A DNA stretch of 64,000 nt from Bacteroidales bacterium (lineage in GTDB: Bacteria; Bacteroidota; Bacteroidia; Bacteroidales; UBA4417). The notes beneath the pieces are model-generated. The model made no database searches and was not told where the DNA came from. It was given only the letters and a program-made list of their open reading frames with translations. The stretch covers positions 12,918-76,917 of the forward strand of contig JAURYB010000078.1 of NCBI GenBank assembly GCA_030654075.1, given 5' to 3'. Both the position numbers and the translations under genes were made by a program. How positions within the stretch are numbered: the stretch's first letter is position 1; each line of letters begins with the position of its first letter. Positions 1 to 64,000 of this stretch are shown piece after piece.

Positions 1-97
1 TTTTAGCAAACTAGAGTCAGATGTTAAAAATGCGTTTACTATCTTAGCTCAATCAGGTCATTAAAAACGCATAAAATTGATGGATTGAAACAGCTGA

Positions 98-1498
98 TTA
101 CTGAACTTCAACCAACTTCCCGTTAATATAGAATTCTTTAAAAATCAGATCCCTTGTATAGTTGAGCAGATTGCCATTCTTTACGCCGTTGAAATTACAT
201 TTCTCGATAAATACATTGGTAACCGGACTTCTTTCGTAAGCATCCAGGTATAAGCCATAATTGCTTTTATCGCTGGTAACGTTTGATACATATATGTTTC
301 TGACAACAGGTGTGAAATTACCGGCATCGCCTTCCTGGTATTGAAAGGAAACCAGGACAACGGCTTCTTTTACCTGCCCGATTTTGATATTTCTCATGTA
401 AATATTTTCGACTATACCGCCACGAACGGAATTTGTTTTAATCCGTAAAGCCCTGTCGAGGTTTGGGCTATCCATTACACAGTTTTCTGCAAACACATTA
501 CGTACAGAACCCGAAATCTCGCTTCCGATTACAACGCCACCGTGGCCATCGTTCATCCGGCAGTTTTGAATAATAATATTTTCACTTGGCACATCAACTC
601 TTCGTCCATCGTTATTCCGGCCTGATTTTATGGCTATACAATCATCACCCGTGTTAAAAACGCAGTTTTTTATCAAAACATTTTTACAACTTTCGGGATC
701 GCAACCGTCATTGTTAGGCCCGAGACTAGATATCTTTATATTTTGAACAGTTATATTCTCGGATAATACAGGATTGATTTCCCACATCGGTGAACGAACA
801 ATGCTTATGCCGTCAATTAAAATGTTTTTACATTTGATAAATTGAATAAAGCTTGAACGCAGGTAATGGTTTTCACCAAATACTCTTTCCGAAACAGGGA
901 TACCCTCTTCGCCCATTTTATTCAGTTTATTCACACTTTCTACCTGGTTTATTTCATTCGGGATTTTAGATCCTTTCCATTTCCACCAGTTTGTATCATC
1001 GGCCTGGCCATCAAGGGTTCCTTTGCCTGTTAAGGCAATATTTTCCTGTCCGTAGGCATAGATCAGCGGGGAATAATTGTAACATTCAACACTTTCGAAA
1101 CGGGTAAATACAACAGGCAGGTATTTAGACGGATCAGTATAGAATTTTATGGTAGCCTTTTTGGAAATGTAAAGATTTACATTGCTTTTAAGATGGATAG
1201 CTCCCGACATAAAAATACCTTTCGGTACAACTACTCTTCCGCCTCCAGCCTTGCTGCAAGCTTCGATGGCATCTTTAAAAGCCTTGGTACAATCCGTAGA
1301 TCCATCACCTTTGGCTCCATAACTTACAATAGAGAAATTTTTAGAAGAAAATTTTGGCGCTCTTATTGCCGCTAAAATGCTTTTTACCTGGTTCCATCCT
1401 AAATCCTGATCATGAATTTGCTGAGAATGACCAGTTGTATAGAAAATAGAAAAAAAGAAAAAAAGGAAGTAGTTTTTAAGTAGTCTTAGCTGATTCAT
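98..1498 (-). CDS. GH28 polygalacturonase (secreted)
   Basis: Signal peptide; GH28 motifs NNDG, GDDC, GHGG, RIK; N-terminal YGAKGDG beta-helix start. Confidence 0.93.
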   Translation of the reverse strand: MNQLRLLKNYFLFFFFSIFYTTGHSQQIHDQDLGWNQVKSILAAIRAPKFSSKNFSIVSYGAKGDGSTDCTKAFKDAIEACSKAGGGRVVVPKGIFMSGAIHLKSNVNLYISKKATIKFYTDPSKYLPVVFTRFESVECYNYSPLIYAYGQENIALTGKGTLDGQADDTNWWKWKGSKIPNEINQVESVNKLNKMGEEGIPVSERVFGENHYLRSSFIQFIKCKNILIDGISIVRSPMWEINPVLSENITVQNIKISSLGPNNDGCDPESCKNVLIKNCVFNTGDDCIAIKSGRNNDGRRVDVPSENIIIQNCRMNDGHGGVVIGSEISGSVRNVFAENCVMDSPNLDRALRIKTNSVRGGIVENIYMRNIKIGQVKEAVVLVSFQYQEGDAGNFTPVVRNIYVSNVTSDKSNYGLYLDAYERSPVTNVFIEKCNFNGVKNGNLLNYTRDLIFKEFYINGKLVEVQ

Positions 1499-1526
1499 GG
1501 TTGACCTTGATCTCTATTGGTTTCAG

Positions 1527-3215
1527 TTATTTTATTATTTCTGGATACTCTTTTACATCTTTCTCAACAAGTGTATTCTCCTTGCTGATTGAGCCCGATT
1601 TAACCCGGATGTTCCTGCTGTTTTCCCCTTCAACCTTTAAAACACGCTTCATATCCTTATTTGAAGAAAATCCTGTTATATCGATATTTTTTGAATTCTT
1701 TAGAGTTATAGCTGGACCTTCAGTATTCAGAATTCTAACATTTTCAAGGATTATCTGATCCGATTCCCTGATATCGGCTCCAAGTTGAGACGAAATGGTC
1801 ACATTTTTAATTATAATGTCCTGGATATTCATTTCGGGCAACCCGTTAAAAAATATAGCACGGCGCGCCCCGTTGCAGGTAATATTGTTAAAACTGATCT
1901 TCCTGAATACCGGTGTTTCTACAGAAACTGAATAAGTGCCGTTAACCGGTATTGTTTCTCCTTCTTCAAGCAGTTCGGTAGCAGATTTTCCATTATAAAA
2001 AATATCAAACAGGATTGCCTCAGTAGGAATATTGATCATTTTTATACTTTCAACATAAATATTTTCAACAATACCACCCCTTCCCCTGTTGCTTTTAAAA
2101 CGTAACCCTACATCCGTACCAATAAAAGTACAATTTGAAACTTTAATGTTTCTGGCGCCCCCTGACATTTCGCTCCCAATAACAAAACCACCGTGCCCAT
2201 GATACACAGTGCAATTATTGATAATTACATTTTCGGTTGGCAAGCCACGTTTACGCCCCTGCTCATCCTTGCCCGATTTTATGCAAATGGCATCGTCGCC
2301 CACATCAAAAGTACTGTTTGCAATAATCACATTTTTACACGATTCGAGATCAATACCATCGCCGTTCTGCGAATACCATGGATTACGAACCGTTACACCG
2401 TCAATTGTCAGATCCTGGCACATCAACGGATGAAGGTTCCAGGCAGGGGAATTCTGAAAAACAACTCCTTCAAGAAGAACTTTTTTGCATTCAACAAGCC
2501 CGATCATTACCGGACGGAGGAAATCTTTAACGGAATTCCACTCTTCTTCGGTGTTAATTCCTTCAGGTACATTAAAAGTTGTTGTACGTAAAGAACCTTC
2601 TAACGATTTTAGTGTGGGATACCATGTGTCTTTTGACTTATTTAATACACCGCCGCTTGCTACTAGTTGTTTCCATTGTTCCGAAGTCATTTTGCTCTTT
2701 TTCACAGGCCTCCATACTTCGCCACTGCCATCGATTATTCCTTTACCGGTTATGGCAATATTTTCGAGCCCTCTGCCATTTATTGGCGAAATACATCTTT
2801 TAGTAATAATTCCTTCAAAATAAGTTTCAATCAGCGGGTAGTCGTCATAATTTTTGCTGAAAATAACCAAGGCACCTTCTTCAAGATGAAGGTTAATATT
2901 GCTTTTTAGCGTAATCGGACCTGTCAGCCATATTCCGGCAGGAACAGTAAGTGTTCCGCCTCCTTTTTGAGATAAAGCGTCAATAGCCTTACTAAAAGCT
3001 TCTGTATTTAAAAAGACGCCATCTCCAATACCACCAAAATCTGTAATTGAATAGTTTAAATCGGAGAAAACCGGAACAACAACGTGTTCCATACCAAAGG
3101 GTAAATTTGTATACAGATAGTTGTATCTTTTTTCATCCTGTCCCTTACCAATGATAACCAGATTTGTGAAAACCAGGGTTATCAAAAAAACTACATATTT
3201 CGGTTTTAACATCAT
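1527..3215 (-). CDS. GH28 polygalacturonase / exo-polygalacturonosidase
   Basis: Motifs QNGDG, GDDAICIKSG, HGHGG, RFKS; signal peptide. Confidence 0.92.
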   Translation of the reverse strand: MMLKPKYVVFLITLVFTNLVIIGKGQDEKRYNYLYTNLPFGMEHVVVPVFSDLNYSITDFGGIGDGVFLNTEAFSKAIDALSQKGGGTLTVPAGIWLTGPITLKSNINLHLEEGALVIFSKNYDDYPLIETYFEGIITKRCISPINGRGLENIAITGKGIIDGSGEVWRPVKKSKMTSEQWKQLVASGGVLNKSKDTWYPTLKSLEGSLRTTTFNVPEGINTEEEWNSVKDFLRPVMIGLVECKKVLLEGVVFQNSPAWNLHPLMCQDLTIDGVTVRNPWYSQNGDGIDLESCKNVIIANSTFDVGDDAICIKSGKDEQGRKRGLPTENVIINNCTVYHGHGGFVIGSEMSGGARNIKVSNCTFIGTDVGLRFKSNRGRGGIVENIYVESIKMINIPTEAILFDIFYNGKSATELLEEGETIPVNGTYSVSVETPVFRKISFNNITCNGARRAIFFNGLPEMNIQDIIIKNVTISSQLGADIRESDQIILENVRILNTEGPAITLKNSKNIDITGFSSNKDMKRVLKVEGENSRNIRVKSGSISKENTLVEKDVKEYPEIIK

Positions 3216-3243
3216 CGGGAATCTTTGATATAAATATTACGTA

Positions 3244-3251
3244 CAAAGATA
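3244..3251 (-). promoter_or_regulatory. Bacteroidota -7 promoter element for the GH28 pair
   Basis: TATCTTTG on the minus strand, matching TAnnTTTG, about 30 bp upstream of the 3215 start. Confidence 0.6.
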
Positions 3252-3489
3252 TTTCCGGAGACTGTAAGCCATGTGCATTATTTGGTTTTTTTAATTAGTC
3301 ATTTAGGTTTTTTAGGGCTGAAATCCTTTTCCGATGCACAACGATCTATATAATATGGTACTTTTATAGACATAATTATGCCAGCAATGTGTTTTGAAGT
3401 TCCTTGGGAAAAATCTCCTCTTGTATTTTTCAGAAGGGTATTTTTTTAACATAAATCTGGCACCCAGACATAAATTTAAATTACACAAA

Positions 3490-4620
3490 ATGAAGAGGTT
3501 AGCATTATTTTTATTACTAATTCTGGTTAGTTTCGGTTTTACCGCGCCCAAAAAGGTTTCAGTAACCGTTACAAATCCCTTAAGTACAAACAGAATCAAC
3601 GAAACTGTTGAAATCGCTATATCAGATATTAGCAAGATTCTCAAATGCGACGATTATAAAAGTTTTGTCGTTTTTGATGAAGCAGGTAGAGAAATACCTT
3701 CCCAGGTCCTGTTTATGGGGAAGAAATCTCCCGTAAAACTTATATTCCAGGCAACGGTTGAAGGGAAGAGTAAAGCCATGTATGAAATCAGAAATGGTAA
3801 GCCTTCGGCATATCCGCCAAAAACCTATGGAAGGCTTGTTCCCGAACGGTTTGATGATTATTCGTGGGAAAATGACAGGATTGCATTCCGGGTTTATGCA
3901 ACGGCTTTAATTGTTAAGGACGGGCCCAGCAACGGGATAGATGTTTGGGTTAAAAGAACCGAAAAACTGGTTGTTGACAAGTGGGTTAAAGATTACAAAG
4001 CCGGTATTTCGAGCTATCATAACGATTCGGGCGAGGGGTGTGATTGTTATAAAGTAGGAAGGACGCTGGGTGCCGGAGCTATGGCGCCTTTTGTTAACGA
4101 TTCTTTGTGGCTGGGTTCAAATTTTGAATCGTATCAGACATTGGATAATGGCCCGGTTAGAACTTCGTTCAGCGTAGTTTATCCTCCGTTTAATGTGAAT
4201 GGCAAAATGGTAACCGAAACAAGGACATTCTCGCTGGATGCAGGGAGCCAGCTTTCTGCCGTTACAGAAGAGTATTCCGGATATGATGCTCCAATGGAAG
4301 TCGCTACCGGTATCGTTAAAAGAAAAGAAGGCCGGATAACAGCAAAATCTTCTGAAAAAGGGTATGCCTCTTATTGCCTGGAAGAAGGTGAAGGCGGAAT
4401 TACTTATCTGGGAGTTGTTGCAACAAGCCCGGTAGTTAAAATTATCGAAAAAAACGATCATGTATTACTCACCACTAACTATAATCCCGGGGACAAACTT
4501 CTGTATTATGCCGGCGCGGGCTGGAGTAAGTGGGGATTTGAAAATGAGGGAAAATGGAATCAATACCTCGATGATTTTTCAGCCAGGATTCAACATCCGC
4601 TTGTAGTCAAAATAAAATAA
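3490..4620 (+). CDS. DUF4861 family protein
   Basis: YGRLVPERFDDYSWENDRIAFRVY, NGIDVWVKRT, YKVGRTLGAG, YYAGAGWSK. Start moved to ATG 3490 because it gives a signal peptide (MKRLALFLLL). Confidence 0.8.
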   Translation: MKRLALFLLLILVSFGFTAPKKVSVTVTNPLSTNRINETVEIAISDISKILKCDDYKSFVVFDEAGREIPSQVLFMGKKSPVKLIFQATVEGKSKAMYEIRNGKPSAYPPKTYGRLVPERFDDYSWENDRIAFRVYATALIVKDGPSNGIDVWVKRTEKLVVDKWVKDYKAGISSYHNDSGEGCDCYKVGRTLGAGAMAPFVNDSLWLGSNFESYQTLDNGPVRTSFSVVYPPFNVNGKMVTETRTFSLDAGSQLSAVTEEYSGYDAPMEVATGIVKRKEGRITAKSSEKGYASYCLEEGEGGITYLGVVATSPVVKIIEKNDHVLLTTNYNPGDKLLYYAGAGWSKWGFENEGKWNQYLDDFSARIQHPLVVKIK

Positions 4621-4650
4621 TTTCAGTCTGTATTTGAATAACTTCCTGAT

Positions 4651-7600
4651 ATGAAGCTGTTTTTCTGTTTACTCTCCATCATCTTTTTTTCTTCACTGAT
4701 CAGTCCTTTAGCCGCTCAGCCTAAGAGTACATTTACGCATTATTCAGTTGAGGACGGACTCTCTGAAGGTGAAGTGCTGTCGATGATTCAGGATAAGAAC
4801 GGCTACATGTGGTTTGGTACTTTTGATGGATTGAACCGCTTTGACGGGCTAAACTTTAAAGTATATAAATCAGGGTTTAACCGGTTCAGTTCACTGACTA
4901 ATAACAGGGTAGATAAAATTATAGAAGATGAATTAGGGTATTTATGGATTTTAACGAATAATGGTGACGCACATAGATTTGACACTCAAAAAGAGCTGTT
5001 TATAAATTTCAAAGGTTCTACAAATAATATTTCGACCGATCAATCGCCAATCCAACAAATTTTCTGCTTCCCGGGAGGTGAAACATGGTTGACCACTGAA
5101 AATGGAGGATGTGTAAGAATTATATCTTCAAAACACTCTGATAATTTTAAAACTGACTATTTCCCGGTTGCAGGCAAGGGCTCTCCCAAAACTAGAATAA
5201 ATGGCATCTTTAAAGATAAGGAGAATACGATCTGGATACTTACTTCAAGCGGTATTTCAGTTGTTAGAAAAGGGCAAATAACAGCGGAAAAAATCAGCCA
5301 GATTAATAAAACTGCCAATCAAGCTTCATTGTCATTTTATTCCTTTTTCGAATTTGACGATAAAATCTGGTTTGGTTCCGGTCTGGGAGATATATTCTCT
5401 TATAATATTGGGAACAAAGGTTTCGATGTCATTAAAACCGGAGTTACATCCCGGATTATTGCCATAAAACCACTAAACCAGCGCGAACAGATAGTGCTCA
5501 CCTCCGACGACGGATTTTTTATTCTGAACAGTACAACCGGCGAAAGGAAATACTTCAGGAAAGAGAATAATCCTTCGATTCCTACCAATAAGATGCTCTC
5601 AGTTTATGTTGATAAATTCGGAGAGGCCTGGATTGAAACTGCTGTTGAAGGTGTGCTGCACTTTGATCCGTTTAAAGATCAGATTACTCACTTTAAAATG
5701 AGGAAGGATAAGACGAATCCGAATGTTTTCCTGCCTAACTTTTTTATTTTTGAGGACAAAAATGATTATTTATGGGTGCATCCTTTAGGTGGCGGATTTT
5801 CATATTACAACAGGACTCAGAAGAAATTAGAATACTTTTATAACGAGCCGGGCAATCCCTCACGGCGGTTTCCGAACATTCTTCACTCAGCATTTTCCGA
5901 TAAGCAGGGCAATCTCTGGATGTGCACTATTTCGAGGGGAATAGAGAAAGCTACCTTTTACCCTGACCAATTTAAACTTTTACAGCCAAATCCATCTTCA
6001 ACTGCGCACGCAGAGAATGAAGTGAGAACCGTTTTCGAGGACAAAAATAAATTCCTTTGGATTGCAACCAGGGATGGATCAGTACATCTGTTTGACTCAA
6101 CAAAAACCATCCTGGGTGATTTGCGTGAAAATGGAACTTTAAATTCGGGTGAAAAATTCAATGGTCTCATCTATTCAATAATTCAGGATCGGAAAGGAAA
6201 TATATGGATGGGTTCGAAAGGCCGGGGAGTGTTTAAACTCGAAAACCTGGGAACTAACAAAGTTCCCCGCTTTAAAATTTCCAATTTTACCCATAATCCT
6301 GCTAATCCTTACAGCCTGAATCACGATAACGTGTATTCTGTTTTTGAAGACAGTTTTGGAAGAATATGGGTTGGAACTTATGGCGGAGGGCTCAATTATA
6401 TTATTGAAGAACAGAGCAGTACGAAATTTATTAATTATAATAACCAGTTAAAAAAATACCCGTTTATTGATTTTAAAAGGGTGAGATTTATTACAGCTGA
6501 TTTTAAAAATAATATCTGGGTTGCTACAACAAACGGATTACTGGTTTTTAATCAGAATTTTGCAAAACCGGAAAATGTAAGTTTTCAAACCTTTACCTAT
6601 AATCCTAAGGACAAGGCGAGTTTATCCAATAATAATGTAAACTACATTTATTGTTCCGCATCCAATGAGATTTTTGTAGCCACTTTCGGCGGCGGGCTGA
6701 ATCAGGTTTTCTTTCGGAATAAACCGGGTGAAAAGCCGGTTTTTAAATCTTTCACTGAAGAATCGGGTGCGCCCAGCGATATTATACTTAGCATAATTGA
6801 TGATTTGAAAGGCAATCTTTGGATGAGCAGCGAAAGAGGAATACTTAAATTTAACAAAAAAAACCTTTCGTTCGAAATTTACGGGAAACAAAGCGGTATT
6901 GAAAGCAAATATTTCTCAGAGGCCACAGGTATAAGAATCCATACCGGGGAAATACTGATGGGATTCGATAATGGATTGTACTATTTTAATCCTGAACAGG
7001 TTAAGAAGAGCGCTTCCATTCCTGCTATTGTAATTACAGGTGTACAAATAGGAGGGAAGGATGTTAATAATATTGAATCTGATCAATCCGGTTCAACATA
7101 TAATTCGGAAACTTCTACACTTGAGCTTAACCATAACGACAAGCATTTCAGTATTGGTTATGCAACCCTGGATTACCGGAATCCCAATAATATTCATTAT
7201 TCGGTTAAGCTCGAAGGTTTTGACCAGGAATGGCATATTGAACGCCGGCAAAGGATTGCAAACTATACAAATCTTGCACCCGGAAAGTATACATTCAAGG
7301 TAAAATCAACCAACTCCGACGGGATTTGGGTAGAGAATGAGAGAACAATCAACATCATAGTACATCCTTCATTTTGGGAAACAAAACTGGCTCGGTTTCT
7401 GTATTTTCTTGTCTTTCTGCTTCTTACGGCTACTACCATTTATATTGTTTTCACGATCTATAAACTTAGACATAAGGTTGAAGTTGAGCAGCTAATTACG
7501 AACATGAAGCTTAAATTTTTTACAGATATTTCGCATGAACTCCGTACGCCGTTAACCTTAATTTCATCGCCGGTAGACAATATCCTTAAAAATTATACCC

Positions 7601-9096
7601 TGGAACCGGATATCAAAGAACAACTTTCGATTGTGCATAATAATACAGAGAGGATGCTTCGTTTGGTAAACCAGATTCTTGATTTCAGGAAGATTCAGAA
7701 TAAGAAAATGAAACTTAAACTGGAGGAATTTGGGTTAGGCGAATTTATTTCTGAAATCTGCGGGAATTTCAAAAAAATAGCGATTGAAAAGGGAATAGAG
7801 CTTAGTTTTAATGACTTATCAGCAAACGAAAGTATATGGGCAGATAAAGACAAAGTCGAGAAAATCACCTACAATCTTTTGGCCAACGCAATAAAATTTA
7901 CCCCCAGGGGGAAAAAGGTTGCTATTACTGTAGTGAAGAATGACAACAATATTTTGGTTAAAGTCTCCGACCAGGGCATAGGTATATCGAAAGAAAAAGT
8001 AAAGAATATTTTTGAACGGTTTGTAAGCATCGATAGCTCAAATATTAATTTCCAGCCTGGTACCGGAATCGGATTATCACTCAGCAAAGAACTTGCAGAA
8101 TTGCATAAGGCAGAATTAACAGTGGAAAGCAATGAAGGGGAAGGCACGACTTTTACAGTATCCTTCAAAATGGGATGGTCACATTTTGGAAATGATACCG
8201 ATTTTGTGCTGATGGATGGACAAATTCCAGGTGCCGTTTTGCCTTCAGGACACGAAAAACATGAGGATGAGATAAATACTGATGATGAGGACACTGTGCC
8301 TCTACTCCTTATTGTTGAAGACAACGAAGAGTTGAGAAGTTTCCTTAAAATAGTATTATCACCTGATTTCCATGTGATTGAAGCCGGGAATGGCAATCAT
8401 GGACTGCAAATTGCAAAAGATCAGCTGCCCGACATTATTATTACAGATATAATGATGCCTGAAATGGATGGATTGGAGTTAGCCCGAAGAATTAAATCGG
8501 ATGAAACTACATCACACATACCCGTTGTTGTATTAACCGCAAAAACAGATCTGGATACCCAACTCGAAGCACTTAAAAGAGGCGCTGATGATTATATTAC
8601 CAAACCGTTTAGTTCCTCTTACCTTAAGGCCCGCGTTGATAATATTCTGAATCAGCGCCGGAAACTGCATGAAAAATTTCTTTCTGCTCTTTCTTCTAAT
8701 CTGTCGCATCAAACCTCAAAAATATTTTCTACTGATCCCACACTTCCCGTTGTTGAATCGTTTGACCAGAAACTAATGGTAAAAGTGATGGAGATAATGG
8801 AAAAAAATATGGACAATGCTGAGCTCACAGTTGATGAACTCGTTTCAAAAATAGGTATCGGCCGGTCTGTTTTTTTTAAAAAACTTAAAAGCCTTACAGG
8901 GATTGCACCTATTGAGTTTATAAGGGAAGTTAGAATTAAAAGAGCGGCCCAGCTTATCGAAACCGGTGAGTTTACTATTTCGCAGGTTACATTTATGGTC
9001 GGGAATAACGATCCCAGGTATTTTTCCAGGTGTTTTAAGCAAAAATTCGGAATGACACCTTCCGAATATAAGGAGAAGTACTCTCCGCATAAGTAA
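4651..9096 (+). CDS. Hybrid two-component sensor/regulator (HTCS)
   Basis: Reg_prop beta-propeller repeats, Y_Y_Y domain, TM helix, HisKA (FFTDISHELRTPL), HATPase (GTGIGL), receiver (DIMMPEMDG), AraC HTH. Confidence 0.97.
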   Translation: MKLFFCLLSIIFFSSLISPLAAQPKSTFTHYSVEDGLSEGEVLSMIQDKNGYMWFGTFDGLNRFDGLNFKVYKSGFNRFSSLTNNRVDKIIEDELGYLWILTNNGDAHRFDTQKELFINFKGSTNNISTDQSPIQQIFCFPGGETWLTTENGGCVRIISSKHSDNFKTDYFPVAGKGSPKTRINGIFKDKENTIWILTSSGISVVRKGQITAEKISQINKTANQASLSFYSFFEFDDKIWFGSGLGDIFSYNIGNKGFDVIKTGVTSRIIAIKPLNQREQIVLTSDDGFFILNSTTGERKYFRKENNPSIPTNKMLSVYVDKFGEAWIETAVEGVLHFDPFKDQITHFKMRKDKTNPNVFLPNFFIFEDKNDYLWVHPLGGGFSYYNRTQKKLEYFYNEPGNPSRRFPNILHSAFSDKQGNLWMCTISRGIEKATFYPDQFKLLQPNPSSTAHAENEVRTVFEDKNKFLWIATRDGSVHLFDSTKTILGDLRENGTLNSGEKFNGLIYSIIQDRKGNIWMGSKGRGVFKLENLGTNKVPRFKISNFTHNPANPYSLNHDNVYSVFEDSFGRIWVGTYGGGLNYIIEEQSSTKFINYNNQLKKYPFIDFKRVRFITADFKNNIWVATTNGLLVFNQNFAKPENVSFQTFTYNPKDKASLSNNNVNYIYCSASNEIFVATFGGGLNQVFFRNKPGEKPVFKSFTEESGAPSDIILSIIDDLKGNLWMSSERGILKFNKKNLSFEIYGKQSGIESKYFSEATGIRIHTGEILMGFDNGLYYFNPEQVKKSASIPAIVITGVQIGGKDVNNIESDQSGSTYNSETSTLELNHNDKHFSIGYATLDYRNPNNIHYSVKLEGFDQEWHIERRQRIANYTNLAPGKYTFKVKSTNSDGIWVENERTINIIVHPSFWETKLARFLYFLVFLLLTATTIYIVFTIYKLRHKVEVEQLITNMKLKFFTDISHELRTPLTLISSPVDNILKNYTLEPDIKEQLSIVHNNTERMLRLVNQILDFRKIQNKKMKLKLEEFGLGEFISEICGNFKKIAIEKGIELSFNDLSANESIWADKDKVEKITYNLLANAIKFTPRGKKVAITVVKNDNNILVKVSDQGIGISKEKVKNIFERFVSIDSSNINFQPGTGIGLSLSKELAELHKAELTVESNEGEGTTFTVSFKMGWSHFGNDTDFVLMDGQIPGAVLPSGHEKHEDEINTDDEDTVPLLLIVEDNEELRSFLKIVLSPDFHVIEAGNGNHGLQIAKDQLPDIIITDIMMPEMDGLELARRIKSDETTSHIPVVVLTAKTDLDTQLEALKRGADDYITKPFSSSYLKARVDNILNQRRKLHEKFLSALSSNLSHQTSKIFSTDPTLPVVESFDQKLMVKVMEIMEKNMDNAELTVDELVSKIGIGRSVFFKKLKSLTGIAPIEFIREVRIKRAAQLIETGEFTISQVTFMVGNNDPRYFSRCFKQKFGMTPSEYKEKYSPHK

Positions 9097-9155
9097 ATAT
9101 CAAAAAATACACGCTTAACTTAATTTTATGCACATTCAGTTAGCTTAACCGATAG

Positions 9156-9163
9156 TACATTTG
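9156..9163 (+). promoter_or_regulatory. -7 promoter element for GH105
   Basis: TACATTTG matches TAnnTTTG; CAC cores at 9110 and 9131 lie upstream. Confidence 0.55.
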
Positions 9164-9206
9164 TGGTGTTCGAATCACAATTGATAAACACCATAAGATT
9201 GATTTT

Positions 9207-10418
9207 ATGAAGTATATACTGTTGTTTTTTATAGTTTCTATTGCACTCGTGGCTACGATTCCGGCCTGTGGGCAGAGGCAGCCTAAAAATAAGATTGACC
9301 AAAAATCCGAATTGTGGTCGGTCCGAATGGCGGAATCAGAAATGGTTCGATTCCCTTCCTGCTGGCAGGTGGATTTTGTTAAAGAGAAAAGATGGAATTA
9401 TACACCGGGACTCGAAGGCCTGGCTTTTACCAAACTTTATGAAGCCTATAAAGATGAAAGGTTTTATCAATATGCCAAAGGATATGCCGATTCTCTTATC
9501 GACGGCAAGGGCCAGATATTGACTTATAATAAATCAAACTACAACATTGATTACATAAATCCAGGGAAATTACTTATCTACCTGTTTGAGAAAACCGGTG
9601 ATAAGCGATACAAAATTGCACTCGACACGTTGAGATCTCAGATCAAAACTCAGCCAAGAACCACGGAAGGCGGATTCTGGCATAAGAAAATATATCCAAA
9701 CCAAATGTGGCTTGACGGACTATACATGGGTGCTCCGTTCTATGCCGAATATGCAAAAAAGTTTAATGAGCCTGATGCATTCGCTGATGTTGTTAATCAG
9801 TTTCTTCTGGTGGCAAAACATACGTATGATCCCAAAACAGGTTTATATCGCCATGGCTGGGATGAATCAAAAATTCAGAAATGGGCAAATCCCGAAACTG
9901 GTCAGTCACCTCATGCCTGGGGCCGTGCAATGGGTTGGTACGCTATGGCAATTGTTGATGTGCTGGACTTTCTTCCTGAAAATCAACCTGGCAGAGAAGA
10001 AATATTATCGATACTGAAAAATATGGTTGAAAAATTATCTGAAATCCAGGATCCTAAAACCGGAGGTTGGTACCAGGTTCTGGACCGGAACGGAGAAGGA
10101 GGAAACTATATTGAAACATCATGTACATCCATGTTTTCCTATTCAATATTTAAAGCTGTCAGAAAGGGATATATCGATAAAAAGTATCTGAAAACAGCAA
10201 CAAAGGCATACCATGGCCTTATTAAAAACTTTATAGTTGTTGACGCTAAAGGACTGGTGAACCTCACCAGGGTTTGCGGGGTTGCAGGATTAGGTGGTAA
10301 TCCATACCGGGATGGATCATTCGGGTATTATATTAATGAAATGATCAGAGACAACGATCCGAAAGGTACAGGTCCTTTCATCATGGCAAGTCTTGAATAT
10401 GAGCAATTAGCGAAATAG
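9207..10418 (+). CDS. GH105 unsaturated (rhamno)galacturonyl hydrolase, YteR-like
   Basis: GGFWHKKIYPNQMWLDGLYM, HGWDE, WGRAMGW, ETSCTSM, NDPKGTGPF. Confidence 0.92.
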   Translation: MKYILLFFIVSIALVATIPACGQRQPKNKIDQKSELWSVRMAESEMVRFPSCWQVDFVKEKRWNYTPGLEGLAFTKLYEAYKDERFYQYAKGYADSLIDGKGQILTYNKSNYNIDYINPGKLLIYLFEKTGDKRYKIALDTLRSQIKTQPRTTEGGFWHKKIYPNQMWLDGLYMGAPFYAEYAKKFNEPDAFADVVNQFLLVAKHTYDPKTGLYRHGWDESKIQKWANPETGQSPHAWGRAMGWYAMAIVDVLDFLPENQPGREEILSILKNMVEKLSEIQDPKTGGWYQVLDRNGEGGNYIETSCTSMFSYSIFKAVRKGYIDKKYLKTATKAYHGLIKNFIVVDAKGLVNLTRVCGVAGLGGNPYRDGSFGYYINEMIRDNDPKGTGPFIMASLEYEQLAK

Positions 10419-10674
10419 TTGCTCTCAATATGTATTCGCATTAAGAAGCTTTTCGTAAGCTAAATAGCAGAAGTTGATACCTGTTTGATTTGTTTTCAAA
10501 AAAAATCGGGTTCGTGGATTAATGGTTTATAATTTATGAACTGAGCTTATAGCGTTTTAGTATAGTTCCTGCATCGAAACCGGGTTTTTTATGCGCCGTC
10601 AAAAAAATAAATATAGGAATCAAAAACTCCACACTTTATACAGATTATTTCACACCTGAAAATTTCCAAGACAA

Positions 10675-10682
10675 TATATTTG
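10675..10682 (+). promoter_or_regulatory. -7 promoter element for susC/susD
   Basis: TATATTTG; TCCACAC and TTCACAC direct repeats 21 bp apart lie just upstream. Confidence 0.65.
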
Positions 10683-10710
10683 CGTATTGAACAAACTCAA
10701 ACCCCAATTT

Positions 10711-13700
10711 ATGTCAATTAATCTAAAAAATCTCAAAACGATTGTCCTCTGTACTTTTGCTTTAATGGCAAGTACCCTGGCCAATGCCCAGACCAGGACC
10801 ATAACAGGAACGGTTACTGATAAGTCGGGCGAAAAAGTGATTGGTGCTACCATATCAATTCCGGGCACAACCAACGGAACCTTATCTGATATTGAAGGTA
10901 AGTATTCAATCAGTGTCCCTAAAGATGTAACAGCCCTTCAGTTCTCATTTATAGGAAATGAAACTATTACCGAAACAATCGGCAGCAGGTCGGTTATTGA
11001 TGTGGTAATGACCCAAAGCGCACAAGAACTGGATATGCTGGTTGTTGTAGGTTATGGGACTGTCAGGAAGCGGGATCTTACAGGTGCCGTATCTTCGCTG
11101 AAACCAGCCGAAATTCTCAAGTCTGCTACAAGCAATCCCCTTCAATCCATGCAGGGTAAGGTAGCGGGTATTGATGTTATGAAATCAAGTGGAGAATCCG
11201 GAAGCGGGGTTACCGTTAATTTGCGTGGAAACCGGTCAGTTAATGCTGATAATGCACCATTATACCTTGTTGATGGTATAGAGTATGGATCAACTATCGA
11301 TATAAATTCATCGGATATTGCATCAATTGAAGTGCTGAAGGATGCATCTTCAACAGCTATTTATGGTTCAAAAGGCGCAAATGGTGTAATTATTATAACA
11401 ACTAAACGTGGTGTTGCATCTACCGAAAAGGCAAAAATTACCTTTAACTCGTATGTTTCTTTAAACAGCCCCACCAATCTTCCCAAGTTAATGAATGTTC
11501 AGCAAGAGTATCTCTTTCAGGCTGAAAGACAACGCTATGCCGCTGAAAAGACCGGCAGCACCTGGGGAACAACAGTTATGTCCGATTACCCTGCCGACAA
11601 AGTATTCTCTACTGTGGTTAGCTCGCCCTACGAGAAATCAGTGTACGATATTTACCAGGAAGGTGGTGTAAATTGGTTTGATATGATGTTGCATAACACT
11701 ACATCGCAAAATTATGAGTTGGGTTTGTCAGGAGGAAGTGATAAAACACAATATGCGCTTTCATTTGGTTATATGAACGAAGCTGGTCTTCTCTTAAACG
11801 ACAACCTGAAGAGGTACAATTTCAGAGTTAACCTGGATCATTCTATTACTAAAAGCGTTAAAATTGGAACAAGTATTCAATATACTAACCGCAATTGGAA
11901 CCGTCGTCAGGATAATGTGTATTCACAACTGATTAAGATGCACTCATTAGCTCAGCCTTATCTGGCAAATGGTGAAATTCTCGACAAACCGTCAGAACTT
12001 TCAACAAGTCACACGAATCCGTTATTAAATGAAGTAACCGATTATTATCAGAACAACACTCTTGATAACAGGATTTTTGGCATTGCTTATCTAGATTGGG
12101 AGATACTAAAAGGATTGAAATTCAAATCAACATTTGGACTGGATCTGGATTCAAAAAGGGTTGGGAAATATGAAGATTATATGTGTACGTCCAACTACCA
12201 GTCTGGCCGTGGCTCCAATTTTGATGCCTTAAACAGCCAGTCAACAGGTTTAACCTGGGATAATACCCTAAACTATAACGTAAAACTTAATGAAAAAAAT
12301 GAACTACAGGTATTGGTAGGTCAGCATGCTCAACAAAATGTATATGAATCTCATGATACCTATGGGAATGGCTTGCAGGATCATTATGGAAAAAATGGTT
12401 TCTATGACCTGACTAACATCTTACCGGCAGGGCGTGCTATATTCAATGAATATATTCAAAGTAGTATGCTTTCTTTCTTTGGCAGGGTTAATTACAAATA
12501 TAATAACAGATACCTTCTCACTGCTACGTTACGTGGTGACGGATCATCAAGCCTATCAGCCAATAACAAATGGGGATATTTCCCATCGGTAGCCGGTGCA
12601 TGGGTTATTTCTGAAGAATCCTTCCTGAAAAACGTTACCGTGATCAGTAATTTAAAACTGAGAGTTAGCTGGGGTCAAACAGGCAATTCAGCGGTTAAGC
12701 CCTATCAAACGCTTACAGCATTAGGAAATGAGAAGACATATTATACGTATGGTACTCAGTTAATAAATGGACTGGTGCCTGCCATTCTGGGTAATTCAGA
12801 TCTGACATGGGAAACAACTTCTACCTACGATGTGGGTATGGATGTTTCGATATATAAAGACCGGTTATCTGCAACTTTGGATTATTACCATTCACGAACC
12901 AGTGATTTATTGCTCTACAAAGGATTGCCTGCTACATCAATTTATCCCCAGGTTCTGGCTAATGTAGGGGAGACTGAAAATAACGGGTTTGAAATTGGAT
13001 TAAATGCAAAGGTCATTCAAGGGAAAGACTTTGCATGGAGTACTACCATCAACTATTCAATGAACCGGGATAAAATAGTTTCACTTGCAAGCGGAGCTAT
13101 CCAGGATGTTTCAAATCCTGATCAGGCATTAATAGTAGGTAGCCCAGTTCGTTCATTTTATGGTTATGAGGCTGATGGTTGCTGGAGTATAGCTGATGCA
13201 GCTACCGCGGCTTTGTACAAAAAAGTTCCGGGTGATATAAAAATTATTGACGTAAATAATGATACAATAATAAACGACCAGGATAAACGAATATATAATA
13301 AGAGCCCTAAATTTATAATTGGATGGAGCAACTCCGTTTCATATAAAGGCTTTTCTTTGTCAGCACTTGTTTATGCCAGGGTAGGCCAATGGATTCAATA
13401 CGACTATAACACCGCATATAAACCAACAGAAGCTGATGGGTCGCCTGCTGTTGATTTCTGGACACCGGAAAACCAGGATGCCAGGTTTCCCCGCCCAGGC
13501 ATAGCCTCGCAGAATGATATGCCTGCCTTAGCTTTCGAAAATGCATCTTTCCTGAAGATAAAAGAAGTAACCCTTGGTTATAACTTGCCTAAAAATCTGA
13601 TTGGCAAGATTGGCGTTGATAACCTCCGTTTATATGCTTCATTGCAGAATTATTTTACCTTTAGCAATCTCGACAATTACGATGTTGAACGCGGTGGTTC

Positions 13701-13755
13701 TATCTCTAATCCATTATCGAAACAGATGGTATTTGGAATAAATCTGGAGTTTTAA
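10711..13755 (+). CDS. susC: SusC/RagA TonB-dependent transporter
   Basis: CarboxypepD-like N-domain, VVVGYGT, plug motif IEVLKDASSTAIYGSKGANGVIIITTK, LTWETT, terminal Phe. ATG 10711 preferred because TTG 10687 abuts the promoter. Confidence 0.97.
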   Translation: MSINLKNLKTIVLCTFALMASTLANAQTRTITGTVTDKSGEKVIGATISIPGTTNGTLSDIEGKYSISVPKDVTALQFSFIGNETITETIGSRSVIDVVMTQSAQELDMLVVVGYGTVRKRDLTGAVSSLKPAEILKSATSNPLQSMQGKVAGIDVMKSSGESGSGVTVNLRGNRSVNADNAPLYLVDGIEYGSTIDINSSDIASIEVLKDASSTAIYGSKGANGVIIITTKRGVASTEKAKITFNSYVSLNSPTNLPKLMNVQQEYLFQAERQRYAAEKTGSTWGTTVMSDYPADKVFSTVVSSPYEKSVYDIYQEGGVNWFDMMLHNTTSQNYELGLSGGSDKTQYALSFGYMNEAGLLLNDNLKRYNFRVNLDHSITKSVKIGTSIQYTNRNWNRRQDNVYSQLIKMHSLAQPYLANGEILDKPSELSTSHTNPLLNEVTDYYQNNTLDNRIFGIAYLDWEILKGLKFKSTFGLDLDSKRVGKYEDYMCTSNYQSGRGSNFDALNSQSTGLTWDNTLNYNVKLNEKNELQVLVGQHAQQNVYESHDTYGNGLQDHYGKNGFYDLTNILPAGRAIFNEYIQSSMLSFFGRVNYKYNNRYLLTATLRGDGSSSLSANNKWGYFPSVAGAWVISEESFLKNVTVISNLKLRVSWGQTGNSAVKPYQTLTALGNEKTYYTYGTQLINGLVPAILGNSDLTWETTSTYDVGMDVSIYKDRLSATLDYYHSRTSDLLLYKGLPATSIYPQVLANVGETENNGFEIGLNAKVIQGKDFAWSTTINYSMNRDKIVSLASGAIQDVSNPDQALIVGSPVRSFYGYEADGCWSIADAATAALYKKVPGDIKIIDVNNDTIINDQDKRIYNKSPKFIIGWSNSVSYKGFSLSALVYARVGQWIQYDYNTAYKPTEADGSPAVDFWTPENQDARFPRPGIASQNDMPALAFENASFLKIKEVTLGYNLPKNLIGKIGVDNLRLYASLQNYFTFSNLDNYDVERGGSISNPLSKQMVFGINLEF

Positions 13756-13778
13756 TGTCCTTAACAGCAAAAAAAAAT

Positions 13779-15749
13779 ATGAAAACGAAATTCAAATATA
13801 TCTATATACTTTTTGCCACGCTTACATTAATAAGTGTCTCGTGCAAAGATTTTCTTGAAGAAGAAAACCGAACCGGATCGACTGAAGATGTGGTTTACTC
13901 AACAAAATCAGGCTTAGATGGTCTGGTTGCCTCAAGTTACACTTATTTACGCGCGTGGTATGGAAAAGAAGCTGCCTTTGGCCTGAGTGAAGGTGGTACT
14001 GATACCTGGCTTACAGGTTACGATAACCGTCAAAAAGTGCTGATCGACTATTCCGGTATTACTCCTGAAGTTGCCACTAGTTCCAAAGAAACTATGAATG
14101 CTTGCTTTGATGAATATTGGGAGCTTTTTTATACAGCCATTAACGTTTGCAACACGGGTATTAAATATGTGGCTTTAGCACCTTCCAACGTGCTTTCAGC
14201 ATCGGATAGAGATGCCTACCTGGGTGAATTGAAAACACTTCGTGCTTTCTATTACTGGCACCTGGTTGAAACATGGGGCCCTGTGCAGATTAACCGCGAG
14301 CCTATTTCCAATGCTTCATCCGAAGCCCGTCGCGATTCAGAAGAAGATGTGTATGCCTTTATGCTTGAAGATGTTGATGATGCAATTGTAAAACTGGCAT
14401 CAAAAACAGGAAAAACGGGTAGAATTAACCTTTGGGCTGCAAAAGCGTTAAAAGCCCGTATTCTTTTATATAAAGGCAGTAAATTTAACGATAACCAGGC
14501 ATACATTGATGCTGCAGCAACTGCTGAAGAGGTTATCAGTGGAAGTGGCTGTTCTTTTTATCCCAATTATTCCGATTGCTGGAGTGGTACCAACGAAAAT
14601 GGTGTAGTCAATAAAGAAGTTATCTGGGCTTTGGATTATTCCGAAGTTCTTGAATACAACATATTGCCTAGCAGGCTTAAGACGGATGCTACAGGGAAAA
14701 AGATGACCTGGTCGGGTATGATAGCCCGTAATGCTGCAAATACAATTGGCGGAAATGCAGCACACCTGATGTTTGTTGGTGTTTGGAATATGGTACCCGG
14801 GCTGACAGGTATCCTGATCCGAACAGATACTGAAGCTAAAAAGGCCTTAAAATATCCCGCAGTCGGTGGAAAAACCTATGACCTGGGAGTAAGTTATCAG
14901 CCGTATAGCAAAGGTTTCACCCGCTATGTACCTTCCGGTTATCTCCTGGATCTTTTCAATGACGCTACCGATCAGCGTTACCAGGCATCTTTCCGCGATA
15001 CATACTTTGTTGCTCCTTCGCTGGGCACTGCTTTCGCAACCGGAATTGCACCTCCAACCGGTTATGCAAATATGAGAGACACAGCTATTTATCTTTCAAA
15101 GAATAATCCAACAGCTGATCAAATTACAAGAGCCGCCGGCCGTTATATGCTGTTCTCAAGAACGGATGTTGGTAATGCAAAAGTGTATCCTCTTTATCAG
15201 GATGCTGCCGGAACACTTCCTACAATTGCAACAGGAACTACCGGCAATGACAACCTCAAAGGAAACAGGATGTTCATTCAACTTAAGAAGTTTGATGACT
15301 ATACCGGATCTGTTATACGTGATCTTGGTTCGAGAGATGCTTTTGTATTCCGTCTTTCTGAAATGTACCTGATTGCTGCAGAAGCATATATGAAGTCCGG
15401 ATCAACCGGAAACGCAACGCAAAAACTAAATGACTTACGTAACGCACGTGCCAAATCGGGTCAGACAAATACGCTTACCAGTATTGAGGAGGGAATGGTA
15501 AATTCTCAGGATATTAATGTGATACTTGATGAAAGAGCCCGTGAGTTGTGCGGTGAACAGCAAAGATGGTTTGACCTCAAACGTACCGGAAAACTGATCG
15601 ATAGGGTTGCCTTATACAATGGGACAGCAAAATCTAATATTCAGAGTTATCATATGCTTCGTCCAATTCCACAGCCGCAAATGGATGCAGTAACTAATAG
15701 AACTGGTGGTCCTGATCCGAATGGATTCTGGCAAAATACAGGTTATTGA
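13779..15749 (+). CDS. susD: SusD/RagB glycan-binding lipoprotein
   Basis: Lipobox ISVS-C, LRAFYYWHLV, FRLSEMYLIAAEA, ILDERARELCGEQQRWFDLKR; directly follows susC. Confidence 0.95.
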   Translation: MKTKFKYIYILFATLTLISVSCKDFLEEENRTGSTEDVVYSTKSGLDGLVASSYTYLRAWYGKEAAFGLSEGGTDTWLTGYDNRQKVLIDYSGITPEVATSSKETMNACFDEYWELFYTAINVCNTGIKYVALAPSNVLSASDRDAYLGELKTLRAFYYWHLVETWGPVQINREPISNASSEARRDSEEDVYAFMLEDVDDAIVKLASKTGKTGRINLWAAKALKARILLYKGSKFNDNQAYIDAAATAEEVISGSGCSFYPNYSDCWSGTNENGVVNKEVIWALDYSEVLEYNILPSRLKTDATGKKMTWSGMIARNAANTIGGNAAHLMFVGVWNMVPGLTGILIRTDTEAKKALKYPAVGGKTYDLGVSYQPYSKGFTRYVPSGYLLDLFNDATDQRYQASFRDTYFVAPSLGTAFATGIAPPTGYANMRDTAIYLSKNNPTADQITRAAGRYMLFSRTDVGNAKVYPLYQDAAGTLPTIATGTTGNDNLKGNRMFIQLKKFDDYTGSVIRDLGSRDAFVFRLSEMYLIAAEAYMKSGSTGNATQKLNDLRNARAKSGQTNTLTSIEEGMVNSQDINVILDERARELCGEQQRWFDLKRTGKLIDRVALYNGTAKSNIQSYHMLRPIPQPQMDAVTNRTGGPDPNGFWQNTGY

Positions 15750-15777
15750 TTATTGGTTAGGGTTGAGTTATTGTTAG

Positions 15778-15802
15778 GAGGCTGTCATTTTTTGACAGCC
15801 TC
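15778..15802 (+). terminator. Hairpin after susD
   Basis: Perfect 10-bp stem GAGGCTGTCA-TTTTT-TGACAGCCTC. Confidence 0.65.
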
Positions 15803-16096
15803 TCTGATTTGGCGTTTATAAGTAACCAGGGGGGATAAAATAAAGCACAATATTCACAAGGATTATGGATGTTTTCTTGTGCGATTTCAGCTGGTTAAAG
15901 AAAGAGTATGTATATTTGATTGGGTGTTTTTTAAATAAAGATATGGATTTACCCGGGTTTGAGAGGTTGAGAAATACCTGATTGTCTATTCCTAAAACTA
16001 TGATTTTAATAATTGCCAATCAATAAGAAGACCTAAACAAATTTTAATTGATAAAATACAAATTGTCTTTACAATCCAAGATAACCAGAAGTTAAA

Positions 16097-17092
16097 ATGA
16101 GACTTTTGTTGCTCACTCTTCTAATCGGACTGGCAATAAGCCTATTGCCGTACGGAGCTTATGCCCAGTATGCCACAGAAATGACTGTTGCTCCGGATGG
16201 TACAGGTGATTTTAAATCAATTCAAAGTGCTATTGATAGCTGTAAGGCGTTTCCGGATAAAAGGATCACCATTTTTGTTAAGAATGGAATCTATAATGAA
16301 AAAGTCCGGGTCCCGTCTTTCAATACCCAGTTATCAATTATTGGCGAGAGTGTTGAAAAAACTATTATTTCGTACAACGATAATTTTGCAAAAATTAACC
16401 GTGGCCGGAACAGTACTTTTTATTCTTATTCTCTGCTTATTGAAGCTTCCGATTTTATTATGGAAAATATTACTGTCGAAAACACTTCAGGGCCTGTCGG
16501 ACAAGCTATTGCGTTGCATGTGGAGGGCGATAGATGTGTATTTCGCAATTGCAGGTTTACGGGCAACCAGGATACAGTTTATGCTGGCGGGAAATTCAGC
16601 CGTCAATATTTCCTGAATTGTTATATTGAAGGAACTACCGATTTTATTTTTGGTGAAGCAACCGCTTTGTTCGAAAACTGTACCATTCATTGTAAGAGCG
16701 ATTCATTCATTACAGCCTCCGGCACAACAGAAGGAAAACCTTACGGCTTTGTTTTCCTGAATTGCAAACTCACTGCTGCTGACGGAGTTAAATTGGTTTA
16801 CCTGGGACGCCCGTGGCGTAGTTATGCCAAAGTAGCATTTCTGAATTGTGAAATGGGTTCTTTTATCAGCCCCGAAGGTTGGAGCTATTGGTCTAAAAAT
16901 AATAGCATTAAGCGCGTTAAATTTGTTGAATACAATAATTTTGGTCCTGGCGCTGATATTCGGAAACGGGTCGCCTGGTCACATAAATTAAACAAAAAGG
17001 AAGTCTCGACGTATAACAAAGAACGCATATTTGCTCCTCTTGGTTGGGAAATTAGTTCCGGTAAGAAGTGGTTTGATCCCGATTATAAGTAA
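16097..17092 (+). CDS. Pectin methylesterase (CE8)
   Basis: VAPDGTGDFKSIQSAI, GIYNEKV, QAIAL, GNQDT, IEGTTDFIFG, YLGRPW. Confidence 0.95.
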   Translation: MRLLLLTLLIGLAISLLPYGAYAQYATEMTVAPDGTGDFKSIQSAIDSCKAFPDKRITIFVKNGIYNEKVRVPSFNTQLSIIGESVEKTIISYNDNFAKINRGRNSTFYSYSLLIEASDFIMENITVENTSGPVGQAIALHVEGDRCVFRNCRFTGNQDTVYAGGKFSRQYFLNCYIEGTTDFIFGEATALFENCTIHCKSDSFITASGTTEGKPYGFVFLNCKLTAADGVKLVYLGRPWRSYAKVAFLNCEMGSFISPEGWSYWSKNNSIKRVKFVEYNNFGPGADIRKRVAWSHKLNKKEVSTYNKERIFAPLGWEISSGKKWFDPDYK

Positions 17093-17108
17093 AGAATTAC
17101 TTGAATTT

Positions 17109-18737
17109 ATGAAGCAAATCATAAAGATATTGTGTGCCACTTTATCGCTGGTGTTTTTCAACCAGGTGGAGGCACAAAACCCAAAAGATATGTCTAAAGC
17201 TTGGGTACCCGATAATGGTGACGGAACCTATACAAATCCTGTATTGTATGCCGATTATTCCGATCCGGATGCTATTCGGGTGGGCGATGATTACTTTATG
17301 GTTGCATCTTCGTTTAATTGCGTTCCCGGCTTGCCGATTCTCCATTCATTCGATTTAGTTAATTGGGAGCTCATCGGTTATGCGCTTCCCCGGCTGCAGC
17401 CGTTTGATATTTTCGACAAAGTTCAGCATGGTAAAGGCGTTTGGGCTCCATGCATACGCTTCCATAAAAACGAATATTATATTTTCTATCCTGATCCTGA
17501 TTTTGGAATTTACAGGATAAAAGCTTCCAACCCGGCTGGTCCCTGGTCAGAGCCCATATTGGTTCAATCCGGAAAAGGACTGATTGATCCTGCGCCGTTG
17601 TGGGATGATGATGGGAAAGCTTACCTGGTTTATGCATTGGCAGGAAGTCGGGCAAGTGTTAAAAGTGTTATTCTGATCAGCCGCATGAATGTGGAAGGTT
17701 CCCAATTGGTTGGGAATCCTGTACTGCTTTTTGATGGGCATAAAAATCATCCTACTGTTGAAGGACCCAAAATATACAAACGAAACGGGTACTTCTATAT
17801 ATTTGCCCCGGCTGGCGGCGTTTCGGCCGGCTGGCAGGTAGTTTTGCGATCTAAACATATACTTGGTCCATATGAAGCGAAAGTCGTCATGGCCCAGGGG
17901 AAAACTGATATCAACGGTCCACACCAGGGAGCATGGGTTGACACTAAAACCGGGGAGAACTGGTTTCTTAATTTTCAGGATTTAGGAGCTTATGGAAGAG
18001 TGGTACACCTGAACCCTATGAAATGGGTCAATAACTGGCCGGTTATCGGCACTGATGCGGATGGTGATGGAATTGGAGAACCCGTTCGTACCTATAAAAA
18101 GCCAAACGTTGGTAAAGCCCGATCTTCAGTGACTCCGCCCGAAAGTGACGAGTTTAATACTCCGGAATTAGGCCTGCAATGGCAATGGCAAGCCAATTAT
18201 CAGACTACCTGGGGTTATCCTTCAGGGAATCTTGGATTTTTCAGGCTTAATTGCATTCCCCGACCTGACGATGCGGTTAATTTATGGGATGTTTCAAACC
18301 TGTTGATACAGAAATTTCCTGCACCTGAGTTTACCGCAACAGCGAAATTTACTTTCGATGCACGTTTCGATGGAGAGGAAGTTGGTCTTGTGGTAATGGG
18401 TACAGATTACGGAACTATTTCACTGAAAAGAAACAAGACAAAACTGGAAATTCAAACTACGGTATGCAATCAAGCAGATAAGGCAGCAAAAGCAGAAGTT
18501 ATTGAAACTAAACCTGCAGTTTCTTCAACTATTTATTTCAGGGTTCGTGTTAGCAAAGGAGCTGATTGCCAGTTTAGTTACAGCACTGATGGTGTGAATT
18601 ATACTAAAATAGGCAATTCATTTAAAGCCAGTGAAGGAAAGTGGATCGGAGCAAAACTTGGTTTTTTTGCCTTAAGTAATAGCGTAGTAAATGATGCAGG
18701 TTCGGCGGATATTGATTGGTTTAGAGTGACAAAATAA
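17109..18737 (+). CDS. GH43 glycosidase (xylosidase/arabinosidase type) with C-terminal beta-sandwich
   Basis: ADYSDPDAIRVG, WAP, IDP, EGPK, PHQG. ATG 17109 gives a signal peptide and removes the overlap with CE8. Confidence 0.9.
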   Translation: MKQIIKILCATLSLVFFNQVEAQNPKDMSKAWVPDNGDGTYTNPVLYADYSDPDAIRVGDDYFMVASSFNCVPGLPILHSFDLVNWELIGYALPRLQPFDIFDKVQHGKGVWAPCIRFHKNEYYIFYPDPDFGIYRIKASNPAGPWSEPILVQSGKGLIDPAPLWDDDGKAYLVYALAGSRASVKSVILISRMNVEGSQLVGNPVLLFDGHKNHPTVEGPKIYKRNGYFYIFAPAGGVSAGWQVVLRSKHILGPYEAKVVMAQGKTDINGPHQGAWVDTKTGENWFLNFQDLGAYGRVVHLNPMKWVNNWPVIGTDADGDGIGEPVRTYKKPNVGKARSSVTPPESDEFNTPELGLQWQWQANYQTTWGYPSGNLGFFRLNCIPRPDDAVNLWDVSNLLIQKFPAPEFTATAKFTFDARFDGEEVGLVVMGTDYGTISLKRNKTKLEIQTTVCNQADKAAKAEVIETKPAVSSTIYFRVRVSKGADCQFSYSTDGVNYTKIGNSFKASEGKWIGAKLGFFALSNSVVNDAGSADIDWFRVTK

Positions 18738-18787
18738 GCTGAAAAGGTTCTGCTTTTGAATATTATGTAGCTATACTTTCAATCTAA

Positions 18788-18891
18788 TAGTGCATAGTGC
18801 TTTGTGCGTAGCAGCTTTGGAAATGGTTAGGCATATTTGAAGTTGTTAACTTTTTTATTTCTGGTCACAATGCACTAAGCACAGAGCACAA
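18788..18891. repeat. Inverted heptamer arrays
   Basis: Left TAGTGCA TAGTGCT TTGTGCG TAG; right CACAATG CACTAAG CACAGAG CACAA. Confidence 0.75.
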
Positions 18892-18927
18892 TTCCTTCCC
18901 ATTTTAACACAAACAAAAAAAACAGGC

Positions 18928-18964
18928 AAAAAAATCCTGCCTCAGATTGTATCCAAAGGCAGGA
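18928..18964 (-). terminator. Intrinsic terminator of exuT
   Basis: TCCTGCCT / AGGCAGGA stem followed by a T-tract on the minus strand. Confidence 0.6.
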
Positions 18965-18993
18965 GTAATTGTTTATAATTCAGGACTATATTG

Positions 18994-20289
18994 CTAAATT
19001 GATTTTCCTGTCGGTTTAAGGTCATCGCCCAGTGGATTCATAGTTGGCATCATCCAATGAACTATCCCGAGAATAATCAGATACAGCGTTCCAGCAATCA
19101 GGAATGCATAGAAATAGCCTTCTTTGCCCTGGGCATCAAGAATAGATCCTAAGCTGAAATCAGCTAAGATTCCTGCAACAGCTCCAACCATACCACCGAT
19201 TCCTACCACCGATGCGGTTGCTTTCTTCGGGAAAATATCGCTTACAAAAGTAAATACGTTGGCTGACCATGCCTGGTGTCCGGCAGCAGCTAATCCAATC
19301 AGAATAATTGCAATCCATTGATTATCTGTTTTTGTAGCAAAGGAAACCGGAAGAATAATAACTCCACAGAGCAGCATTGTTATTTTTCGGGAGAAGTTTA
19401 TACTCCTGCCACTTTTTATTAAAGCAGAAGAGAGGTATCCGCCGAAAACACTTCCCAGGTCGGCAAGAACATAAATTACAAGCAGCGGCAAGGCCAAAGT
19501 CTTGATGTTTATGCCAAACTGATCAAACAGGAATTTTCCGCCCCAGAATAAATAAAACCACCAAACAGCATCAAGAATTTTTGTAAGGCTGAATACCCAG
19601 GTTTGCTTTAATGGAAGTACTTTTATCCACGGGATTTTTTCTGTTGTCTCAGGCTCAGAATCGCTTAGAATGTGTTCAAGTTCTTTTTTGGATAATTTCG
19701 GATTGTCTTCAGGCTTCTTGTAGATTTTCAGCCACATAAAAAGCCATATTCCGGATAAAACCCCCGTAATGAGAAACGGATATCTCCATCCATCACCATT
19801 TTCGGCAACTACCAGCATAACCACTATTGGAGCCAGTATTGCACCTACACTGGTAGCGGCATTAAAAATTCCGGTTGCAAAGGCACGTTCTTTTTTAGGG
19901 AACCATTCAGCAACAGTTTTAATACTTGCCGGAAAGTTTCCAGATTCACCAAAACCAAGTCCGAACCGGGCAAGGATAAATCCTGGTAAAGCAAAACTTT
20001 TAGCGATGGTAGCATGCAACATTCCAAAAATACTCCATATTAAAATAGAGAGAGAGAATCCCTTTTTTGTGCCTAGCCGGTCGACAAGGCTGCCCATTAT
20101 AAGCAACCCGACAGCATAAGCTGCTTTAAAGGACATGTTAACCAAAGCATAATCTTTGTTAGTCCAGCTAAATAATTCCATCAGTTTAGGAGCCATAACC
20201 CCTAATAAGCTCCTGTCGAAATAGTTAATGGTTAACGCGAAGAAAAGCATTGCTAAAATCCGCCAGCGGTAATTCCCTGTTTTGCTCAT
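18994..20289 (-). CDS. exuT: MFS hexuronate transporter (ExuT-like)
   Basis: YRWRIL..INYFDR, GESGNFPASIKTVAEWFPKKERAFATGIFN, AAAGHQAWSAN. Confidence 0.85.
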   Translation of the reverse strand: MSKTGNYRWRILAMLFFALTINYFDRSLLGVMAPKLMELFSWTNKDYALVNMSFKAAYAVGLLIMGSLVDRLGTKKGFSLSILIWSIFGMLHATIAKSFALPGFILARFGLGFGESGNFPASIKTVAEWFPKKERAFATGIFNAATSVGAILAPIVVMLVVAENGDGWRYPFLITGVLSGIWLFMWLKIYKKPEDNPKLSKKELEHILSDSEPETTEKIPWIKVLPLKQTWVFSLTKILDAVWWFYLFWGGKFLFDQFGINIKTLALPLLVIYVLADLGSVFGGYLSSALIKSGRSINFSRKITMLLCGVIILPVSFATKTDNQWIAIILIGLAAAGHQAWSANVFTFVSDIFPKKATASVVGIGGMVGAVAGILADFSLGSILDAQGKEGYFYAFLIAGTLYLIILGIVHWMMPTMNPLGDDLKPTGKSI

Positions 20290-20370
20290 AGTTTATTGGA
20301 TAAAAATATTTTATATGCCTTGCGAAAAGTTATTATTGGTTTCGGTATTTGAGAAATCAGGAATTATCTA

Positions 20371-21894
20371 TCAGTTAATCAGCATTTTTTTAACAGACAA
20401 AGCCCCGTTTTGCGAATATACACGAATAATATAGATGCCTTTAGGCCAGTTGTTTGCCTGAATATTTAGCCTACTTGCTGAAATATGACGCGAATATATT
20501 TTTACTCCTGTTATCTGGAATACCTCTACAAAACTAACTAAACCCTGGATAATAATTTCCTTGCTTCCGGGATAATATTTCATTGAAATATCCGAAAGAT
20601 CTGCCGAAGCTAATGGTAGTGAAGTGAAGAAACCGTATTCAAATGGGCCCAAATCGGGAGCTGAACCGCTAAAAGGCAAAGCTACATCAGTTCCTTTATC
20701 AATAAGTCCGGAGTTTTCTATCAGGCGGAAAAGGCCACCCATATATGGCAATGAACCGTCAGCATTTCGGGCTACTTTGCTGCTATCAACCGCTACACTC
20801 TCGAAATCAGCTATTGAAACGGGAATACCGTTCCATGTATTGGTTTGAGAAGCAGTGCCTGGCCCAAATGAATTACCACCTGAAAAAAGCGAGATATTAT
20901 TGGCAAAAGTATTTGCTCCCCGTGCATCTCTGTTATTCGGGAAACTATATCCTATGCCGTCGTTATACGAAATACAGTTGTAGCAGAATACTCGTCCAAC
21001 ACCGTTATTTTGGTCAAAACCTTTCTTGCTTGTACTCAATATTTTGTGCCCGATAGAAATGCAGCGAATCAATGTTGCACCGCCGGGAGAAGAAAGCCCA
21101 CCCACTTTAAAACCATTTCCATTTCCCAGGTTATTGATTACACCGGTAGTTCCACCGGGATAATCAGTTACATCATACGACTTTTGCCCGTTTGTCATCA
21201 CCCAGCAATCTTCGAAGTAGATGTCGTTTTGTGTTTCATAACAGTCATATCCGTCATCTGAGTTATTCCACGAACGACAACGGATAAATTTATTACCGAC
21301 CCCGACTGTAAGTTTACATGAGAAACCATCCGCATTGCCGCCTGCGTTACTTGTTTTATAGTCAAAGTTTTCGTAGGAATCACAGTCGATTACTTCATTA
21401 TAAGCTCCGGTTCCGCCAGTGATTTGCAATCCCCCATCACAGTTTTTATAGAAGCGGCAATTCTGAATCTTGTTGTGTGAGCTTTTTATATGCATACCGT
21501 TGTCGCCGGCACATGTGATATCCAATCCATAAACATAGTAATAATCCTGTGAAACCTGTATTCCCCGCTCACCGGAAGAATTTGTTCCCGAATATCCCCG
21601 GTTATAGAAATCCAGAACAGGGCGCTCATCACCGGGATAAGCAAAAATGGATAAATATTCTGTTGCAGTTCCGCCCTTGCTTAAACTTATCTGAGCATTC
21701 AACATATAGTGACCACCCCTTATATACACTGTATCTCCGGCTATAGCTATGGAAATAGCTGTTGGTATGTCATAAGGAGAATCCAATGTGCCTGTTCCGG
21801 CTGATGTGCCGTTTACAGCTGCAATGTAGTTTTTGGCTGAGACTGAAGTAAATCCAAGGACAACTATAATCAGAAGGAGTAAATTTTTATTCAT
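20371..21894 (-). CDS. PL9-like pectate lyase with T9SS C-terminal domain
   Basis: AGDTVYIRGG, GGNADGF, NNSDDGYD, GNGNGFKVGG, KGFDQN, APDLGPFE; CTD PKGIYIIRV. Confidence 0.85.
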   Translation of the reverse strand: MNKNLLLLIIVVLGFTSVSAKNYIAAVNGTSAGTGTLDSPYDIPTAISIAIAGDTVYIRGGHYMLNAQISLSKGGTATEYLSIFAYPGDERPVLDFYNRGYSGTNSSGERGIQVSQDYYYVYGLDITCAGDNGMHIKSSHNKIQNCRFYKNCDGGLQITGGTGAYNEVIDCDSYENFDYKTSNAGGNADGFSCKLTVGVGNKFIRCRSWNNSDDGYDCYETQNDIYFEDCWVMTNGQKSYDVTDYPGGTTGVINNLGNGNGFKVGGLSSPGGATLIRCISIGHKILSTSKKGFDQNNGVGRVFCYNCISYNDGIGYSFPNNRDARGANTFANNISLFSGGNSFGPGTASQTNTWNGIPVSIADFESVAVDSSKVARNADGSLPYMGGLFRLIENSGLIDKGTDVALPFSGSAPDLGPFEYGFFTSLPLASADLSDISMKYYPGSKEIIIQGLVSFVEVFQITGVKIYSRHISASRLNIQANNWPKGIYIIRVYSQNGALSVKKMLIN

Positions 21895-22300
21895 ACTATT
21901 CGTTAAGAATTACTAATAGGTAAAACCAAACTGTTTGTCAAATTTAATGAATAAATACTTGTTTAGTGGCAGTTACACAAATACTGGTAACTATTTCCCA
22001 ATAATTCCACATATTTCCTGGATAGCAAAAAATAAAGTCAGATCAGCGTGATAAGTGTGGTTGAATGCACTGCAAATTGACTGTTTTGATCTGTCAGATT
22101 TTATTTAAAAATAGAAGTCTTTTCTGTGTTAACCGGATTGCCTTTTTATGAATAAGTGAAATTGTACTTGTATGTTTTCCAAATTCAGTATCCTTTCTTA
22201 GCATTCGATAAATTGCGCTAAGCTTTTTGGATTTTCCCATTCTTTATGCTCTTCATTCTTCATAATCAGTTCTACACCTATCAGGTATGGCTTCTTGTTC

Positions 22301-22334
22301 AAAAAAAAGAAACCGGATTAGATAACCCGGTTTC
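22301..22334 (-). terminator. Intrinsic terminator
   Basis: GAAACCGG / CCGGTTTC stem plus T8 on the minus strand. A second 10-bp hairpin AGTGCTTTGC / GCAAAGCACT lies at 22370-22394. Confidence 0.6.
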
Positions 22335-22409
22335 CATTTTAAAAATAAGCTTTTGATTTTTAAGAAAATAGTGCTTTGCATGCAGCAAAGCACTCAGACA
22401 TTAAAGATT

Positions 22410-23258
22410 TTATTTGCAGAATTTCATAACTCCGTTTGATCCGGTTGTACGAACAACATAAACTCCCCTTGGTAAATTATCTGTAGGTATGGACGACGAG
22501 GATCTGATAATCAATTTACCCGCCATATTATACAATTCAATTTTTTGACCCTTTTCGTTCAGCACCTGGGTTCCGTTGAAAGAAATGCCTTTAATGGCAG
22601 GTGTTTCTTTAACTGAAGTTGTAACTATGTAATTGACACCCTTTAACATCAGTTTGGAACCTATAACACCGACAACATACGTTTTATTGGGAACAACAGG
22701 GAATGACATAACCAGGTAAACATTGGCTCCGGTGAATTGCATCGTATCAGCGGTAGCGCCACTCCAGGTGCGACTGGTTTTATGATAAGTATCATAAACT
22801 AAAGGTAGGGTGAAGTAAGCCGGATCTATGAATATCTGATCTCCGGTTGGAAAAGCGGCAGTCACATCGGCTAAAACTGCACTATAAGGGCAAGCATCAG
22901 TAAGTTCAAGAATGAAAGTTTTCTTGGCACTACCCATTTTAACAGGAATATCCAAAATGCCGTCACTGGTTGAACGAAATGCGTAGTACATACCGTTTGT
23001 ACCACCCTGTACCATTGATTCATTGTTCCATGTTACACCATGGTAAGAGACCGATGCAGCACCAACGTCTGTTTTTCCTATCACAGTGGCAGCATCAGAA
23101 TGCATGCATGAAAGACCCGTAATACCCATTGGGATATCTGTGGATGCACTAATAGCCGTTTCAGTTCCGGTTGTTTTCCAAATACCCTGGGCATAAGCTG
23201 AGATTCCGATTGATCCCATTAAAAGGATCGAAAACATTTTCAGGTAAATTTTTTTCAT
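22410..23258 (-). CDS. Secreted hypothetical protein with T9SS-like C-terminal domain
   Basis: Signal peptide (SAYA-Q); C-terminal IELYNMAGKLI...LPRGVYVVR; no catalytic family recognised. Confidence 0.7.
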   Translation of the reverse strand: MKKIYLKMFSILLMGSIGISAYAQGIWKTTGTETAISASTDIPMGITGLSCMHSDAATVIGKTDVGAASVSYHGVTWNNESMVQGGTNGMYYAFRSTSDGILDIPVKMGSAKKTFILELTDACPYSAVLADVTAAFPTGDQIFIDPAYFTLPLVYDTYHKTSRTWSGATADTMQFTGANVYLVMSFPVVPNKTYVVGVIGSKLMLKGVNYIVTTSVKETPAIKGISFNGTQVLNEKGQKIELYNMAGKLIIRSSSSIPTDNLPRGVYVVRTTGSNGVMKFCK

Positions 23259-23768
23259 GATGATTAATTTTAATTGTGGATAAAAAAATTAGAATTATGA
23301 CTGCAAGATTACATAAAAAATGATTTTTTTAAACTCAGCAGCATTTCAACAGCTGGTGTAGTCAGCCTGTTTTTGGTGTAGAAAAGAGCTGGGAGAGACA
23401 GATTATTTTACGGATTGTAATTGACGAAACCATTGAATTTATTAGCGTTCAATGAATTTATAATAGGATAGAAAATATAAATAACTTAGTATAGTTTCAT
23501 TTTATGGGATCATTTTTCCCCCAATAAGTCCACAACTTTCACCAATTTTTCTAACAAGAAAATTTATTGAAAAAATCTACCCTGAAACCGCATGAGAATG
23601 CAGTTTGACTGTGGCATGTTTTACCTATTCCGAACAGAGAATCCCCAAAAATATATTTGGATATCTCCCAAAATCAAGAGTGCTTTTTTTGAAAAAATTA
23701 GTGCAATCTGAATTTTTTGTTCTTATTGGATTTAGTCTAAAACTTAAATAGTCGTAAATCTTGAATCT

Positions 23769-24287
23769 TTACTCAATCCTGGAACTTCGGCGGGTTAAAA
23801 TAATCCACACCAGGATACTTAATACTATGGTTAAAATCATTTGGGCGAAAAGGAATGTAATTCCAGCTTCATCTTTAACAAATGCCATGGAAAAAACTAC
23901 AAGGTACATGGCATAGCAGAATACTTTACTTATGACAATAGAACTAAAAGCGCTCAGGAATGATTTCCTTGTTTTCTGATAAAAGTAAAGAAACAGCCAG
24001 GTGTTAAATACCAATTCAGCCATAATAATCATCATTTTCACAGGTGAAGGATGGCCTGATACAAGGAATGAGAATAAAGGCAACACAATAGCCAGTGCAT
24101 ATGCGTTCCACCGCGACGAATAAAGTAATGCCAGAATAAGCATAACACGCATAGGTTCTATATAATAAACCGGGAATTTGAACAAATGCGAAGCTGCCGG
24201 AACAAGGCCTACAAAAACCAATGCTGCAATATCGGTTATAACTGTGCTGTAACGGAATGTCCCTGAGGGATTTATTGTTGTATCCAT
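23769..24287 (-). CDS. Integral membrane protein, ECF S-component-like
   Basis: 172 aa with 5-6 hydrophobic helices; SH..P...EPM and PLFSFLVSGHP...AEL patterns resemble S components. Confidence 0.5.
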   Translation of the reverse strand: MDTTINPSGTFRYSTVITDIAALVFVGLVPAASHLFKFPVYYIEPMRVMLILALLYSSRWNAYALAIVLPLFSFLVSGHPSPVKMMIIMAELVFNTWLFLYFYQKTRKSFLSAFSSIVISKVFCYAMYLVVFSMAFVKDEAGITFLFAQMILTIVLSILVWIILTRRSSRIE

Positions 24288-24420
24288 GGAAATGTTACTT
24301 ATTTAGAAGTGTTAAAAGCAAATCTTTATTTGATTTTATAACAGGTGACAGTGGCTGGAAATTTCACCCGGGTGTATTTATTAAGCAGCAAATTTAAGGA
24401 GTTTTTTGGCATAAAAAAAT

Positions 24421-24486
24421 AAATTCCGTTAACGTTAACGGAATTTCAAAAAATGTGTATATCTTTGCCGTGTGCGTTAACGGGAA
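24421..24486. promoter_or_regulatory. Palindromic operator pair bracketing a -7 promoter element
   Basis: Perfect 26-bp palindrome AAATTCCGTTAACGTTAACGGAATTT (24421-24446); TATCTTTG (24460-24467); second site CCGTGTGCGTTAACGG (24468-24483). Confidence 0.8.
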
Positions 24487-24514
24487 TTATAACGTTCTAC
24501 TAAACTTGCAGCCA

Positions 24515-25591
24515 TTGAAAAAGGAAGCAGCAGCAAAAATCGGAATAAAAGACATTGCTAAACAAGCAAATGTTTCCATCGGCACAGTCGACCGTGTATT
24601 GCATAACCGCAGTGAAGTCTCTAATACTACCCGCGAGCAGGTTCTTAAAATAATTAACGAATTAGGCTATACCCCAAACCTTCTGGCTAAGTCGTTGGCT
24701 TCAAAAATTAAATACACTATTGCTGTTCTTATTCCTGATCCTACCAATAATACATATTGGGAAAAACCCTTAGAAGGAATTAAAGCTGCAGCCCGGGAAA
24801 TTAAAAAATTCAATTTCGAAATTCAGATTGCAACTTTCGATTACAGTAACGAAAACTCCTTCATCGAAAAAGCCAATGAAATTTTAGAATCAAATCCCAA
24901 TGGTTTCATTTTTGCCCCGGTTTTTTTTGAGTCATCGTTAAAAGTGATCGAAAAATGTGATCAAATGGAACTTCCTTATGTTTTCTTCGATGTGTTTATC
25001 GAAAACTGTAAAAACCTGGCTTATTTTGGTCAAAATTCGGTACAAAGCGGTTACCTGGCTGCCAGTTTAATGAGTTATAGTATTGATAAAGGGACCAATC
25101 ATATTTATATTGTAAAGCCGCATAATCCATCGGCTCCTGTCTATCATCTGAGTTTGCGTGAAAACGGATTTATCTCTTATTTTTCACAGGGAACTACAAA
25201 TCAAGCAACTATCCACACAATGGATGTTGATGTTTCTTCACCTTCAATCCTTGTTGAATCGTTGGATGCGATTTTTTCAAGCGACCAAAAACCCAGAGGA
25301 ATATTTGTAGCAAATTCAAGGGTTCATCTGGTAGCCCAATATTTCGAAAAAAATAAAATCGGGAATGTTGTTCTGATCGGGTACGATTTGTTGCACGAGA
25401 ATATTGAATACCTTGAAAAAGGAATAATACAGTTTCTTATCTGTCAAAAACCGGAAGAACAGGGATACAAAAGCGTGTTTTCACTTTATAACCACCTGTT
25501 TCTCAAAAAACCGGTTGATAAGGTAAATTACAGCCCGATTGATATCATCATGAAAGAGAACATTGAATACTACAAGAATTTCAAAATTTAG
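24515..25591 (+). CDS. LacI-family transcriptional regulator (hexuronate-type)
   Basis: IKDIAKQANVSIGTVDRVLHNR HTH, YTPNLLAKSL hinge, IGYD. Start placed at TTG 24515, downstream of the promoter. Confidence 0.93.
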   Translation: MKKEAAAKIGIKDIAKQANVSIGTVDRVLHNRSEVSNTTREQVLKIINELGYTPNLLAKSLASKIKYTIAVLIPDPTNNTYWEKPLEGIKAAAREIKKFNFEIQIATFDYSNENSFIEKANEILESNPNGFIFAPVFFESSLKVIEKCDQMELPYVFFDVFIENCKNLAYFGQNSVQSGYLAASLMSYSIDKGTNHIYIVKPHNPSAPVYHLSLRENGFISYFSQGTTNQATIHTMDVDVSSPSILVESLDAIFSSDQKPRGIFVANSRVHLVAQYFEKNKIGNVVLIGYDLLHENIEYLEKGIIQFLICQKPEEQGYKSVFSLYNHLFLKKPVDKVNYSPIDIIMKENIEYYKNFKI

Positions 25592-25626
25592 CGAGCGCAC
25601 TGTTTTTAACTCTAATAAATAATACT

Positions 25627-26469
25627 ATGATTTTCGATTTTTCAGACCTGAAAGGAAAAGTAGCTGTAATTACCGGTGGTGCCGGAGTTATAGGTTATTC
25701 GATTTGTGAAGCCATGGCTTCAGCTGGCATTAGAACAGCCATTATTGATATTAATAAAGAGGCTGCGGATAATACGGCTAAAATGCTCTCCGAAAAGTTT
25801 AACGTTGATTGCATCGGGGTCGAAGCCAATGTACTCGACAAGCAATCGCTGATCAACGCCAAGAAAGTAATTAACGAAAAGCTTGGGACTATTGACATTC
25901 TTATTAACGGCGCTGGCGGTAATTCGCCCAAAGCAACCACCCAGGTTGAACAGCTTACCGATATTAATGATCTCGAAAAATCATTCTTTGGCCTCGAAAT
26001 GGATGGTTTTGATAAAGTTTTTGCCCTGAATTTCAACGGTACTTTGCTTCCAAGTATGGTGTTCGCTACCGATATGTTGCAGAAAGAAAAAGGTGTAATC
26101 CTGAATATTTCTTCGATGAATTCTTTCAAGCCCTTGACAAAAATCCCTGCATATTCGGCAGCCAAAGCATCGGTTAATAACTTTACACAATGGCTGGCAG
26201 TTCACCTCGCTAAAACCGGGATTCGCGTTAACGCTGTAGCTCCGGGGTTTTTCCTCACCAACCAGAATCGTTTTTTGCTTACCGATGAAAAAACCGGTGA
26301 TATGACGCCTCGGGGATTAAAAATTATTTCAAATACTCCTGTCGGGAAATATGGAAAACCTGAGGATCTGCAAGGTGCTACACTTTTCCTGCTCTCCGAC
26401 CTTTCGGGATTTATCACTGGCATAATACTTCCTGTCGATGGTGGTTACAGTGCTTTCGGAGGGGTGTAG
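25627..26469 (+). CDS. uxuB: SDR, D-mannonate oxidoreductase (fructuronate reductase)-like
   Basis: TGGAGVIG, NGAGGNSPKATT, PLTKIPAYSAAK, APGFFLTNQNR, VDGGYSAFGGV, typical of the UxuB SDR subfamily. Confidence 0.8.
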   Translation: MIFDFSDLKGKVAVITGGAGVIGYSICEAMASAGIRTAIIDINKEAADNTAKMLSEKFNVDCIGVEANVLDKQSLINAKKVINEKLGTIDILINGAGGNSPKATTQVEQLTDINDLEKSFFGLEMDGFDKVFALNFNGTLLPSMVFATDMLQKEKGVILNISSMNSFKPLTKIPAYSAAKASVNNFTQWLAVHLAKTGIRVNAVAPGFFLTNQNRFLLTDEKTGDMTPRGLKIISNTPVGKYGKPEDLQGATLFLLSDLSGFITGIILPVDGGYSAFGGV

Positions 26470-26521
26470 AAATTTAAGATAACACTTATTTGCTTTATTG
26501 AAAGGAATTGGGTTTTAGTAG

Positions 26522-26684
26522 GCCAGAAGTCGGAAGTCAGAAGACGGAAGAAATTGCTGATTTGAGATTTTCCCCTGCGAATTGAAAATAAGTTGAAGAA
26601 ATGTTATTGGCTAAAGAAGATTCACTCACAATGATAAATGAAGTATTCAGGGTAACTTCTGACTTCCGACTTCCGTCTTCCGGC
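26522..26684. repeat. Inverted heptamer arrays
   Basis: Left CCAGAAG TCGGAAG TCAGAAG ACGGAAG; right CTTCTGA CTTCCGA CTTCCGT CTTCCGG. Confidence 0.85.
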
Positions 26685-26752
26685 ATTTTAAACTGTTACA
26701 CTAAATTAACAATAGATCCATCATAATTACACCAAATCAACATCACAACATC

Positions 26753-27832
26753 ATGGGTATTCAACTTAAAAAAGACTTTTCCTGGTCGCTACTGGTTCCT
26801 ACCAGTATGGGAGTTCGTATAACACCGATAAACGGGCAGCCTGTTCACAGCAGCGACACCTTTAAAATGCAGGCCACCAGCGCCGAAACCAACGTTGCCA
26901 GTATTTCATCCTATCTTGGGCTTCCTGTAAAAGTATTGACTACTTTCGTGAAGGATAGTCCGATTGCACAGCTAATTAAGAGCAATCTAGCCAGCCGTCG
27001 TATGGCTTACGAAGGAAAAGACGTTCCACAAGGTGATCCATGGGGCTACCGCCACCAGTTTAATATTGCCGATAGCGGCTTTGGTTCACGAGGTCCGCGG
27101 GTGCAGAATGACCGGGCCGGTGAGGTTGGACGAACTTTGAATGTTAATGATTTTGACCTGGATCGCATCTTTGTGAAAGAAGGTGTTCAGATTATGCATC
27201 TTTCAGGACTTATTGCAGCCTTATCGCCCGAAACCAGCACTTTTTGTCTTGAGCTGGCCCGTGCTGCAAAGAAAACCGGTACACGAATCTCTTTTGATCT
27301 GAATTACCGTGCTTCATTCTGGAAAGGCCGCGATAAAGAATTACATGATATCTTTACCGAAATAGCTTCAGTATCTGATATCCTGGTTGGCAACGAAGAA
27401 GATTTTCAACTCTGCCTGGGCATTGAAGGACCTGAAGCCGGAGGAAAAGATATTGATTCCAAAATTGAGAGCTTTAAAATAATGATCCAGCGGGTGAAAC
27501 TAGCTTTCCCGAATGCTTCGGTGTTTGCTACAACTCTGCGACAGGTGATCAATACCAACAAACACCTTTGGGGTTCTATCATGCTTGAAGGAGACAACTG
27601 GAATGTGATTGAACCACGCGAAATTAACGTGCTCGATCGGATTGGTGGAGGAGATGGGTTTGTGGGTGGATTACTTTACGGAATTCTGAAAGGATGGGAA
27701 CCCGAAAAATGCATGCAATTTGGATGGGCAAGCGGCGCTTTGGCAACTACCTTTTTGACTGATTATGCACAGCCTGCTGACGAAGAAATGGTTTGGAGCG
27801 TATGGCAGGGAAATGCCAGGGTCAAAAGATAA
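26753..27832 (+). CDS. PfkB-family sugar-acid kinase (divergent KdgK-like)
   Basis: SAETNVA (canonical GGEANVA), SFDLNYRASFW, GNEED, DRIGGGDGFVGG. Confidence 0.85.
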   Translation: MGIQLKKDFSWSLLVPTSMGVRITPINGQPVHSSDTFKMQATSAETNVASISSYLGLPVKVLTTFVKDSPIAQLIKSNLASRRMAYEGKDVPQGDPWGYRHQFNIADSGFGSRGPRVQNDRAGEVGRTLNVNDFDLDRIFVKEGVQIMHLSGLIAALSPETSTFCLELARAAKKTGTRISFDLNYRASFWKGRDKELHDIFTEIASVSDILVGNEEDFQLCLGIEGPEAGGKDIDSKIESFKIMIQRVKLAFPNASVFATTLRQVINTNKHLWGSIMLEGDNWNVIEPREINVLDRIGGGDGFVGGLLYGILKGWEPEKCMQFGWASGALATTFLTDYAQPADEEMVWSVWQGNARVKR

Positions 27833-28131
27833 GGCACAAGGGCCAAATTCCAAGATTCAAATTCCAAGTTATAACATGGACAAGACAGAATTAAAAAGTA
27901 ATGAAAAACACATAACAATAAATAAATAATGAAAAAGTAAGGGGGAACAATCAATACTTTTACGTTTTGTGTTATGTGTTTAATGTTTTTAATTTCTTAC
28001 TTAAATAAGATGTAAAAACCATTAAGTTAAAAAATGGCTATCAAAAAAATTAATTTAAAAGTCTTTGAATTTGTACTTGTCGTTGGCCACCACTTGGATC
28101 TTGGTTCTTGGAATTTGGGACTTGGGTCTTA
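27830..28131. repeat. Inverted heptamer arrays with a nested inner inverted repeat
   Basis: Left TAAG GCACAAG GGCCAAA TTCCAAG ATTCAAA TTCCAAG; right CTTGGAT CTTGGTT CTTGGAA TTTGGGA CTTGGGT CTTA; inner AAACACATAACA / TGTTATGTGTTT. Confidence 0.8.
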
Positions 28132-28170
28132 ACAATGAGTACTTATCATAACATCATTTAGAATACCACC

Positions 28171-29460
28171 ATGATCTATTACAACCACGGTTCAGTTGAT
28201 ACTGAATTGAGTCTTGCGGAACTCAGAAAAGGACTTTATGAAGCTTTGGACAAGTTAGGCCCGAAGCAGAAAGTCCTGATAGTGCCTCCTGATTTCACGC
28301 GATTCCATTCACAGGCAGGCATACTGACCGAAATGGCGTGGGAATATTATGGCGAAGCTGTTACGGATATTCTCCCAGCGCTTGGCACACATGTTGCCAT
28401 GTCGGAAACCGAACTGAATACTATGTTTGGTAAAGTTCCGCATTCACTTTTCCGGATTCATAACTGGAGAACTGATATTGTTACCCTTGGCATTGTACCG
28501 GCTGAATTTGTCAGCCAGGTTTCGGAGAACCAGGTAGATTTTTCATGGCCGGCACAGGTAAACAAACTGTTAGTTGAAGGAAACTTTGATCTTATTCTTT
28601 CAATCGGTCAGGTGGTTCCGCACGAAGTAATCGGAATGGCTAATTACAATAAAAATATATTTGTTGGAACAGGTGGCAAAGAAGGTATAAACAAAAGCCA
28701 TTTCCTCGGAGCAGCTTATGGAATGGAACGAATTATGGGACGTGCGGATAACCCGGTCAGGAAGGTACTCAATTATGCTTCGGAGCATTTTGCTGTTCAT
28801 CTTCCGATTGTTTACACGCACACCGTAATAGCGCGTGCTGCCGGTGGTGACATGGCTATAAAAGGGCTGTTTGTCGGCAACGACAGTGAATGCTTTAATA
28901 AAGCTGCTGAATTATCACTAAAAGTAAACTTCGAACTGCTGGACGAACCGCTAACAAAAGTTGTAGTCTTCCTCGATCCATCAGAGTTTAAAAGTACCTG
29001 GTTAGGAAATAAAAGCATTTACCGTACACGCATGGCACTGGCTAATGACGGGGAACTGATAGTTCTTGCTCCCGGGCTGAAGGAATTTGGCGAGGACAAG
29101 GAAATTGACCGACTGATCCGTAAATACGGCTATCTCACCACTCCCGAAATTCTTGAACTAGTTAAAAATAATCCCGAACTTCGCGAAAACCTGAGTGCCG
29201 CCGCTCATCTTATTCATGGCTCACACGAAAACAGGTTCAAAGTAACGTATTGTCCCGGAAAACTTACCCGCGAAGAAATTGAAAGTGTAAATTTCAGCTA
29301 TGGCAATCTGGATGAAATGATGAAAAAATATGATCCGACTAAACTGAAAGATGGATTTAATGTGGTAGATGGAGAGGAAATATTCTTTATTTCCAATCCG
29401 GCGCTTGGCTTGTGGGCATGGAAAAACCGTTTTTCAGTGTCTGCACACCCAACTCGTTAA
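28171..29460 (+). CDS. Lactate racemase (LarA/DUF2088) superfamily protein, candidate mannonate/gluconate 2-epimerase
   Basis: PPDFTR, ALGTH, HNW, VVPHEVIGMANYNK motifs; lies between uxuB/kinase and gnd. Confidence 0.75.
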   Translation: MIYYNHGSVDTELSLAELRKGLYEALDKLGPKQKVLIVPPDFTRFHSQAGILTEMAWEYYGEAVTDILPALGTHVAMSETELNTMFGKVPHSLFRIHNWRTDIVTLGIVPAEFVSQVSENQVDFSWPAQVNKLLVEGNFDLILSIGQVVPHEVIGMANYNKNIFVGTGGKEGINKSHFLGAAYGMERIMGRADNPVRKVLNYASEHFAVHLPIVYTHTVIARAAGGDMAIKGLFVGNDSECFNKAAELSLKVNFELLDEPLTKVVVFLDPSEFKSTWLGNKSIYRTRMALANDGELIVLAPGLKEFGEDKEIDRLIRKYGYLTTPEILELVKNNPELRENLSAAAHLIHGSHENRFKVTYCPGKLTREEIESVNFSYGNLDEMMKKYDPTKLKDGFNVVDGEEIFFISNPALGLWAWKNRFSVSAHPTR

Positions 29461-29539
29461 AGTGTCTGTACACCTGAAAGGTGTCTGACACTAATTCAAC
29501 TCATTCGAGTGTCAGACACCCGTTGGGTGTGCAGACACT
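29436..29539. repeat. REP/BIME-like cluster of imperfect palindromes
   Basis: AGTGTCTGCACACCCAAC (29436-53), AGTGTCTGTACACCTGAAAGGTGTCTGACACT (29461-92), AGTGTCAGACACCCGTTGGGTGTGCAGACACT (29508-39). Confidence 0.85.
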
Positions 29540-29565
29540 AAATAAACCGAATAATTGCACATAAA

Positions 29566-30699
29566 TTGAACAGACCAAGAATTGTAGCCGACGATAAAAT
29601 CCCTTTCCTTAAAGGGGTGCTGGAGCCTTATGCAGATATTATTTATTTGCCGGGTAACCTGATAAACCGGGAATCCGTTTTGGATGCCGATGCTTTATTG
29701 ATACGTACGAGAACGAAGTGTAATGCAACATTACTTGAAGGTACGGCTGTTAAATTTATCGCTACTGCCACAATCGGTTACGATCATATTGATACTGAAT
29801 ATTGCAAATCAAAAAATATCACCTGGTTAAATGTTCCCGGCTGCAATTCGGCTTCGGTGCAGCAGTATATTACTGCGGCACTCGTAACTCTTGCATTTAA
29901 CAACGATTATGCTCTCAGCGATAAAACACTTGGAATTATCGGGGTAGGAAATGTCGGCTCTAAAGTTCAGAAAGCCGCAGTAATCCTGGGAATGAAAGTA
30001 AAACTTAACGATCCTCCCAGAGCACGTAAAGAAGGAAAAAGCTGTTTTGTTTCACTGGATGAAATCCTTGAAACATCCGACATCATTACAATTCACGTTC
30101 CTTTGAATAAGACAGGCCCGGATAAAACACTTCATCTTTTCGATACTGAATTATTAAGAAAAATGAAGAATGGTTCCTGGCTGATTAACTCTTCACGCGG
30201 TGAAGTGGTTGAAACTAATGCATTAAAAAGCGCGTTATCTTCAGGTAAACTGAGCGGTGCTATACTTGATGTTTGGGAGAATGAACCGGCTATAGACCTT
30301 GAACTCTTAAGCCAGGCTTATATTTCCACACCACATATTGCAGGATATTCAATTGATGGAAAGGCAAAAGGAACATCGCAGGTTGTACAGGCACTCAGTG
30401 CGTTTTTTGGCCTGCCTTTGCTTGATTTCTATCCACCGGTGCTTCCTGAGCCATTGCTTTCCGAAATTGTAATCGAAGGAGCCGGGAAATCATCGTTTGA
30501 AATTGTTCATGGAGCCGTGCTGCATACGTATCCCATCATGAAGGATCATATCCTTTTACAACGCTCACCCTCTACATTTGAGCAACAAAGAGGACAATAT
30601 CCTGTGCGTCGCGAATTTCCATCATACACCGTCAGACTTAGCAACGGAAAGCCAAAAGCGGTTGAAATGCTTCTTAAGCTTGGATTTAAAGTCAAATAA
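29566..30699 (+). CDS. pdxB: 4-phosphoerythronate dehydrogenase
   Basis: IVADDKIPF, IRTRT, ATATIGYDHID, PGCNS, GVGNVG, LDVWENEP, TPHIAGYS, FEQQRGQYPVRRE tail; TTG start. Confidence 0.9.
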   Translation: MNRPRIVADDKIPFLKGVLEPYADIIYLPGNLINRESVLDADALLIRTRTKCNATLLEGTAVKFIATATIGYDHIDTEYCKSKNITWLNVPGCNSASVQQYITAALVTLAFNNDYALSDKTLGIIGVGNVGSKVQKAAVILGMKVKLNDPPRARKEGKSCFVSLDEILETSDIITIHVPLNKTGPDKTLHLFDTELLRKMKNGSWLINSSRGEVVETNALKSALSSGKLSGAILDVWENEPAIDLELLSQAYISTPHIAGYSIDGKAKGTSQVVQALSAFFGLPLLDFYPPVLPEPLLSEIVIEGAGKSSFEIVHGAVLHTYPIMKDHILLQRSPSTFEQQRGQYPVRREFPSYTVRLSNGKPKAVEMLLKLGFKVK

Positions 30700-30734
30700 A
30701 AATACTACCTAAAAAATGAGGATAGAAACCAATT

Positions 30735-30945
30735 AGTACCTCAAGTTATAAGTGCCTAAAGTGCCTAAAGTTAATTACTGAACTGAGATTTAATGAAATA
30801 TTCTTTGGGCCAGTAAAAATTAAATGTGCCTGGATTTACTGTTTCTCAATAGTTATCGTAGTTCGTAGAAAAAGGTCTTTCCATCATAGAAAATTCATTT
30901 ACGTAAGTAGCGATAATTTTAGGCACTTTAGGCACTTTAAGTACT
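30735..30945. repeat. Inverted nonamer arrays
   Basis: Left (AAGTGCCTA)2 AAGTTA; right TAATTT (TAGGCACTT)2 TAAGTACT. Confidence 0.85.
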
Positions 30946-31017
30946 CTCAATAAATTTGATCATTATTAAGTTGAATAGATACAGGAAATTTAATACTCAA
31001 TTAATACAAACAAAAAC

Positions 31018-32472
31018 ATGAAAACATTAGCAGACATCGGATTGGTTGGACTTGCCGTAATGGGAGAGAACCTGGTATTGAATATGGAAAGCAAAGGCTT
31101 TACCGTGGCCGTTTTTAACCGCACAACCGACAAAGTGGATCACTTTATAAACGGACGGGGCAAAGGCAAAAATATTATTGGAACTCACTCCATCGAAGAA
31201 TTGGCTAAAAACCTGGAACGCCCCCGGAAAGTAATGTTAATGGTTAAAGCAGGCAAGGCTGTGGATGATTTCATCGAGTTGCTCTTACCATATTTAGAAC
31301 CAGGTGATATCATTATTGATGGTGGCAATACGCTTTTTACCGATACAGATCGCCGTACTAAATATGTTGAAAGTAAAGGACTTCTGTATATAGGAACCGG
31401 TGTTTCGGGTGGAGAAGAAGGAGCTTTGCTTGGCCCTTCAATTATGCCCGGAGGTTCAAAGGCTGCATGGCCTTTTGTAAAGCCAATTTTCCAGGCTATC
31501 TCTGCCAAAGTTGATAATGGAACACCTTGTTGTGACTGGGTTGGTGAGAACGGCGCCGGCCATTTTGTTAAAATGGTGCACAACGGTATTGAATACGGCG
31601 ATATGCAGCTGATTTGTGAGGCTTACCAGATTATGCGCGATCTGCTGGGAATGTCGGCCGATGAAATGCATACTGTTTTTACAGAATGGAACGAAACTGA
31701 ACTCGATAGTTACCTGATTGAAATAACCCGCGATATACTTGCAGTTAAAGATACAGATGGACAGCCGCTTATTGATAAAATTGTGGATACAGCCGGACAA
31801 AAAGGAACCGGCAAATGGACAGCCGTTACTGCTCTTGATTTAGGCATTCCGCTTACACTGATTGGTGAAGCTGTATTTTCACGCTGCTTATCGGCTATCA
31901 AGGATGAACGTGTTGCTGCTTCGAAAATTCTGTCAGGGCCGAAACCATCGTTTTCAGGCGATAAGGTTCAATTTATCGGGTATCTGAAACAGGCAGTGTA
32001 TGCTTCCAAAATAATATCGTACGCCCAGGGTTACAGCCTTATGCGCGCTGCTGCCGAAGAGAATAAATGGGATTTGAATTATGGCGGCATAGCCCTGATG
32101 TGGCGCGGCGGTTGTATTATCCGTTCCGTATTCCTCAACAAAATTAAGGATGCTTTCGATCTTAATCACGAATTAGCAAACCTCCTGCTCGATCCTTTCT
32201 TCACCGCAACCATTGAGAAATCGCAGAACGGCTGGCGCCAGGTGGTAGCTACCGCCCAGCTTAATGGAATTCCAATACCTACATTATCCACTGCCCTGAA
32301 CTATTACGACGGGTACCGGGCGGAATTCCTGCCTGCAAACCTGTTACAGGCGCAACGCGACTATTTCGGCGCACATACCTACGAACGATTCGACCAGCCC
32401 CGCGGAAAATTCTTCCACACCAACTGGACCGGGCGTGGAGGTGATACTTCGTCATCAACGTATAATGTGTAA
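31018..32472 (+). CDS. gnd: NADP-dependent 6-phosphogluconate dehydrogenase (decarboxylating)
   Basis: GLAVMG, NRT, GVSGGEEGA, KMVHNGIEYGDMQ, QKGTGKW, QAQRDYFGAH. Confidence 0.97.
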   Translation: MKTLADIGLVGLAVMGENLVLNMESKGFTVAVFNRTTDKVDHFINGRGKGKNIIGTHSIEELAKNLERPRKVMLMVKAGKAVDDFIELLLPYLEPGDIIIDGGNTLFTDTDRRTKYVESKGLLYIGTGVSGGEEGALLGPSIMPGGSKAAWPFVKPIFQAISAKVDNGTPCCDWVGENGAGHFVKMVHNGIEYGDMQLICEAYQIMRDLLGMSADEMHTVFTEWNETELDSYLIEITRDILAVKDTDGQPLIDKIVDTAGQKGTGKWTAVTALDLGIPLTLIGEAVFSRCLSAIKDERVAASKILSGPKPSFSGDKVQFIGYLKQAVYASKIISYAQGYSLMRAAAEENKWDLNYGGIALMWRGGCIIRSVFLNKIKDAFDLNHELANLLLDPFFTATIEKSQNGWRQVVATAQLNGIPIPTLSTALNYYDGYRAEFLPANLLQAQRDYFGAHTYERFDQPRGKFFHTNWTGRGGDTSSSTYNV

Positions 32473-32542
32473 GCTTTGATAAGCCAGGCTGCCTGATCAA
32501 AGAGTTTTTATAATCAACCGGATATTTAATTTTCAGCGTTTT

Positions 32543-35500
32543 ATGAAAAAAATAATTGTTGTTGCCGTATTGGTGTTTTTGTTTCTGAATGATTTTGCTC
32601 AGAATCCAAATTCAGTCCAATCCTTTACCACTATTGCCAACGATGGAGCCTGGTGTTGGTTTTCAGATCCCAGGGCGGTTTCCTTTAAAGGAAATTCGGA
32701 TCGTACGTATGTGGGATGGATTTCGAGCCAGGGTGATGTGACTATAGCTGCTTATGATAATGTGACAGGGATAACGGAACAGAAAATCGTAAAGGCAGGA
32801 TTTGAAAAGGACGATCATAACAATCCATCCATTCTTATCCGGCCTGATGGCAAAATACTCGTTTTCTATTCTGAACATGGAGGTAAAATGTTCCTGGTAA
32901 CATCAAGGAATCCCGAAGATATATCATCATGGGAAAAAGAACATGAATTGAAAGAATTCGGAAGCAACGTATGTTACTCAAATCCGGTGCAGCTAACCTC
33001 CGAGAACAACCGTATCTATTTATTCTGGCGCGGAAGCGACTGGCAACCGGCTTTTTCGTATTCTGATGATGCCGGTTTTACATGGGCAGAGGCTAAGGCA
33101 TATATTAAAACGCCAAAAAGTGATGGCAGCCAGCGGCCTTATGTAAAAGTAAGCTCTGATGGAATAAAGCGTATTGATTTTGCATTCACGGATGGCCATC
33201 CCCGCAACGAAGCCGAAAATTCCATCTATCATATGTATTATGAAAATGGGAATATCTATCAAACCAACGGCAAACCGGTTTGTAGAATAAATGAACTCCC
33301 GGTAAGTATTTCGCATATAAATAAATTGTACGACGGAACAATTTCTAAAGTAAGGGCGTGGATATGGGACATTGCAACAGATGAAAAAAGCCGACCTGTA
33401 ATTGTCTATACACAACTACCCGGCGAAACGGACCATCGCTATCACTATGCCCGTTGGAATGGTAAAAAATGGCTGGATGTTGAAATAACACAAGCCGGAA
33501 AGTGGTTTCCCGAAACGCCTGAGAATACTGTTGAACGCGAACCCCATTATTCCGGAGGTATTGTTTTGGACCACACCAATCCATCAGTTGTTTATCTTTC
33601 AAAACCTGTAAATTCAGTTTTCGAAATTGAAAAATGGACAACACCTGATCAGGGTAAAAAATGGAACACACAGGCTTTCACACAAAATTCATCAACCAAT
33701 AATATTCGCCCCTTTGTAGTCCGGAATTATTCTGCCAATGGACCTAAAGTACTTTGGATGAATGTATTCGATCATTATGCCCATTATACTGATTTTCTGA
33801 CGAGTATAAAATGTGATTTGCCTGTAAAAGCAGTATTGGGGAATCCTGCAGACGTTTTAAGCATTATGAGACGGGTAGCTGACTGGCAGTTGCAAAATCC
33901 ACGTCACGAAACCTGGGACTGGACCAATGGCGCTCTGTATACCGGAATAATGGCCGTGGGACGTGTTGCCAATGATGAAAAATATTATAAGGAAATGATA
34001 AAAGTTGGTGACAATAATCACTGGAAAGAAGGCCCACGCCGGTATTTTGCTGATGATTATTGCGTTGGTCAGATGTATGCTGAATTATTTAATGTTTACC
34101 AAAGGCCTTATATGATTGAAGGAATGAAAAACCTGGGTGACAGTATTATTGCCAGACCTCATACCGAAAGTCTTGAATTTGTAAATGATATTGTTTTAAG
34201 GGAATGGGCCTGGTGCGATGCTTTATTTATGGGGCCAACCACCTTATCCGCCATTTATAAAAGTACGGGAGAAATAAAATTCCTAGATATCGCCAATAAG
34301 CTTTGGTGGAAGACTACTGATTATCTGTATGATAAAGATGAGAAACTTTACTACAGGGATAGCCGTTTCTTTGATAGAAGGGAAGCCAATGGCAAAAAAG
34401 TGTTCTGGAGCAGGGGCAATGGCTGGGTTTTCGGTGGTCTGGCGAGGGTCATTAGTACTATGCCTGAAAACTATCCTGACCGCTCCCGTTATTTGAACTT
34501 ATTTAATGAAATGGCCGAAAAACTGGCTTCCATTCAATGTAATGATGGCACCTGGCATGCCAGCCTTCTGGATCCCGATAAATTTCCGGCTAAAGAAACC
34601 AGTGGTACAGCATTTTATTGCTATGGTCTGGCATGGGGAATAAACCAGGGAATCCTGGACAAAGGCAAATATCTGCCGGTTGTACTAAAAGCCTGGAGCG
34701 CCCTAACGGAATCAGTTCATTCAAACGGCAAGTTGGGTTATGTTCAGCAGATAAGCGACAGACCTGAAAATCCAAAGTATGATGACTCTGAGGTTTATGC
34801 AGTAGGTGCTTTCCTGTTAGCAGGCGAGCAGCTGATTAAAATGGCTCATGTGCAAACTAAAGGTGAAATTGAAATCAAGAATACACTCGGAATTTGGAGA
34901 AAAGATGAAGTAATTGAATTGGATTGGGCGACACTGATTCAAAACGATGCTTCTTTGGAATCTGTTCCGCTTATCGTGAAGAACAAATTGACTGGCATGC
35001 AATTGCCATATCAAATCGTAAAAGATGAAACTGGGAAACCGGTAAAACTTTTGGTTCAATCTTCCATTGCACCCGGAACCACCATTTATATTAATATCAA
35101 AAAGGGAACTCCGGAAAAGTTCAAAACCAAAACGTTCGGACGGTTTGTGCCCGAAAGAAAAGATGATTTTGCCTGGGAAAACGATAAAATTGCTTTCCGA
35201 ATGTACGGCCCGGCATTGCAGTCTACGGGTGAAATCAGCAGTGGAATTGATGTCTGGCTGAAGCGTACTTCCGAAGTGATTATTGACAAATGGTACAAGT
35301 CGGATGATTACCATGTGGATCATGGCGAGGGTTTGGATAGCTATAAAGTTGGTCCTACATTGGGAGCCGGTGGTATTGCTCCTTTTGCCAACGGGAAACT
35401 TTATTATTCAAAAAACTGGACAACCTATAAAGTTTTAACAACCGGAAATCTGCAAACCGTTTTCGAACTTACGTATAGCCCATGGCTTTTTAACGGGAAA

Positions 35501-35923
35501 GAAATATCCGAAACCAAACGAATCACTTTAAATGCCGGGTCACAACTAAACCAGATGGATGTTACTTATAATGCAAAAGATATGGATACCATTCCTGTGG
35601 CAACAGGGATTATAAAAAGAGCTGAAAAAGGAGTTGTGACCATGAATGAGATTTCCGGATATATTTCTTACTGGGAACCTGCAAGTAAAAAAGATGGAAT
35701 AACCGGAATTGGTTTGGTGGTGCCCGGAAACACAGGTATGTCAGTAGTCGAAAATCATATCGCAGCTTTCTCTTACGCTTTGAATAAGAAGTCATTCAGG
35801 TATTACCAGGGAGCTTGCTGGGACAAAGCCGGTGAAATTGTGAATGCACAGGAATGGGAAAATCATCTGAATGAGTTTTCAATGAAATTGAAGAATCCGT
35901 TACAAATAAGTATAAACCAGTAA
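32543..35923 (+). CDS. Three-domain secreted enzyme: BNR-repeat beta-propeller + GH105 + DUF4861
   Basis: N-domain DGAWCWFSDPRA, DDHNNPS, RPYVK; middle WDWTNGALY, WCDALFM, FWSRGNGW, ETSGTA; C-domain FVPERKDDFAWENDKIAFRMYG. Confidence 0.85.
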   Translation: MKKIIVVAVLVFLFLNDFAQNPNSVQSFTTIANDGAWCWFSDPRAVSFKGNSDRTYVGWISSQGDVTIAAYDNVTGITEQKIVKAGFEKDDHNNPSILIRPDGKILVFYSEHGGKMFLVTSRNPEDISSWEKEHELKEFGSNVCYSNPVQLTSENNRIYLFWRGSDWQPAFSYSDDAGFTWAEAKAYIKTPKSDGSQRPYVKVSSDGIKRIDFAFTDGHPRNEAENSIYHMYYENGNIYQTNGKPVCRINELPVSISHINKLYDGTISKVRAWIWDIATDEKSRPVIVYTQLPGETDHRYHYARWNGKKWLDVEITQAGKWFPETPENTVEREPHYSGGIVLDHTNPSVVYLSKPVNSVFEIEKWTTPDQGKKWNTQAFTQNSSTNNIRPFVVRNYSANGPKVLWMNVFDHYAHYTDFLTSIKCDLPVKAVLGNPADVLSIMRRVADWQLQNPRHETWDWTNGALYTGIMAVGRVANDEKYYKEMIKVGDNNHWKEGPRRYFADDYCVGQMYAELFNVYQRPYMIEGMKNLGDSIIARPHTESLEFVNDIVLREWAWCDALFMGPTTLSAIYKSTGEIKFLDIANKLWWKTTDYLYDKDEKLYYRDSRFFDRREANGKKVFWSRGNGWVFGGLARVISTMPENYPDRSRYLNLFNEMAEKLASIQCNDGTWHASLLDPDKFPAKETSGTAFYCYGLAWGINQGILDKGKYLPVVLKAWSALTESVHSNGKLGYVQQISDRPENPKYDDSEVYAVGAFLLAGEQLIKMAHVQTKGEIEIKNTLGIWRKDEVIELDWATLIQNDASLESVPLIVKNKLTGMQLPYQIVKDETGKPVKLLVQSSIAPGTTIYINIKKGTPEKFKTKTFGRFVPERKDDFAWENDKIAFRMYGPALQSTGEISSGIDVWLKRTSEVIIDKWYKSDDYHVDHGEGLDSYKVGPTLGAGGIAPFANGKLYYSKNWTTYKVLTTGNLQTVFELTYSPWLFNGKEISETKRITLNAGSQLNQMDVTYNAKDMDTIPVATGIIKRAEKGVVTMNEISGYISYWEPASKKDGITGIGLVVPGNTGMSVVENHIAAFSYALNKKSFRYYQGACWDKAGEIVNAQEWENHLNEFSMKLKNPLQISINQ

Positions 35924-35971
35924 GTTTAAATAGCATTAATACTATTATTATTCACTTGTAAAGAGAAACAT

Positions 35972-37333
35972 ATGAAAAAAAATCTGCTTATTTACTTGTT
36001 CGTTTTGTTATTCCTTCCTGCTTTTTCGCAAACAGAAAAAGGGTGGATGGATTTATTTAACAAAAAAAATCTCGATGGCTGGATACAAAAGGGGGGAGCC
36101 GCAAAGTACACCGTTGTAGATGGCGCAATAGTTGGCGAAACAGTTCCGGATTCTCCGAATTCATTCCTTTGCACAGAAAAAGAATACGGTGATTTTATCC
36201 TCGAATTGGAATTGCTGGTCGATACTTCGATGAATTCCGGCATACAATTCCGGAGCTTAAGCAAACCGGAGTACCGGAATGGCGTTGTTCATGGTTACCA
36301 GGTGGAAATAGATCCCTCCAAGCGCGCCTGGAGCGGTGGTATTTACGACGAACAGGTGCGGGGATGGCTGTATTCGCTGGAAATAAATCCGGAAGCAAAA
36401 CCTGCGTTTAAAAACGGGCAATGGAACAAATACCGCATCGAGGCCATCGGAAATACTATTAAAACCTGGGTGAATGATATTCCGACGGCTGATATTATTG
36501 ATAATGCAAGGGCAACGGGTTTTATTGCTCTGCAGGTTCATGCTATCAATGCCAAAGAAAAACCCTGGACGTTGGGCACCCAGGTTAAGTGGAAAAACAT
36601 CCGGATAATGACCCAGGATTTAGCCAAAAACCGGAAAAAGACAACAAAAGAAATTGTGCAGCTTAATTTTATTCCCAATACCATCTCGGATTATGAAAAA
36701 AAAAACGGCTGGAATCTCCTGTTTGATGGTGCATCAACAAAAGGATGGAGAGGCGTTTACAAGGGAAAATTTCCTGAAAAAGGCTGGGAGGTAAAAGAGG
36801 GGGAACTTATTGTACAAGCCTCTGCCGGCGCCGAATCAACCAATGGCGGCGATATCGTAACTATTGAGGAGTTTGCAGATTTTGAGCTGATTGCCGATTT
36901 TAAAATTACGGAAGGTGCAAACAGTGGCATAAAATATTATGTTACTGAAAAAGAGAACAATAAAGGGTCCGCTATTGGACTCGAATACCAGATTTTAGAC
37001 GATAAGAACCATCCTGATGCAAAATTAGGACGTGATGGAAACCGGACAGTTTCATCGCTTTACGATTTAATTACTGCCGGAAATAAAAGAGTGAATCCAA
37101 TCGGAGAATGGAACACGGCCCGTATCGTTTCTAAAAATAAGCATGTCGAACATTGGTTAAATGGCATGAAAGTGCTGGAATACGAACGGGGAAGCAAGGA
37201 ATTCCGCGACTTGGTGGCTGCAAGCAAATACAAGGACTGGCCGGATTTCGGCGAAGCGCCTAAAGGACGAATTCTGTTGCAGGATCATGGCAATAAAGTG
37301 TCTTTCAGAAGTATAAAAATCAGGAAATTGTAA
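35972..37333 (+). CDS. Tandem DUF1080 (3-keto-glycoside hydrolase/hydratase family) protein
   Basis: Two copies of the LF.G....GW / NSGI / YQ / WN..RI / G.I.LQ.H / F.NI.I pattern; signal peptide. Confidence 0.88.
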   Translation: MKKNLLIYLFVLLFLPAFSQTEKGWMDLFNKKNLDGWIQKGGAAKYTVVDGAIVGETVPDSPNSFLCTEKEYGDFILELELLVDTSMNSGIQFRSLSKPEYRNGVVHGYQVEIDPSKRAWSGGIYDEQVRGWLYSLEINPEAKPAFKNGQWNKYRIEAIGNTIKTWVNDIPTADIIDNARATGFIALQVHAINAKEKPWTLGTQVKWKNIRIMTQDLAKNRKKTTKEIVQLNFIPNTISDYEKKNGWNLLFDGASTKGWRGVYKGKFPEKGWEVKEGELIVQASAGAESTNGGDIVTIEEFADFELIADFKITEGANSGIKYYVTEKENNKGSAIGLEYQILDDKNHPDAKLGRDGNRTVSSLYDLITAGNKRVNPIGEWNTARIVSKNKHVEHWLNGMKVLEYERGSKEFRDLVAASKYKDWPDFGEAPKGRILLQDHGNKVSFRSIKIRKL

Positions 37334-37440
37334 ATATTCTTGTCTAACGATCTTGTGTAGAGAAAAGCATTTTATAGCAAAATGTTTCCCGTTTCTAAGT
37401 GGCTAAACTTTTATCGTTTTACAAACTAATTCATTACAAA

Positions 37441-38793
37441 ATGGAAAATTCAAGAAGAGATTTTATAAAAACAGTTGGAATTGGTTCAATAGGTCTTGCG
37501 ATTAGTGAAACAGTTTTGGGTTCGCCACTTTTCGGGAATCCAAACGGAGCCAATGATAAAATAAGAGTTGGTTTGATAGGTTTTTCGAACCGTGCCAAGG
37601 ATACACTCATACCTGCTTTTATGAGTGTTGCCGATGAGTTAAATTTCGAAATTGTAGCTGTTTCTGATTTATGGAGCCGCCGTCGGGAAGAAGCTGCTGC
37701 GTATTTTGAGAAAAATTATCAGAAAAAAATCATAACAACCCGCAACAACGAAGAGCTTTATGCGAAAAACATAGTAGACGCTGTAATTATCAGCACACCC
37801 GACTTTTCGCATGCGCTTCACACAATCGAAGCAATTAAAGCGGGCTGTGACGCTTATGTTGAAAAGCCATTTGCAGAAACCATGGAAGATGCCCGCCTGG
37901 TACTTGCAGCTGCTGAAAATTCAGGACGAATAATACAGATTGGCTCGCAACGCCGAAGCGGTAACAATTATATCGCTGCCAACGAATATATTAAATCAGG
38001 TAAGTTCGGTAAAATAACCATGGTCGAAATGTCGTGGAATGTCAATCAGCCCGGCCGATGGAGACTTCCTCAACTGATAAAGGATATTAAAAAAGAGGAT
38101 GTAGATTGGGATCGTTTTCTGATGAACCGCCCCAGGGTAGATTGGGATCCGCGTATTTACTGCGAATACCGCCTTTTCTGGCCATTCTCATCAGGTATTC
38201 CCGGTCAGTGGATGTCGCACCAGATCGATACCGTGCATTGGTTTACCGGTCTCTCCTATCCTAAAAGCGTAGTGGCCAACGGAGGTATTTACATGTGGAA
38301 CGACGGACGAAAAAATGCAGACACCATGACTGCGGTTTTTGAATATGGCAAAAAGAATGATCCATCGCAGGATTTCCAGGTAGTTTATACATCGCGGATG
38401 CATAATTCAGCAGGAGGTACACGGGAATTGTATTATTCCAATGGCGGAATGCTCAACCTCGATACCAATAAAATAACACCGGAAGGTGGCCTCAATAAAA
38501 ATATGGCTGATGCAATGGGAATGCAACCTTTCCTTTTACCGGAATTTGACTTGCCCTCGGTGAAAACGGTTACTGCGGCAAATACATCGGCCGATCCGAT
38601 GTCGGCAGCGCATGTCAGGAACTGGATGGAATGCATACGCAGCCGCAAAACACCGAATGCGCCTGTCGAAGCCGGGTATAATCATTCCATTGCTAACATT
38701 ATGACCACTGCCGCGCTTCATACCGGGCTTAAAGTAACTTTCGATGAAAATAAACAGGAAGTAATGGCTGGTGATAAGGTTTTTAAATACTAA
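37441..38793 (+). CDS. Tat-exported Gfo/Idh/MocA oxidoreductase
   Basis: SRRDFIK twin-arginine signal (ATG 37441), ISTPDFSH, YVEKP, QIGSQRRS, WMSHQID. Confidence 0.9.
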   Translation: MENSRRDFIKTVGIGSIGLAISETVLGSPLFGNPNGANDKIRVGLIGFSNRAKDTLIPAFMSVADELNFEIVAVSDLWSRRREEAAAYFEKNYQKKIITTRNNEELYAKNIVDAVIISTPDFSHALHTIEAIKAGCDAYVEKPFAETMEDARLVLAAAENSGRIIQIGSQRRSGNNYIAANEYIKSGKFGKITMVEMSWNVNQPGRWRLPQLIKDIKKEDVDWDRFLMNRPRVDWDPRIYCEYRLFWPFSSGIPGQWMSHQIDTVHWFTGLSYPKSVVANGGIYMWNDGRKNADTMTAVFEYGKKNDPSQDFQVVYTSRMHNSAGGTRELYYSNGGMLNLDTNKITPEGGLNKNMADAMGMQPFLLPEFDLPSVKTVTAANTSADPMSAAHVRNWMECIRSRKTPNAPVEAGYNHSIANIMTTAALHTGLKVTFDENKQEVMAGDKVFKY

Positions 38794-38816
38794 TCAGTTG
38801 AACTATTTCTATTACG

Positions 38817-39851
38817 ATGAAGAAAATTGTAACATTCGGAGAAATCATGCTGCGGTTGGCAACACCAGGCTACCAGCGCTTTTCGCAGGCAACAAGCCTG
38901 CAGGCAACTTTTGGAGGAGGCGAAGCCAATGTAGCCGTATCGCTTGCCAATTATGGTTTAAAGGCTGAGTTTATAAGCCGTTTGCCCAAAAACGATATAG
39001 CTCAGGCTTGCATCATGGATTTACACAAGCACGGTGTGAGTACTGAAAACATGGAATTTGGCGGAGAACGCATTGGTATCTATTTCCTCGAAACCGGCGC
39101 AGTTGCACGTCCAAGTAAAGTGGTATACGACCGGGCTAATTCAGCTATTTCCGAAATTAAACCCGGGATGGTAAACTGGGAAAGAGTGTTTGAAAATACA
39201 CAATGGTTTCACTGGACAGGTATAACACCCGCTTTATCGCAGAGCGCCGCTGATACGGTAAAAGAAGCAATAGAAGTTGCGAACCGCCTGGGAATTACCG
39301 TTTCAACAGATTTGAATTTTCGTAAAAATCTATGGAAATATGGTAAAACAGCCTCCGAAGTTATGCCTGGTCTTGTTTCCGGTTGCGATATTATTCTGGG
39401 TAATGAAGAGGATGCCGATATGGTGTTTGGAATAAAACCTGAAGGCGTAAATGTTACAAGCGGGCATGTTGATGCTGCTGCTTATCAATCTGTCTGTGAG
39501 CAGATGATGGCGCGCTTCCCCAGGGCAAAAAAGGTAATTGTAACCTTGCGTGGTTCAATCAATGCCAATCACAATACCTGGTCGGGAGTGTTATGGGACG
39601 GAATAAAACTTATGAAAGCTCCTGATTATGATATTACTCACATTGTTGATCGCGTTGGCGGAGGTGACAGTTTTATGGGCGGCTTGATTTATGGCTTGAT
39701 TTCATACCCCGGCGACGATCAGAAAGCTTTAAACTTTGCGGTTGCCGCATCTTGTCTGAAACACACCATTTATGGCGATTTTAACCTGGTAACAGTTGCT
39801 GAAGTGGAAAACCTGATGAAAGGTGATGGGTCGGGACGGGTTTCGCGTTAA
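38817..39851 (+). CDS. kdgK: 2-dehydro-3-deoxygluconokinase
   Basis: VTFGEIMLRL, FGGGEANVA, YDRANSA, GITPAL, DLNFRKNLW, DRVGGGDSF. Confidence 0.92.
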   Translation: MKKIVTFGEIMLRLATPGYQRFSQATSLQATFGGGEANVAVSLANYGLKAEFISRLPKNDIAQACIMDLHKHGVSTENMEFGGERIGIYFLETGAVARPSKVVYDRANSAISEIKPGMVNWERVFENTQWFHWTGITPALSQSAADTVKEAIEVANRLGITVSTDLNFRKNLWKYGKTASEVMPGLVSGCDIILGNEEDADMVFGIKPEGVNVTSGHVDAAAYQSVCEQMMARFPRAKKVIVTLRGSINANHNTWSGVLWDGIKLMKAPDYDITHIVDRVGGGDSFMGGLIYGLISYPGDDQKALNFAVAASCLKHTIYGDFNLVTVAEVENLMKGDGSGRVSR

Positions 39852-39940
39852 AACTTTCACAAAAGGTCAGTGCTGCCTGTTTAGTACAACCTTTTTGATT
39901 CATTTTTAGCCTCTTCAAAACGAAAGTATTTTGAAAAAAA

Positions 39941-40085
39941 AGAGGCTGTATTAAAAGTCATTTTACCGCAGAGTTGTGCAAAGATTGCGCAGAGTTATTA
40001 TCTTGTAAATTAATGCTTGGCGTTTCTTTGCGTTTTCCTTCAGCGGTTCTCTGAGGTATAATTTACTCCTTTTGATACAGTCTCT
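39941..40085. repeat. MITE-like element: 17-bp terminal inverted repeats around inverted CGCAGAG-type arrays
   Basis: AGAGGCTGTATTAAAAG / CTTTTGATACAGTCTCT (15/17 match); inside, ACCGCAGAG..TGCAAAG..CGCAGAG faces CTTGGCG..CTTTGCG..CTCTGAGGT. Confidence 0.7.
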
Positions 40086-40103
40086 TTCAAAACGGATAGT
40101 TAC

Positions 40104-41357
40104 CTAGAAATACATAGCTGAAATCCAGCAATACAACGTTGAAATAAATGCCAGGGAAAAACCGATAAGCGATTCGAATGGTATAAGTTTTAGCCGCTCC
40201 TTTATCTGAACTGCCGATGCTCCGGCGGTAGCATGAAAAAATGAACCGTGGGGCAAATGATCGAAAACAGTAGCGCCGGCATTTACCATTGCGGCTCCGA
40301 AAATACCGTTGATTCCGGCACTGATAATTATGTTAGCAAACGAAGCTGATGCGATGGTTGCTCCGGCAGTAGTAGATGCAGTGGCGGCTGACATTAGAGC
40401 ACCTGCAACCGGAGCAATTGTGAATTCGCTCATATTTAAGGCTGCAAGTCCGTTTAGAATATAATCCTTCAGATCAGAATTTTTAATTATTCCGGCAATC
40501 GTTCCGGTTCCTATCAACAGAATTGCCACCACCGACATTTTTTCTAATCCGAAACTTACACTTTCCTTCAGCATGTTTGTTTTCCCGATAATTAGTATCC
40601 CGGCAATTCCACCTATTGGCAACGCAAGTAAAGGATCAATAGAAATACCGGCAATTGGTCGTAAACCCAATAGAAGTACTGTTACAACCGGGCCGGAAAT
40701 ACTCTGAAAAAACGAAGGAAGCTGGTGCTGTGAAACCGAAAAATCATTTTTACTGACTAATTCCCCATTTCCAGGAAGCCATTTTATAATAAGAAGAACA
40801 ACAAATATCCCTAGTAAGGCCGGAATTAAATTAACCATCATTACCGAAAATAAGTTAACCTGAAAGTTTTCGGCTGCAATCAAAGTGTTGGGATTGGGCG
40901 AAATTATATTGCCGCATTTGCCGCCTCCGATCATTTCCAGCAAAACAGTCATTTTTGTTAACCGCGATTTTTCAGCTACTGCCAATGCTATCGGTGCAAC
41001 GGTAATTACTGCCACATCAATAAATACACCTATGGCTGTCAGCAGAAATGTTGATAACACTAATGCAAACAACACACGGGTCTTTCCCAGTTTACGTACA
41101 ATAGTTTCGGCAATCGATTCAGCTGCCCCGGTTTTTATCAAAACTCCTGTAAGAACGCCGGCTGTTAGTATCCTGATAATTGCAGGCGTAATATCTTTTA
41201 TACCACCAATCATTAAAGTTACAGTTTCGGTTAATGATATTCCACCAATCAGTCCGCCTGCAATTGCCCCTAAAATCATACTGTATGTCGGGTTTATCTT
41301 TCTTATTATCATCACTATTGATAATATCAACCCAAGTAAAGCTCCTATTGCCGTCAT
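40104..41357 (-). CDS. GntP-family sugar-acid permease (glycerate-associated type)
   Basis: GVFIDVAVITVAP, GGGKCGNIISPNPNT, DHLPHGSFFHAT; adjacent to glycerate kinase. Confidence 0.85.
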   Translation of the reverse strand: MTAIGALLGLILSIVMIIRKINPTYSMILGAIAGGLIGGISLTETVTLMIGGIKDITPAIIRILTAGVLTGVLIKTGAAESIAETIVRKLGKTRVLFALVLSTFLLTAIGVFIDVAVITVAPIALAVAEKSRLTKMTVLLEMIGGGKCGNIISPNPNTLIAAENFQVNLFSVMMVNLIPALLGIFVVLLIIKWLPGNGELVSKNDFSVSQHQLPSFFQSISGPVVTVLLLGLRPIAGISIDPLLALPIGGIAGILIIGKTNMLKESVSFGLEKMSVVAILLIGTGTIAGIIKNSDLKDYILNGLAALNMSEFTIAPVAGALMSAATASTTAGATIASASFANIIISAGINGIFGAAMVNAGATVFDHLPHGSFFHATAGASAVQIKERLKLIPFESLIGFSLAFISTLYCWISAMYF

Positions 41358-41364
41358 TTCAATT

Positions 41365-42516
41365 TTATAGTTTAACCTTATTTTTAATATGGAAAATATT
41401 CATAATCTGAACAGTAGTTTGTTCAATATTACTGGTAGCAAATTCTTTATCCATGGCTTTGTCGAGCGAAACAGGATACGGCGTAATTGAAAAAACAGCA
41501 TCTATTCCTCCGCTATTCAAAGTATAAGCCTGTTCAAATCCTCCTGTAATGGCTATAACCGGGATTTTTTCTTTCTGCGCAGCTTTAAGTATTCCCTGGG
41601 GTGCTTTCCCCATCAGAGTTTGAGCATCCATTTTCCCTTCGCCGGTTATGATTAAATCAGCATTTTTTATCTGGCATTCAAATTCAAATTTATCGAGAAC
41701 TACCTGAATCCCCGATTGTAATGTGGCATTTAAAAACGCAACAAATGCCCCGCCCAGTCCACCTGCAGCTCCTGCACCGGGTATGTTTTGGACGTCGATC
41801 TGATATTTTTCAAAAATCAGGTTTGCAATATTTTTTAATCCCTTGTCGAGCTGCTGCACCATTTCCGGTGTTGCTCCTTTTTGTGGAGCGTAAACGTAGG
41901 CTGCGCCGTTTTCGCCGGCAAACGGATTGTTTACATCGCAGGCTATTATAAACTTTGTTTGGTCCAGTTCCGGAAGCTTGCTGCTATCATCAATAAAAGC
42001 TACCTGCTCCAGTATTTGTCCGCCCGTACCAAGCAAATTATGATCCTTGTCATAAAAACGATAACCAAGTGCCTGAAGCATACCAATACCGGCATCATTT
42101 GTTGCGCTTCCGCCAATGCCTACAAGTATTTCGCGACATCCTTTCATTATGGCGTCTTTTATCAGTTCACCGGTACCATATGTGGTGGTTAATAAGGGAT
42201 TTCGCCTGTGGTTCGGAATAAGTGTCAATCCACTTGCCTTTGCCATTTCAATCACGGCAGAAGTCCTGTTCCCAAGTATTCCGTAACTGGCTGTTATTTT
42301 TTCCATTACCGGATTGTGAACAATTGTTGATACAATAGTTCCTCCTGTGGCACTTATTAATGTTTCGAGCGTGCCTTCGCCACCGTCCGAAATTGGAATT
42401 ATTACCACATTGCAGGTTGGGAAAACTCTTAGTATACCCGATTTGCAGGCTTCTGCAACTTCAAATGAAGTAAGGCATCCTTTGAATGAATCTATGGCCA
42501 GAATAATTTTTTGCAT
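41365..42516 (-). CDS. glxK: Glycerate kinase (GlxK/GarK family)
   Basis: DSFKG, DGGEGT, TTTYGTGEL, GGSATNDAG, PQKGA, GAGAAGG, TGEG. Confidence 0.93.
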   Translation of the reverse strand: MQKIILAIDSFKGCLTSFEVAEACKSGILRVFPTCNVVIIPISDGGEGTLETLISATGGTIVSTIVHNPVMEKITASYGILGNRTSAVIEMAKASGLTLIPNHRRNPLLTTTYGTGELIKDAIMKGCREILVGIGGSATNDAGIGMLQALGYRFYDKDHNLLGTGGQILEQVAFIDDSSKLPELDQTKFIIACDVNNPFAGENGAAYVYAPQKGATPEMVQQLDKGLKNIANLIFEKYQIDVQNIPGAGAAGGLGGAFVAFLNATLQSGIQVVLDKFEFECQIKNADLIITGEGKMDAQTLMGKAPQGILKAAQKEKIPVIAITGGFEQAYTLNSGGIDAVFSITPYPVSLDKAMDKEFATSNIEQTTVQIMNIFHIKNKVKL

Positions 42517-43060
42517 GGAGATTTTGGACTTATTCAGGTGAAATTATAAATATAAATGAATTGAAGTAATATGCGATTTCTATAATTCGCCGTATGATAA
42601 GTAAATGAAAGAGAATTCATCTATTTTTGATACATATGTACACTTTTTATATTTCAAGGTTTTATAATTCAGAATGCTGTTTTTGTGTTTTTAATAGTAA
42701 TAGTTAATTTTATAAGGTTCAACTCTGAACTTGAATTTATTCGGATTTATTTAGAATTGCAGCAGCAAACGCTTGTTTATACCTTTAATAGCTGCACTTT
42801 TGCAATAATTACTTAGTGGATAATCGAATTAAGTTTTTCGAGTTGAATCGTATTCTGGAACAGAATCAATTCAATGCATTTCTGGATCTACTGATATGTT
42901 GGTTTAATGTGTCCAATAACCTAAAAAGCCTCAAATCCACATTTTTGACACATTTTTAGCATGTTTTTATAGAGATTCCCCCTCTTTTCTCCCACGTAAT
43001 TCAATTTAATTTACATTCGAAAAATGCCTCAAAAGCAGCACATCAATCTACTGTTAAAAA

Positions 43061-44953
43061 ATGAAGCCAAAACTATTTATCGTTCTCATTTTTGTTCTCC
43101 CGTTTTCGGTTTTTACATCGAATAGTAAATTATTTGCAGCTAATGACACACTTTCGGTTTATGCGAAAGAAACCCTGTTGAAGTTGAATTCAGCATTACT
43201 AAATTTCCAGAATAAGAATAAAGCAGATAAAGATTTTGGTGCCATTTACTGTACACATTGTAATTTATACCATACCCGGGCTGCCGAAGCGGTTTTTCCT
43301 TTCGCATACGAATACAAGTTAACCGGAAATAAAGAAAAACTGAAATCGGCAATAGATTTGGGCCGTTGGCTGATAAAACAACAGAAACCAACCGGAGAAT
43401 GGGTTGAAACACCCGAAGATTGGACCGGTACTTCTACAGATCAATTATTAATGCTAATATTGGCATATCCTATTATTTCAAAAGAACTTACCAAACATGA
43501 ACAGGCAGAGTGGCTGCAATCATTTGAAACGGCGGGCGATTATCTGTGCCTGGTAATGAATAATGTGTTTGCAAGTATTAATTACTGCGCGACAACAACC
43601 GCAACGCTTTCGGAATTGTACAAAATACTGCCGAAGGAAATGTACAAAACCAAAGCAGCTGATCTTGCTCACACAATTGTTGCAAAAATGAATCCCGAGT
43701 TTTTTATCGAAGGTGAAGGCGCGTTGGTGAACGACGAAATGAAATATGGTGTTGATTTGGGTTATAACATGGAGATGTCGCTGTGGGGATTGACACGATA
43801 TGCATTAAATTTTGAAGACACATTGGTTTTAAATGCAGTTCGTGAATCGCTTAAAAACCATATCTGGTTTATCTATCCCAATGGTGCGCTGGATGGTTCG
43901 TGGGGAATACGCTCAAATAAATGGACGATTTATGGTAGCGGAACTTCCGATGGCTGTCATCCGTTATTGGCTATGTTTTCAAATGAAAACGACCAGTACA
44001 GGACAGCTGCAATAAGAAATATTAAACTACTGAACACTTGTATTACTGAAAATGGATTGGCAGGGTATGGTCCGCATCATGCAAAAGTAATGAAGGATGT
44101 TCCTTGCGTTTATCCCACATTTGCAAAAGCAAAAAGTATGGCTATGACCATGCTTTGGGTAACGGAAGATACAGGTGAGGCTGCTCCAATAGAAACTGAC
44201 AAGCCAGGGTACAAATTTTTCCCTTCGCTGAATGTTGCAGTAATCCGGACAGAGAATATTTGCGCCACAATAACAGCGTATAATTATATTGCTAAAGAAG
44301 GCGCCAAAAGCAAATATATGCATCGTCCTTCCGGAGGTAGTATGAGTGCTTGCTGGATAAATGGAATGGACATGTTCCAGGTTTCGTCGCAAACGGAATA
44401 CCAGCGCTGGGAAGAAATGCATTTCCCCGTTGCGGATGGAATCAAACCGTTGACTCCCAGAATTGAGTTTAATGATGAAAAAGGATATTACACAAACCTG
44501 TATGAGTTTAATGCCACTTTCCAGGTAACTGAGCAAAACAGCTCGGTTATAACAACCGTTTACGGTGAATTAAGGAACCGCGACAGGCAGGAAAGTGGAA
44601 TCGGTTATGTGCTGAGTCACGAATTTACAGATGATCAACTAACAAAAAGATTTAAGATAAGGTACGAAACAAAATTGGACGCTGTAAGAATAATAGAACC
44701 TATCGTATACAACGAAGGAACAAAAATTGAAAAAACAGCGAAGAATAAGCTGACGATTTCGTATCGGAATAAAACTGTGGAATTAACTGTTGAGGGCGAA
44801 AACTGTGATCTGCAAATTGATTCCGGAAGTCTGAAACAGTATTGGAGCCCTTATCCTGCGGTGCAAACAATGCCGGTAGTTGTAACAGTAAATAATAAGG
44901 GTGAAAATTTGAAAGAAGTAACCTTAACATACAAAGTATTAAATCAGAAATAA
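43061..44953 (+). CDS. Secreted hypothetical protein (helical N-domain, beta-rich C-domain)
   Basis: 630-aa ORF with signal peptide; CTHCNLYHTRAAE motif; no family recognised. Confidence 0.7.
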   Translation: MKPKLFIVLIFVLPFSVFTSNSKLFAANDTLSVYAKETLLKLNSALLNFQNKNKADKDFGAIYCTHCNLYHTRAAEAVFPFAYEYKLTGNKEKLKSAIDLGRWLIKQQKPTGEWVETPEDWTGTSTDQLLMLILAYPIISKELTKHEQAEWLQSFETAGDYLCLVMNNVFASINYCATTTATLSELYKILPKEMYKTKAADLAHTIVAKMNPEFFIEGEGALVNDEMKYGVDLGYNMEMSLWGLTRYALNFEDTLVLNAVRESLKNHIWFIYPNGALDGSWGIRSNKWTIYGSGTSDGCHPLLAMFSNENDQYRTAAIRNIKLLNTCITENGLAGYGPHHAKVMKDVPCVYPTFAKAKSMAMTMLWVTEDTGEAAPIETDKPGYKFFPSLNVAVIRTENICATITAYNYIAKEGAKSKYMHRPSGGSMSACWINGMDMFQVSSQTEYQRWEEMHFPVADGIKPLTPRIEFNDEKGYYTNLYEFNATFQVTEQNSSVITTVYGELRNRDRQESGIGYVLSHEFTDDQLTKRFKIRYETKLDAVRIIEPIVYNEGTKIEKTAKNKLTISYRNKTVELTVEGENCDLQIDSGSLKQYWSPYPAVQTMPVVVTVNNKGENLKEVTLTYKVLNQK

Positions 44954-46333
44954 ATGCATACTAAATTTCTTTATACGATTGCGCTTTTGTTGGTTTCGTT
45001 TCAGTTGTTGGTAGCGCAACAATCTGTTTCAACTTATAAGTACCAGTGGTTAAATCTGGGTATGTCCGAAAGTCCGGAAAAAACCCAGGCTTTCCGGTGG
45101 CGCACTGATACCACAAGCGCAAATGCTGTGATACAATTCCGGGAAGATTTACCTTCACCCGATTTAACAATCAATGCAAAAACGATCAATGCCATTTCAG
45201 TAACATACAACGATTACGGAATAGTTAAAACATACCACAAAGCCACACTCGAAAACCTGACTCCTGCAACAAAATATATTTACAGGATTGGAGATGGCAA
45301 CCAAAAATGGAGTGAATGGTTTCAGTTCAAAACAGCCAAAGAACAAAGTAGTCCTTTTACTTTCACCTATATTGCTGATGTTCAATCCGGAATAGTATCC
45401 CATTATCCCAGGGTTTTCCGCAAATCGGTTGAAGTATGTCCGGAGTCCGCTTTCCTCCTGTTTTCGGGCGATATTACCGAAAGAGCCGAAGATGAAGAGC
45501 TTAATAATTTTTTCTATGCCATGAGCTGGCTGCCGGCTATGAAACCTATTGTTGTTGTTCCCGATAATCATGAGTATCATGTCACTCCGGGAATAAGAAG
45601 CCGTACCGAGTTGGCTTCAGTGTGGGGACACTTATTTTCCTATCCTCAAAATGCACCCGATTCACTGAGCCGTTTAGGAAATTACTATTTCGATTACCAG
45701 GGCGTTCGGTTTATAATGATGAATAGCAAAGCGTTTTCGGATTATGAAAAACCGTATAAATACCAGGTGTTGGAATGGCTTGAAGATAAACTGAAGAACA
45801 ATCCAAATAGCTGGACAATAATAGTTCATCATCAACCCATGTATTCGATTGCAGATGGCAGATCGGGTACAACAAATCAGAAATATTTAAAACCGCCGTA
45901 CGATAAATACTCTGTGGATCTGGTGCTTTCGGGACACGATCACGGCTATTCGCGAATCGGTTTGCGGGGAAGCAAATCCAAATCAGGGAAAATAAATTCA
46001 CCGGTGTATGTGGTTTCGGTAGCCGGAGAGCAGATGTATGTATCAGCGTATCCCGATTCCTGCGATCGCCTGGCTTCCAATACTCAACTATTCCAGAATG
46101 TGCGGATTAACGGCAACGTTTTAAATTTTAAAACGTACGACGCTACAGGGAAGCTTTACGATGAATTTGAATTGATAAAGAAAAAATCGGGGAAATACAT
46201 GATTAGTAAAATACCTGATTACGAGGAACGGACTGAACTTCCAATATCGCGGAAGCGAAAATATACGGATGAAGAATGGTTACAACTTGAAAAACACAGG
46301 CAGGAATATCTTGGACGAATTACCACTAAATAA
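44954..46333 (+). CDS. Purple-acid-phosphatase-like metallophosphoesterase with FN3-like N-domain
   Basis: LTPATKYIYRIGD, ADVQ, SGD, DNHE, HHQP, SGHDH. Confidence 0.88.
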   Translation: MHTKFLYTIALLLVSFQLLVAQQSVSTYKYQWLNLGMSESPEKTQAFRWRTDTTSANAVIQFREDLPSPDLTINAKTINAISVTYNDYGIVKTYHKATLENLTPATKYIYRIGDGNQKWSEWFQFKTAKEQSSPFTFTYIADVQSGIVSHYPRVFRKSVEVCPESAFLLFSGDITERAEDEELNNFFYAMSWLPAMKPIVVVPDNHEYHVTPGIRSRTELASVWGHLFSYPQNAPDSLSRLGNYYFDYQGVRFIMMNSKAFSDYEKPYKYQVLEWLEDKLKNNPNSWTIIVHHQPMYSIADGRSGTTNQKYLKPPYDKYSVDLVLSGHDHGYSRIGLRGSKSKSGKINSPVYVVSVAGEQMYVSAYPDSCDRLASNTQLFQNVRINGNVLNFKTYDATGKLYDEFELIKKKSGKYMISKIPDYEERTELPISRKRKYTDEEWLQLEKHRQEYLGRITTK

Positions 46334-46353
46334 AAGTACTAAACCAACTAATA

Positions 46354-47736
46354 ATGAAAAGGATTAAAATTATTACAGTATTGACATTCAGCTTATTATT
46401 CTCTTGTACCAGGGGATTTTCAGCAGAATCGGATGATCAGTTTATCCCTATTAATATGTCGCTCGAAATGAGTGAACATCCATCAACAGAACAGGCCATC
46501 CGTTGGAAAACAAATAGTGACATAAAGGTTGGTGTAGCCCAATTTTTATTGGATACTCCATCGCCTGACTTAAAACAAAACTGCAAAGAAGTTCATGCAA
46601 CGAGTAAAAGTGTAACCATTTACGATACTGCATTTGTATATCACCGGGTAGTTTTTACGGGTTTAATACCGGCAACAGAGTATCTTTACAGAGTTGGCGA
46701 CGGCAATGGAAAGTGGACAGAATGGATACAGTTTAAAACTGCATCAGATATCTCAAATCCATTTTCATTTCTTTTCTTTGGAGATGTTCAAACAGGCATT
46801 CTTACACATTATCCACGGGTAATTCGCCAGGCTGTTCTCACAGCGCCTGATGCCTCATTTTTACTTTTTGCAGGCGACATTGGCAACAGAGCTTACATGA
46901 GTGAGTTTCAGGATTTTTTCAACACAAGTGGCTGGATTCTTAAACAAAAACCGGTGGTAGCAGTTCCCGGAAATCACGAATACAGGCACGTTGGACCAGG
47001 CGAAGATGACCGTGAACTGACGCGTGAATGGAATTACATGTTTGGGATTCCTAACAACGCAGAAGCAAATCTGCGAGACAGGGGTTGCGGTTATTTCGAT
47101 TACCAGGGAGTTAGGTTTGTATTAAACAACAGCAGGGATTTAGACGACGGCGAAGATACATTGGTTGCTGATCAGATGGCCTGGCTCGAAAAAGCATTGA
47201 ATGCACCCGATTCAAAATTCATTGTCGTGCTGCAACACTATCCTATTTTCCCGATGGGCGAAGGACGCGAGAAAAAATCAAAACATAATGTTTTGGAAGA
47301 ATTATACATGAAACATGGTGTTGATTTGGTTTTAACCGGACACGATCATATTTATAGCCGTATAGCTCCCCGGACAAAAGGATTTCAGAAATCAGTACCT
47401 CCCGCATATGTATTATCGATGGCCGGCGAAAAAATGTACGTTCCGAACTTTAATGTAAATGTTGAACGAATGGCATTGAATACACAGATGTTCCAGGAAA
47501 TATCAATTGAAGGAAACAGCCTGAATTTTAAAGCGTACGATGCTACCGGAGAGTATTACGACGGATTTGTAATTGAGAAAAAGAGCGGGAAAAAGCGGAT
47601 TCTGGATACCAAACCGCCAACATCTGAATTCTCCGAACTGCCACTTTCGCGCAAATCGAAATATAAAGATGCTCAATGGCAGCAAATTGTTGAAAAACAC
47701 AAACAATATTTCCTCAACAGAAACAAAAAACCATAA
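46354..47736 (+). CDS. Purple-acid-phosphatase-like metallophosphoesterase (paralog)
   Basis: LIPATEYLYRVGD, GDVQ, AGD, GNHE, QHYP, TGHDH. Confidence 0.88.
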   Translation: MKRIKIITVLTFSLLFSCTRGFSAESDDQFIPINMSLEMSEHPSTEQAIRWKTNSDIKVGVAQFLLDTPSPDLKQNCKEVHATSKSVTIYDTAFVYHRVVFTGLIPATEYLYRVGDGNGKWTEWIQFKTASDISNPFSFLFFGDVQTGILTHYPRVIRQAVLTAPDASFLLFAGDIGNRAYMSEFQDFFNTSGWILKQKPVVAVPGNHEYRHVGPGEDDRELTREWNYMFGIPNNAEANLRDRGCGYFDYQGVRFVLNNSRDLDDGEDTLVADQMAWLEKALNAPDSKFIVVLQHYPIFPMGEGREKKSKHNVLEELYMKHGVDLVLTGHDHIYSRIAPRTKGFQKSVPPAYVLSMAGEKMYVPNFNVNVERMALNTQMFQEISIEGNSLNFKAYDATGEYYDGFVIEKKSGKKRILDTKPPTSEFSELPLSRKSKYKDAQWQQIVEKHKQYFLNRNKKP

Positions 47737-47761
47737 ATAGTCCTTAGGAAGCTTTTTTATC

Positions 47762-47785
47762 TCCCCTGCCTTTTACGGCAGGGGA
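47762..47785 (+). terminator. GC-rich hairpin (terminator or mRNA-stability element)
   Basis: TCCCCTGCC-TTTTAC-GGCAGGGGA; no T-tract on the plus strand. Confidence 0.45.
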
Positions 47786-47892
47786 AGATAGCAAGGCAAA
47801 CCTTTTGGCTCACCCGATAAACAGAATGCAACACTGAGCCTGCCGAAAAGAAAACCTTCAACAATAAACAACGGAATATTAAATAATAACCA

Positions 47893-49431
47893 ATGAAGAT
47901 TATAATTTCTATCACATTCCTGTTTTTCTATTCCTTTATGTTCGGGCAATACAATGTCATGAATTACGGGGCAAAGGGAGATGGCAGTATATTAGATACA
48001 AAGGCCATTCAAGCTGCTGTTGATGAGGCTGCTGTTAATGGTGGAACGGTATTTTTCCCTTCAGGAAATTACCTGACAGGCACCATATACCTGAAAGATA
48101 ATGTATCAGTAGAGATTAGTAGGGGAGCGACAATCTGGGGTTCGCCCAACCTGGCTGATTACCCGATGAATACGCCGGAAATTGTTTTCTGGGGGAAAGA
48201 ATGGGCTCAATTCGCATTGTTTTTTGCCGAAAAGAAATCGAATATAAGTATTTATGGCGGCGGCACTATAAACGGTCAGGGTGAAAAATTCAAGTTATTG
48301 ACTAAAGAAAAAGGAAATCCGGACCGTTACCGCGAGCGGCCTTATGTTTTTTATTTTGTTGAATGTAATAATCTGAAAGTTGACAATTTGCGTTTGCGGA
48401 ATTCAGCCTTCTGGATGCAGCACTACCTGGCCTGCAACAAGGTGCGGATATCAAACCTGGATGTTTATAATCAATGCAACAAAAACAACGATATGATGGA
48501 TATCGATGGTTGCAGCGATGTGGTGATTACAAATTGCATTGGCGATGTGGATGACGATGGAATTACACTGAAAAGCACATCGGGAAGAATAACAAAAGAC
48601 ATTGTGATTTCCGATTGCGTGTTGAGTAGTCATTGCAATGCCATTAAAATGGGGACCGAATCGCACAGTGGATTTAAGAATATCACCATAAACAATTGTG
48701 TTGTAAAACCTTCAGCTTCGCCAACACTTATAGCCGGCAGAAAAGAAGGACTTGGTGGTATAGCGCTCGAAATTGTTGATGGCGGAAGCATGGATGGCAT
48801 TAACGTATCCAATATAGTTGTAAACGGAACTACAACGCCATTATTTATAAAACTAGGAAACAGGGCCCGGAAATATGACCCGGCTAAGGGTACACCCGGA
48901 GTAGGCGAAATTAAGAATATCACTATCAGTAATTTTACAGCAAACGGCGGCAGTGAATTTACCTCGTCAATCACAGGATTACCAAACCATCCGGTAAAAA
49001 ACATTTCGCTGAATAATATCCGGATCAATTCTAACGGCGGGCTTACCGCTCAAAATCCATTGCCAGCTATTGCAGAGGCTGAAACGGCCTATCCCGAGGG
49101 AGATATGTTCGGCGAAATTCCATCATACGGACTGTTTTTACGGCACGTCGAAAACCTGGACATTAACAACGCGCAACTGCTTTTCGGAAAAACTGATACC
49201 CGACCTGCCATTTATGCCGAAGATGTGAATGGTTTTACTCTTGCTGGTTTGTCGGCAATGACAACTGAAAATTCCCCGTCCCTGGTTTATTTAAAAGATA
49301 TAAAGAACACTCTGTTCCAGGCAATACGGATCAGCGGTTTTACAAAGCCGATTGTACAAACCTCATCAAGCAGTTTAAAAGAAATAACTTTTGACAATAA
49401 AAAGAATTACCAGGTTGAAACAATTAAATAG
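47893..49431 (+). CDS. GH28-family glycoside hydrolase (divergent)
   Basis: YGAKGDG, NNDMMDID, DDDGITLKS, SHCNAIKMGTES. Confidence 0.85.
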   Translation: MKIIISITFLFFYSFMFGQYNVMNYGAKGDGSILDTKAIQAAVDEAAVNGGTVFFPSGNYLTGTIYLKDNVSVEISRGATIWGSPNLADYPMNTPEIVFWGKEWAQFALFFAEKKSNISIYGGGTINGQGEKFKLLTKEKGNPDRYRERPYVFYFVECNNLKVDNLRLRNSAFWMQHYLACNKVRISNLDVYNQCNKNNDMMDIDGCSDVVITNCIGDVDDDGITLKSTSGRITKDIVISDCVLSSHCNAIKMGTESHSGFKNITINNCVVKPSASPTLIAGRKEGLGGIALEIVDGGSMDGINVSNIVVNGTTTPLFIKLGNRARKYDPAKGTPGVGEIKNITISNFTANGGSEFTSSITGLPNHPVKNISLNNIRINSNGGLTAQNPLPAIAEAETAYPEGDMFGEIPSYGLFLRHVENLDINNAQLLFGKTDTRPAIYAEDVNGFTLAGLSAMTTENSPSLVYLKDIKNTLFQAIRISGFTKPIVQTSSSSLKEITFDNKKNYQVETIK

Positions 49432-49454
49432 TGTCCATTTTTAAAAAAGCATAC

Positions 49455-52400
49455 ATGATAACAGCATTTACACTTAATCGCCATTTCCAGAGGAGTTTAT
49501 ACGTTTTAATGTTTACGCTTCTTTTTGCAGGCACTGCTTTTTCGCAGTCGGCAACAATTGTAGGAAGGATAACCGATGGTACTGATAAATCACCTTTGCC
49601 GTTTTCTTCAATTTCTGTAAAAGGCACAACAATAGGAGTTAGCACCGATATTGACGGGAAATATGTACTTGGAGGTGTGCCAGCGGGCAAACAAACGATA
49701 GTTTTCAGTTACATGGGTTATACTACTGCTGAAAAGGATGTTGAAATTAAATCAGGTTCTGCAACAACATTAGATATGACCTTATCGATTGAGGCCATAA
49801 TGAGTTCAGGAGTTGTAGTTACAGCTCAATTGCGGGGACAAATGCAGGCCATTAATCAACAGGTAAATGCAAAAGGAATTATAAATGTGGTATCGGCCGA
49901 AAAACTCAAGGAACTTCCTGACGGAAACTTAGCCGATGCTATGGGCCGACTGCCGGGGATCATGGTTCAGCGCGATGGCGGCGAAGGTGAAAAGATAATT
50001 ATCAGGGGATTGGATCCAAAATACAGTACAGTTTCAGTAAACGGAGCTTTGGCTCCGTCAACCGATGCTAAGGACAGAAGTGTGAATATGAACCTGATTT
50101 CGCCGGATATTATCAGCAGCCTGGAGGTTATGAAAGCGAATACTGCCGATAAGGATGCCGATGGATTAGGTGGTACCGTAAATATGGTTGTGAAGGAAGC
50201 GGATAAAAACCGGAAACTGAATTTTGGCTTACAGGGCGGTTACAGCGGACAAATTAAAGCTCTTGGAAACGCAAAGGGATCGCTGTTTTATAGTGAGCGT
50301 TTTTTTAAAAGCAAATTAGGTCTTATGCTCTCGGCAAGTGCTGAAATAACGGACAGAAGTTCCGAGCAGTTCAGGGCATATTATAGTGTGGCAGGCGATC
50401 CGGCTGTCGGGCAGGATTATGTTCAACCTCATATTACAAGCATCCGTTTAGAATCAAACCTGGAAAAACGTAACCGATACAATGTAAGCGCTAACATCGA
50501 TTACAATATCGGGAAATCATCCTTTAAAATGGTAAATATGTTCAGCCGGGCGGATAAAGATATATTCTCGCGCGAAAAAAGATACGATACAGATGGTTCC
50601 TTTATTAACTACAGTCAATTCGATATACAGGAAGAGGAATGGATGGTATCCAATTCAATTGACGCCAGGCACATCCTGGGAAGCACGGAACTTACATGGG
50701 GTGCTTCGCGTTCACAATCGCAACAAAATACGCCTTACGATCATTCCCTTTCGTTCCGCCATTCAAGCGCATTTGCTGTATCTCCTTCCGATTTGAGCCT
50801 GTTAAATCCATTTGATGTGCCTACAACAGAAAATTTAAGCGAACAACTGGAAAATTACTATTTGTATGATGGCACAATGCTGAATTATAAATCAGTAGAA
50901 ACTGAAATTAGTTTCTGGACGAATTATCAGATACCCTATAGTTTTGGTGATAATATTGGCGGTTTTCTGAAAGTGGGTGGAAAAGCAAGATGGAAAGAGC
51001 GGGAGCATAACAGCCGCCGCGGGTACGAGCGTTTTGATTCATTCTCCTCTGCAATTGCAGATCGCGAAAGTTATACGAAAGCTTCTAATGGACATGTGGG
51101 AATTGTCGATTTTATTGATAAAGATTTTCAGACAGACAACTTTTTATATGGCCTTAGTCCAAACCTGGAAATAGCCAATGCGCTGGACAGGTCATTATTA
51201 GCAGACTGGTACACGCGAAACAGTGGTCTTTACGATGATTTGCCAACCATTAAAGTAAGAGAAGACTATTGGGGTAACGAGGATATGTATGCAGCTTATG
51301 TAATGGGTGAAATGAATTTTGGGAAATACGTCTCTTTTATTCCCGGTGTTCGCTTCGATTATACCCAGATGACTTATACGGCATACAAAGGTGATGGCTT
51401 GCCACCCAACGATGATGCCAGCGCAGCATCGCTTGTATATGAGGAACAAACAGAAAGCTCAAATAATTTACATGTATTGCCGCAGATCCATTTAAGAGTG
51501 AAGCCATTCGAAGGTTTTGATATCCGGCTGGCATATACCAATACGCTTTCCCGACCGGATTTTGATTACCTGGCACCCCGTACTCAAATTTCACCGTCAA
51601 ATGGTACTGTAAAATACTCAACACCAAAAATAAAATCGGCAACCAGCGAAAACTTCGATATTATTCTGTCCTACTATCAACCCAAATTTGGATTTTTCAC
51701 TGTTAGTGCATTTCAAAAGAACATAAGCAATTTCGTTTACATGCGCACTGCGCTTATCAATAAAGGTACTGATACAGATCCTTCAGTATTCAATATCCCG
51801 GCACTTACAAACGGATATAAAATTACATATCCGGTTAATAACCCGGCAATGTCAACTCTCAGAGGACTGGAATTTGAAGTGCAAACCAATTTCAAATACC
51901 TGCCAAATCCTTTGAAAGGCATTGTATTAAGTGCCAATCTCACACTTATGGACTCGAAAACTGAATACCAGGCAACCTTATTCAAACGGATTGCAAATCC
52001 AAATTACGGACAGCCGGGAGAACCACGAGCCATTTTTGTCAATTCTGATACTGCCTATGTCGACAGATTGTTGAAGCAGCCTAATATTCTGGCAAATGTT
52101 TCATTGGGTTACGATATTAAAGGTTTTTCAGCCAGGCTTTCGTATTCCTACATGGGCAATATTTTAACAATGCCGCAATACCGGATTGATGGCGCCGACA
52201 TGGAAAGTACTTTAGCTTTCGACCGTTGGGATTTACAGTTGAACCAAAAAATAGGAAAAATGGTGAGCGTGTATGTCAGTGTGGAGAATATTTTCAATGA
52301 ATCGGACAGAGCCGTGCGCGATGTAACCGGTTATTACACCAGTATTGAGTATTACGGATTTGCCGCAAAACTGGGAGTGAAGATTAATGTTTTTAAATAA
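49455..52400 (+). CDS. TonB-dependent receptor, non-SusC type
   Basis: CarboxypepD-like N-domain; plug LPDGNLADAMGRLPG..RDGGEG..EVMKANTADKDADGLGGTVN; SRPDF; lacks the SusC LKDASS.AIYG signature. Confidence 0.9.
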   Translation: MITAFTLNRHFQRSLYVLMFTLLFAGTAFSQSATIVGRITDGTDKSPLPFSSISVKGTTIGVSTDIDGKYVLGGVPAGKQTIVFSYMGYTTAEKDVEIKSGSATTLDMTLSIEAIMSSGVVVTAQLRGQMQAINQQVNAKGIINVVSAEKLKELPDGNLADAMGRLPGIMVQRDGGEGEKIIIRGLDPKYSTVSVNGALAPSTDAKDRSVNMNLISPDIISSLEVMKANTADKDADGLGGTVNMVVKEADKNRKLNFGLQGGYSGQIKALGNAKGSLFYSERFFKSKLGLMLSASAEITDRSSEQFRAYYSVAGDPAVGQDYVQPHITSIRLESNLEKRNRYNVSANIDYNIGKSSFKMVNMFSRADKDIFSREKRYDTDGSFINYSQFDIQEEEWMVSNSIDARHILGSTELTWGASRSQSQQNTPYDHSLSFRHSSAFAVSPSDLSLLNPFDVPTTENLSEQLENYYLYDGTMLNYKSVETEISFWTNYQIPYSFGDNIGGFLKVGGKARWKEREHNSRRGYERFDSFSSAIADRESYTKASNGHVGIVDFIDKDFQTDNFLYGLSPNLEIANALDRSLLADWYTRNSGLYDDLPTIKVREDYWGNEDMYAAYVMGEMNFGKYVSFIPGVRFDYTQMTYTAYKGDGLPPNDDASAASLVYEEQTESSNNLHVLPQIHLRVKPFEGFDIRLAYTNTLSRPDFDYLAPRTQISPSNGTVKYSTPKIKSATSENFDIILSYYQPKFGFFTVSAFQKNISNFVYMRTALINKGTDTDPSVFNIPALTNGYKITYPVNNPAMSTLRGLEFEVQTNFKYLPNPLKGIVLSANLTLMDSKTEYQATLFKRIANPNYGQPGEPRAIFVNSDTAYVDRLLKQPNILANVSLGYDIKGFSARLSYSYMGNILTMPQYRIDGADMESTLAFDRWDLQLNQKIGKMVSVYVSVENIFNESDRAVRDVTGYYTSIEYYGFAAKLGVKINVFK

Positions 52401-52456
52401 TTAAGATTTATATAAACCCCAAATAGTTAACTAAAAACAATCAAAATTCTAATGTT

Positions 52457-53998
52457 ATGAAAAAACTGATTTTTACCAGCATGTTATTTTTGGCATCGTT
52501 TTTAACGATGGCTACTGATTGGCCTACTCAGGTAGTAGTTGTACAACCCGATGCCGGGATTAGTACCGGGGCTTTAAACGCTGCTGTTGCACAGTATGGC
52601 GGAACCCGAATTTATGAACTGAAACGTGGCGGACTTTATGTTTTAAATGCAGCAATACTTCCTTCACATCCTATATATATCAGGGCAGAAGCAGGTACCG
52701 GTGCAAGGCCTATGTTACAGCCGGGCGTTGACATCAGTGGAGTTTCAGTAGAATTGTTCCGCTTTTCGGGGGATGCCCGCTTAGAAAATCTCTATATGAC
52801 AGGTGTGGATGAATTAGGTAAGGTGGTAAAAAATATTATCCGTGTCAGTTTGCCAAACTTAACTATAACAGTGGATAAATGTTTCTTCGATTATGATGAA
52901 GCTTCTACTTTCAGGATTGAAGGTGCAAACTGTAAATTTTATTTTACAAATTGTGTTTTCAGAAATAATATGAACCTCCTTTCGCCATCCAACGGGCGAC
53001 CACTTGATACACGCGGAAATGCAGTTGAGCTCTTCAGTATTGAAAACTGCACTTTTTACAATATGACGTCCACACTTATCCGGACTGCAAATGCTCCAAT
53101 CAAGCAATTTATTTTTAATCAAAATACAGTGTATACCAATGTAGGAGGATTAAATTTTCAGTATTCGCAACATGTGGTAGCTAATAACAATATTTTTTAT
53201 AACTGCGGATTAACGGGAAGCGAAATTACATCGGGGGGCATAATCAGGATTGATTCAATTAAAACCAGCGTAGTTGGCATGACTGAAGGTGACAGAACAT
53301 TTGATTTCAGGAATAATTTATTTTTCCGCGAAAAAAGGTATAACGATATTCAGAAATTAGGTGCCGGATGTCCTAATAACACAGCTATCGACAGCATTTT
53401 TCATCCAAATGTAATTCCATTTATAAACAACGGTCAGTTCAAAATTGATGGATTGCTTCGCCAGGATGTTCCATTTACAAATGCACCTCAGGAAGGAATT
53501 GCTTACCTTGATTACTGGTGGAGCAAATGTTTGGTAAGCACAATATCATTGGGTTCAGGCGAAACTATGCCGGTTTTTGCAGCCGACGAAGATCCGCTCA
53601 CTATCGGTGAAGCTACAGGTGCAAATGCGTATAATTTCGGTTATCCGCAATCTTCACCTTTGGCAACAGCAGGATTAGGCGGCAAACCCATGGGCGACTT
53701 AAACTGGTTGTCTTTTTATACCGGAATTTCTCATTATTCGCCTGCTATAAATAAGATAAAAGTATTTGCAAACAAATCGGCAAACACTTTAACTTTTGAT
53801 TGTGCGGATATAAGCGCATCGAGATTGGATGTCAGGATTTATAGTGTAACAGGAAGCCTTGTAAGTTCAAAAAATAACCTGTATGCATCAGGCAACAGTT
53901 TTAATATGGCTCTGCCACAGCTTACAAACGGGATATATGTATACCTGATCACATTGGATAATAAAACAACTGAAAGAGGGAAATTCATTGTAAAATAA
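52457..53998 (+). CDS. T9SS-secreted beta-helix protein
   Basis: Signal peptide, IYELKRGGLY, repeats of NC.F.N, AGLGGKPMGDLNW, CTD LTNGIYVY...RGKFIVK. Confidence 0.75.
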   Translation: MKKLIFTSMLFLASFLTMATDWPTQVVVVQPDAGISTGALNAAVAQYGGTRIYELKRGGLYVLNAAILPSHPIYIRAEAGTGARPMLQPGVDISGVSVELFRFSGDARLENLYMTGVDELGKVVKNIIRVSLPNLTITVDKCFFDYDEASTFRIEGANCKFYFTNCVFRNNMNLLSPSNGRPLDTRGNAVELFSIENCTFYNMTSTLIRTANAPIKQFIFNQNTVYTNVGGLNFQYSQHVVANNNIFYNCGLTGSEITSGGIIRIDSIKTSVVGMTEGDRTFDFRNNLFFREKRYNDIQKLGAGCPNNTAIDSIFHPNVIPFINNGQFKIDGLLRQDVPFTNAPQEGIAYLDYWWSKCLVSTISLGSGETMPVFAADEDPLTIGEATGANAYNFGYPQSSPLATAGLGGKPMGDLNWLSFYTGISHYSPAINKIKVFANKSANTLTFDCADISASRLDVRIYSVTGSLVSSKNNLYASGNSFNMALPQLTNGIYVYLITLDNKTTERGKFIVK

Positions 53999-54039
53999 AT
54001 TTATTCCAGACGCAACTGCCACTACTCCAATTACATAAA

Positions 54040-55341
54040 ATGTCAAAACAAGAAAACAAAATAGGGAATTACCGGTACCGGATACTTGCATTGGTTTTTA
54101 TGGCCACTACTATCAACTATTTTGATAGAAGTATAATTGGAGTAATGGCACCCACCTTACAGCACCTTTTCGATTGGACCAACAAGGATTATGCTGCCAT
54201 AATGGTATCGTTTAAGATAGCTTATGGCATCGGGCTGCTGTTTATGGGAAGCATCATCGACCGCCTGGGAACCAAAGTCGGATATACACTTTCCATAGTA
54301 ATCTGGAGTGTTTTTGGAATGTTGCATGCAGTAATTAAGCCTGCTTTCAGTTTAGTTGGATTTATGATGGCACGTTTTGGTTTGGGAGTCGGCGAATCGG
54401 GCAATTTTCCTGCAGCTATAAAAACCGTCGGCGAATGGTTTCCTAAAAAAGACAGAGCTTTTGCTACGGGGATTTTCGATGCCTCAACCAGCGTTGGAGC
54501 TATTATAGCGCCTTTTGTTGTTGGTGCTATCGTTTCTGTTGATGGCAAAAACTGGCAAATTCCATTTTTGATTACAGGAGTCTTAAGCTCAATATGGGTT
54601 GTGCTCTGGCTCAAAACCTATAAAAAACCAGAGGTACATCCCAAAGTATCAAAAGAGGAGCTGGATTACATAAACTCTGATTCCGAACCGGAAACGAGCG
54701 AAAAAATTCCCTGGTTGAAACTATTGCCTAAAAAGGAAACATGGGCTTTTTCGCTCACAACAGTAACTGATGGAGTTTGGTGGTTTTACCTTTTCTGGGG
54801 AGCTAAATTCCTGGGCGAACAATTTGGGGTTGACATAAACAATATTGGACTGCCATTCTTAATCATTTTTGTTTTAGCCGATTTTGGAAGCCTATTGGGC
54901 GGATATGCATCAGGAGCTTTAATAAAAAAAGGATGGTCAATAAACAAAGCCCGGAAAATTACCTTGCTGGCATGTGCACTGATTATTTTACCTGTAGCGT
55001 TTGTGCCTGTAATTGCAAGTAAATGGCTCGCTGTTTTACTTATTGGTATTGCAGCTGCCGGACACCAGGCCTGGTCAGTAAATGGATATACAATGGCATC
55101 TGATGTTTTTCCCAAGAAAGCGACAGCTTCTGTAATTGGAATCGGGAAAATGATTGGTGTAGCCATAGCAGTAGTTGCAGATATTGCCTTAGGTTCAGTT
55201 TTGGATAAAGCCAATAACTCGGGTTATTTCTGGGCTTTCGTAATAGCCGGGTTCTCTTATCTTTTTATTTTAGGGTTTGTTCATTTACTCATGCCTAAAA
55301 TGACACCTCTGGACGATAATCTGAATTATATTTCTCAATAA
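54040..55341 (+). CDS. exuT: MFS hexuronate transporter (second ExuT-like copy)
   Basis: Collinear paralog of 18994-20289 (INYFDRS, GESGNFPAAIK, AAAGHQAWS). Confidence 0.82.
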   Translation: MSKQENKIGNYRYRILALVFMATTINYFDRSIIGVMAPTLQHLFDWTNKDYAAIMVSFKIAYGIGLLFMGSIIDRLGTKVGYTLSIVIWSVFGMLHAVIKPAFSLVGFMMARFGLGVGESGNFPAAIKTVGEWFPKKDRAFATGIFDASTSVGAIIAPFVVGAIVSVDGKNWQIPFLITGVLSSIWVVLWLKTYKKPEVHPKVSKEELDYINSDSEPETSEKIPWLKLLPKKETWAFSLTTVTDGVWWFYLFWGAKFLGEQFGVDINNIGLPFLIIFVLADFGSLLGGYASGALIKKGWSINKARKITLLACALIILPVAFVPVIASKWLAVLLIGIAAAGHQAWSVNGYTMASDVFPKKATASVIGIGKMIGVAIAVVADIALGSVLDKANNSGYFWAFVIAGFSYLFILGFVHLLMPKMTPLDDNLNYISQ

Positions 55342-55427
55342 TAATTCCTGAAGATGGATTTTATTGAACTCTTTTTTGTGATTTGAAACATCAATTTCTA
55401 TCAAACAAACACTATAAAAACCAAAAT

Positions 55428-58400
55428 ATGAAAAAACTAAAATTTACGCTTATCACATTGTTGATTGCATTGTTTAGTGCTTCGGTAAATGCAACAGGTT
55501 ATTTTGTAAAAACCGATGGTAACGATGCTAACGACGGACTGTCGTGGGCAACAGCTAAACTGACTATTGCAGCTGGAAATACCGCTGCCGTTTCGGGTGA
55601 TACTGTTTTTGTTGCCGGCGGAACGTATTTATTGACTGCCGTTATCAAACCGAAACCAGGTGTAAATGTGTATGGCGGATACGATGCAACTACCGGGTTA
55701 CGCGATCTGTCCAACCAGGAAACGATAATGAACGGACAGGGAAACCGAATTCTGCAAATCAGCAGCTCTAGCCCGGTTAATGAAGCAACTTTATGGGACG
55801 GTTTTACCATTACCGGAGGTAATAAAACTTCCGAAGGCGGCGGAGTAAGCCTTGCATCAGCCTTTTTTACACTTTCAAATTGCAAAATCACAGGAAATAC
55901 AGGTTCCTATGGTGGTGGTGTAAATGCCGCAGGTTGTAAAATTATTAATTGTATTATCGAAAACAACACAGCCATTAAAGGTGGCGGTGTATATGCATAC
56001 GATGGTTCGGGAACAATTATTGAAAACTGTATTATCCGTAACAATATAACCACATCAGCAGATGCATTGTTAGGTGGCGGAGGTATAATAGTTGGCGGAA
56101 CAACAGTAATGCAAAACTGCCTGGTTTACAATAACGAATCGTTGACTGTAGCCGGTGGATGCGATGTTCAGAAAGCCGGCAGCGTTATCAATTGCACGTT
56201 TGTAAACAATAAGTCGCCAAATTCAGGTGGTGTACGTATAGGATATAATGCCACCGTCGGCGGATCAATTACTTTCCAGAATAATATTGTATGGAATAAT
56301 TCATCGGCATCGGAGTTTATAGCTCCATCGGGAAGCTTTCAGAACATAATCACCAGCGCATTTGAGTCAGGAGCACCAGACGGTTCAATCAATTTAAGTG
56401 CCGCAAATCTGGATGTTACCGGCCCTAATTTTGTAAGCCCTTCATCAGCTGTTGGTTTTACTGCAGTTCCGGAAGAAATTATTGCCATAAATGCAGCCGA
56501 TTGGCGGTTAAAAGTTGCTTCACCTTGCATCGACGCAGGAACATCAACTAATGCGCCAATCACCTCATTGGGTGGGATTACCCGCCCAACTGCTTCCGGA
56601 TTTGAAATGGGAGCTTACGAAAACACATCGCGCAAATTTGTAAAAACCGATGGAAACGATGCCAACGACGGACTGTCATGGGCCACAGCTAAACTTACTA
56701 TTGCTGCTATGAATGCCGCAGTAAGTTCGGGCGATACAGTTTACGTGGCTGGTGGAACGTATTTATTGGCTGGTGTTATCAAACCTAAACCAGGTGCAAG
56801 TGTATTTGGTGGCTACGATGCAGTTACCGGATTACGCGATCTGACCAACCAGGAAACAATACTGAACGGACAAGGAAACCGTATTCTGCAAATCAGCAGC
56901 TCAAGCCCGGTGAATGAACCAACATTATGGGATGGTTTTACCATTACCGGCGGCAACAAAACTTCCGAAGGTGGCGGGGTAAGCCTGGCATCAGCCTTTT
57001 TTACACTTTCAAATTGCAAAATCACAGGAAATACAGGTTCCTATGGTGGAGGTATAAATGCAGCAGGCTGTAAAATTATTAATTGTATTATCGAAAACAA
57101 CACAGCCATCAAAGGTGGTGGTGTATATGCATACGATGGTTCCGGAACAATAATTGAAAACTGTATTATCCGCAATAATATAACCACATCAGCAGATGCG
57201 TTAGTAGGTGGTGGAGGTATAATAGTTGGAGGAACAGCAGTAATGAAAAACTGCCTTGTTTACAACAACGAGTCATTAACTGTAGCCGGTGGATGCGATG
57301 TTCAGAAAGCCGGACAGGTTATTAACTGCACGTTTGTAAACAATAAGTCGCCAAATTCAGGTGGAGTACGTATAGGATATAATGCCACCGTCGGCGGATC
57401 AATTACTTTCCAGAATAATATTGTATGGAATAATTCATCAGCATCGGAGTTTATAGCTCCATCGGGAAGCTTTCAGAATATAATCACCAGCGCATGTGAG
57501 TCAGGAGCACCAGACGGTTCAATCAATTTAAGTGCCGCAAATCTGGATGCTTCAGGTCCTAATTTTGTAAGCCCTTCATCAGTTGTCGGTTTTACTGCAG
57601 TTCCTGAAGAAATTATTGCCATAAATGCTGCCGACTGGCGGTTAAAAATTGCTTCACCTTGCATAGACGCAGGAACATCAACCAATGCGCCAATCACTTC
57701 ACTGGGTGGAATTGCCCGCCCGACTGCTGCAGGATTCGAAATGGGAGCTTATGAAAACACATCGCGCAAATTTGTAAAAACCGATGGAAACGATTCCAAC
57801 GACGGATTGTCATGGGCAACTGCCAAACTGACTATTGCAGCTGTAAATGCTGCTGCAACTTCGGGCGATACTGTTTATGTTGCTGGTGGAACGTATTTAT
57901 TGGCTGGTGTTATCAAACCTAAACCAGGTACAAGTGTATTTGGTGGCTACGATGCAGTTACCGGATTACGCGATCTGACAAACCAGGAAACTATACTGAA
58001 CGGACAAGGAAACCGTATTCTGCAAATCAGCAGTTCGAGCCCGGTGAATGAAGCAACCTTATGGGATGGTTTTACAATTACCGGTGGCAACAAAACATCC
58101 GAAGGCGGAGGAGTAAGCCTGGCATCAGCCTTTTTTACGCTTTCAAATTGCAAAATCACAGGTAATACAGGTTCGTATGGTGGCGGTGTGAATGCTGCAG
58201 GTTGCAAACTTATTAATTGTATTATCGAAAACAACACTGCCATTAAAGGTGGTGGTGTATATGCATACGATGGTTCGGGAACAATTATTGAAAACTGTAT
58301 AATCCGTAACAATAAAACCACATCAGCTGATGCCTTATTAGGTGGCGGAGGTATAATAGTCGGCGGAACAACAGTGATGCAAAACTGCCTGGTTTACAAC

Positions 58401-59144
58401 AACGAGTCGTTAACTGTAGCTGGTGGATGTGATGTTCAGAAAGCCGGCAGCGTTATCAATTGCACGTTTGTAAACAATAAATCGCCAAATTCGGGCGGAG
58501 TTCGCATAGGTTACAATGCCACTGTCGGCGGATCAATTACTTTCCAGAATAATATTGTCTGGAATAATTCATCAGCTTCTGAATTTATAGCTCCTTCGGG
58601 CAGTACTCAGAATATAATCACCAGCGCATTTGAGTCAGGAGCACCAGCCGGATCAATCAATTTAAGCGCCGTAAATCTGGATGCAACCGGCCCTATTTTT
58701 GCCAGTCCAACATCTGTTGTAGGTTTTACTGCTGTTCCTGAAGAAGTCGTTACTATCAACGCTGCCGATTGGCGGTTAAATGCAGGTTCTCCCTGTATCG
58801 ATGCAGGAACATCAACCAATGCGCCTGCCACTTCATTAGGTGGTATTCCTCGCCCGACCAATGGTGCTTTTGATATGGGAGCTTACGAATCTGACCTGGT
58901 AACAGGTTTAGCTGCCACTAAAAATCAAAAAGCTTTTACCATATATCCAAATCCTGTCAGTAATGCAGCAACGTTTAATGTTACTGGCGCGAAATCCGTA
59001 AAGGTTTTTGATATGGCCGGTCGTGCAATTAATTTGCCTTTTATCAACTCAAGAGCTGATGTTTCAGGTTTAACCAAAGGTATTTATACCATGGTTGTTT
59101 ATACAGGGAATGAAACATATACAACACGTATTGTAAAACAATAA
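55428..59144 (+). CDS. T9SS-secreted protein with three tandem 378-aa beta-helix modules
   Basis: Signal peptide from ATG 55428; each module runs GND.NDGLSWATA ... GGG repeats ... SPCIDAG..MGAYE; CTD IYPNPV...LTKGIY. Confidence 0.88.
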   Translation: MKKLKFTLITLLIALFSASVNATGYFVKTDGNDANDGLSWATAKLTIAAGNTAAVSGDTVFVAGGTYLLTAVIKPKPGVNVYGGYDATTGLRDLSNQETIMNGQGNRILQISSSSPVNEATLWDGFTITGGNKTSEGGGVSLASAFFTLSNCKITGNTGSYGGGVNAAGCKIINCIIENNTAIKGGGVYAYDGSGTIIENCIIRNNITTSADALLGGGGIIVGGTTVMQNCLVYNNESLTVAGGCDVQKAGSVINCTFVNNKSPNSGGVRIGYNATVGGSITFQNNIVWNNSSASEFIAPSGSFQNIITSAFESGAPDGSINLSAANLDVTGPNFVSPSSAVGFTAVPEEIIAINAADWRLKVASPCIDAGTSTNAPITSLGGITRPTASGFEMGAYENTSRKFVKTDGNDANDGLSWATAKLTIAAMNAAVSSGDTVYVAGGTYLLAGVIKPKPGASVFGGYDAVTGLRDLTNQETILNGQGNRILQISSSSPVNEPTLWDGFTITGGNKTSEGGGVSLASAFFTLSNCKITGNTGSYGGGINAAGCKIINCIIENNTAIKGGGVYAYDGSGTIIENCIIRNNITTSADALVGGGGIIVGGTAVMKNCLVYNNESLTVAGGCDVQKAGQVINCTFVNNKSPNSGGVRIGYNATVGGSITFQNNIVWNNSSASEFIAPSGSFQNIITSACESGAPDGSINLSAANLDASGPNFVSPSSVVGFTAVPEEIIAINAADWRLKIASPCIDAGTSTNAPITSLGGIARPTAAGFEMGAYENTSRKFVKTDGNDSNDGLSWATAKLTIAAVNAAATSGDTVYVAGGTYLLAGVIKPKPGTSVFGGYDAVTGLRDLTNQETILNGQGNRILQISSSSPVNEATLWDGFTITGGNKTSEGGGVSLASAFFTLSNCKITGNTGSYGGGVNAAGCKLINCIIENNTAIKGGGVYAYDGSGTIIENCIIRNNKTTSADALLGGGGIIVGGTTVMQNCLVYNNESLTVAGGCDVQKAGSVINCTFVNNKSPNSGGVRIGYNATVGGSITFQNNIVWNNSSASEFIAPSGSTQNIITSAFESGAPAGSINLSAVNLDATGPIFASPTSVVGFTAVPEEVVTINAADWRLNAGSPCIDAGTSTNAPATSLGGIPRPTNGAFDMGAYESDLVTGLAATKNQKAFTIYPNPVSNAATFNVTGAKSVKVFDMAGRAINLPFINSRADVSGLTKGIYTMVVYTGNETYTTRIVKQ
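55503..58889 (+). repeat. 3 x 1134-bp intragenic tandem repeat
   Basis: TTTGTAAAAACCGATGG recurs at 55503, 56637 and 57771. Confidence 0.95.
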
Positions 59145-59153
59145 GCATAAAAC

Positions 59154-59190
59154 AGCAACTCTTTCAATACCAGATATTGGAAGAGTTGCT
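59154..59190 (+). terminator. Hairpin after the repeat protein gene
   Basis: 16-bp stem AGCAACTCTTTCAATA / TATTGGAAGAGTTGCT followed by TT. Confidence 0.65.
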
Positions 59191-59226
59191 TTAATTCTCT
59201 CTTTAAGTATTCCAGGTAACATCAGA

Positions 59227-60468
59227 ATGAAAAAAACAATTCTTACCCTTTTTATATCGTGTGTGATTGCAATTACAATACATGCTCAGTCCGTATCCAA
59301 AAACGAACTGTTGGCGGGTATCCGGTCGGGGAGTAACTACATGGTGAAGTCAATGCTCGATAGTGAGGGGAAATCGCGTTGTGATTATAATATAATGACT
59401 TCACACTGGGAGCCCTACGAAGAGCCCTGGCATACCGGGCAAGCAATTAATGCTCTGATAGACAGCTACCTGATAACCGGTGAAAAGAAATTTCTGAAAC
59501 AAGCAATTCAATCGGGAAACTGGTGGATTTCGCTGGAAATTAAAGATCATCCAAAACTGAAAGGCATGATTAAATCCATACATGGCGCTGAGATGGGCGA
59601 AACCATCGTATATGCCACCACCACCGATGGAACAGCCGGGTTATTCAGACTGGCAACTGCTACGGGCAACAAAAAATATGCTGAGGTTGCAACAAATGCC
59701 GGCGAGTGGCTATACAAAAATACGTTTGATTCAGTAAGCGGTTTGAGTTACGATTGTATTGACCCTGTATCAGGTGAAGTGCAAAAGACCTGGAGCCGGT
59801 TTTGGCCAGATAGGGAGGTCCAGGTTCTTAACGATGTGGCGCGCCCCAATGCCGAGGGTTCGTTGTTCCTGGATATGTATCGGTTTACCGGCAAAGAAAT
59901 CTACAAACAGTGGTTTATTAGTCAGTGTGATGTAATGGTAAAAACGCAGGATGAAAATGGGTTGTGGATGAGTTTTACGCCTAACGATATGCTGGAACAA
60001 TCCATTCATCCGCGATACAACCTTTGGAATGCGGAAGCGCTGATGAACGGATTTGATATTACCGGCGATAAAAAATACCTGGAAGCCGCTTTGAAGACTG
60101 CCCGTTACCACCAAAAAATGCAGCAGAAAAGCGGCACCATTTATTACCGGAACTATATTAACGGTCGTGCGCCCGACACCGAATCGGTTACCGGCTCAGC
60201 AGTTTCGTTCGCAGGAATTTTATGGCTTCGCTTACTGAAAGCCGGTGTAGGTAAAGAGTTTGAAAAAAATATAGAAACTTCGGTTAAATGGGTTTTAACA
60301 AACCGTTTTTCAGAAGAAAACATTGATCCTAACCTCAGGGGCGCATTTATAGATATCCGCATGAAGGACAACAAGGGTGTAAGATGGCTTGCAAATCGCG
60401 ACCTGGGGACAATTTTCGGCGTACGATTTCTCTCTGATTATTACAACTATTATTACTCAAAGAACTAA
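59227..60468 (+). CDS. Secreted (alpha/alpha)6-barrel-like protein, six-hairpin glycosidase superfamily candidate
   Basis: Four helical-hairpin repeats ITGEKKFL, ATGNKKYA, FTGKEIYK, ITGDKKYL; signal peptide. Confidence 0.6.
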   Translation: MKKTILTLFISCVIAITIHAQSVSKNELLAGIRSGSNYMVKSMLDSEGKSRCDYNIMTSHWEPYEEPWHTGQAINALIDSYLITGEKKFLKQAIQSGNWWISLEIKDHPKLKGMIKSIHGAEMGETIVYATTTDGTAGLFRLATATGNKKYAEVATNAGEWLYKNTFDSVSGLSYDCIDPVSGEVQKTWSRFWPDREVQVLNDVARPNAEGSLFLDMYRFTGKEIYKQWFISQCDVMVKTQDENGLWMSFTPNDMLEQSIHPRYNLWNAEALMNGFDITGDKKYLEAALKTARYHQKMQQKSGTIYYRNYINGRAPDTESVTGSAVSFAGILWLRLLKAGVGKEFEKNIETSVKWVLTNRFSEENIDPNLRGAFIDIRMKDNKGVRWLANRDLGTIFGVRFLSDYYNYYYSKN

Positions 60469-60471
60469 AAA

Positions 60472-61218
60472 ATGAAAATCGATAATTTAGAAATATTTGT
60501 TGCTGACACCCGCCAGGAAATGGGAGAAATGGCTGCTCTTGCATTTGAAAATGAAGCAATGAAGCTGTTGAAAAAAGACGAATTTCTCAGAATTGTATTT
60601 GCCTCTGCACCTTCGCAGGTTGAATTTTTACAGGCATTATTGGAGGATAATGTTTTGGCCTGGGATAAAATAGAAGCCTTTCACATGGACGAATACATGG
60701 GGCTAAGTCCTGCATCGCCTCAAAGCTTTGCGTACTTTATTGAGCAGACTTTATTATCGAAAAGAAATTTTTTGTCGAAAAACTTTATTGATGGCAGTAT
60801 AGATGTGCAGACTATGATTCGCAATTACACTGCTCTTCTTAGCTCGAAACCGATAAGTCTGGTAGGAATGGGTATTGGCGAAAATGGGCACATAGCGTTC
60901 AACGATCCGCCCGTGGCCGATTTTAATGATAAAGCCTGGATAAAAGCAGTTGTACTGGATGAAAAATGCAGAATACAACAGGTTAACGACGGATGTTTCG
61001 CGTCTCTTGATTTAGTGCCAAAAACAGCATTAACGCTTACCGTTCCGGCGCTGTTCAGCGCTCAGAGCCTGATTTGTGTTGTCCCGGGCAAACTGAAAGC
61101 GGAGGCAGTCCGGAATACCTTGTTTGGCGAAATTTCCGAAAAATGCCCGGCATCCATTCTTCGCACGCATCCAAATGCAAAATTGTTCCTCGATAAGGAC
61201 TCAGCTATGTATCTGTAA
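60472..61218 (+). CDS. Glucosamine/galactosamine-6-phosphate deaminase-isomerase family (NagB-like)
   Basis: FASAPSQ, FHMDEY, GIGENGHIAFNDPP, CPASILRTH. Confidence 0.85.
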   Translation: MKIDNLEIFVADTRQEMGEMAALAFENEAMKLLKKDEFLRIVFASAPSQVEFLQALLEDNVLAWDKIEAFHMDEYMGLSPASPQSFAYFIEQTLLSKRNFLSKNFIDGSIDVQTMIRNYTALLSSKPISLVGMGIGENGHIAFNDPPVADFNDKAWIKAVVLDEKCRIQQVNDGCFASLDLVPKTALTLTVPALFSAQSLICVVPGKLKAEAVRNTLFGEISEKCPASILRTHPNAKLFLDKDSAMYL

Positions 61219-61244
61219 ATAAAAAGTACTCCAAAGTGAATAAA

Positions 61245-63344
61245 ATGTCCAGAATAAAAATCAAACTATTGTTGTTAATGTTGCTTTCTGTGTTTTTGGT
61301 AAAAGCGCAGGATATACCTTCATTATCAGTATATTGTGTTCAGGAAGAGGCGAATGTCCGAAAGCTTTTTGATAATTTAAATCTCGACGGTAATGGTCTT
61401 GAAGAGGTTAAGACCCTGTATGCAAACAACAAACTGGAAGCAGCCTGTATTTCCCTGTTAAGCTATTACGAACGAAATGACAGGACAGCGTTTTTTGATA
61501 AAAACAACGATGATAATGAGTTGCTTTCAATTGTATCCTATTCTGAAGAATATAATGGTTTACTCAATGACACATTTGTTCTGCAATCGGTTAAAGGGAA
61601 ACAGCTTCGGTTGGAAAACGGGTTTATCGACTGGAAATACTTAGGCCCGAATCAGGACATTGAATGGGGGTATTTTATGAACCGCCATTATTTTTTCGAC
61701 GATTTATATGAAGCCTGGCGCAAAACGGGTGATAAGGCTTATGCTTTAAAATTCAACGATTTAGTGTACGACTGGATCGTTTCAAATCCTGTACCTCAAA
61801 AAGAAGATAAAGGCGTGGTATGGCGTGCCCTCGAGGCAGGGAAAAGAGCAACTGTCTGGCCACAGGTATTCCAGAAATTCCAGAAATCAAAAGATTTTTC
61901 GCCTACCGTACGAATAATGATGCTGCTTGGCATTTATGAGCATTGCGATTACCTGCAGAAATTTCACCGTACGCATCACAATCATGCCATTATGGAGTAT
62001 TACGGAATAGCTTCATCTGCAATAACATTTCCTGAATTTAAAAAGTCGGAAGAATGGCTGCAATACATTGACCTGAAAATGAGAGACGAAGCGGATTACC
62101 AGCTTTATCCGGATGGTGCTCAGAAAGAATTGACAGCCTATTATCACCATATAGTAATTAAAAATCTTGAACGCTATGTGGCCATTCACAAAGCCGCCAA
62201 CAAATCTTTGCCTTTTGTTGAGAATATGTTGAGTAGCATGTACAACTATATTGCTTATTCGTCGACACCTCAGAACACGATTCCTCAGAACAACGATGGC
62301 GACAAAATCAGCTCAGCCGAAATTATTGGCTGGAGCAAAAGCGTTTTTAACCGGCCCGATTGGGATTTTATTGTCTCAAATGGCAAAAGCGGAACGGAGC
62401 CTAAAGATAAGAGCATTTTGTTTCCGTATGCCGGACAAATGGTTATGCGAAACGGTTATCAGGCAGAATCACAATACTTGTTTTTTGATATTGGCCCGTG
62501 GGGAATAGCGCATCAGCACAACGATAAACTGCACTTTTCAATTTCGGCATATGGCCGCGAAATAATGCCAGATGCAGGACGGCTTTATTACAAGGACGAC
62601 GAATGGCGCAACTACTTTAACCTTTCAGCTTCGCACAATGTAATTTTAGTAGATGGGAAAGGACAAAACAGGGATGTGAAAAGCGTAAATGAACCAATCA
62701 ACCCTAAAAATTATTGCATAAGTCCGAAAGTGGATTTCGCTGTAGGTCAATTCGATAAAGGCTTTGGCGATTTATGGAAGTCAAATAACGCAACTGTAAG
62801 CGATTCAATTCCAGGTAAACATACACGGGCAATTATCTATATAAAAGATAAATACTGGCTTATTCTGGATAAAATGGAACTTGATAAAGCCCGGGAAATT
62901 TCGCCGTTATTTCACTTTTCACCTGGATGCACAGTATCAGTAAAAGACGGTAAAATTGAAACAACCGATAAATTAAAAGGTAATATTCTGATACTTCCGG
63001 TTTCAAAAATCAAATGGAAAACGGAACTGATACGCGGAAAATCAGAGCCCGGAATACAGGGCTGGTATAGCGAAGAATATAATAAGAAAGTGGAAAGTAC
63101 TTGTGCAAAGTACAGTTATCAAACTGAGTCAAATTCAAATGTTTTTGGTTGGCTGATAGTCCCTTTCAACTGTGATGAGAAACCACGGGTAACTTTCAAA
63201 ATAAGTAAAATGAGCAGCGATAAAATTTTAATTAAAGTGAGTTACAATGGCGAAACCGAATTAATTTCTTACAGTTTCAATGAGCATGAAAATGGGAAAA
63301 GTTTGTCGGTAGTTTTCGATGGTAAAACAAAGTTTGAGTATTAA
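61245..63344 (+). CDS. Heparinase II/III-family polysaccharide lyase (PL12-like)
   Basis: WRALEAGKR, NHAIME, PDGAQKELTAYYH, HQHNDKL, DAG, ASHNVILVDG. Confidence 0.82.
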   Translation: MSRIKIKLLLLMLLSVFLVKAQDIPSLSVYCVQEEANVRKLFDNLNLDGNGLEEVKTLYANNKLEAACISLLSYYERNDRTAFFDKNNDDNELLSIVSYSEEYNGLLNDTFVLQSVKGKQLRLENGFIDWKYLGPNQDIEWGYFMNRHYFFDDLYEAWRKTGDKAYALKFNDLVYDWIVSNPVPQKEDKGVVWRALEAGKRATVWPQVFQKFQKSKDFSPTVRIMMLLGIYEHCDYLQKFHRTHHNHAIMEYYGIASSAITFPEFKKSEEWLQYIDLKMRDEADYQLYPDGAQKELTAYYHHIVIKNLERYVAIHKAANKSLPFVENMLSSMYNYIAYSSTPQNTIPQNNDGDKISSAEIIGWSKSVFNRPDWDFIVSNGKSGTEPKDKSILFPYAGQMVMRNGYQAESQYLFFDIGPWGIAHQHNDKLHFSISAYGREIMPDAGRLYYKDDEWRNYFNLSASHNVILVDGKGQNRDVKSVNEPINPKNYCISPKVDFAVGQFDKGFGDLWKSNNATVSDSIPGKHTRAIIYIKDKYWLILDKMELDKAREISPLFHFSPGCTVSVKDGKIETTDKLKGNILILPVSKIKWKTELIRGKSEPGIQGWYSEEYNKKVESTCAKYSYQTESNSNVFGWLIVPFNCDEKPRVTFKISKMSSDKILIKVSYNGETELISYSFNEHENGKSLSVVFDGKTKFEY

Positions 63345-63359
63345 ATAATCCGACAGAAT

Positions 63360-64000
63360 ATGAACCAGTCAGCAAAAATAATATCCGTTATTCTGCTTAT
63401 TATGTCTTTTTTATCCTGCAAATCAATAGCAGAACAAAAGCAGGATGAAGTAAAACAAATCTGTGACAAGGTTGCGCAGTGGCAAATTAAAAATCAGCCT
63501 AATGTAATTCATAACGATCTGGACTGGACTAACGGTGCCTGGTATAAAGGATTGGTTGAATGGGCAAAACTTACGAATAATAAATCATATTTTGATTTCT
63601 TAATCCACCAGGGTGAGAAAAACAACTGGAATGTGTACGACAGGATTTATCATGCTGATGATATTTGTGTAGCGCAAATGTACATTGAACTTTACAAAAA
63701 GTATGGTGGTGACGAACGGCTCAAACCAACCATCGAACGCATGAATTTCATTGTGGCAAATCCATCGCAGGCTCCACTGCAAAAAACAGATTGCAAAGGC
63801 AAAGACGAACGTTGGTCGTGGAGTGACGCGCTTTTTATGGCTCCTCCGGTTTATGCGGCAATGTACAAATTAACGGGTAATGTTGAATATCTGAATTACA
63901 TGGAATCGGAGTTTAAGCTTTGTACCGATTCATTATATGACAAAACTGAAAAACTGTATTACCGTGACAATGCCCGGATACCATTGGTTGAAGCTAATGG
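63360..64000 (+). CDS. GH105/GH88 unsaturated uronyl hydrolase lipoprotein (partial, runs off the window)
   Basis: Absent from the ORF track. Manual translation MNQSAKIISVILLIMSFLSCK..DWTNGAWY..HADDICV..WSWSDALFMAPP..LYYRD. Confidence 0.85.
   Translation, partial: MNQSAKIISVILLIMSFLSCKSIAEQKQDEVKQICDKVAQWQIKNQPNVIHNDLDWTNGAWYKGLVEWAKLTNNKSYFDFLIHQGEKNNWNVYDRIYHADDICVAQMYIELYKKYGGDERLKPTIERMNFIVANPSQAPLQKTDCKGKDERWSWSDALFMAPPVYAAMYKLTGNVEYLNYMESEFKLCTDSLYDKTEKLYYRDNARIPLVEAN

Follow-up and report, generated by a model that had tools for sequence, protein, structure and literature searches.

The stretch of DNA studied here, 64,000 nucleotides from a Bacteroidales bacterium (the window, by which we mean this whole stretch), raises the question of what occupies five of its intergenic spacers. 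A preliminary description, made from the sequence alone, had seen one architecture in all five, short tandem arrays answered by their reverse complement across a core. It had read them as empty or decayed cassettes of a gene-carrying system that targets operon gaps, or else as long RNA stems dividing the mRNA into segments. The features concerned, none of which has a strand, are these:

Site 1, 18786..18893, no strand: weak gene-less hairpin with TAGTGCA-type heptamer arms at 18786-18807 and 18872-18893.
Site 2, 26484..26722 (outer limits approximate), no strand: MITE-like element of ~240 nt with CGGAAGT-type arrays.
Site 3, 27843..28126, no strand: hairpin with TTCCAAG-type heptamer arms at 27843-27868 and 28093-28126 and a loop of ~224 nt.
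Nested element, 27872..28007, no strand: second palindromic repeat inside the site 3 loop, with arms at 27896-27939 and 27955-27998.
REP-like cluster, 29430..29545, no strand: nested GTGTCTG(C/T)ACACC palindromes.
Site 4, 30749..30941, no strand: hairpin with AAGTGCCTA nonamer arms at 30749-30772 and 30916-30941 and a 143-nt core.
Site 5, 39939..40087, no strand: outer 19-nt inverted repeat (39939-39957 and 40069-40087) in a convergent gap.

We confirmed that each of the five spacers holds a gene-less hairpin with arms built of a short unit in inverted arrays, though not equally clearly in all. In a chance test, 300 dinucleotide shuffles of each spacer were scored against its observed inverted-repeat score. 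No shuffle (0/300) matched sites 2, 3 or 4. Site 1, whose 22-nt arms are 77% complementary and lie in a convergent gap, was reached by 8/300 shuffles, and by 0/300 once arm periodicity was demanded too. Site 5 was reached by 2/300; its tandem character is weak, for the highest-scoring repeat there is the outer one, which is not periodic and inside which lie degenerate CGCAGAG-type arms (39966-39996 and 40026-40056). The proposed common architecture therefore stands for sites 2–4, is weaker at site 1, and extends to the barely periodic site 5 by way of homology.

The modules are non-coding and 108–290 nt long, with hairpin loops of 64–224 nt, and sites 2 and 4 contain no open reading frame (ORF) longer than 36 amino acids. 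In sites 2–5 the complementary arms close the module arm-to-arm in a long stem, with RNA folding z scores from −2.6 to −7.1 (site 2, −2.6/−4.3; site 3, −7.1; site 4, −4.5; site 5, −6.4), and site 1 folds at −1.9. Three terminator-like sites were found between 26400 and 31100, none of them inside a module, and loops of this length do not fit an intrinsic terminator, in which a GC-rich stem has a short loop and a T run after it.

Sites 2 to 4 lie in a run of five sugar-acid genes (g1 to g5), encoding a mannonate oxidoreductase, a PfkB-type kinase, a LarA-type epimerase, PdxB and Gnd, in agreement with the names given before. All four consecutive gaps of this run are indeed occupied, as can be read directly, the one at 29430–29545 by an element of the REP-like class. 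We rejected this cluster as a tandem-repeat-armed module because its palindromes lack tandem arms and so form a different class. It folds with a z score of −9.5, its motif has 22 + 15 matches in the genome against 0 in a 2 Mb shuffle, and it is found at the same junction in three relatives (G014, G013 and G006).

Genome-wide, we counted 1082 strict short tandem arrays, compared with 97, 119 and 111 when the genome was shuffled locally three times, and 52 arrays with a reverse-complement partner within 3 kb, compared with 0, 0 and 0. One control, run on the real genome, spoke against so clean a picture: pairing with the reverse but non-complemented unit gave 59 pairs versus 82 for the reverse complement; we attribute the high reverse-only count to putatively mirror-symmetric units with many direct copies. 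Once collapsed, the pairs amount to ~59 hairpin modules that lack a gene, and these fall into at least 15 families by unit. Each cassette of the window does have a different unit, as first described, but every unit forms a family across the genome. Although 82% of the genome is ORF, 57 of the 59 modules lie between ORFs. Their neighbors are co-directional in 36 cases, divergent in 14 and convergent in 7, versus 2804, 501 and 519 for all gaps, which does not bear out a targeting of operon gaps; the modules are almost exclusively intergenic, whatever the orientation of their neighbors.

The window modules have kin elsewhere in this genome to differing degrees. Site 2 carries four 7-mers per side (26524-26551, CAGAAGT CGGAAGT CAGAAGA CGGAAGA; 26656-26683, the reverse complement) around a core of ~104 nt. 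Homology over 180–266 nt links it to at least 12 further genomic locations, and its core by itself matches three of these (on C50, C187 and C18). Alignment of this family reveals conserved ends, GTTCTAC through to GTAGAAC, at which the window copy is degenerate; at sites 1, 3 and 4 no terminal inverted repeat could be defined beyond the arrays. Site 4, with 24-nt arms that are 96% complementary, has one related place. Site 5 has two partial copies (on C22 and C184), and its left arm is closely like a module adjoining a GxxExxY gene (C183:3020-3367); through this homology we placed it in the family. A BLAST search of the genome found no second copy of site 1. The element nested in site 3 has 14 further matches in the genome and others in several congeners. 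That the spacers are unrelated AT-rich sequences alike by chance is a reading that can draw on the weakness of site 1 by itself and on the poor periodicity of site 5. It is refuted for sites 2–4 by the shuffles, and family-level homology at sites 2, 4 and 5 and the genome-wide excess of inverted pairs speak against it as well; we give it next to no credence.

The same units also flank genes. The genome holds 19 PF05635 (four-helix-bundle) genes and 8 GxxExxY (PF13366) genes. Flanks read by eye showed inverted arrays on both sides of 16 of the 19 PF05635 genes, as the preliminary description had stated for this family; one further gene has an array on the only side that its contig covers, and two have none. 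Nearly every arm-flanked PF05635 gene has a unit of its own, and several GxxExxY genes are flanked by repeat units too. The units of site 2, site 4, the nested element and site 5 recur beside genes, on C141, at the PF05635 gene C33:32718-33035, at the PF05635 gene C56:14818 and at the C183 locus, respectively; the last bears out, for this genome, what the preliminary description had said of CGCAGAG-type arrays and GxxExxY genes. In congeners, the TAGTGCA-type unit seen at site 1 makes up the arms of PF05635 cassettes (L041, L044 and L061; G003, G004 and G024). A gene-bearing counterpart, in this genome or a congener, thus exists for all five window units except TTCCAAG, which supports reading the spacers as kin of gene-carrying cassettes. 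Empty is an apt word for them, but decayed finds no support, as 49 gene-less modules contain no detectable remnant of either gene (best E values 1.0 and 2.2). We found no published description of this link between arrays and genes.

Alignment of the same junctions in relatives bore out the expected polymorphism: the modules, as inserted DNA, are present in some congeners and absent from others. The site 2 module fills g1|g2 in two of eight genomes, G000 (the genome of the window) and G014, where the spacer measures 283–290 nt; in the other six (G013, G005, G006, G015, G019 and G002) it measures 24–40 nt. In a contig from a metagenome, 39 other letters link position 26468 to position 26753. At g4|g5 only G000 has the AAGTGCCTA module, in a spacer of 318 nt, against 24–50 nt in five relatives. 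The TTCCAAG module at g2|g3 is found in four of eight genomes (G000, G014, G013 and G005), and none of the three orthologues of site 3 contains the nested element. The reverse case also occurs: a whole TAGTGC cassette of ~800 nt is present in five congeners where G000 has a spacer of ~10 nt. Once inserted, modules pass on vertically. The gene-bearing cassettes that we traced occupy orthologous loci across the genus, and movement must therefore be rare.

After insertion the arms keep their complementarity, while the loop diverges and may take in further elements. Between G000 and G014, site 2 is 97% identical in the left arm, 85% in the right arm, 76% in the core and 58% in the left outer flank. 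The four orthologues of site 3 all fold arm-to-arm (z from −4.7 to −7.3) around loops that cannot be aligned, whereas array-less spacers used for comparison gave z scores of −1.7 to 0.4. No homology is detectable between the core sequences of the AAGTGCCTA modules, whether the two copies without a gene or the cassette on C33. In G025, a hairpin with another unit stands at the same g2|g3 junction, which could mean that hairpins arise locally or that selection favors one at this place.

These last observations bear on a different account, in which slipped-strand duplication at pre-existing hairpins built the arrays in place, with no transposition, and selection keeps them as mRNA stabilizers, insulators or attenuators between cistrons, much like REP/BIME. 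Conserved arms around unconserved loops, the independent hairpin of G025 and the frequency of same-unit copies with unalignable cores are what it would lead one to expect. It can also point to the lack of visible target duplications at the window modules, where relatives' empty-site spacers have diverged too far for a duplication to be read. But local evolution does not readily explain how one unit comes to be scattered over tens of unlinked sites (the CGGAAGT group has 96 arrays), how site 2 comes to have core and flanking sequence in common with other copies, or how entire modules appear at once where relatives have 24–50 nt. The modules also contain no terminator-like site, and their stems are as stable in the antisense as in the sense direction (19 versus 18; Wilcoxon p = 0.45). 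Given this equality, nothing shows selection at the RNA level.

A sister family with a 9-mer unit, CACAGATT, weighs against purely local origin too. It comprises 38 inverted-repeat pairs, 105–274 nt apart. A 14-nt terminal inverted repeat was present in 12 of 18 copies examined, and all 12 of these have an 8-bp direct repeat, with 7–8 of 8 positions matching compared with a control mean of 2.85. The family is a genuine MITE, and its target duplications measure 8 bp. Taking both sides together, we consider local evolution quite improbable. As for a mobilizer, neither an autonomous element nor a transposase was found in this assembly for any of the families. Nowhere in it do two ends of the 9-mer MITE enclose a long ORF, and the gene-bearing relatives carry PF05635 or PF13366 with no known transposase. 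The genome has 17 matches to Y1 (RAYT-type) transposases; six intact RAYT-type genes are flanked by palindromes other than those of the REP-like cluster.

The window spacers thus probably hold miniature, gene-less versions of small palindromic insertion elements, which form a superfamily with gene-bearing relatives. Each element would have two arms, arrays of a 7–11-nt unit specific to its family and inverted relative to each other. Full-size members would add a single small gene, which lies between the two arms or adjoins a complete hairpin module, its product being a PF05635 four-helix bundle (‘23S rRNA IVS protein’, Avd-like) or a PF13366 GxxExxY nuclease-like protein. The hallmarks of the sister family suggest that such elements spread by occasional transposition in trans. 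Within a transcription unit, the 20–45-bp stem might form in the mRNA and be cut or block decay. By analogy with the rRNA intervening sequence, RNase III, whose gene is present in this genome, may cut at the stem, and the host operon would in this way tolerate the insert. The small proteins are candidate readers of their own repeat units. What we propose for the function of modules and proteins is inferred only.

REP sequences are single short GC-rich palindromes whose hairpins, in operon gaps, protect upstream mRNA, and cyanobacterial STRRs are intergenic tandem heptamers described mainly as direct arrays. The window modules resemble REP/BIME and STRR in being short, abundant, intergenic and foldable, but they differ from REP in being arrays and from STRR in that the arrays are inverted.

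According to one report, the 23S rRNA of Coxiella burnetii has an intervening sequence (IVS) that contains a PF05635-type (S23p) ORF and tandem GACAGAT heptamers in the region of the 5′ arm, and RNase III cuts within its stem (PMC4990558). Like such ORF-bearing insertions, the modules are small inserts closed by complementary arms, and their sister cassettes carry PF05635 genes; unlike them, they are gene-less and situated between protein-coding genes. We rejected 23S IVS as an identity for the window modules, since all five lie between protein-coding genes and none carries a PF05635 ORF. The 23S genes of G005 and G014 are uninterrupted, as the whole model matched over 2888–2895 nt; that of G000 is not assembled.

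In Xanthomonas, GGGAATC heptamer arrays are described, in the text available to us, as intergenic, occurring in close inverted pairs (70 in Xcc, 75 in Xac), having stem-loop potential, and conserved in place between related species with a variable repeat number; that text treats the single G-rich unit as a quadruplex former and links it to no S23p gene (PMC4692102). Set against that account, at least 15 unrelated and mostly A+T-rich units coexist here, each linked to a small gene of its own. Bacterial MITEs offer a further comparison: BrickBuilt of Porphyromonas gingivalis is a MITE that contains a tandem repeat, as its description has it (PMC4596501). The modules are likewise small, multi-copy, intergenic and non-coding with inverted ends, and the 9-mer sister family adds target duplications. 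By the same description, BrickBuilt has a single internal minisatellite, where here two inverted short-unit arrays define the element. The modules differ in two further respects, as no parent insertion sequence was found here and the hallmarks of transposition come from the sister family, not from the window's five modules.

A further reading, which overlaps with that of miniature insertion elements and does not exclude it, holds that the four-helix-bundle paralogues bind DNA or RNA, each at its own unit, and that gene-less arrays and hairpins are binding sites kept or amplified in trans, as cassette satellites or a regulon. There is nearly one gene per unit family: the 15 genes with clear periodic arms represent 14 distinct families, whereas abundance-weighted draws gave a mean of 10.1 (P(≥14) = 0.0066), with families assigned by eye and a rough simulation. 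The three highest TAGTGC array counts (126, 55 and 53) all occur in genomes with a TAGTGC-clade gene, and the 7 holders of such a gene differ from the 19 non-holders (one-sided Mann-Whitney p = 0.037, a value that overstates the case because kin are not independent). The protein family includes bAvd-like members (PF22296 match), and a solved relative, 2rld, is pentameric, with 5 chains. However, at the threshold used, TAGTGC arrays occur without a clade gene in G016 (25) and G000 (4 strict-pattern matches), G011 holds a clade gene and has 0 arrays, and the concordance of clade and unit is explained by orthology of loci. We regard this network as unlikely. The more specific proposal of at least 15 orthogonal protein–repeat pairs, in which each PF05635 or GxxExxY paralogue would read its own 7–11-nt unit and maintain, amplify or process gene-less copies in trans, is possible but doubtful. 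If true, it would amount to an addressing system for nucleic acids, modular and selfish in origin, and would account for the orphan family PF05635 as well as for the excess of heptamer repeats that has long been noted in bacteria.

Some bacterial genomes are strangely rich in short tandem repeats, heptamers among them, and PF05635 and GxxExxY are large families for which we know of no role beyond diversity-generating retroelements. Here repeats and proteins are connected at scale, with many unit families, about one small gene for each, and dozens of gene-less hairpins, some of them within housekeeping operons that they do not disrupt. In annotation, such spacers should be flagged as repeat elements, neither promoters nor terminators. 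Should the stems undergo processing in RNA, the elements would influence how operons are expressed and how mRNA decays in uncultured Bacteroidales; should each protein read its own unit, the proteins would constitute a natural set of orthogonal sequence readers.

The arms of all five spacers were read directly, and the layout of array, core and inverted array claimed for them in the preliminary description was borne out. The features lie as follows in the window, which spans 12918-76917 of contig C54 in a draft genome (G000) of 5.77 Mb and 40% G+C:

18786-18807 / 18872-18893: site 1, arms of TAGTGCA-type heptamers
26524-26551 / 26656-26683: site 2, uxuB-pfkB gap, four CGGAAGT-type heptamers per side
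27843-27868 / 28093-28126: site 3, pfkB-larA gap, TTCCAAG-type heptamers
29430-29545: larA-pdxB gap, REP-like cluster of nested GTGTCTG(C/T)ACACC palindromes
30749-30772 / 30916-30941: site 4, pdxB-gnd gap, AAGTGCCTA nonamers
39966-39996 / 40026-40056: site 5, degenerate CGCAGAG-type arms enclosed by a 19-nt outer inverted repeat

Each spacer was compared with 300 dinucleotide shuffles of itself, counting those that reached the observed inverted-repeat score. For sites 2, 3 and 4 this happened in 0/300 shuffles each. The score of site 1 was reached in 8/300, and in 0/300 once arm periodicity was also demanded; that of site 5 was reached in 2/300, its best repeat being the outer, non-periodic one. 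The modules of the window, meaning gene-less hairpins of array, core and inverted array, are real and far above chance. Sites 2 to 4 lie in an operon encoding a D-mannonate oxidoreductase, a PfkB-type kinase, a LarA-type hexonate epimerase, PdxB and Gnd. All four gaps of this operon are occupied, as claimed, that between larA and pdxB by the REP-like class, which lacks tandem-repeat arms. The REP-like motif had 22 + 15 matches genome-wide versus 0 in a 2 Mb shuffle, the relatives G014, G013 and G006 have its palindromes at this junction too, and no cognate RAYT was identified for those of the window. Across the whole window no Rfam family reached gathering score, the sole trace being a chance-level miRNA match (E = 0.23) at the REP-like cluster. 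No terminator-like sites were found inside modules.

The inverted architecture also stood out in G000 as a whole. Under strict criteria 1082 tandem arrays with a period of 5-12 were counted, where three locally shuffled versions gave 97, 119 and 111, and a reverse-complement partner lay ≤3 kb away for 52 of the strict arrays versus 0, 0 and 0. Under a laxer definition, 82 reverse-complement pairs scored at least 12. Neither the reverse-only nor the complement-only control run on the real genome was clean, reverse-only pairing giving 59 pairs versus these 82. A possible source of the high reverse-only count is units with mirror symmetry, of which many direct copies also exist. Merging reduced the 61 pairs whose core is ≤300 nt to 59 gene-less modules. 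Smaller unit families exist besides the six largest.

Largest unit families in G000, with arrays counted under the laxer definition
CGGAAGT group: 96
AGTGAAT group: 77
ACGATTT group: 76
CACAGATT 9-mer: 50
TTCCAAA group: 47
8-mer GGGACTNA group: 40

Genomes of the same genus retain synteny across the uxuB-to-gnd cluster, and at three of its junctions modules were present in some genomes and absent from others, as the earlier suggestion of a mobile system would have it. With its CGGAAGT module, the uxuB-pfkB spacer measures 283 nt in G000 and ~290 nt in G014; without it, 24-40 nt in G013, G005, G006, G015, G019 and G002. The TTCCAAG module occupies a pfkB-larA spacer of 338 nt in G000, 220 in G014, 200 in G013 and 177 in G005, and is lacking from G006 (57 nt), G019 (92 nt) and G002, which has unrelated sequence there. 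The AAGTGCCTA module was present in G000 only, in a pdxB-gnd spacer of 318 nt that measures 24-50 nt in G014, G013, G019, G002 and G025. Among metagenome contigs (four DNA runs, mixed organisms, ≥85% likeness), one is an empty uxuB-pfkB allele joining 26468 to 26753 through 39 other letters, and further joints skip from 30696/30709 to 31018. Synteny with G014, G013 and G005 is broken beyond ~23.7-32.5 kb, and sites 1 and 5 are therefore incomparable at their own junctions. PdxB (29566-30699) shares only 70-71% identity with the orthologues in G014 and G013, against 89-95% for its four neighbours; pdxB is missing from the cluster in G005 and G006.

Identity of site 2 between G000 and G014 falls from 97% (left arm) and 85% (right arm) to 76% in its core and 58% in its left outer flank. 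Arm-to-arm folding is seen in all four site-3 orthologues (z = -4.7 to -7.3), whose loops are unalignable, and the array-less spacers show no fold (z = -1.7, 0.4 and -0.4). What lengthens the site-3 loop in G000 is a copy of a different palindromic repeat nested at 27872-28007, with 14 further matches in G000 (for example C81:22778-22898, C161:12869-12991 and C85:5121-5252, C-numbers being contigs). This repeat is ~125-135 nt long with arms of AACACAT/ATGTGTT-type units, and its nesting in the site-3 loop was seen in G000 only. In G025, from another family of the same order, the kinase-epimerase spacer (locus L020) holds a hairpin with CCACATAG-type arms, unlike TTCCAAG (z = -6.3), which reflects either an independent hit at this junction or selection for a hairpin.

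Elsewhere in G000, at least 12 places share homology with site 2 over 180-266 nt, at 62-73% identity. The site-2 core alone matched contigs C50, C187 and C18 (E = 9e-7 to 9e-4; best of five shuffles 0.017), and in eight aligned copies conservation runs from GTTCTAC to GTAGAAC. A rule of "same arms, unrelated cores" had come from stringent core-only BLAST and fails for site 2 under sensitive search. It does apply to site 4, which has one diverged sister (C54:91581-91861), the two cores being without detectable homology. No other copies of site 1 were found in G000.

The CACAGATT 9-mer family is a true MITE. Its 14-nt ends (GTAACTAATCAGTC) were present in 12/18 copies examined, and outside these ends an 8-bp direct repeat was found in 12/12 (six at 8/8, six at 7/8; control mean 2.85). 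G000 contains 38 GTAACTAATCAGTC end pairs 105-274 nt apart, with no long ORF between any of them and no autonomous copy in the assembly. The element is ~184 nt long (C111:15476, C123:13187, C191:10201 and ~35 more), and inside it lie inverted CACAGATT arrays, together with a small CTGCTTTCAGCAG hairpin that has a T run behind it. Y1-transposase (IS200/RAYT-type) matches numbered 17 in G000, about eleven of them broken or weak. The six intact genes (C168:2931, C93:13517, C81:7090, C59:4914, C123:23178 and C114:59) carry palindromes other than those of the array families, each having its own short GC-rich palindrome, tandemly repeated upstream. No link was found between the RAYT-type transposases of G000 and the array families.

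By crude ORF calls, 57/59 modules lie between ORFs. Of the gaps concerned, 36 are co-directional, 14 are divergent and 7 are convergent, versus 2804, 501 and 519 for all gaps; operon gaps are thus not preferred, contrary to the proposal that such elements target them. Among 37 co-directional cases, the sense strand folded better in 19 and the antisense strand in 18 (p = 0.45). By analogy with rRNA intervening sequences (IVSs), the stem in a transcript would be cut, and an RNase III gene was found in G000; a search for RNA runs covering 25627-32472 returned none. In the Coxiella IVS, RNase III cuts within the stem and tandem GACAGAT heptamers lie in the 5' region (PMC4990558).

The preliminary description had placed inverted heptamer arrays around four-helix-bundle genes and CGCAGAG-type arrays around GxxExxY genes, and both arrangements occur in this genome. 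G000 has 19 TIGR02436 and eight TIGR04256 matches, one of the eight broken; in the examples, the TIGR02436-type protein is PF05635 with a weaker bAvd-like match, and the TIGR04256-type is PF13366. The nearest solved relative of the C33 PF05635 protein is 2rld (five chains). When the printed flanks of all 19 PF05635 genes were read by eye, 16/19 had inverted arrays on both sides, the C141 gene had a CGGAAGA array on the single side that its contig covers, and no flanking arrays were seen at C82:49861 and C113:2396. Fourteen unit families occur among the 15 genes with clearly periodic arms, so that nearly every gene has its own unit; abundance-weighted random draws gave a mean of 10.1 families and P(≥14) = 0.0066, a rough value with families assigned by eye. 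The gene lies in the loop at C75, C192 and C104, between array and hairpin at C56:34801 and C196, and between two complete hairpin modules at C33:32480-33330 (L067). The two C33 modules (array, ~100-nt core, inverted array) repeat each other in direct orientation, and this extends to the core. GxxExxY genes at C9, C56:42574 and C196 are flanked by CACAGATT/CGCAGATT 9-mers, and that at C183 by a CTCTGCG/CGCAGAG hairpin, one arm closely resembling site 5. From the flanking units as read, the units of the window map to gene-bearing counterparts, TTCCAAG excepted, for which no such cassette was found among the 19 genes of G000 and 28 congener loci.

Gene-bearing counterparts of the window's units
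Site 1: PF05635 cassettes of congeners G003, G004 and G024
Site 2: C141
Site 4 (AAGTGCCTA): C33 PF05635 gene
Site 5: C183 GxxExxY gene
Element nested in site 3: C56:14818 PF05635 gene, flanked by the same arm type

PF05635 genes are co-oriented with the upstream neighbour in 16/18 cases and GxxExxY genes in 7/8 (background 73%), which fits read-through expression but is not significant alone.

PF05635 matches (4-23 per genome) occur in every one of the 26 genomes sampled from the genus, and in a tree of 47 PF05635 proteins the members of a clade had a unit in common. The clades checked correspond to orthologous loci, whose translated flanks share 70-96% identity, so this concordance reflects inheritance, and we rejected it as evidence of co-evolution. 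A TAGTGC cassette of ~800 nt sits exactly between two genes in G004, G024, G003, G008 and G012, and the orthologous site in G000 (C126 ~41556-41570) is a ~10-nt spacer without arrays; thus a whole cassette and its arms are either there together or missing together. Site 1 was considered as the emptied orthologue of this cassette and rejected, the true orthologous locus being the clean short spacer on C126. The gene downstream of that site has an in-frame run of GGGCGAA-type heptamers in G000 (C126 ~41790-41830), G024, G003 and G008, of GGATTTT-type in G012 and none in G004, a variable tandem array inside coding sequence (loci L061, L044, L037 and L045).

The notion of decayed cassettes was not upheld: a six-frame search with local profiles from G000's own PF05635 and GxxExxY proteins detected no remnant of either gene in 49 gene-less modules (best E 1.0 and 2.2). 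The gene-less modules are empty within detection limits. One idea is that the gene acts in trans, its presence being tied to array number. In a census of one unit across 26 genomes, the seven holders of a TAGTGC-clade gene (≥60% identity) had 126, 55, 53, 8, 6, 4 and 0 AGTGCNN x3 matches, more than non-holders by a one-sided Mann-Whitney test (p = 0.037) in which kin are not independent; yet the 19 non-holders had up to 25, and arrays clearly persist without the gene.

Among the closest described systems is the ORF-bearing 23S rRNA IVS, from which the modules of the window differ in location and cargo; the 23S genes of two congeners are uninterrupted. REP/BIME and STRR repeats are also among the closest described things. 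So too are the GGGAATC heptamers that Xanthomonas carries as convergent pairs (70 and 75; PMC4692102), MITEs such as BrickBuilt (PMC4596501), and the TAACTGA repeats of Beggiatoaceae, cyanobacteria and Bacteroidetes, which are almost all direct, not inverted (PMC4679880). Within literature coverage that excluded subscription journals, we found no paper tying PF05635 or GxxExxY genes to tandem-repeat arms and no description of gene-less forms of their cassettes. The analysis newly shows how many unit families coexist, that almost every gene goes with a unit of its own, how presence and absence vary from junction to junction, that one element is nested in another, and that one family bears MITE hallmarks; the negative findings as to decay, targeting of operons and bias between strands are likewise new. 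We infer the mechanism by which the modules would spread and any function they may have. The best reading of the modules is that they are IVS-like insertion elements with repeat arms, of which they represent the gene-less members.

Follow-up and report, generated by a model that had tools for sequence, protein, structure and literature searches.

Related epimerases and hexuronate routes

Group 18 of the LarA homologues (LarAH18) was designated 'G2E3', a putative hexonate epimerase, by Desguin 2020 (PMC7583248). The group already lists a member of the Bacteroidota, Tannerella forsythia, together with Melioribacter roseus and the Phytophthora infestans protein PITG_09435. In Table S1 of the same paper, the genes around group 18 include those for an SDR (36%), Gnd (32%) and a ribokinase-family kinase (16%). 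The available text gives the group without an assay and leaves carriers without the cofactor genes unmentioned, and the literature found contains no assay of a bacterial group-18 protein. Epimerisation of D-mannonate and D-gluconate was shown for the homologues GntE1 and GntE2 (Desguin 2020, PMC7583248), and a uxaE-uxuB-gntE-gntK-gnd route was proposed for Thermotoga maritima by Rodionova 2012, as cited by others. For LarAH15 of Phytophthora nicotianae, a D-gluconate/D-mannonate 2-epimerase, a Km of 9.4 mM and a kcat of 111 s-1 are reported (JBC 2024, PMC11770544); this enzyme probably belongs to group 18, because PITG_09435 of P. infestans is listed there.

Organization of the locus

The window, by which we mean the whole analysed stretch of 64,000 nucleotides from a Bacteroidales bacterium, is a pectin-degrading setting, with three GH28 genes, a pectinesterase, GH88/105, a Pel9A-like protein, SusC/D and an HTCS regulator. 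It contains the six co-oriented genes described in the original prediction, all intact and on the + strand (positions 24455–32472). The first encodes a LacI-family regulator (24455–25591; Pfam LacI 63.5 bits, Peripla_BP_4 122.3 bits); these coordinates are those of the maximal open reading frame, but since the HTH does not begin before residue 31, the actual start is probably a later one. This is followed by an SDR-type fructuronate reductase or D-mannonate oxidoreductase in the role of UxuB (25627–26469; NF006132 366.9 bits, cut-off 281) and by Kin, a divergent KdgK-like PfkB kinase (26753–27832; Pfam PfkB 68.8 bits). The LarA homologue of group 18 comes next (28171–29460; NF052594 664.7 bits over model positions 3–410 of 411, cut-off 500; Lar_N 40.8 bits), then the 4-phosphoerythronate dehydrogenase PdxB (29566–30699; NF001309 449.3 bits, cut-off 434; DUF3410 36.4 bits) and, 1.6 kb 3' of the LarA homologue, the NADP-dependent decarboxylating 6-phosphogluconate dehydrogenase Gnd (31018–32472; TIGR00873 769.2 bits). 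The region as first delimited began at 25627, which is the SDR gene; LacI immediately precedes it. Intergenic gaps of 283, 338 and 318 bp occur between operon genes, with a long hairpin in each, a point that weighs against the pathway reading given below. The separate KdgK that had been placed at 38817 is indeed located there, as a KdgK-like 2-dehydro-3-deoxygluconokinase (38817–39851, + strand; Pfam PfkB 109.8 bits; NF041633 499.5 bits for the kinase part), and closes the same co-directional gene string, which may be co-transcribed.

A 26-bp perfect palindrome, AAATTCCGTTAACGTTAACGGAATTT, is located 5' of the LacI gene (24421–24446), with a related half-site at 24468–24490. Its 14-bp core has a single exact occurrence within the window and, among 100 loci, is confined to the three closest relatives (L014–L016), again 5' of LacI. 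LacI probably represses the gene string through this candidate operator, a binding predicted from sequence.

The contig also carries, just 5' of the window (C54, 7720–12981), the genes for UxaE, KduI, KduD, UxaC (675 bits) and Eda. The original prediction had proposed searching the genome for uxuA, uxaA, uxaE and larBCE. In this genome, which is 97.9% complete, uxaE was found (183.4 bits on PF16257), while neither a canonical UxuA nor a UxaA was detected, nor any Mannitol_dh-type UxuB or UxaB; the cofactor genes are treated below. Within the window, no uxuA is present among the open reading frames scanned, as had been claimed, and UxuA-like matches in the whole genome are confined to contig C153. 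Two short open reading frames on it reach 184 and 197 bits with the model NF003027, whose cut-off is 191, and their products could thus still dehydrate mannonate.

From this gene content a route can be proposed. UxaC would convert glucuronate to fructuronate and galacturonate to tagaturonate, UxaE would convert tagaturonate to fructuronate, and the SDR would reduce fructuronate to D-mannonate. Inversion at C2 by the group-18 LarA homologue and phosphorylation at C6 by the PfkB kinase would lead to 6-phosphogluconate, which Gnd would convert to ribulose 5-phosphate and CO2. We consider it likely that the genes at 25627–32472, together with uxaE-kduI-kduD-uxaC-eda, encode a hexuronate branch of this kind ending in the pentose phosphate pathway. 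The branch from hexuronates to 6-phosphogluconate is well supported in silico, because family membership, genome content, the sole Gnd and the recurrent gene order point to it; with the fold of the LarA homologue, these features agree with the predicted sequence from fructuronate via mannonate and a GntE-like C2 epimerisation to 6-phosphogluconate and Gnd. Two details of that prediction have to be corrected. The branch was said to operate instead of the KDG route, but the latter is retained for unsaturated uronates via KduI, KduD, KdgK and Eda, which makes the branch a shunt. A yield of NADPH was also claimed, but the reductase consumes reduced cofactor and the route is redox-neutral, to judge from the available text of Valk 2020 (PMC6978723).

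Family, fold and active site of the LarA homologue

The model NF052594, to which the LarA homologue belongs, corresponds to LarAH group 18 of Desguin 2020 (PMC7583248). A grouping with the true lactate racemases would have spoken against the epimerase originally predicted. The lactate racemase model NF033504, however, gives only 25.8 bits, and the nearest solved sequence is GntE2 (PDB entry 4NAR, E 4.5e-35), with an E of 0.28 for the lactate racemase 2YJG. The AF2 model has a pLDDT of 86.3, and its best Foldseek match is again 4NAR (E 1.3e-26, TM 0.74). The TM values with racemases are 0.54–0.67, and no non-LarA fold was retrieved with this model below an E of 1e-3.

The active site was mapped by alignment to GntE2 with the residue numbers found in Desguin 2020 (PMC7583248). 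All of the 81 sequences compared have D41, R44, H74, H151, E152, V153, K161, H177, N280 and K281. Of these, D41, H74, H151 and K281 are equivalent to the catalytic residues D72, H108, H174 and K298 of LarA, while R44, K161 and H177 are equivalent to R75, K184 and H200, which bind the nickel-pincer cofactor. The GntE-type signature, in which E-V/S follows the second catalytic His and a small residue precedes the catalytic Lys, is present as H151-E152-V153, plus N280 preceding the catalytic K281. Family, fold and E-V loop thus agree in suggesting a GntE-like epimerase of the LarA superfamily, as foreseen, and the protein is predicted to be a C2 epimerase of D-mannonate and D-gluconate or of their 6-phosphates.

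Conservation of gene order

The locus was compared with the 80 best related loci. They belong to Bacteroidota, Ignavibacteria, Planctomycetota, Verrucomicrobiota, Spirochaetota and Calditrichaceae. The order with gnd, on which the original prediction depended, is conserved: Gnd is located within 4.5 kb and on the same strand in 70 of these 80 loci, and an SDR likewise in 69. A UxaE-like gene is nearby in 43/80 and UxaC in 36/80, and a LacI homologue lies at most 8 kb away in 44/80. The SDR-kinase-LarAH-Gnd pattern was also seen in 24 high-quality genomes, and the arrangement is not due to chance. In 22 of 50 genomes, LarAH18 is accompanied by a canonical UxuA, sometimes adjacent and in some relatives in the same operon, so the branch is not simply a replacement of UxuA.

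PdxB, which had been listed among the co-oriented genes, does not appear to belong to the shunt. There is no other close copy in the genome (PdxJ is encoded elsewhere), and in each of five relatives a single PdxB-type match was obtained, which exceeds the family cut-off in three. The gene is outside the operon in one relative (G003) and inside it in another (G025), and none is present in the LarAH18 loci of three more (G004, G011 and G048). PdxB thus looks like a single-copy housekeeping passenger without a step in the pathway. Gnd is also the sole copy in the genome (a single tblastn match), and Zwf is located elsewhere, on contig C16. Since Gnd and PdxB are the only genome copies, the clustering could in part be one of housekeeping genes and not that of a dedicated pathway. 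Taken further, this would allow LarAH18 to act on some other 2-hydroxy acid (for example another hexonate, a uronate or an aldarate) and be linked to gnd and pdxB by housekeeping clustering alone. The wording 'putative hexonate epimerase' for group 18 in the available text of Desguin 2020 (PMC7583248) leaves room for such a substrate, and its authors suspected that the native substrate of GntE1 is a different one. However, Gnd recurs beside LarAH across phyla more often than PdxB, which is present in only 46 of the 80 best related loci. Furthermore, UxaC, UxaE and the fructuronate reductase would supply mannonate in a genome in which no canonical dehydratase was found, and the E-V signature is common to LarAH18 and the assayed GntEs. 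We regard another substrate as improbable and retain the hexuronate branch.

The kinase and the order of the reactions

In Kin, the Pfam PfkB match covers residues 145–333 only. Kin and the KdgK of the window share 27% sequence identity; the best solved relative of Kin is the T. maritima KDG kinase (PDB entry 2AFB, E 7.4e-30), and Kin retains the DRIGGGDGF motif. KdgK (38817–39851) serves the KDG branch, and its orthologues (72–77% identity) adjoin UxaC and Eda in related loci. Kin is a candidate hexonate 6-kinase, which may act on gluconate, mannonate or fructuronate. An orthologue with at least 60% identity adjoins LarAH in 54 of the 80 best related loci; other PfkB kinases do so in five and PFK-like kinases in another five. 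No match to the P-loop GntK (TIGR01313) was obtained in our genome or in any of 25 relatives, and no FGGY GntK (TIGR01314) above the cut-off in the 26 genomes.

The two middle reactions may take place in either order. Epimerization before phosphorylation is somewhat more likely; the reverse, in which Kin would phosphorylate mannonate or fructuronate at C6 and LarAH18 would be a 6-phosphomannonate 2-epimerase, as measured in Lactobacillus suebicus extracts, is a less probable arrangement but one with several features in its favour. In the L. suebicus extracts no direct conversion of mannonate to gluconate is reported in the available text of Valk 2020 (PMC6978723). In 64 of the 80 best related loci the gene immediately 5' of LarAH18 encodes a kinase, and a classical gluconokinase is encoded in none of the 26 high-quality LarAH18-carrying genomes. 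Some loci have Kin swapped for an enzyme resembling PPi-phosphofructokinase (NF010675, 371.6 bits), and the usual substrate of the latter, fructose 6-phosphate, resembles fructuronate. The Km values given for free mannonate in assayed GntEs are high (9.4, 17 and 120 mM), and basic residues occur in the LarA homologue at positions without any in GntE2 (R95, R100, K274, R287, K318 and H349, kept in at least 78 of 81 sequences). Against this, the assayed relatives are described as epimerising free mannonate with good kcat, the kinase candidates named for L. suebicus are homologues of GntK and not of PfkB, and group 18 contains no Lactobacillus. We continue with the epimerase placed before the kinase.

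Genes for the nickel-pincer cofactor

To our knowledge, every known LarA enzyme needs the cofactor made by LarB, LarE and LarC. The search for larBCE was negative: LarC gave no match in the 97.9% complete genome, and the best match to LarB has 51 bits (cut-off 175) and that to LarE 41 bits (cut-off 150). Using LarB, LarC and LarE of a relative as tblastn queries, only weak PurE-like and PP-loop matches were obtained in the genome. Of 25 other high-quality genomes carrying LarAH18, 16 likewise lack the three proteins. The cofactor on which the family depends in vitro is therefore without a visible source, and a nickel-pincer function of LarAH18 like that in Thermotoga should therefore not be assumed.

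The absence of the cofactor genes here and in these carriers might indicate that LarAH18 is an inactive relic in such genomes. However, none of the ten catalytic and cofactor-binding residues varies in the 27 sequences from genomes without larB, larC and larE, and dN/dS is 0.035–0.121 in pairs from lineages lacking these genes, as compared with 0.030–0.091 in lineages that have them. The LarAH18 reading frames are all intact and part of conserved operons, and a relic is disfavoured as very improbable. With slightly less than an even chance in our estimation, LarAH18 works in vivo without the known cofactor route, by uptake of cofactor from neighbours, by synthesis through other enzymes than those known, or with another cofactor in the same pocket. 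Uptake from neighbours, if true, would represent a previously unrecognised cofactor auxotrophy. The literature found, as far as its text is available, treats the opposite case of cofactor genes without LarA. LarAH18 is strongly conserved in many complete genomes without LarB, LarC and LarE, an observation that, if upheld, bears on the natural supply of the cofactor.

Comparison with known systems

The window protein shows no family-level difference from group 18: its signature residues are those of the group (D, R, H, H-E-V, K, H and W-L-G-N-K), and its gene context of SDR, Gnd, ribokinase-family kinase, UxaC and KduI matches the entries of Table S1 in Desguin 2020. The original prediction described the route as uncharacterised in this phylum; this holds in the literature found, although a publication of 2020 already contains group 18, including one member from the Bacteroidota and this gene context. 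LarAH15 of P. nicotianae is eukaryotic, is reported to have narrow specificity and was assayed with NPN added in vitro (PMC11770544). The nearest solved structure, GntE2 of Thermotoga, belongs to another group (LarAH20) and shares 25% sequence identity with the window protein, with the catalytic and cofactor residues alike. The LarA of Lactiplantibacillus plantarum (PDB entry 5HUQ, TM 0.65) agrees with it in fold and in the cofactor-binding and catalytic residues, at a sequence identity of 17%; on the substrate side it has F-F where the window protein has E-V.

The T. maritima route has UxaC, UxaE, fructuronate reductase, Gnd and the proposed end product in common with that of the window. However, where T. 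maritima uses a classical gluconokinase, a PfkB-type kinase is present here, and T. maritima has LarB, LarC and LarE (our search controls), while our genome has none. The pathway of L. suebicus (Valk 2020, PMC6978723) shares the entry via UxaC, UxaE and UxuB and the exit via 6-phosphogluconate and Gnd with the route proposed here, and its overall conversion is described as redox-neutral. There, phosphorylation precedes epimerization, and the kinase for mannonate and the 2-epimerase for 6-phosphomannonate are known from cell-extract activities without genes. The operon is an instance of a known, published route type, with family and context already in print and in NCBIfam; as annotation it is ordinary. 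Part of its interest lies in the step from mannonate to 6-phosphogluconate, which Valk 2020 sought for the redox-neutral use of pectin sugars, and for which the operon supplies candidate genes: a PfkB or PPi-PFK-like kinase together with LarAH18.

Operon organization and surroundings

The genes of the proposed branch follow a LacI-type regulator (24455–25591) and are all on the + strand. They encode an SDR with the NCBIfam name D-mannonate oxidoreductase (25627–26469; NF006132, 366.9 bits, cut-off 281), a divergent PfkB kinase (Kin, 26753–27832), the LarA homologue LarAH18 (28171–29460; NF052594, 664.7 bits, cut-off 500), PdxB (29566–30699; NF001309, 449.3 bits, cut-off 434) and Gnd (31018–32472; TIGR00873, 769.2 bits). 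On the same strand, the string runs on past Gnd with four further genes. The stretch 32543–38793 starts with a 1126-residue BNR_4/GH88/DUF4861 (BT3233 family) fusion, followed by a double 3-keto-disaccharide hydrolase, containing two such domains, and a GFO/IDH/MocA oxidoreductase resembling glycoside 3-dehydrogenases. The string ends in a KdgK-like kinase (38817–39851), the separate KdgK noted at 38817. The trio of genes in 32543–38793 hints at an oxidative 3-keto route of glycoside cleavage.

Convergent with the end of this string, a GntP/CitMHS-like permease and a glycerate kinase are located on the − strand (40104–42516). Apart from these genes, the window is a pectin-utilization region, with three GH28 genes, a pectinesterase, GH88, GH43, a Pel9A-like protein, SusC/SusD pairs and a hybrid two-component regulator. 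Two tandem purple-acid-phosphatase-like genes (44954–47736) lie within the polysaccharide utilization region. In the literature searched, no paper on DUF2088/lactate racemase genes being expressed on pectin was found.

Directly upstream of LacI, a perfect 26-bp palindrome (24421–24446) is present, with a related half-site at 24468–24490. Its 14-bp core is found at the same position in the three closest relatives only, and the palindrome is a candidate operator. TAnnTTTG, the −7 box motif of Bacteroidetes, has a single copy upstream of each of LacI and Gnd, too few occurrences for interpretation. In a search of sequencing runs for RNA from this stretch, the 16 runs that came up were all DNA contigs, sharing at most 0.09 of the sampled words. 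A scan for promoters and terminators gave counts not above those of shuffled sequences (44 versus 38.1 and 19 versus 16.2), and an Rfam search of 24000–33000 gave a chance microRNA match alone (E 0.45). Each of four gaps between the operon genes contains a long inverted repeat (26526–26673, 27830–28131, 29461–29539 and 30750–30937), with arms of 18–40 nt that are 80–100% complementary, 15–222 nt apart and made of short tandem repeats. The repeat that forms the arms in the first gap has 97 matches, spread over many contigs and in arrays with a 7 nt phase, which suggests that the putative hairpins belong to a genome-wide REP-like element family.

Family, fold and active site of LarAH18

LarAH18 matches the model NF052594, named "nickel-dependent putative hexonate epimerase", with the 664.7 bits mentioned, versus 25.8 bits for the lactate racemase model. 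NF052594 corresponds to group 18 of the LarA homologues of Desguin 2020 (PMC7583248), where the group, with Tannerella forsythia and Melioribacter roseus among its members, is listed as "putative hexonate epimerase" with the label G2E3 and was not assayed. The gene context published there for group 18 contains an SDR in 36%, Gnd in 32%, a ribokinase-family kinase in 16%, and UxaC and KduI in 12% each.

The closest solved sequence is Thermotoga maritima GntE2 (PDB entry 4NAR; E 4.5e-35), while lactate racemase 2YJG is matched with an E-value of 0.28. In a structural search with an AlphaFold2 model of LarAH18 (pLDDT 86.3), 4NAR is again the top match (E 1.3e-26, TM 0.74); the next matches are malate and lactate racemases, with TM values of 0.54–0.67 and 14–17% identity. 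LarAH18 therefore groups with the gluconate 2-epimerases instead of with the true lactate racemases, in line with the original prediction.

Residues were mapped by alignment to GntE2, using the residue numbers of Desguin 2020 (PMC7583248). The set of catalytic and cofactor-binding residues is complete (D41, R44, H74, H151, K161, H177 and K281), and the GntE-type loop is present as E152-V153. When the window sequence is aligned with those of 80 related loci (the best 80 of more than 569), D41, R44, H74, H151, E152, V153, K161, H177, N280 and K281 are invariant in all 81 group-18 sequences.

Conservation of the gene order

These loci come from a collection of species-representative genomes in which LarAH18 has more than 569 relatives, the best 80 loci being kept; all the locus counts that follow refer to those best 80. 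Judged from record titles, they span Bacteroidales, Ignavibacteria, Planctomycetota, Verrucomicrobiae, Spirochaetota and Calditrichaceae. Gnd is located near LarAH18 (same strand, within 4.5 kb) in 70/80, so that the predicted conservation of the gene order with gnd holds; seven of the ten loci lacking it have less than 3 kb of DNA downstream. The SDR is nearby in 69/80 loci and PdxB in 46/80, and within 10 kb a UxaE-like gene, UxaC and UxuA are present in 43/80, 36/80 and 8/80, respectively.

An orthologue of Kin with at least 60% identity accompanies LarAH18 in 54/80 loci, another PfkB kinase in 5/80 and a phosphofructokinase-family gene in 5/80; no kinase was seen nearby in 14/80, and in two more the upstream DNA is too short. 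Where Kin is missing, a PPi-phosphofructokinase-like gene (NF010675, 371.6 bits) and a HAD-like gene of about 300 residues often precede LarAH18. This module replaces the PfkB kinase in loci L078, L088, L062, L093 and L032 and in L118, L119 and L122, often with a GFO/IDH/MocA oxidoreductase after LarAH18. Fructuronate, the predicted substrate of the SDR, resembles fructose 6-phosphate, the usual substrate of such a phosphofructokinase-like enzyme.

In one locus UxuA is situated between the SDR and LarAH18, and 22 of the 50 carrier genomes (genomes with LarAH18) reached from the loci contain a canonical UxuA. Given this and the conserved gene order, the branch is a conserved shunt that can coexist with the dehydratase route.

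The proposed route in its own genome

The window spans positions 12918–76917 of contig C54 in a genome that is 97.9% complete. Just upstream of the window, the contig carries a second LacI, UxaE, KduI, KduD, UxaC and Eda; UxaE, the tagaturonate epimerase, is matched by PF16257 with 183.4 bits. Neither a canonical UxuA nor an altronate dehydratase was found in the genome, extending to the whole assembly what had been noted for uxuA in the window, and neither was a UxaB or UxuB of the Mannitol_dh type. The nearest sequences to UxuA are two short open reading frames on contig C153 (5547–6551 and 12503–13414, outside the window), with 184 and 197 bits against NF003027 (cut-off 191), in which about 80 residues from the middle of canonical UxuA are missing. 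Their context is unrelated, with LutB/LutC-like proteins, an RraA-like aldolase, an FAD-oxidase and a sulfatase as neighbours, and they may belong to another sugar-acid pathway. In this genome, mannonate appears to have no canonical outlet other than the branch. The genome is without a P-loop gluconokinase, and no FGGY gluconokinase scores over the cut-off; Zwf is on a different contig.

Gnd and PdxB of the operon are the sole copies in the genome, and PdxJ is present. PdxB was considered as a pathway enzyme and ruled out. Each of five relatives has exactly one PdxB-type match, its gene being far from that of LarAH18 in G003 and adjoining it in G025, and PdxB is lacking from the LarAH18 locus in each of G004, G011 and G048. 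Because it is single per genome and variable in location, PdxB is read as a housekeeping passenger.

Genes for synthesis of the nickel-pincer cofactor

A search of the genome for the synthesis genes of the nickel-pincer cofactor (NPN) gave none over the cut-off: LarC had no match, and the best LarB and LarE matches scored 51 and 41 bits (cut-offs 175 and 150). With LarB, LarC and LarE from a relative's genome as queries, tblastn yielded only a 30% identical PurE-like match and a short PP-loop match. Among the 50 carriers, a sample rich in metagenome-assembled genomes, LarC is present in 18, LarB in 21 and LarE in 24; 17 have all three and 26 have none, including two single-chromosome assemblies (G003 and G025). 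In G048, a single chromosome, in G045 (both Anaerohalosphaeraceae, loci L091 and L087) and in G008, LarB and LarE are over the cut-off but the LarC1 model matches nothing; LarC in these three may be divergent.

A second sample comprised 401 genomes from the phylum, all with a completeness of at least 90%. LarAH18 is over the cut-off in 25 of these, including the genome described here, and G338 is an extra carrier in which the gene lies in two parts at two contig ends. The count leaves out four genomes whose matches, at 174–189 bits, are below the cut-off. Nine of the 25 high-quality carriers besides our own have LarB, LarC and LarE together; the other sixteen lack all three. LarC is present in 41/401 genomes, namely 9/26 carriers and 32/375 non-carriers. 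Its enrichment in carriers was dropped as a sign of dependence: LarC tracks taxonomy (17/17 genomes in group f27, 8/8 in f25) and not LarAH18, and the counts therefore do not show dependence. The idea that the type of kinase goes with the cofactor genes was also dropped. Among the 50 carriers, a PfkB kinase adjoins LarAH18 in 26/26 without LarBCE versus 11/24 of the others; however, in the high-quality sample the variant with the phosphofructokinase-like and HAD-like genes also occurs in genomes without LarBCE (G326, G374 and G262).

In the 27 sequences from genomes without cofactor genes, the ten key residues of LarAH18 are invariant (27/27). Pairwise dN/dS ratios (NG86, pairs with dS < 2) are 0.035–0.121 for ten pairs without these genes and 0.030–0.091 for six pairs with them, ratios that are rough because many dS values are near saturation. 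Judged from the sequences, LarAH18 is not a decaying gene in the genomes that lack the cofactor genes. Uptake of the cofactor, an unrecognized synthesis route or another cofactor are possible explanations; an enzyme that works without any cofactor seems the least probable option, because NPN was added when LarA homologues produced in E. coli were assayed (PMC7583248). The literature examined treats the opposite case, cofactor genes without LarA, and LarA-carrying genomes without these genes were not found in it. The present analysis adds the extent and cleanness of the absence of the cofactor genes, and evidence of purifying selection.

Order of the steps and comparison with known systems

Overall, the branch would use reduced cofactor and ATP to turn fructuronate into 6-phosphogluconate, from which ribulose 5-phosphate would then be formed. 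The epimerization and the phosphorylation within it can be placed in either order. Epimerase activity has been shown for GntE2 (Desguin 2020, PMC7583248), and free mannonate is turned over by assayed relatives, including the Phytophthora enzyme (PMC11770544), a GntE that we infer to belong to group 18; this turnover speaks against a kinase-first order. In extracts of Lactobacillus suebicus, however, mannonate is phosphorylated and the 6-phosphomannonate is then epimerized, by the products of genes that were left unassigned (Valk 2020, PMC6978723); in the literature searched, 6-phosphomannonate is mentioned in that paper alone. A kinase-first order may apply to group 18 as well, given the tight pairing of the kinase with LarAH18, the lack of a detectable classical gluconokinase in any of 26 carriers, the phosphofructokinase-like enzyme in place of Kin in some loci and the millimolar Km of the assayed GntEs for free mannonate (PMC7583248).

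The original reading was correct as regards LarAH18, which belongs to an already catalogued family and lies in the gene context published for that family. The net conversion of the proposed branch would match the Thermotoga proposal, which is attributed to Rodionova 2012.
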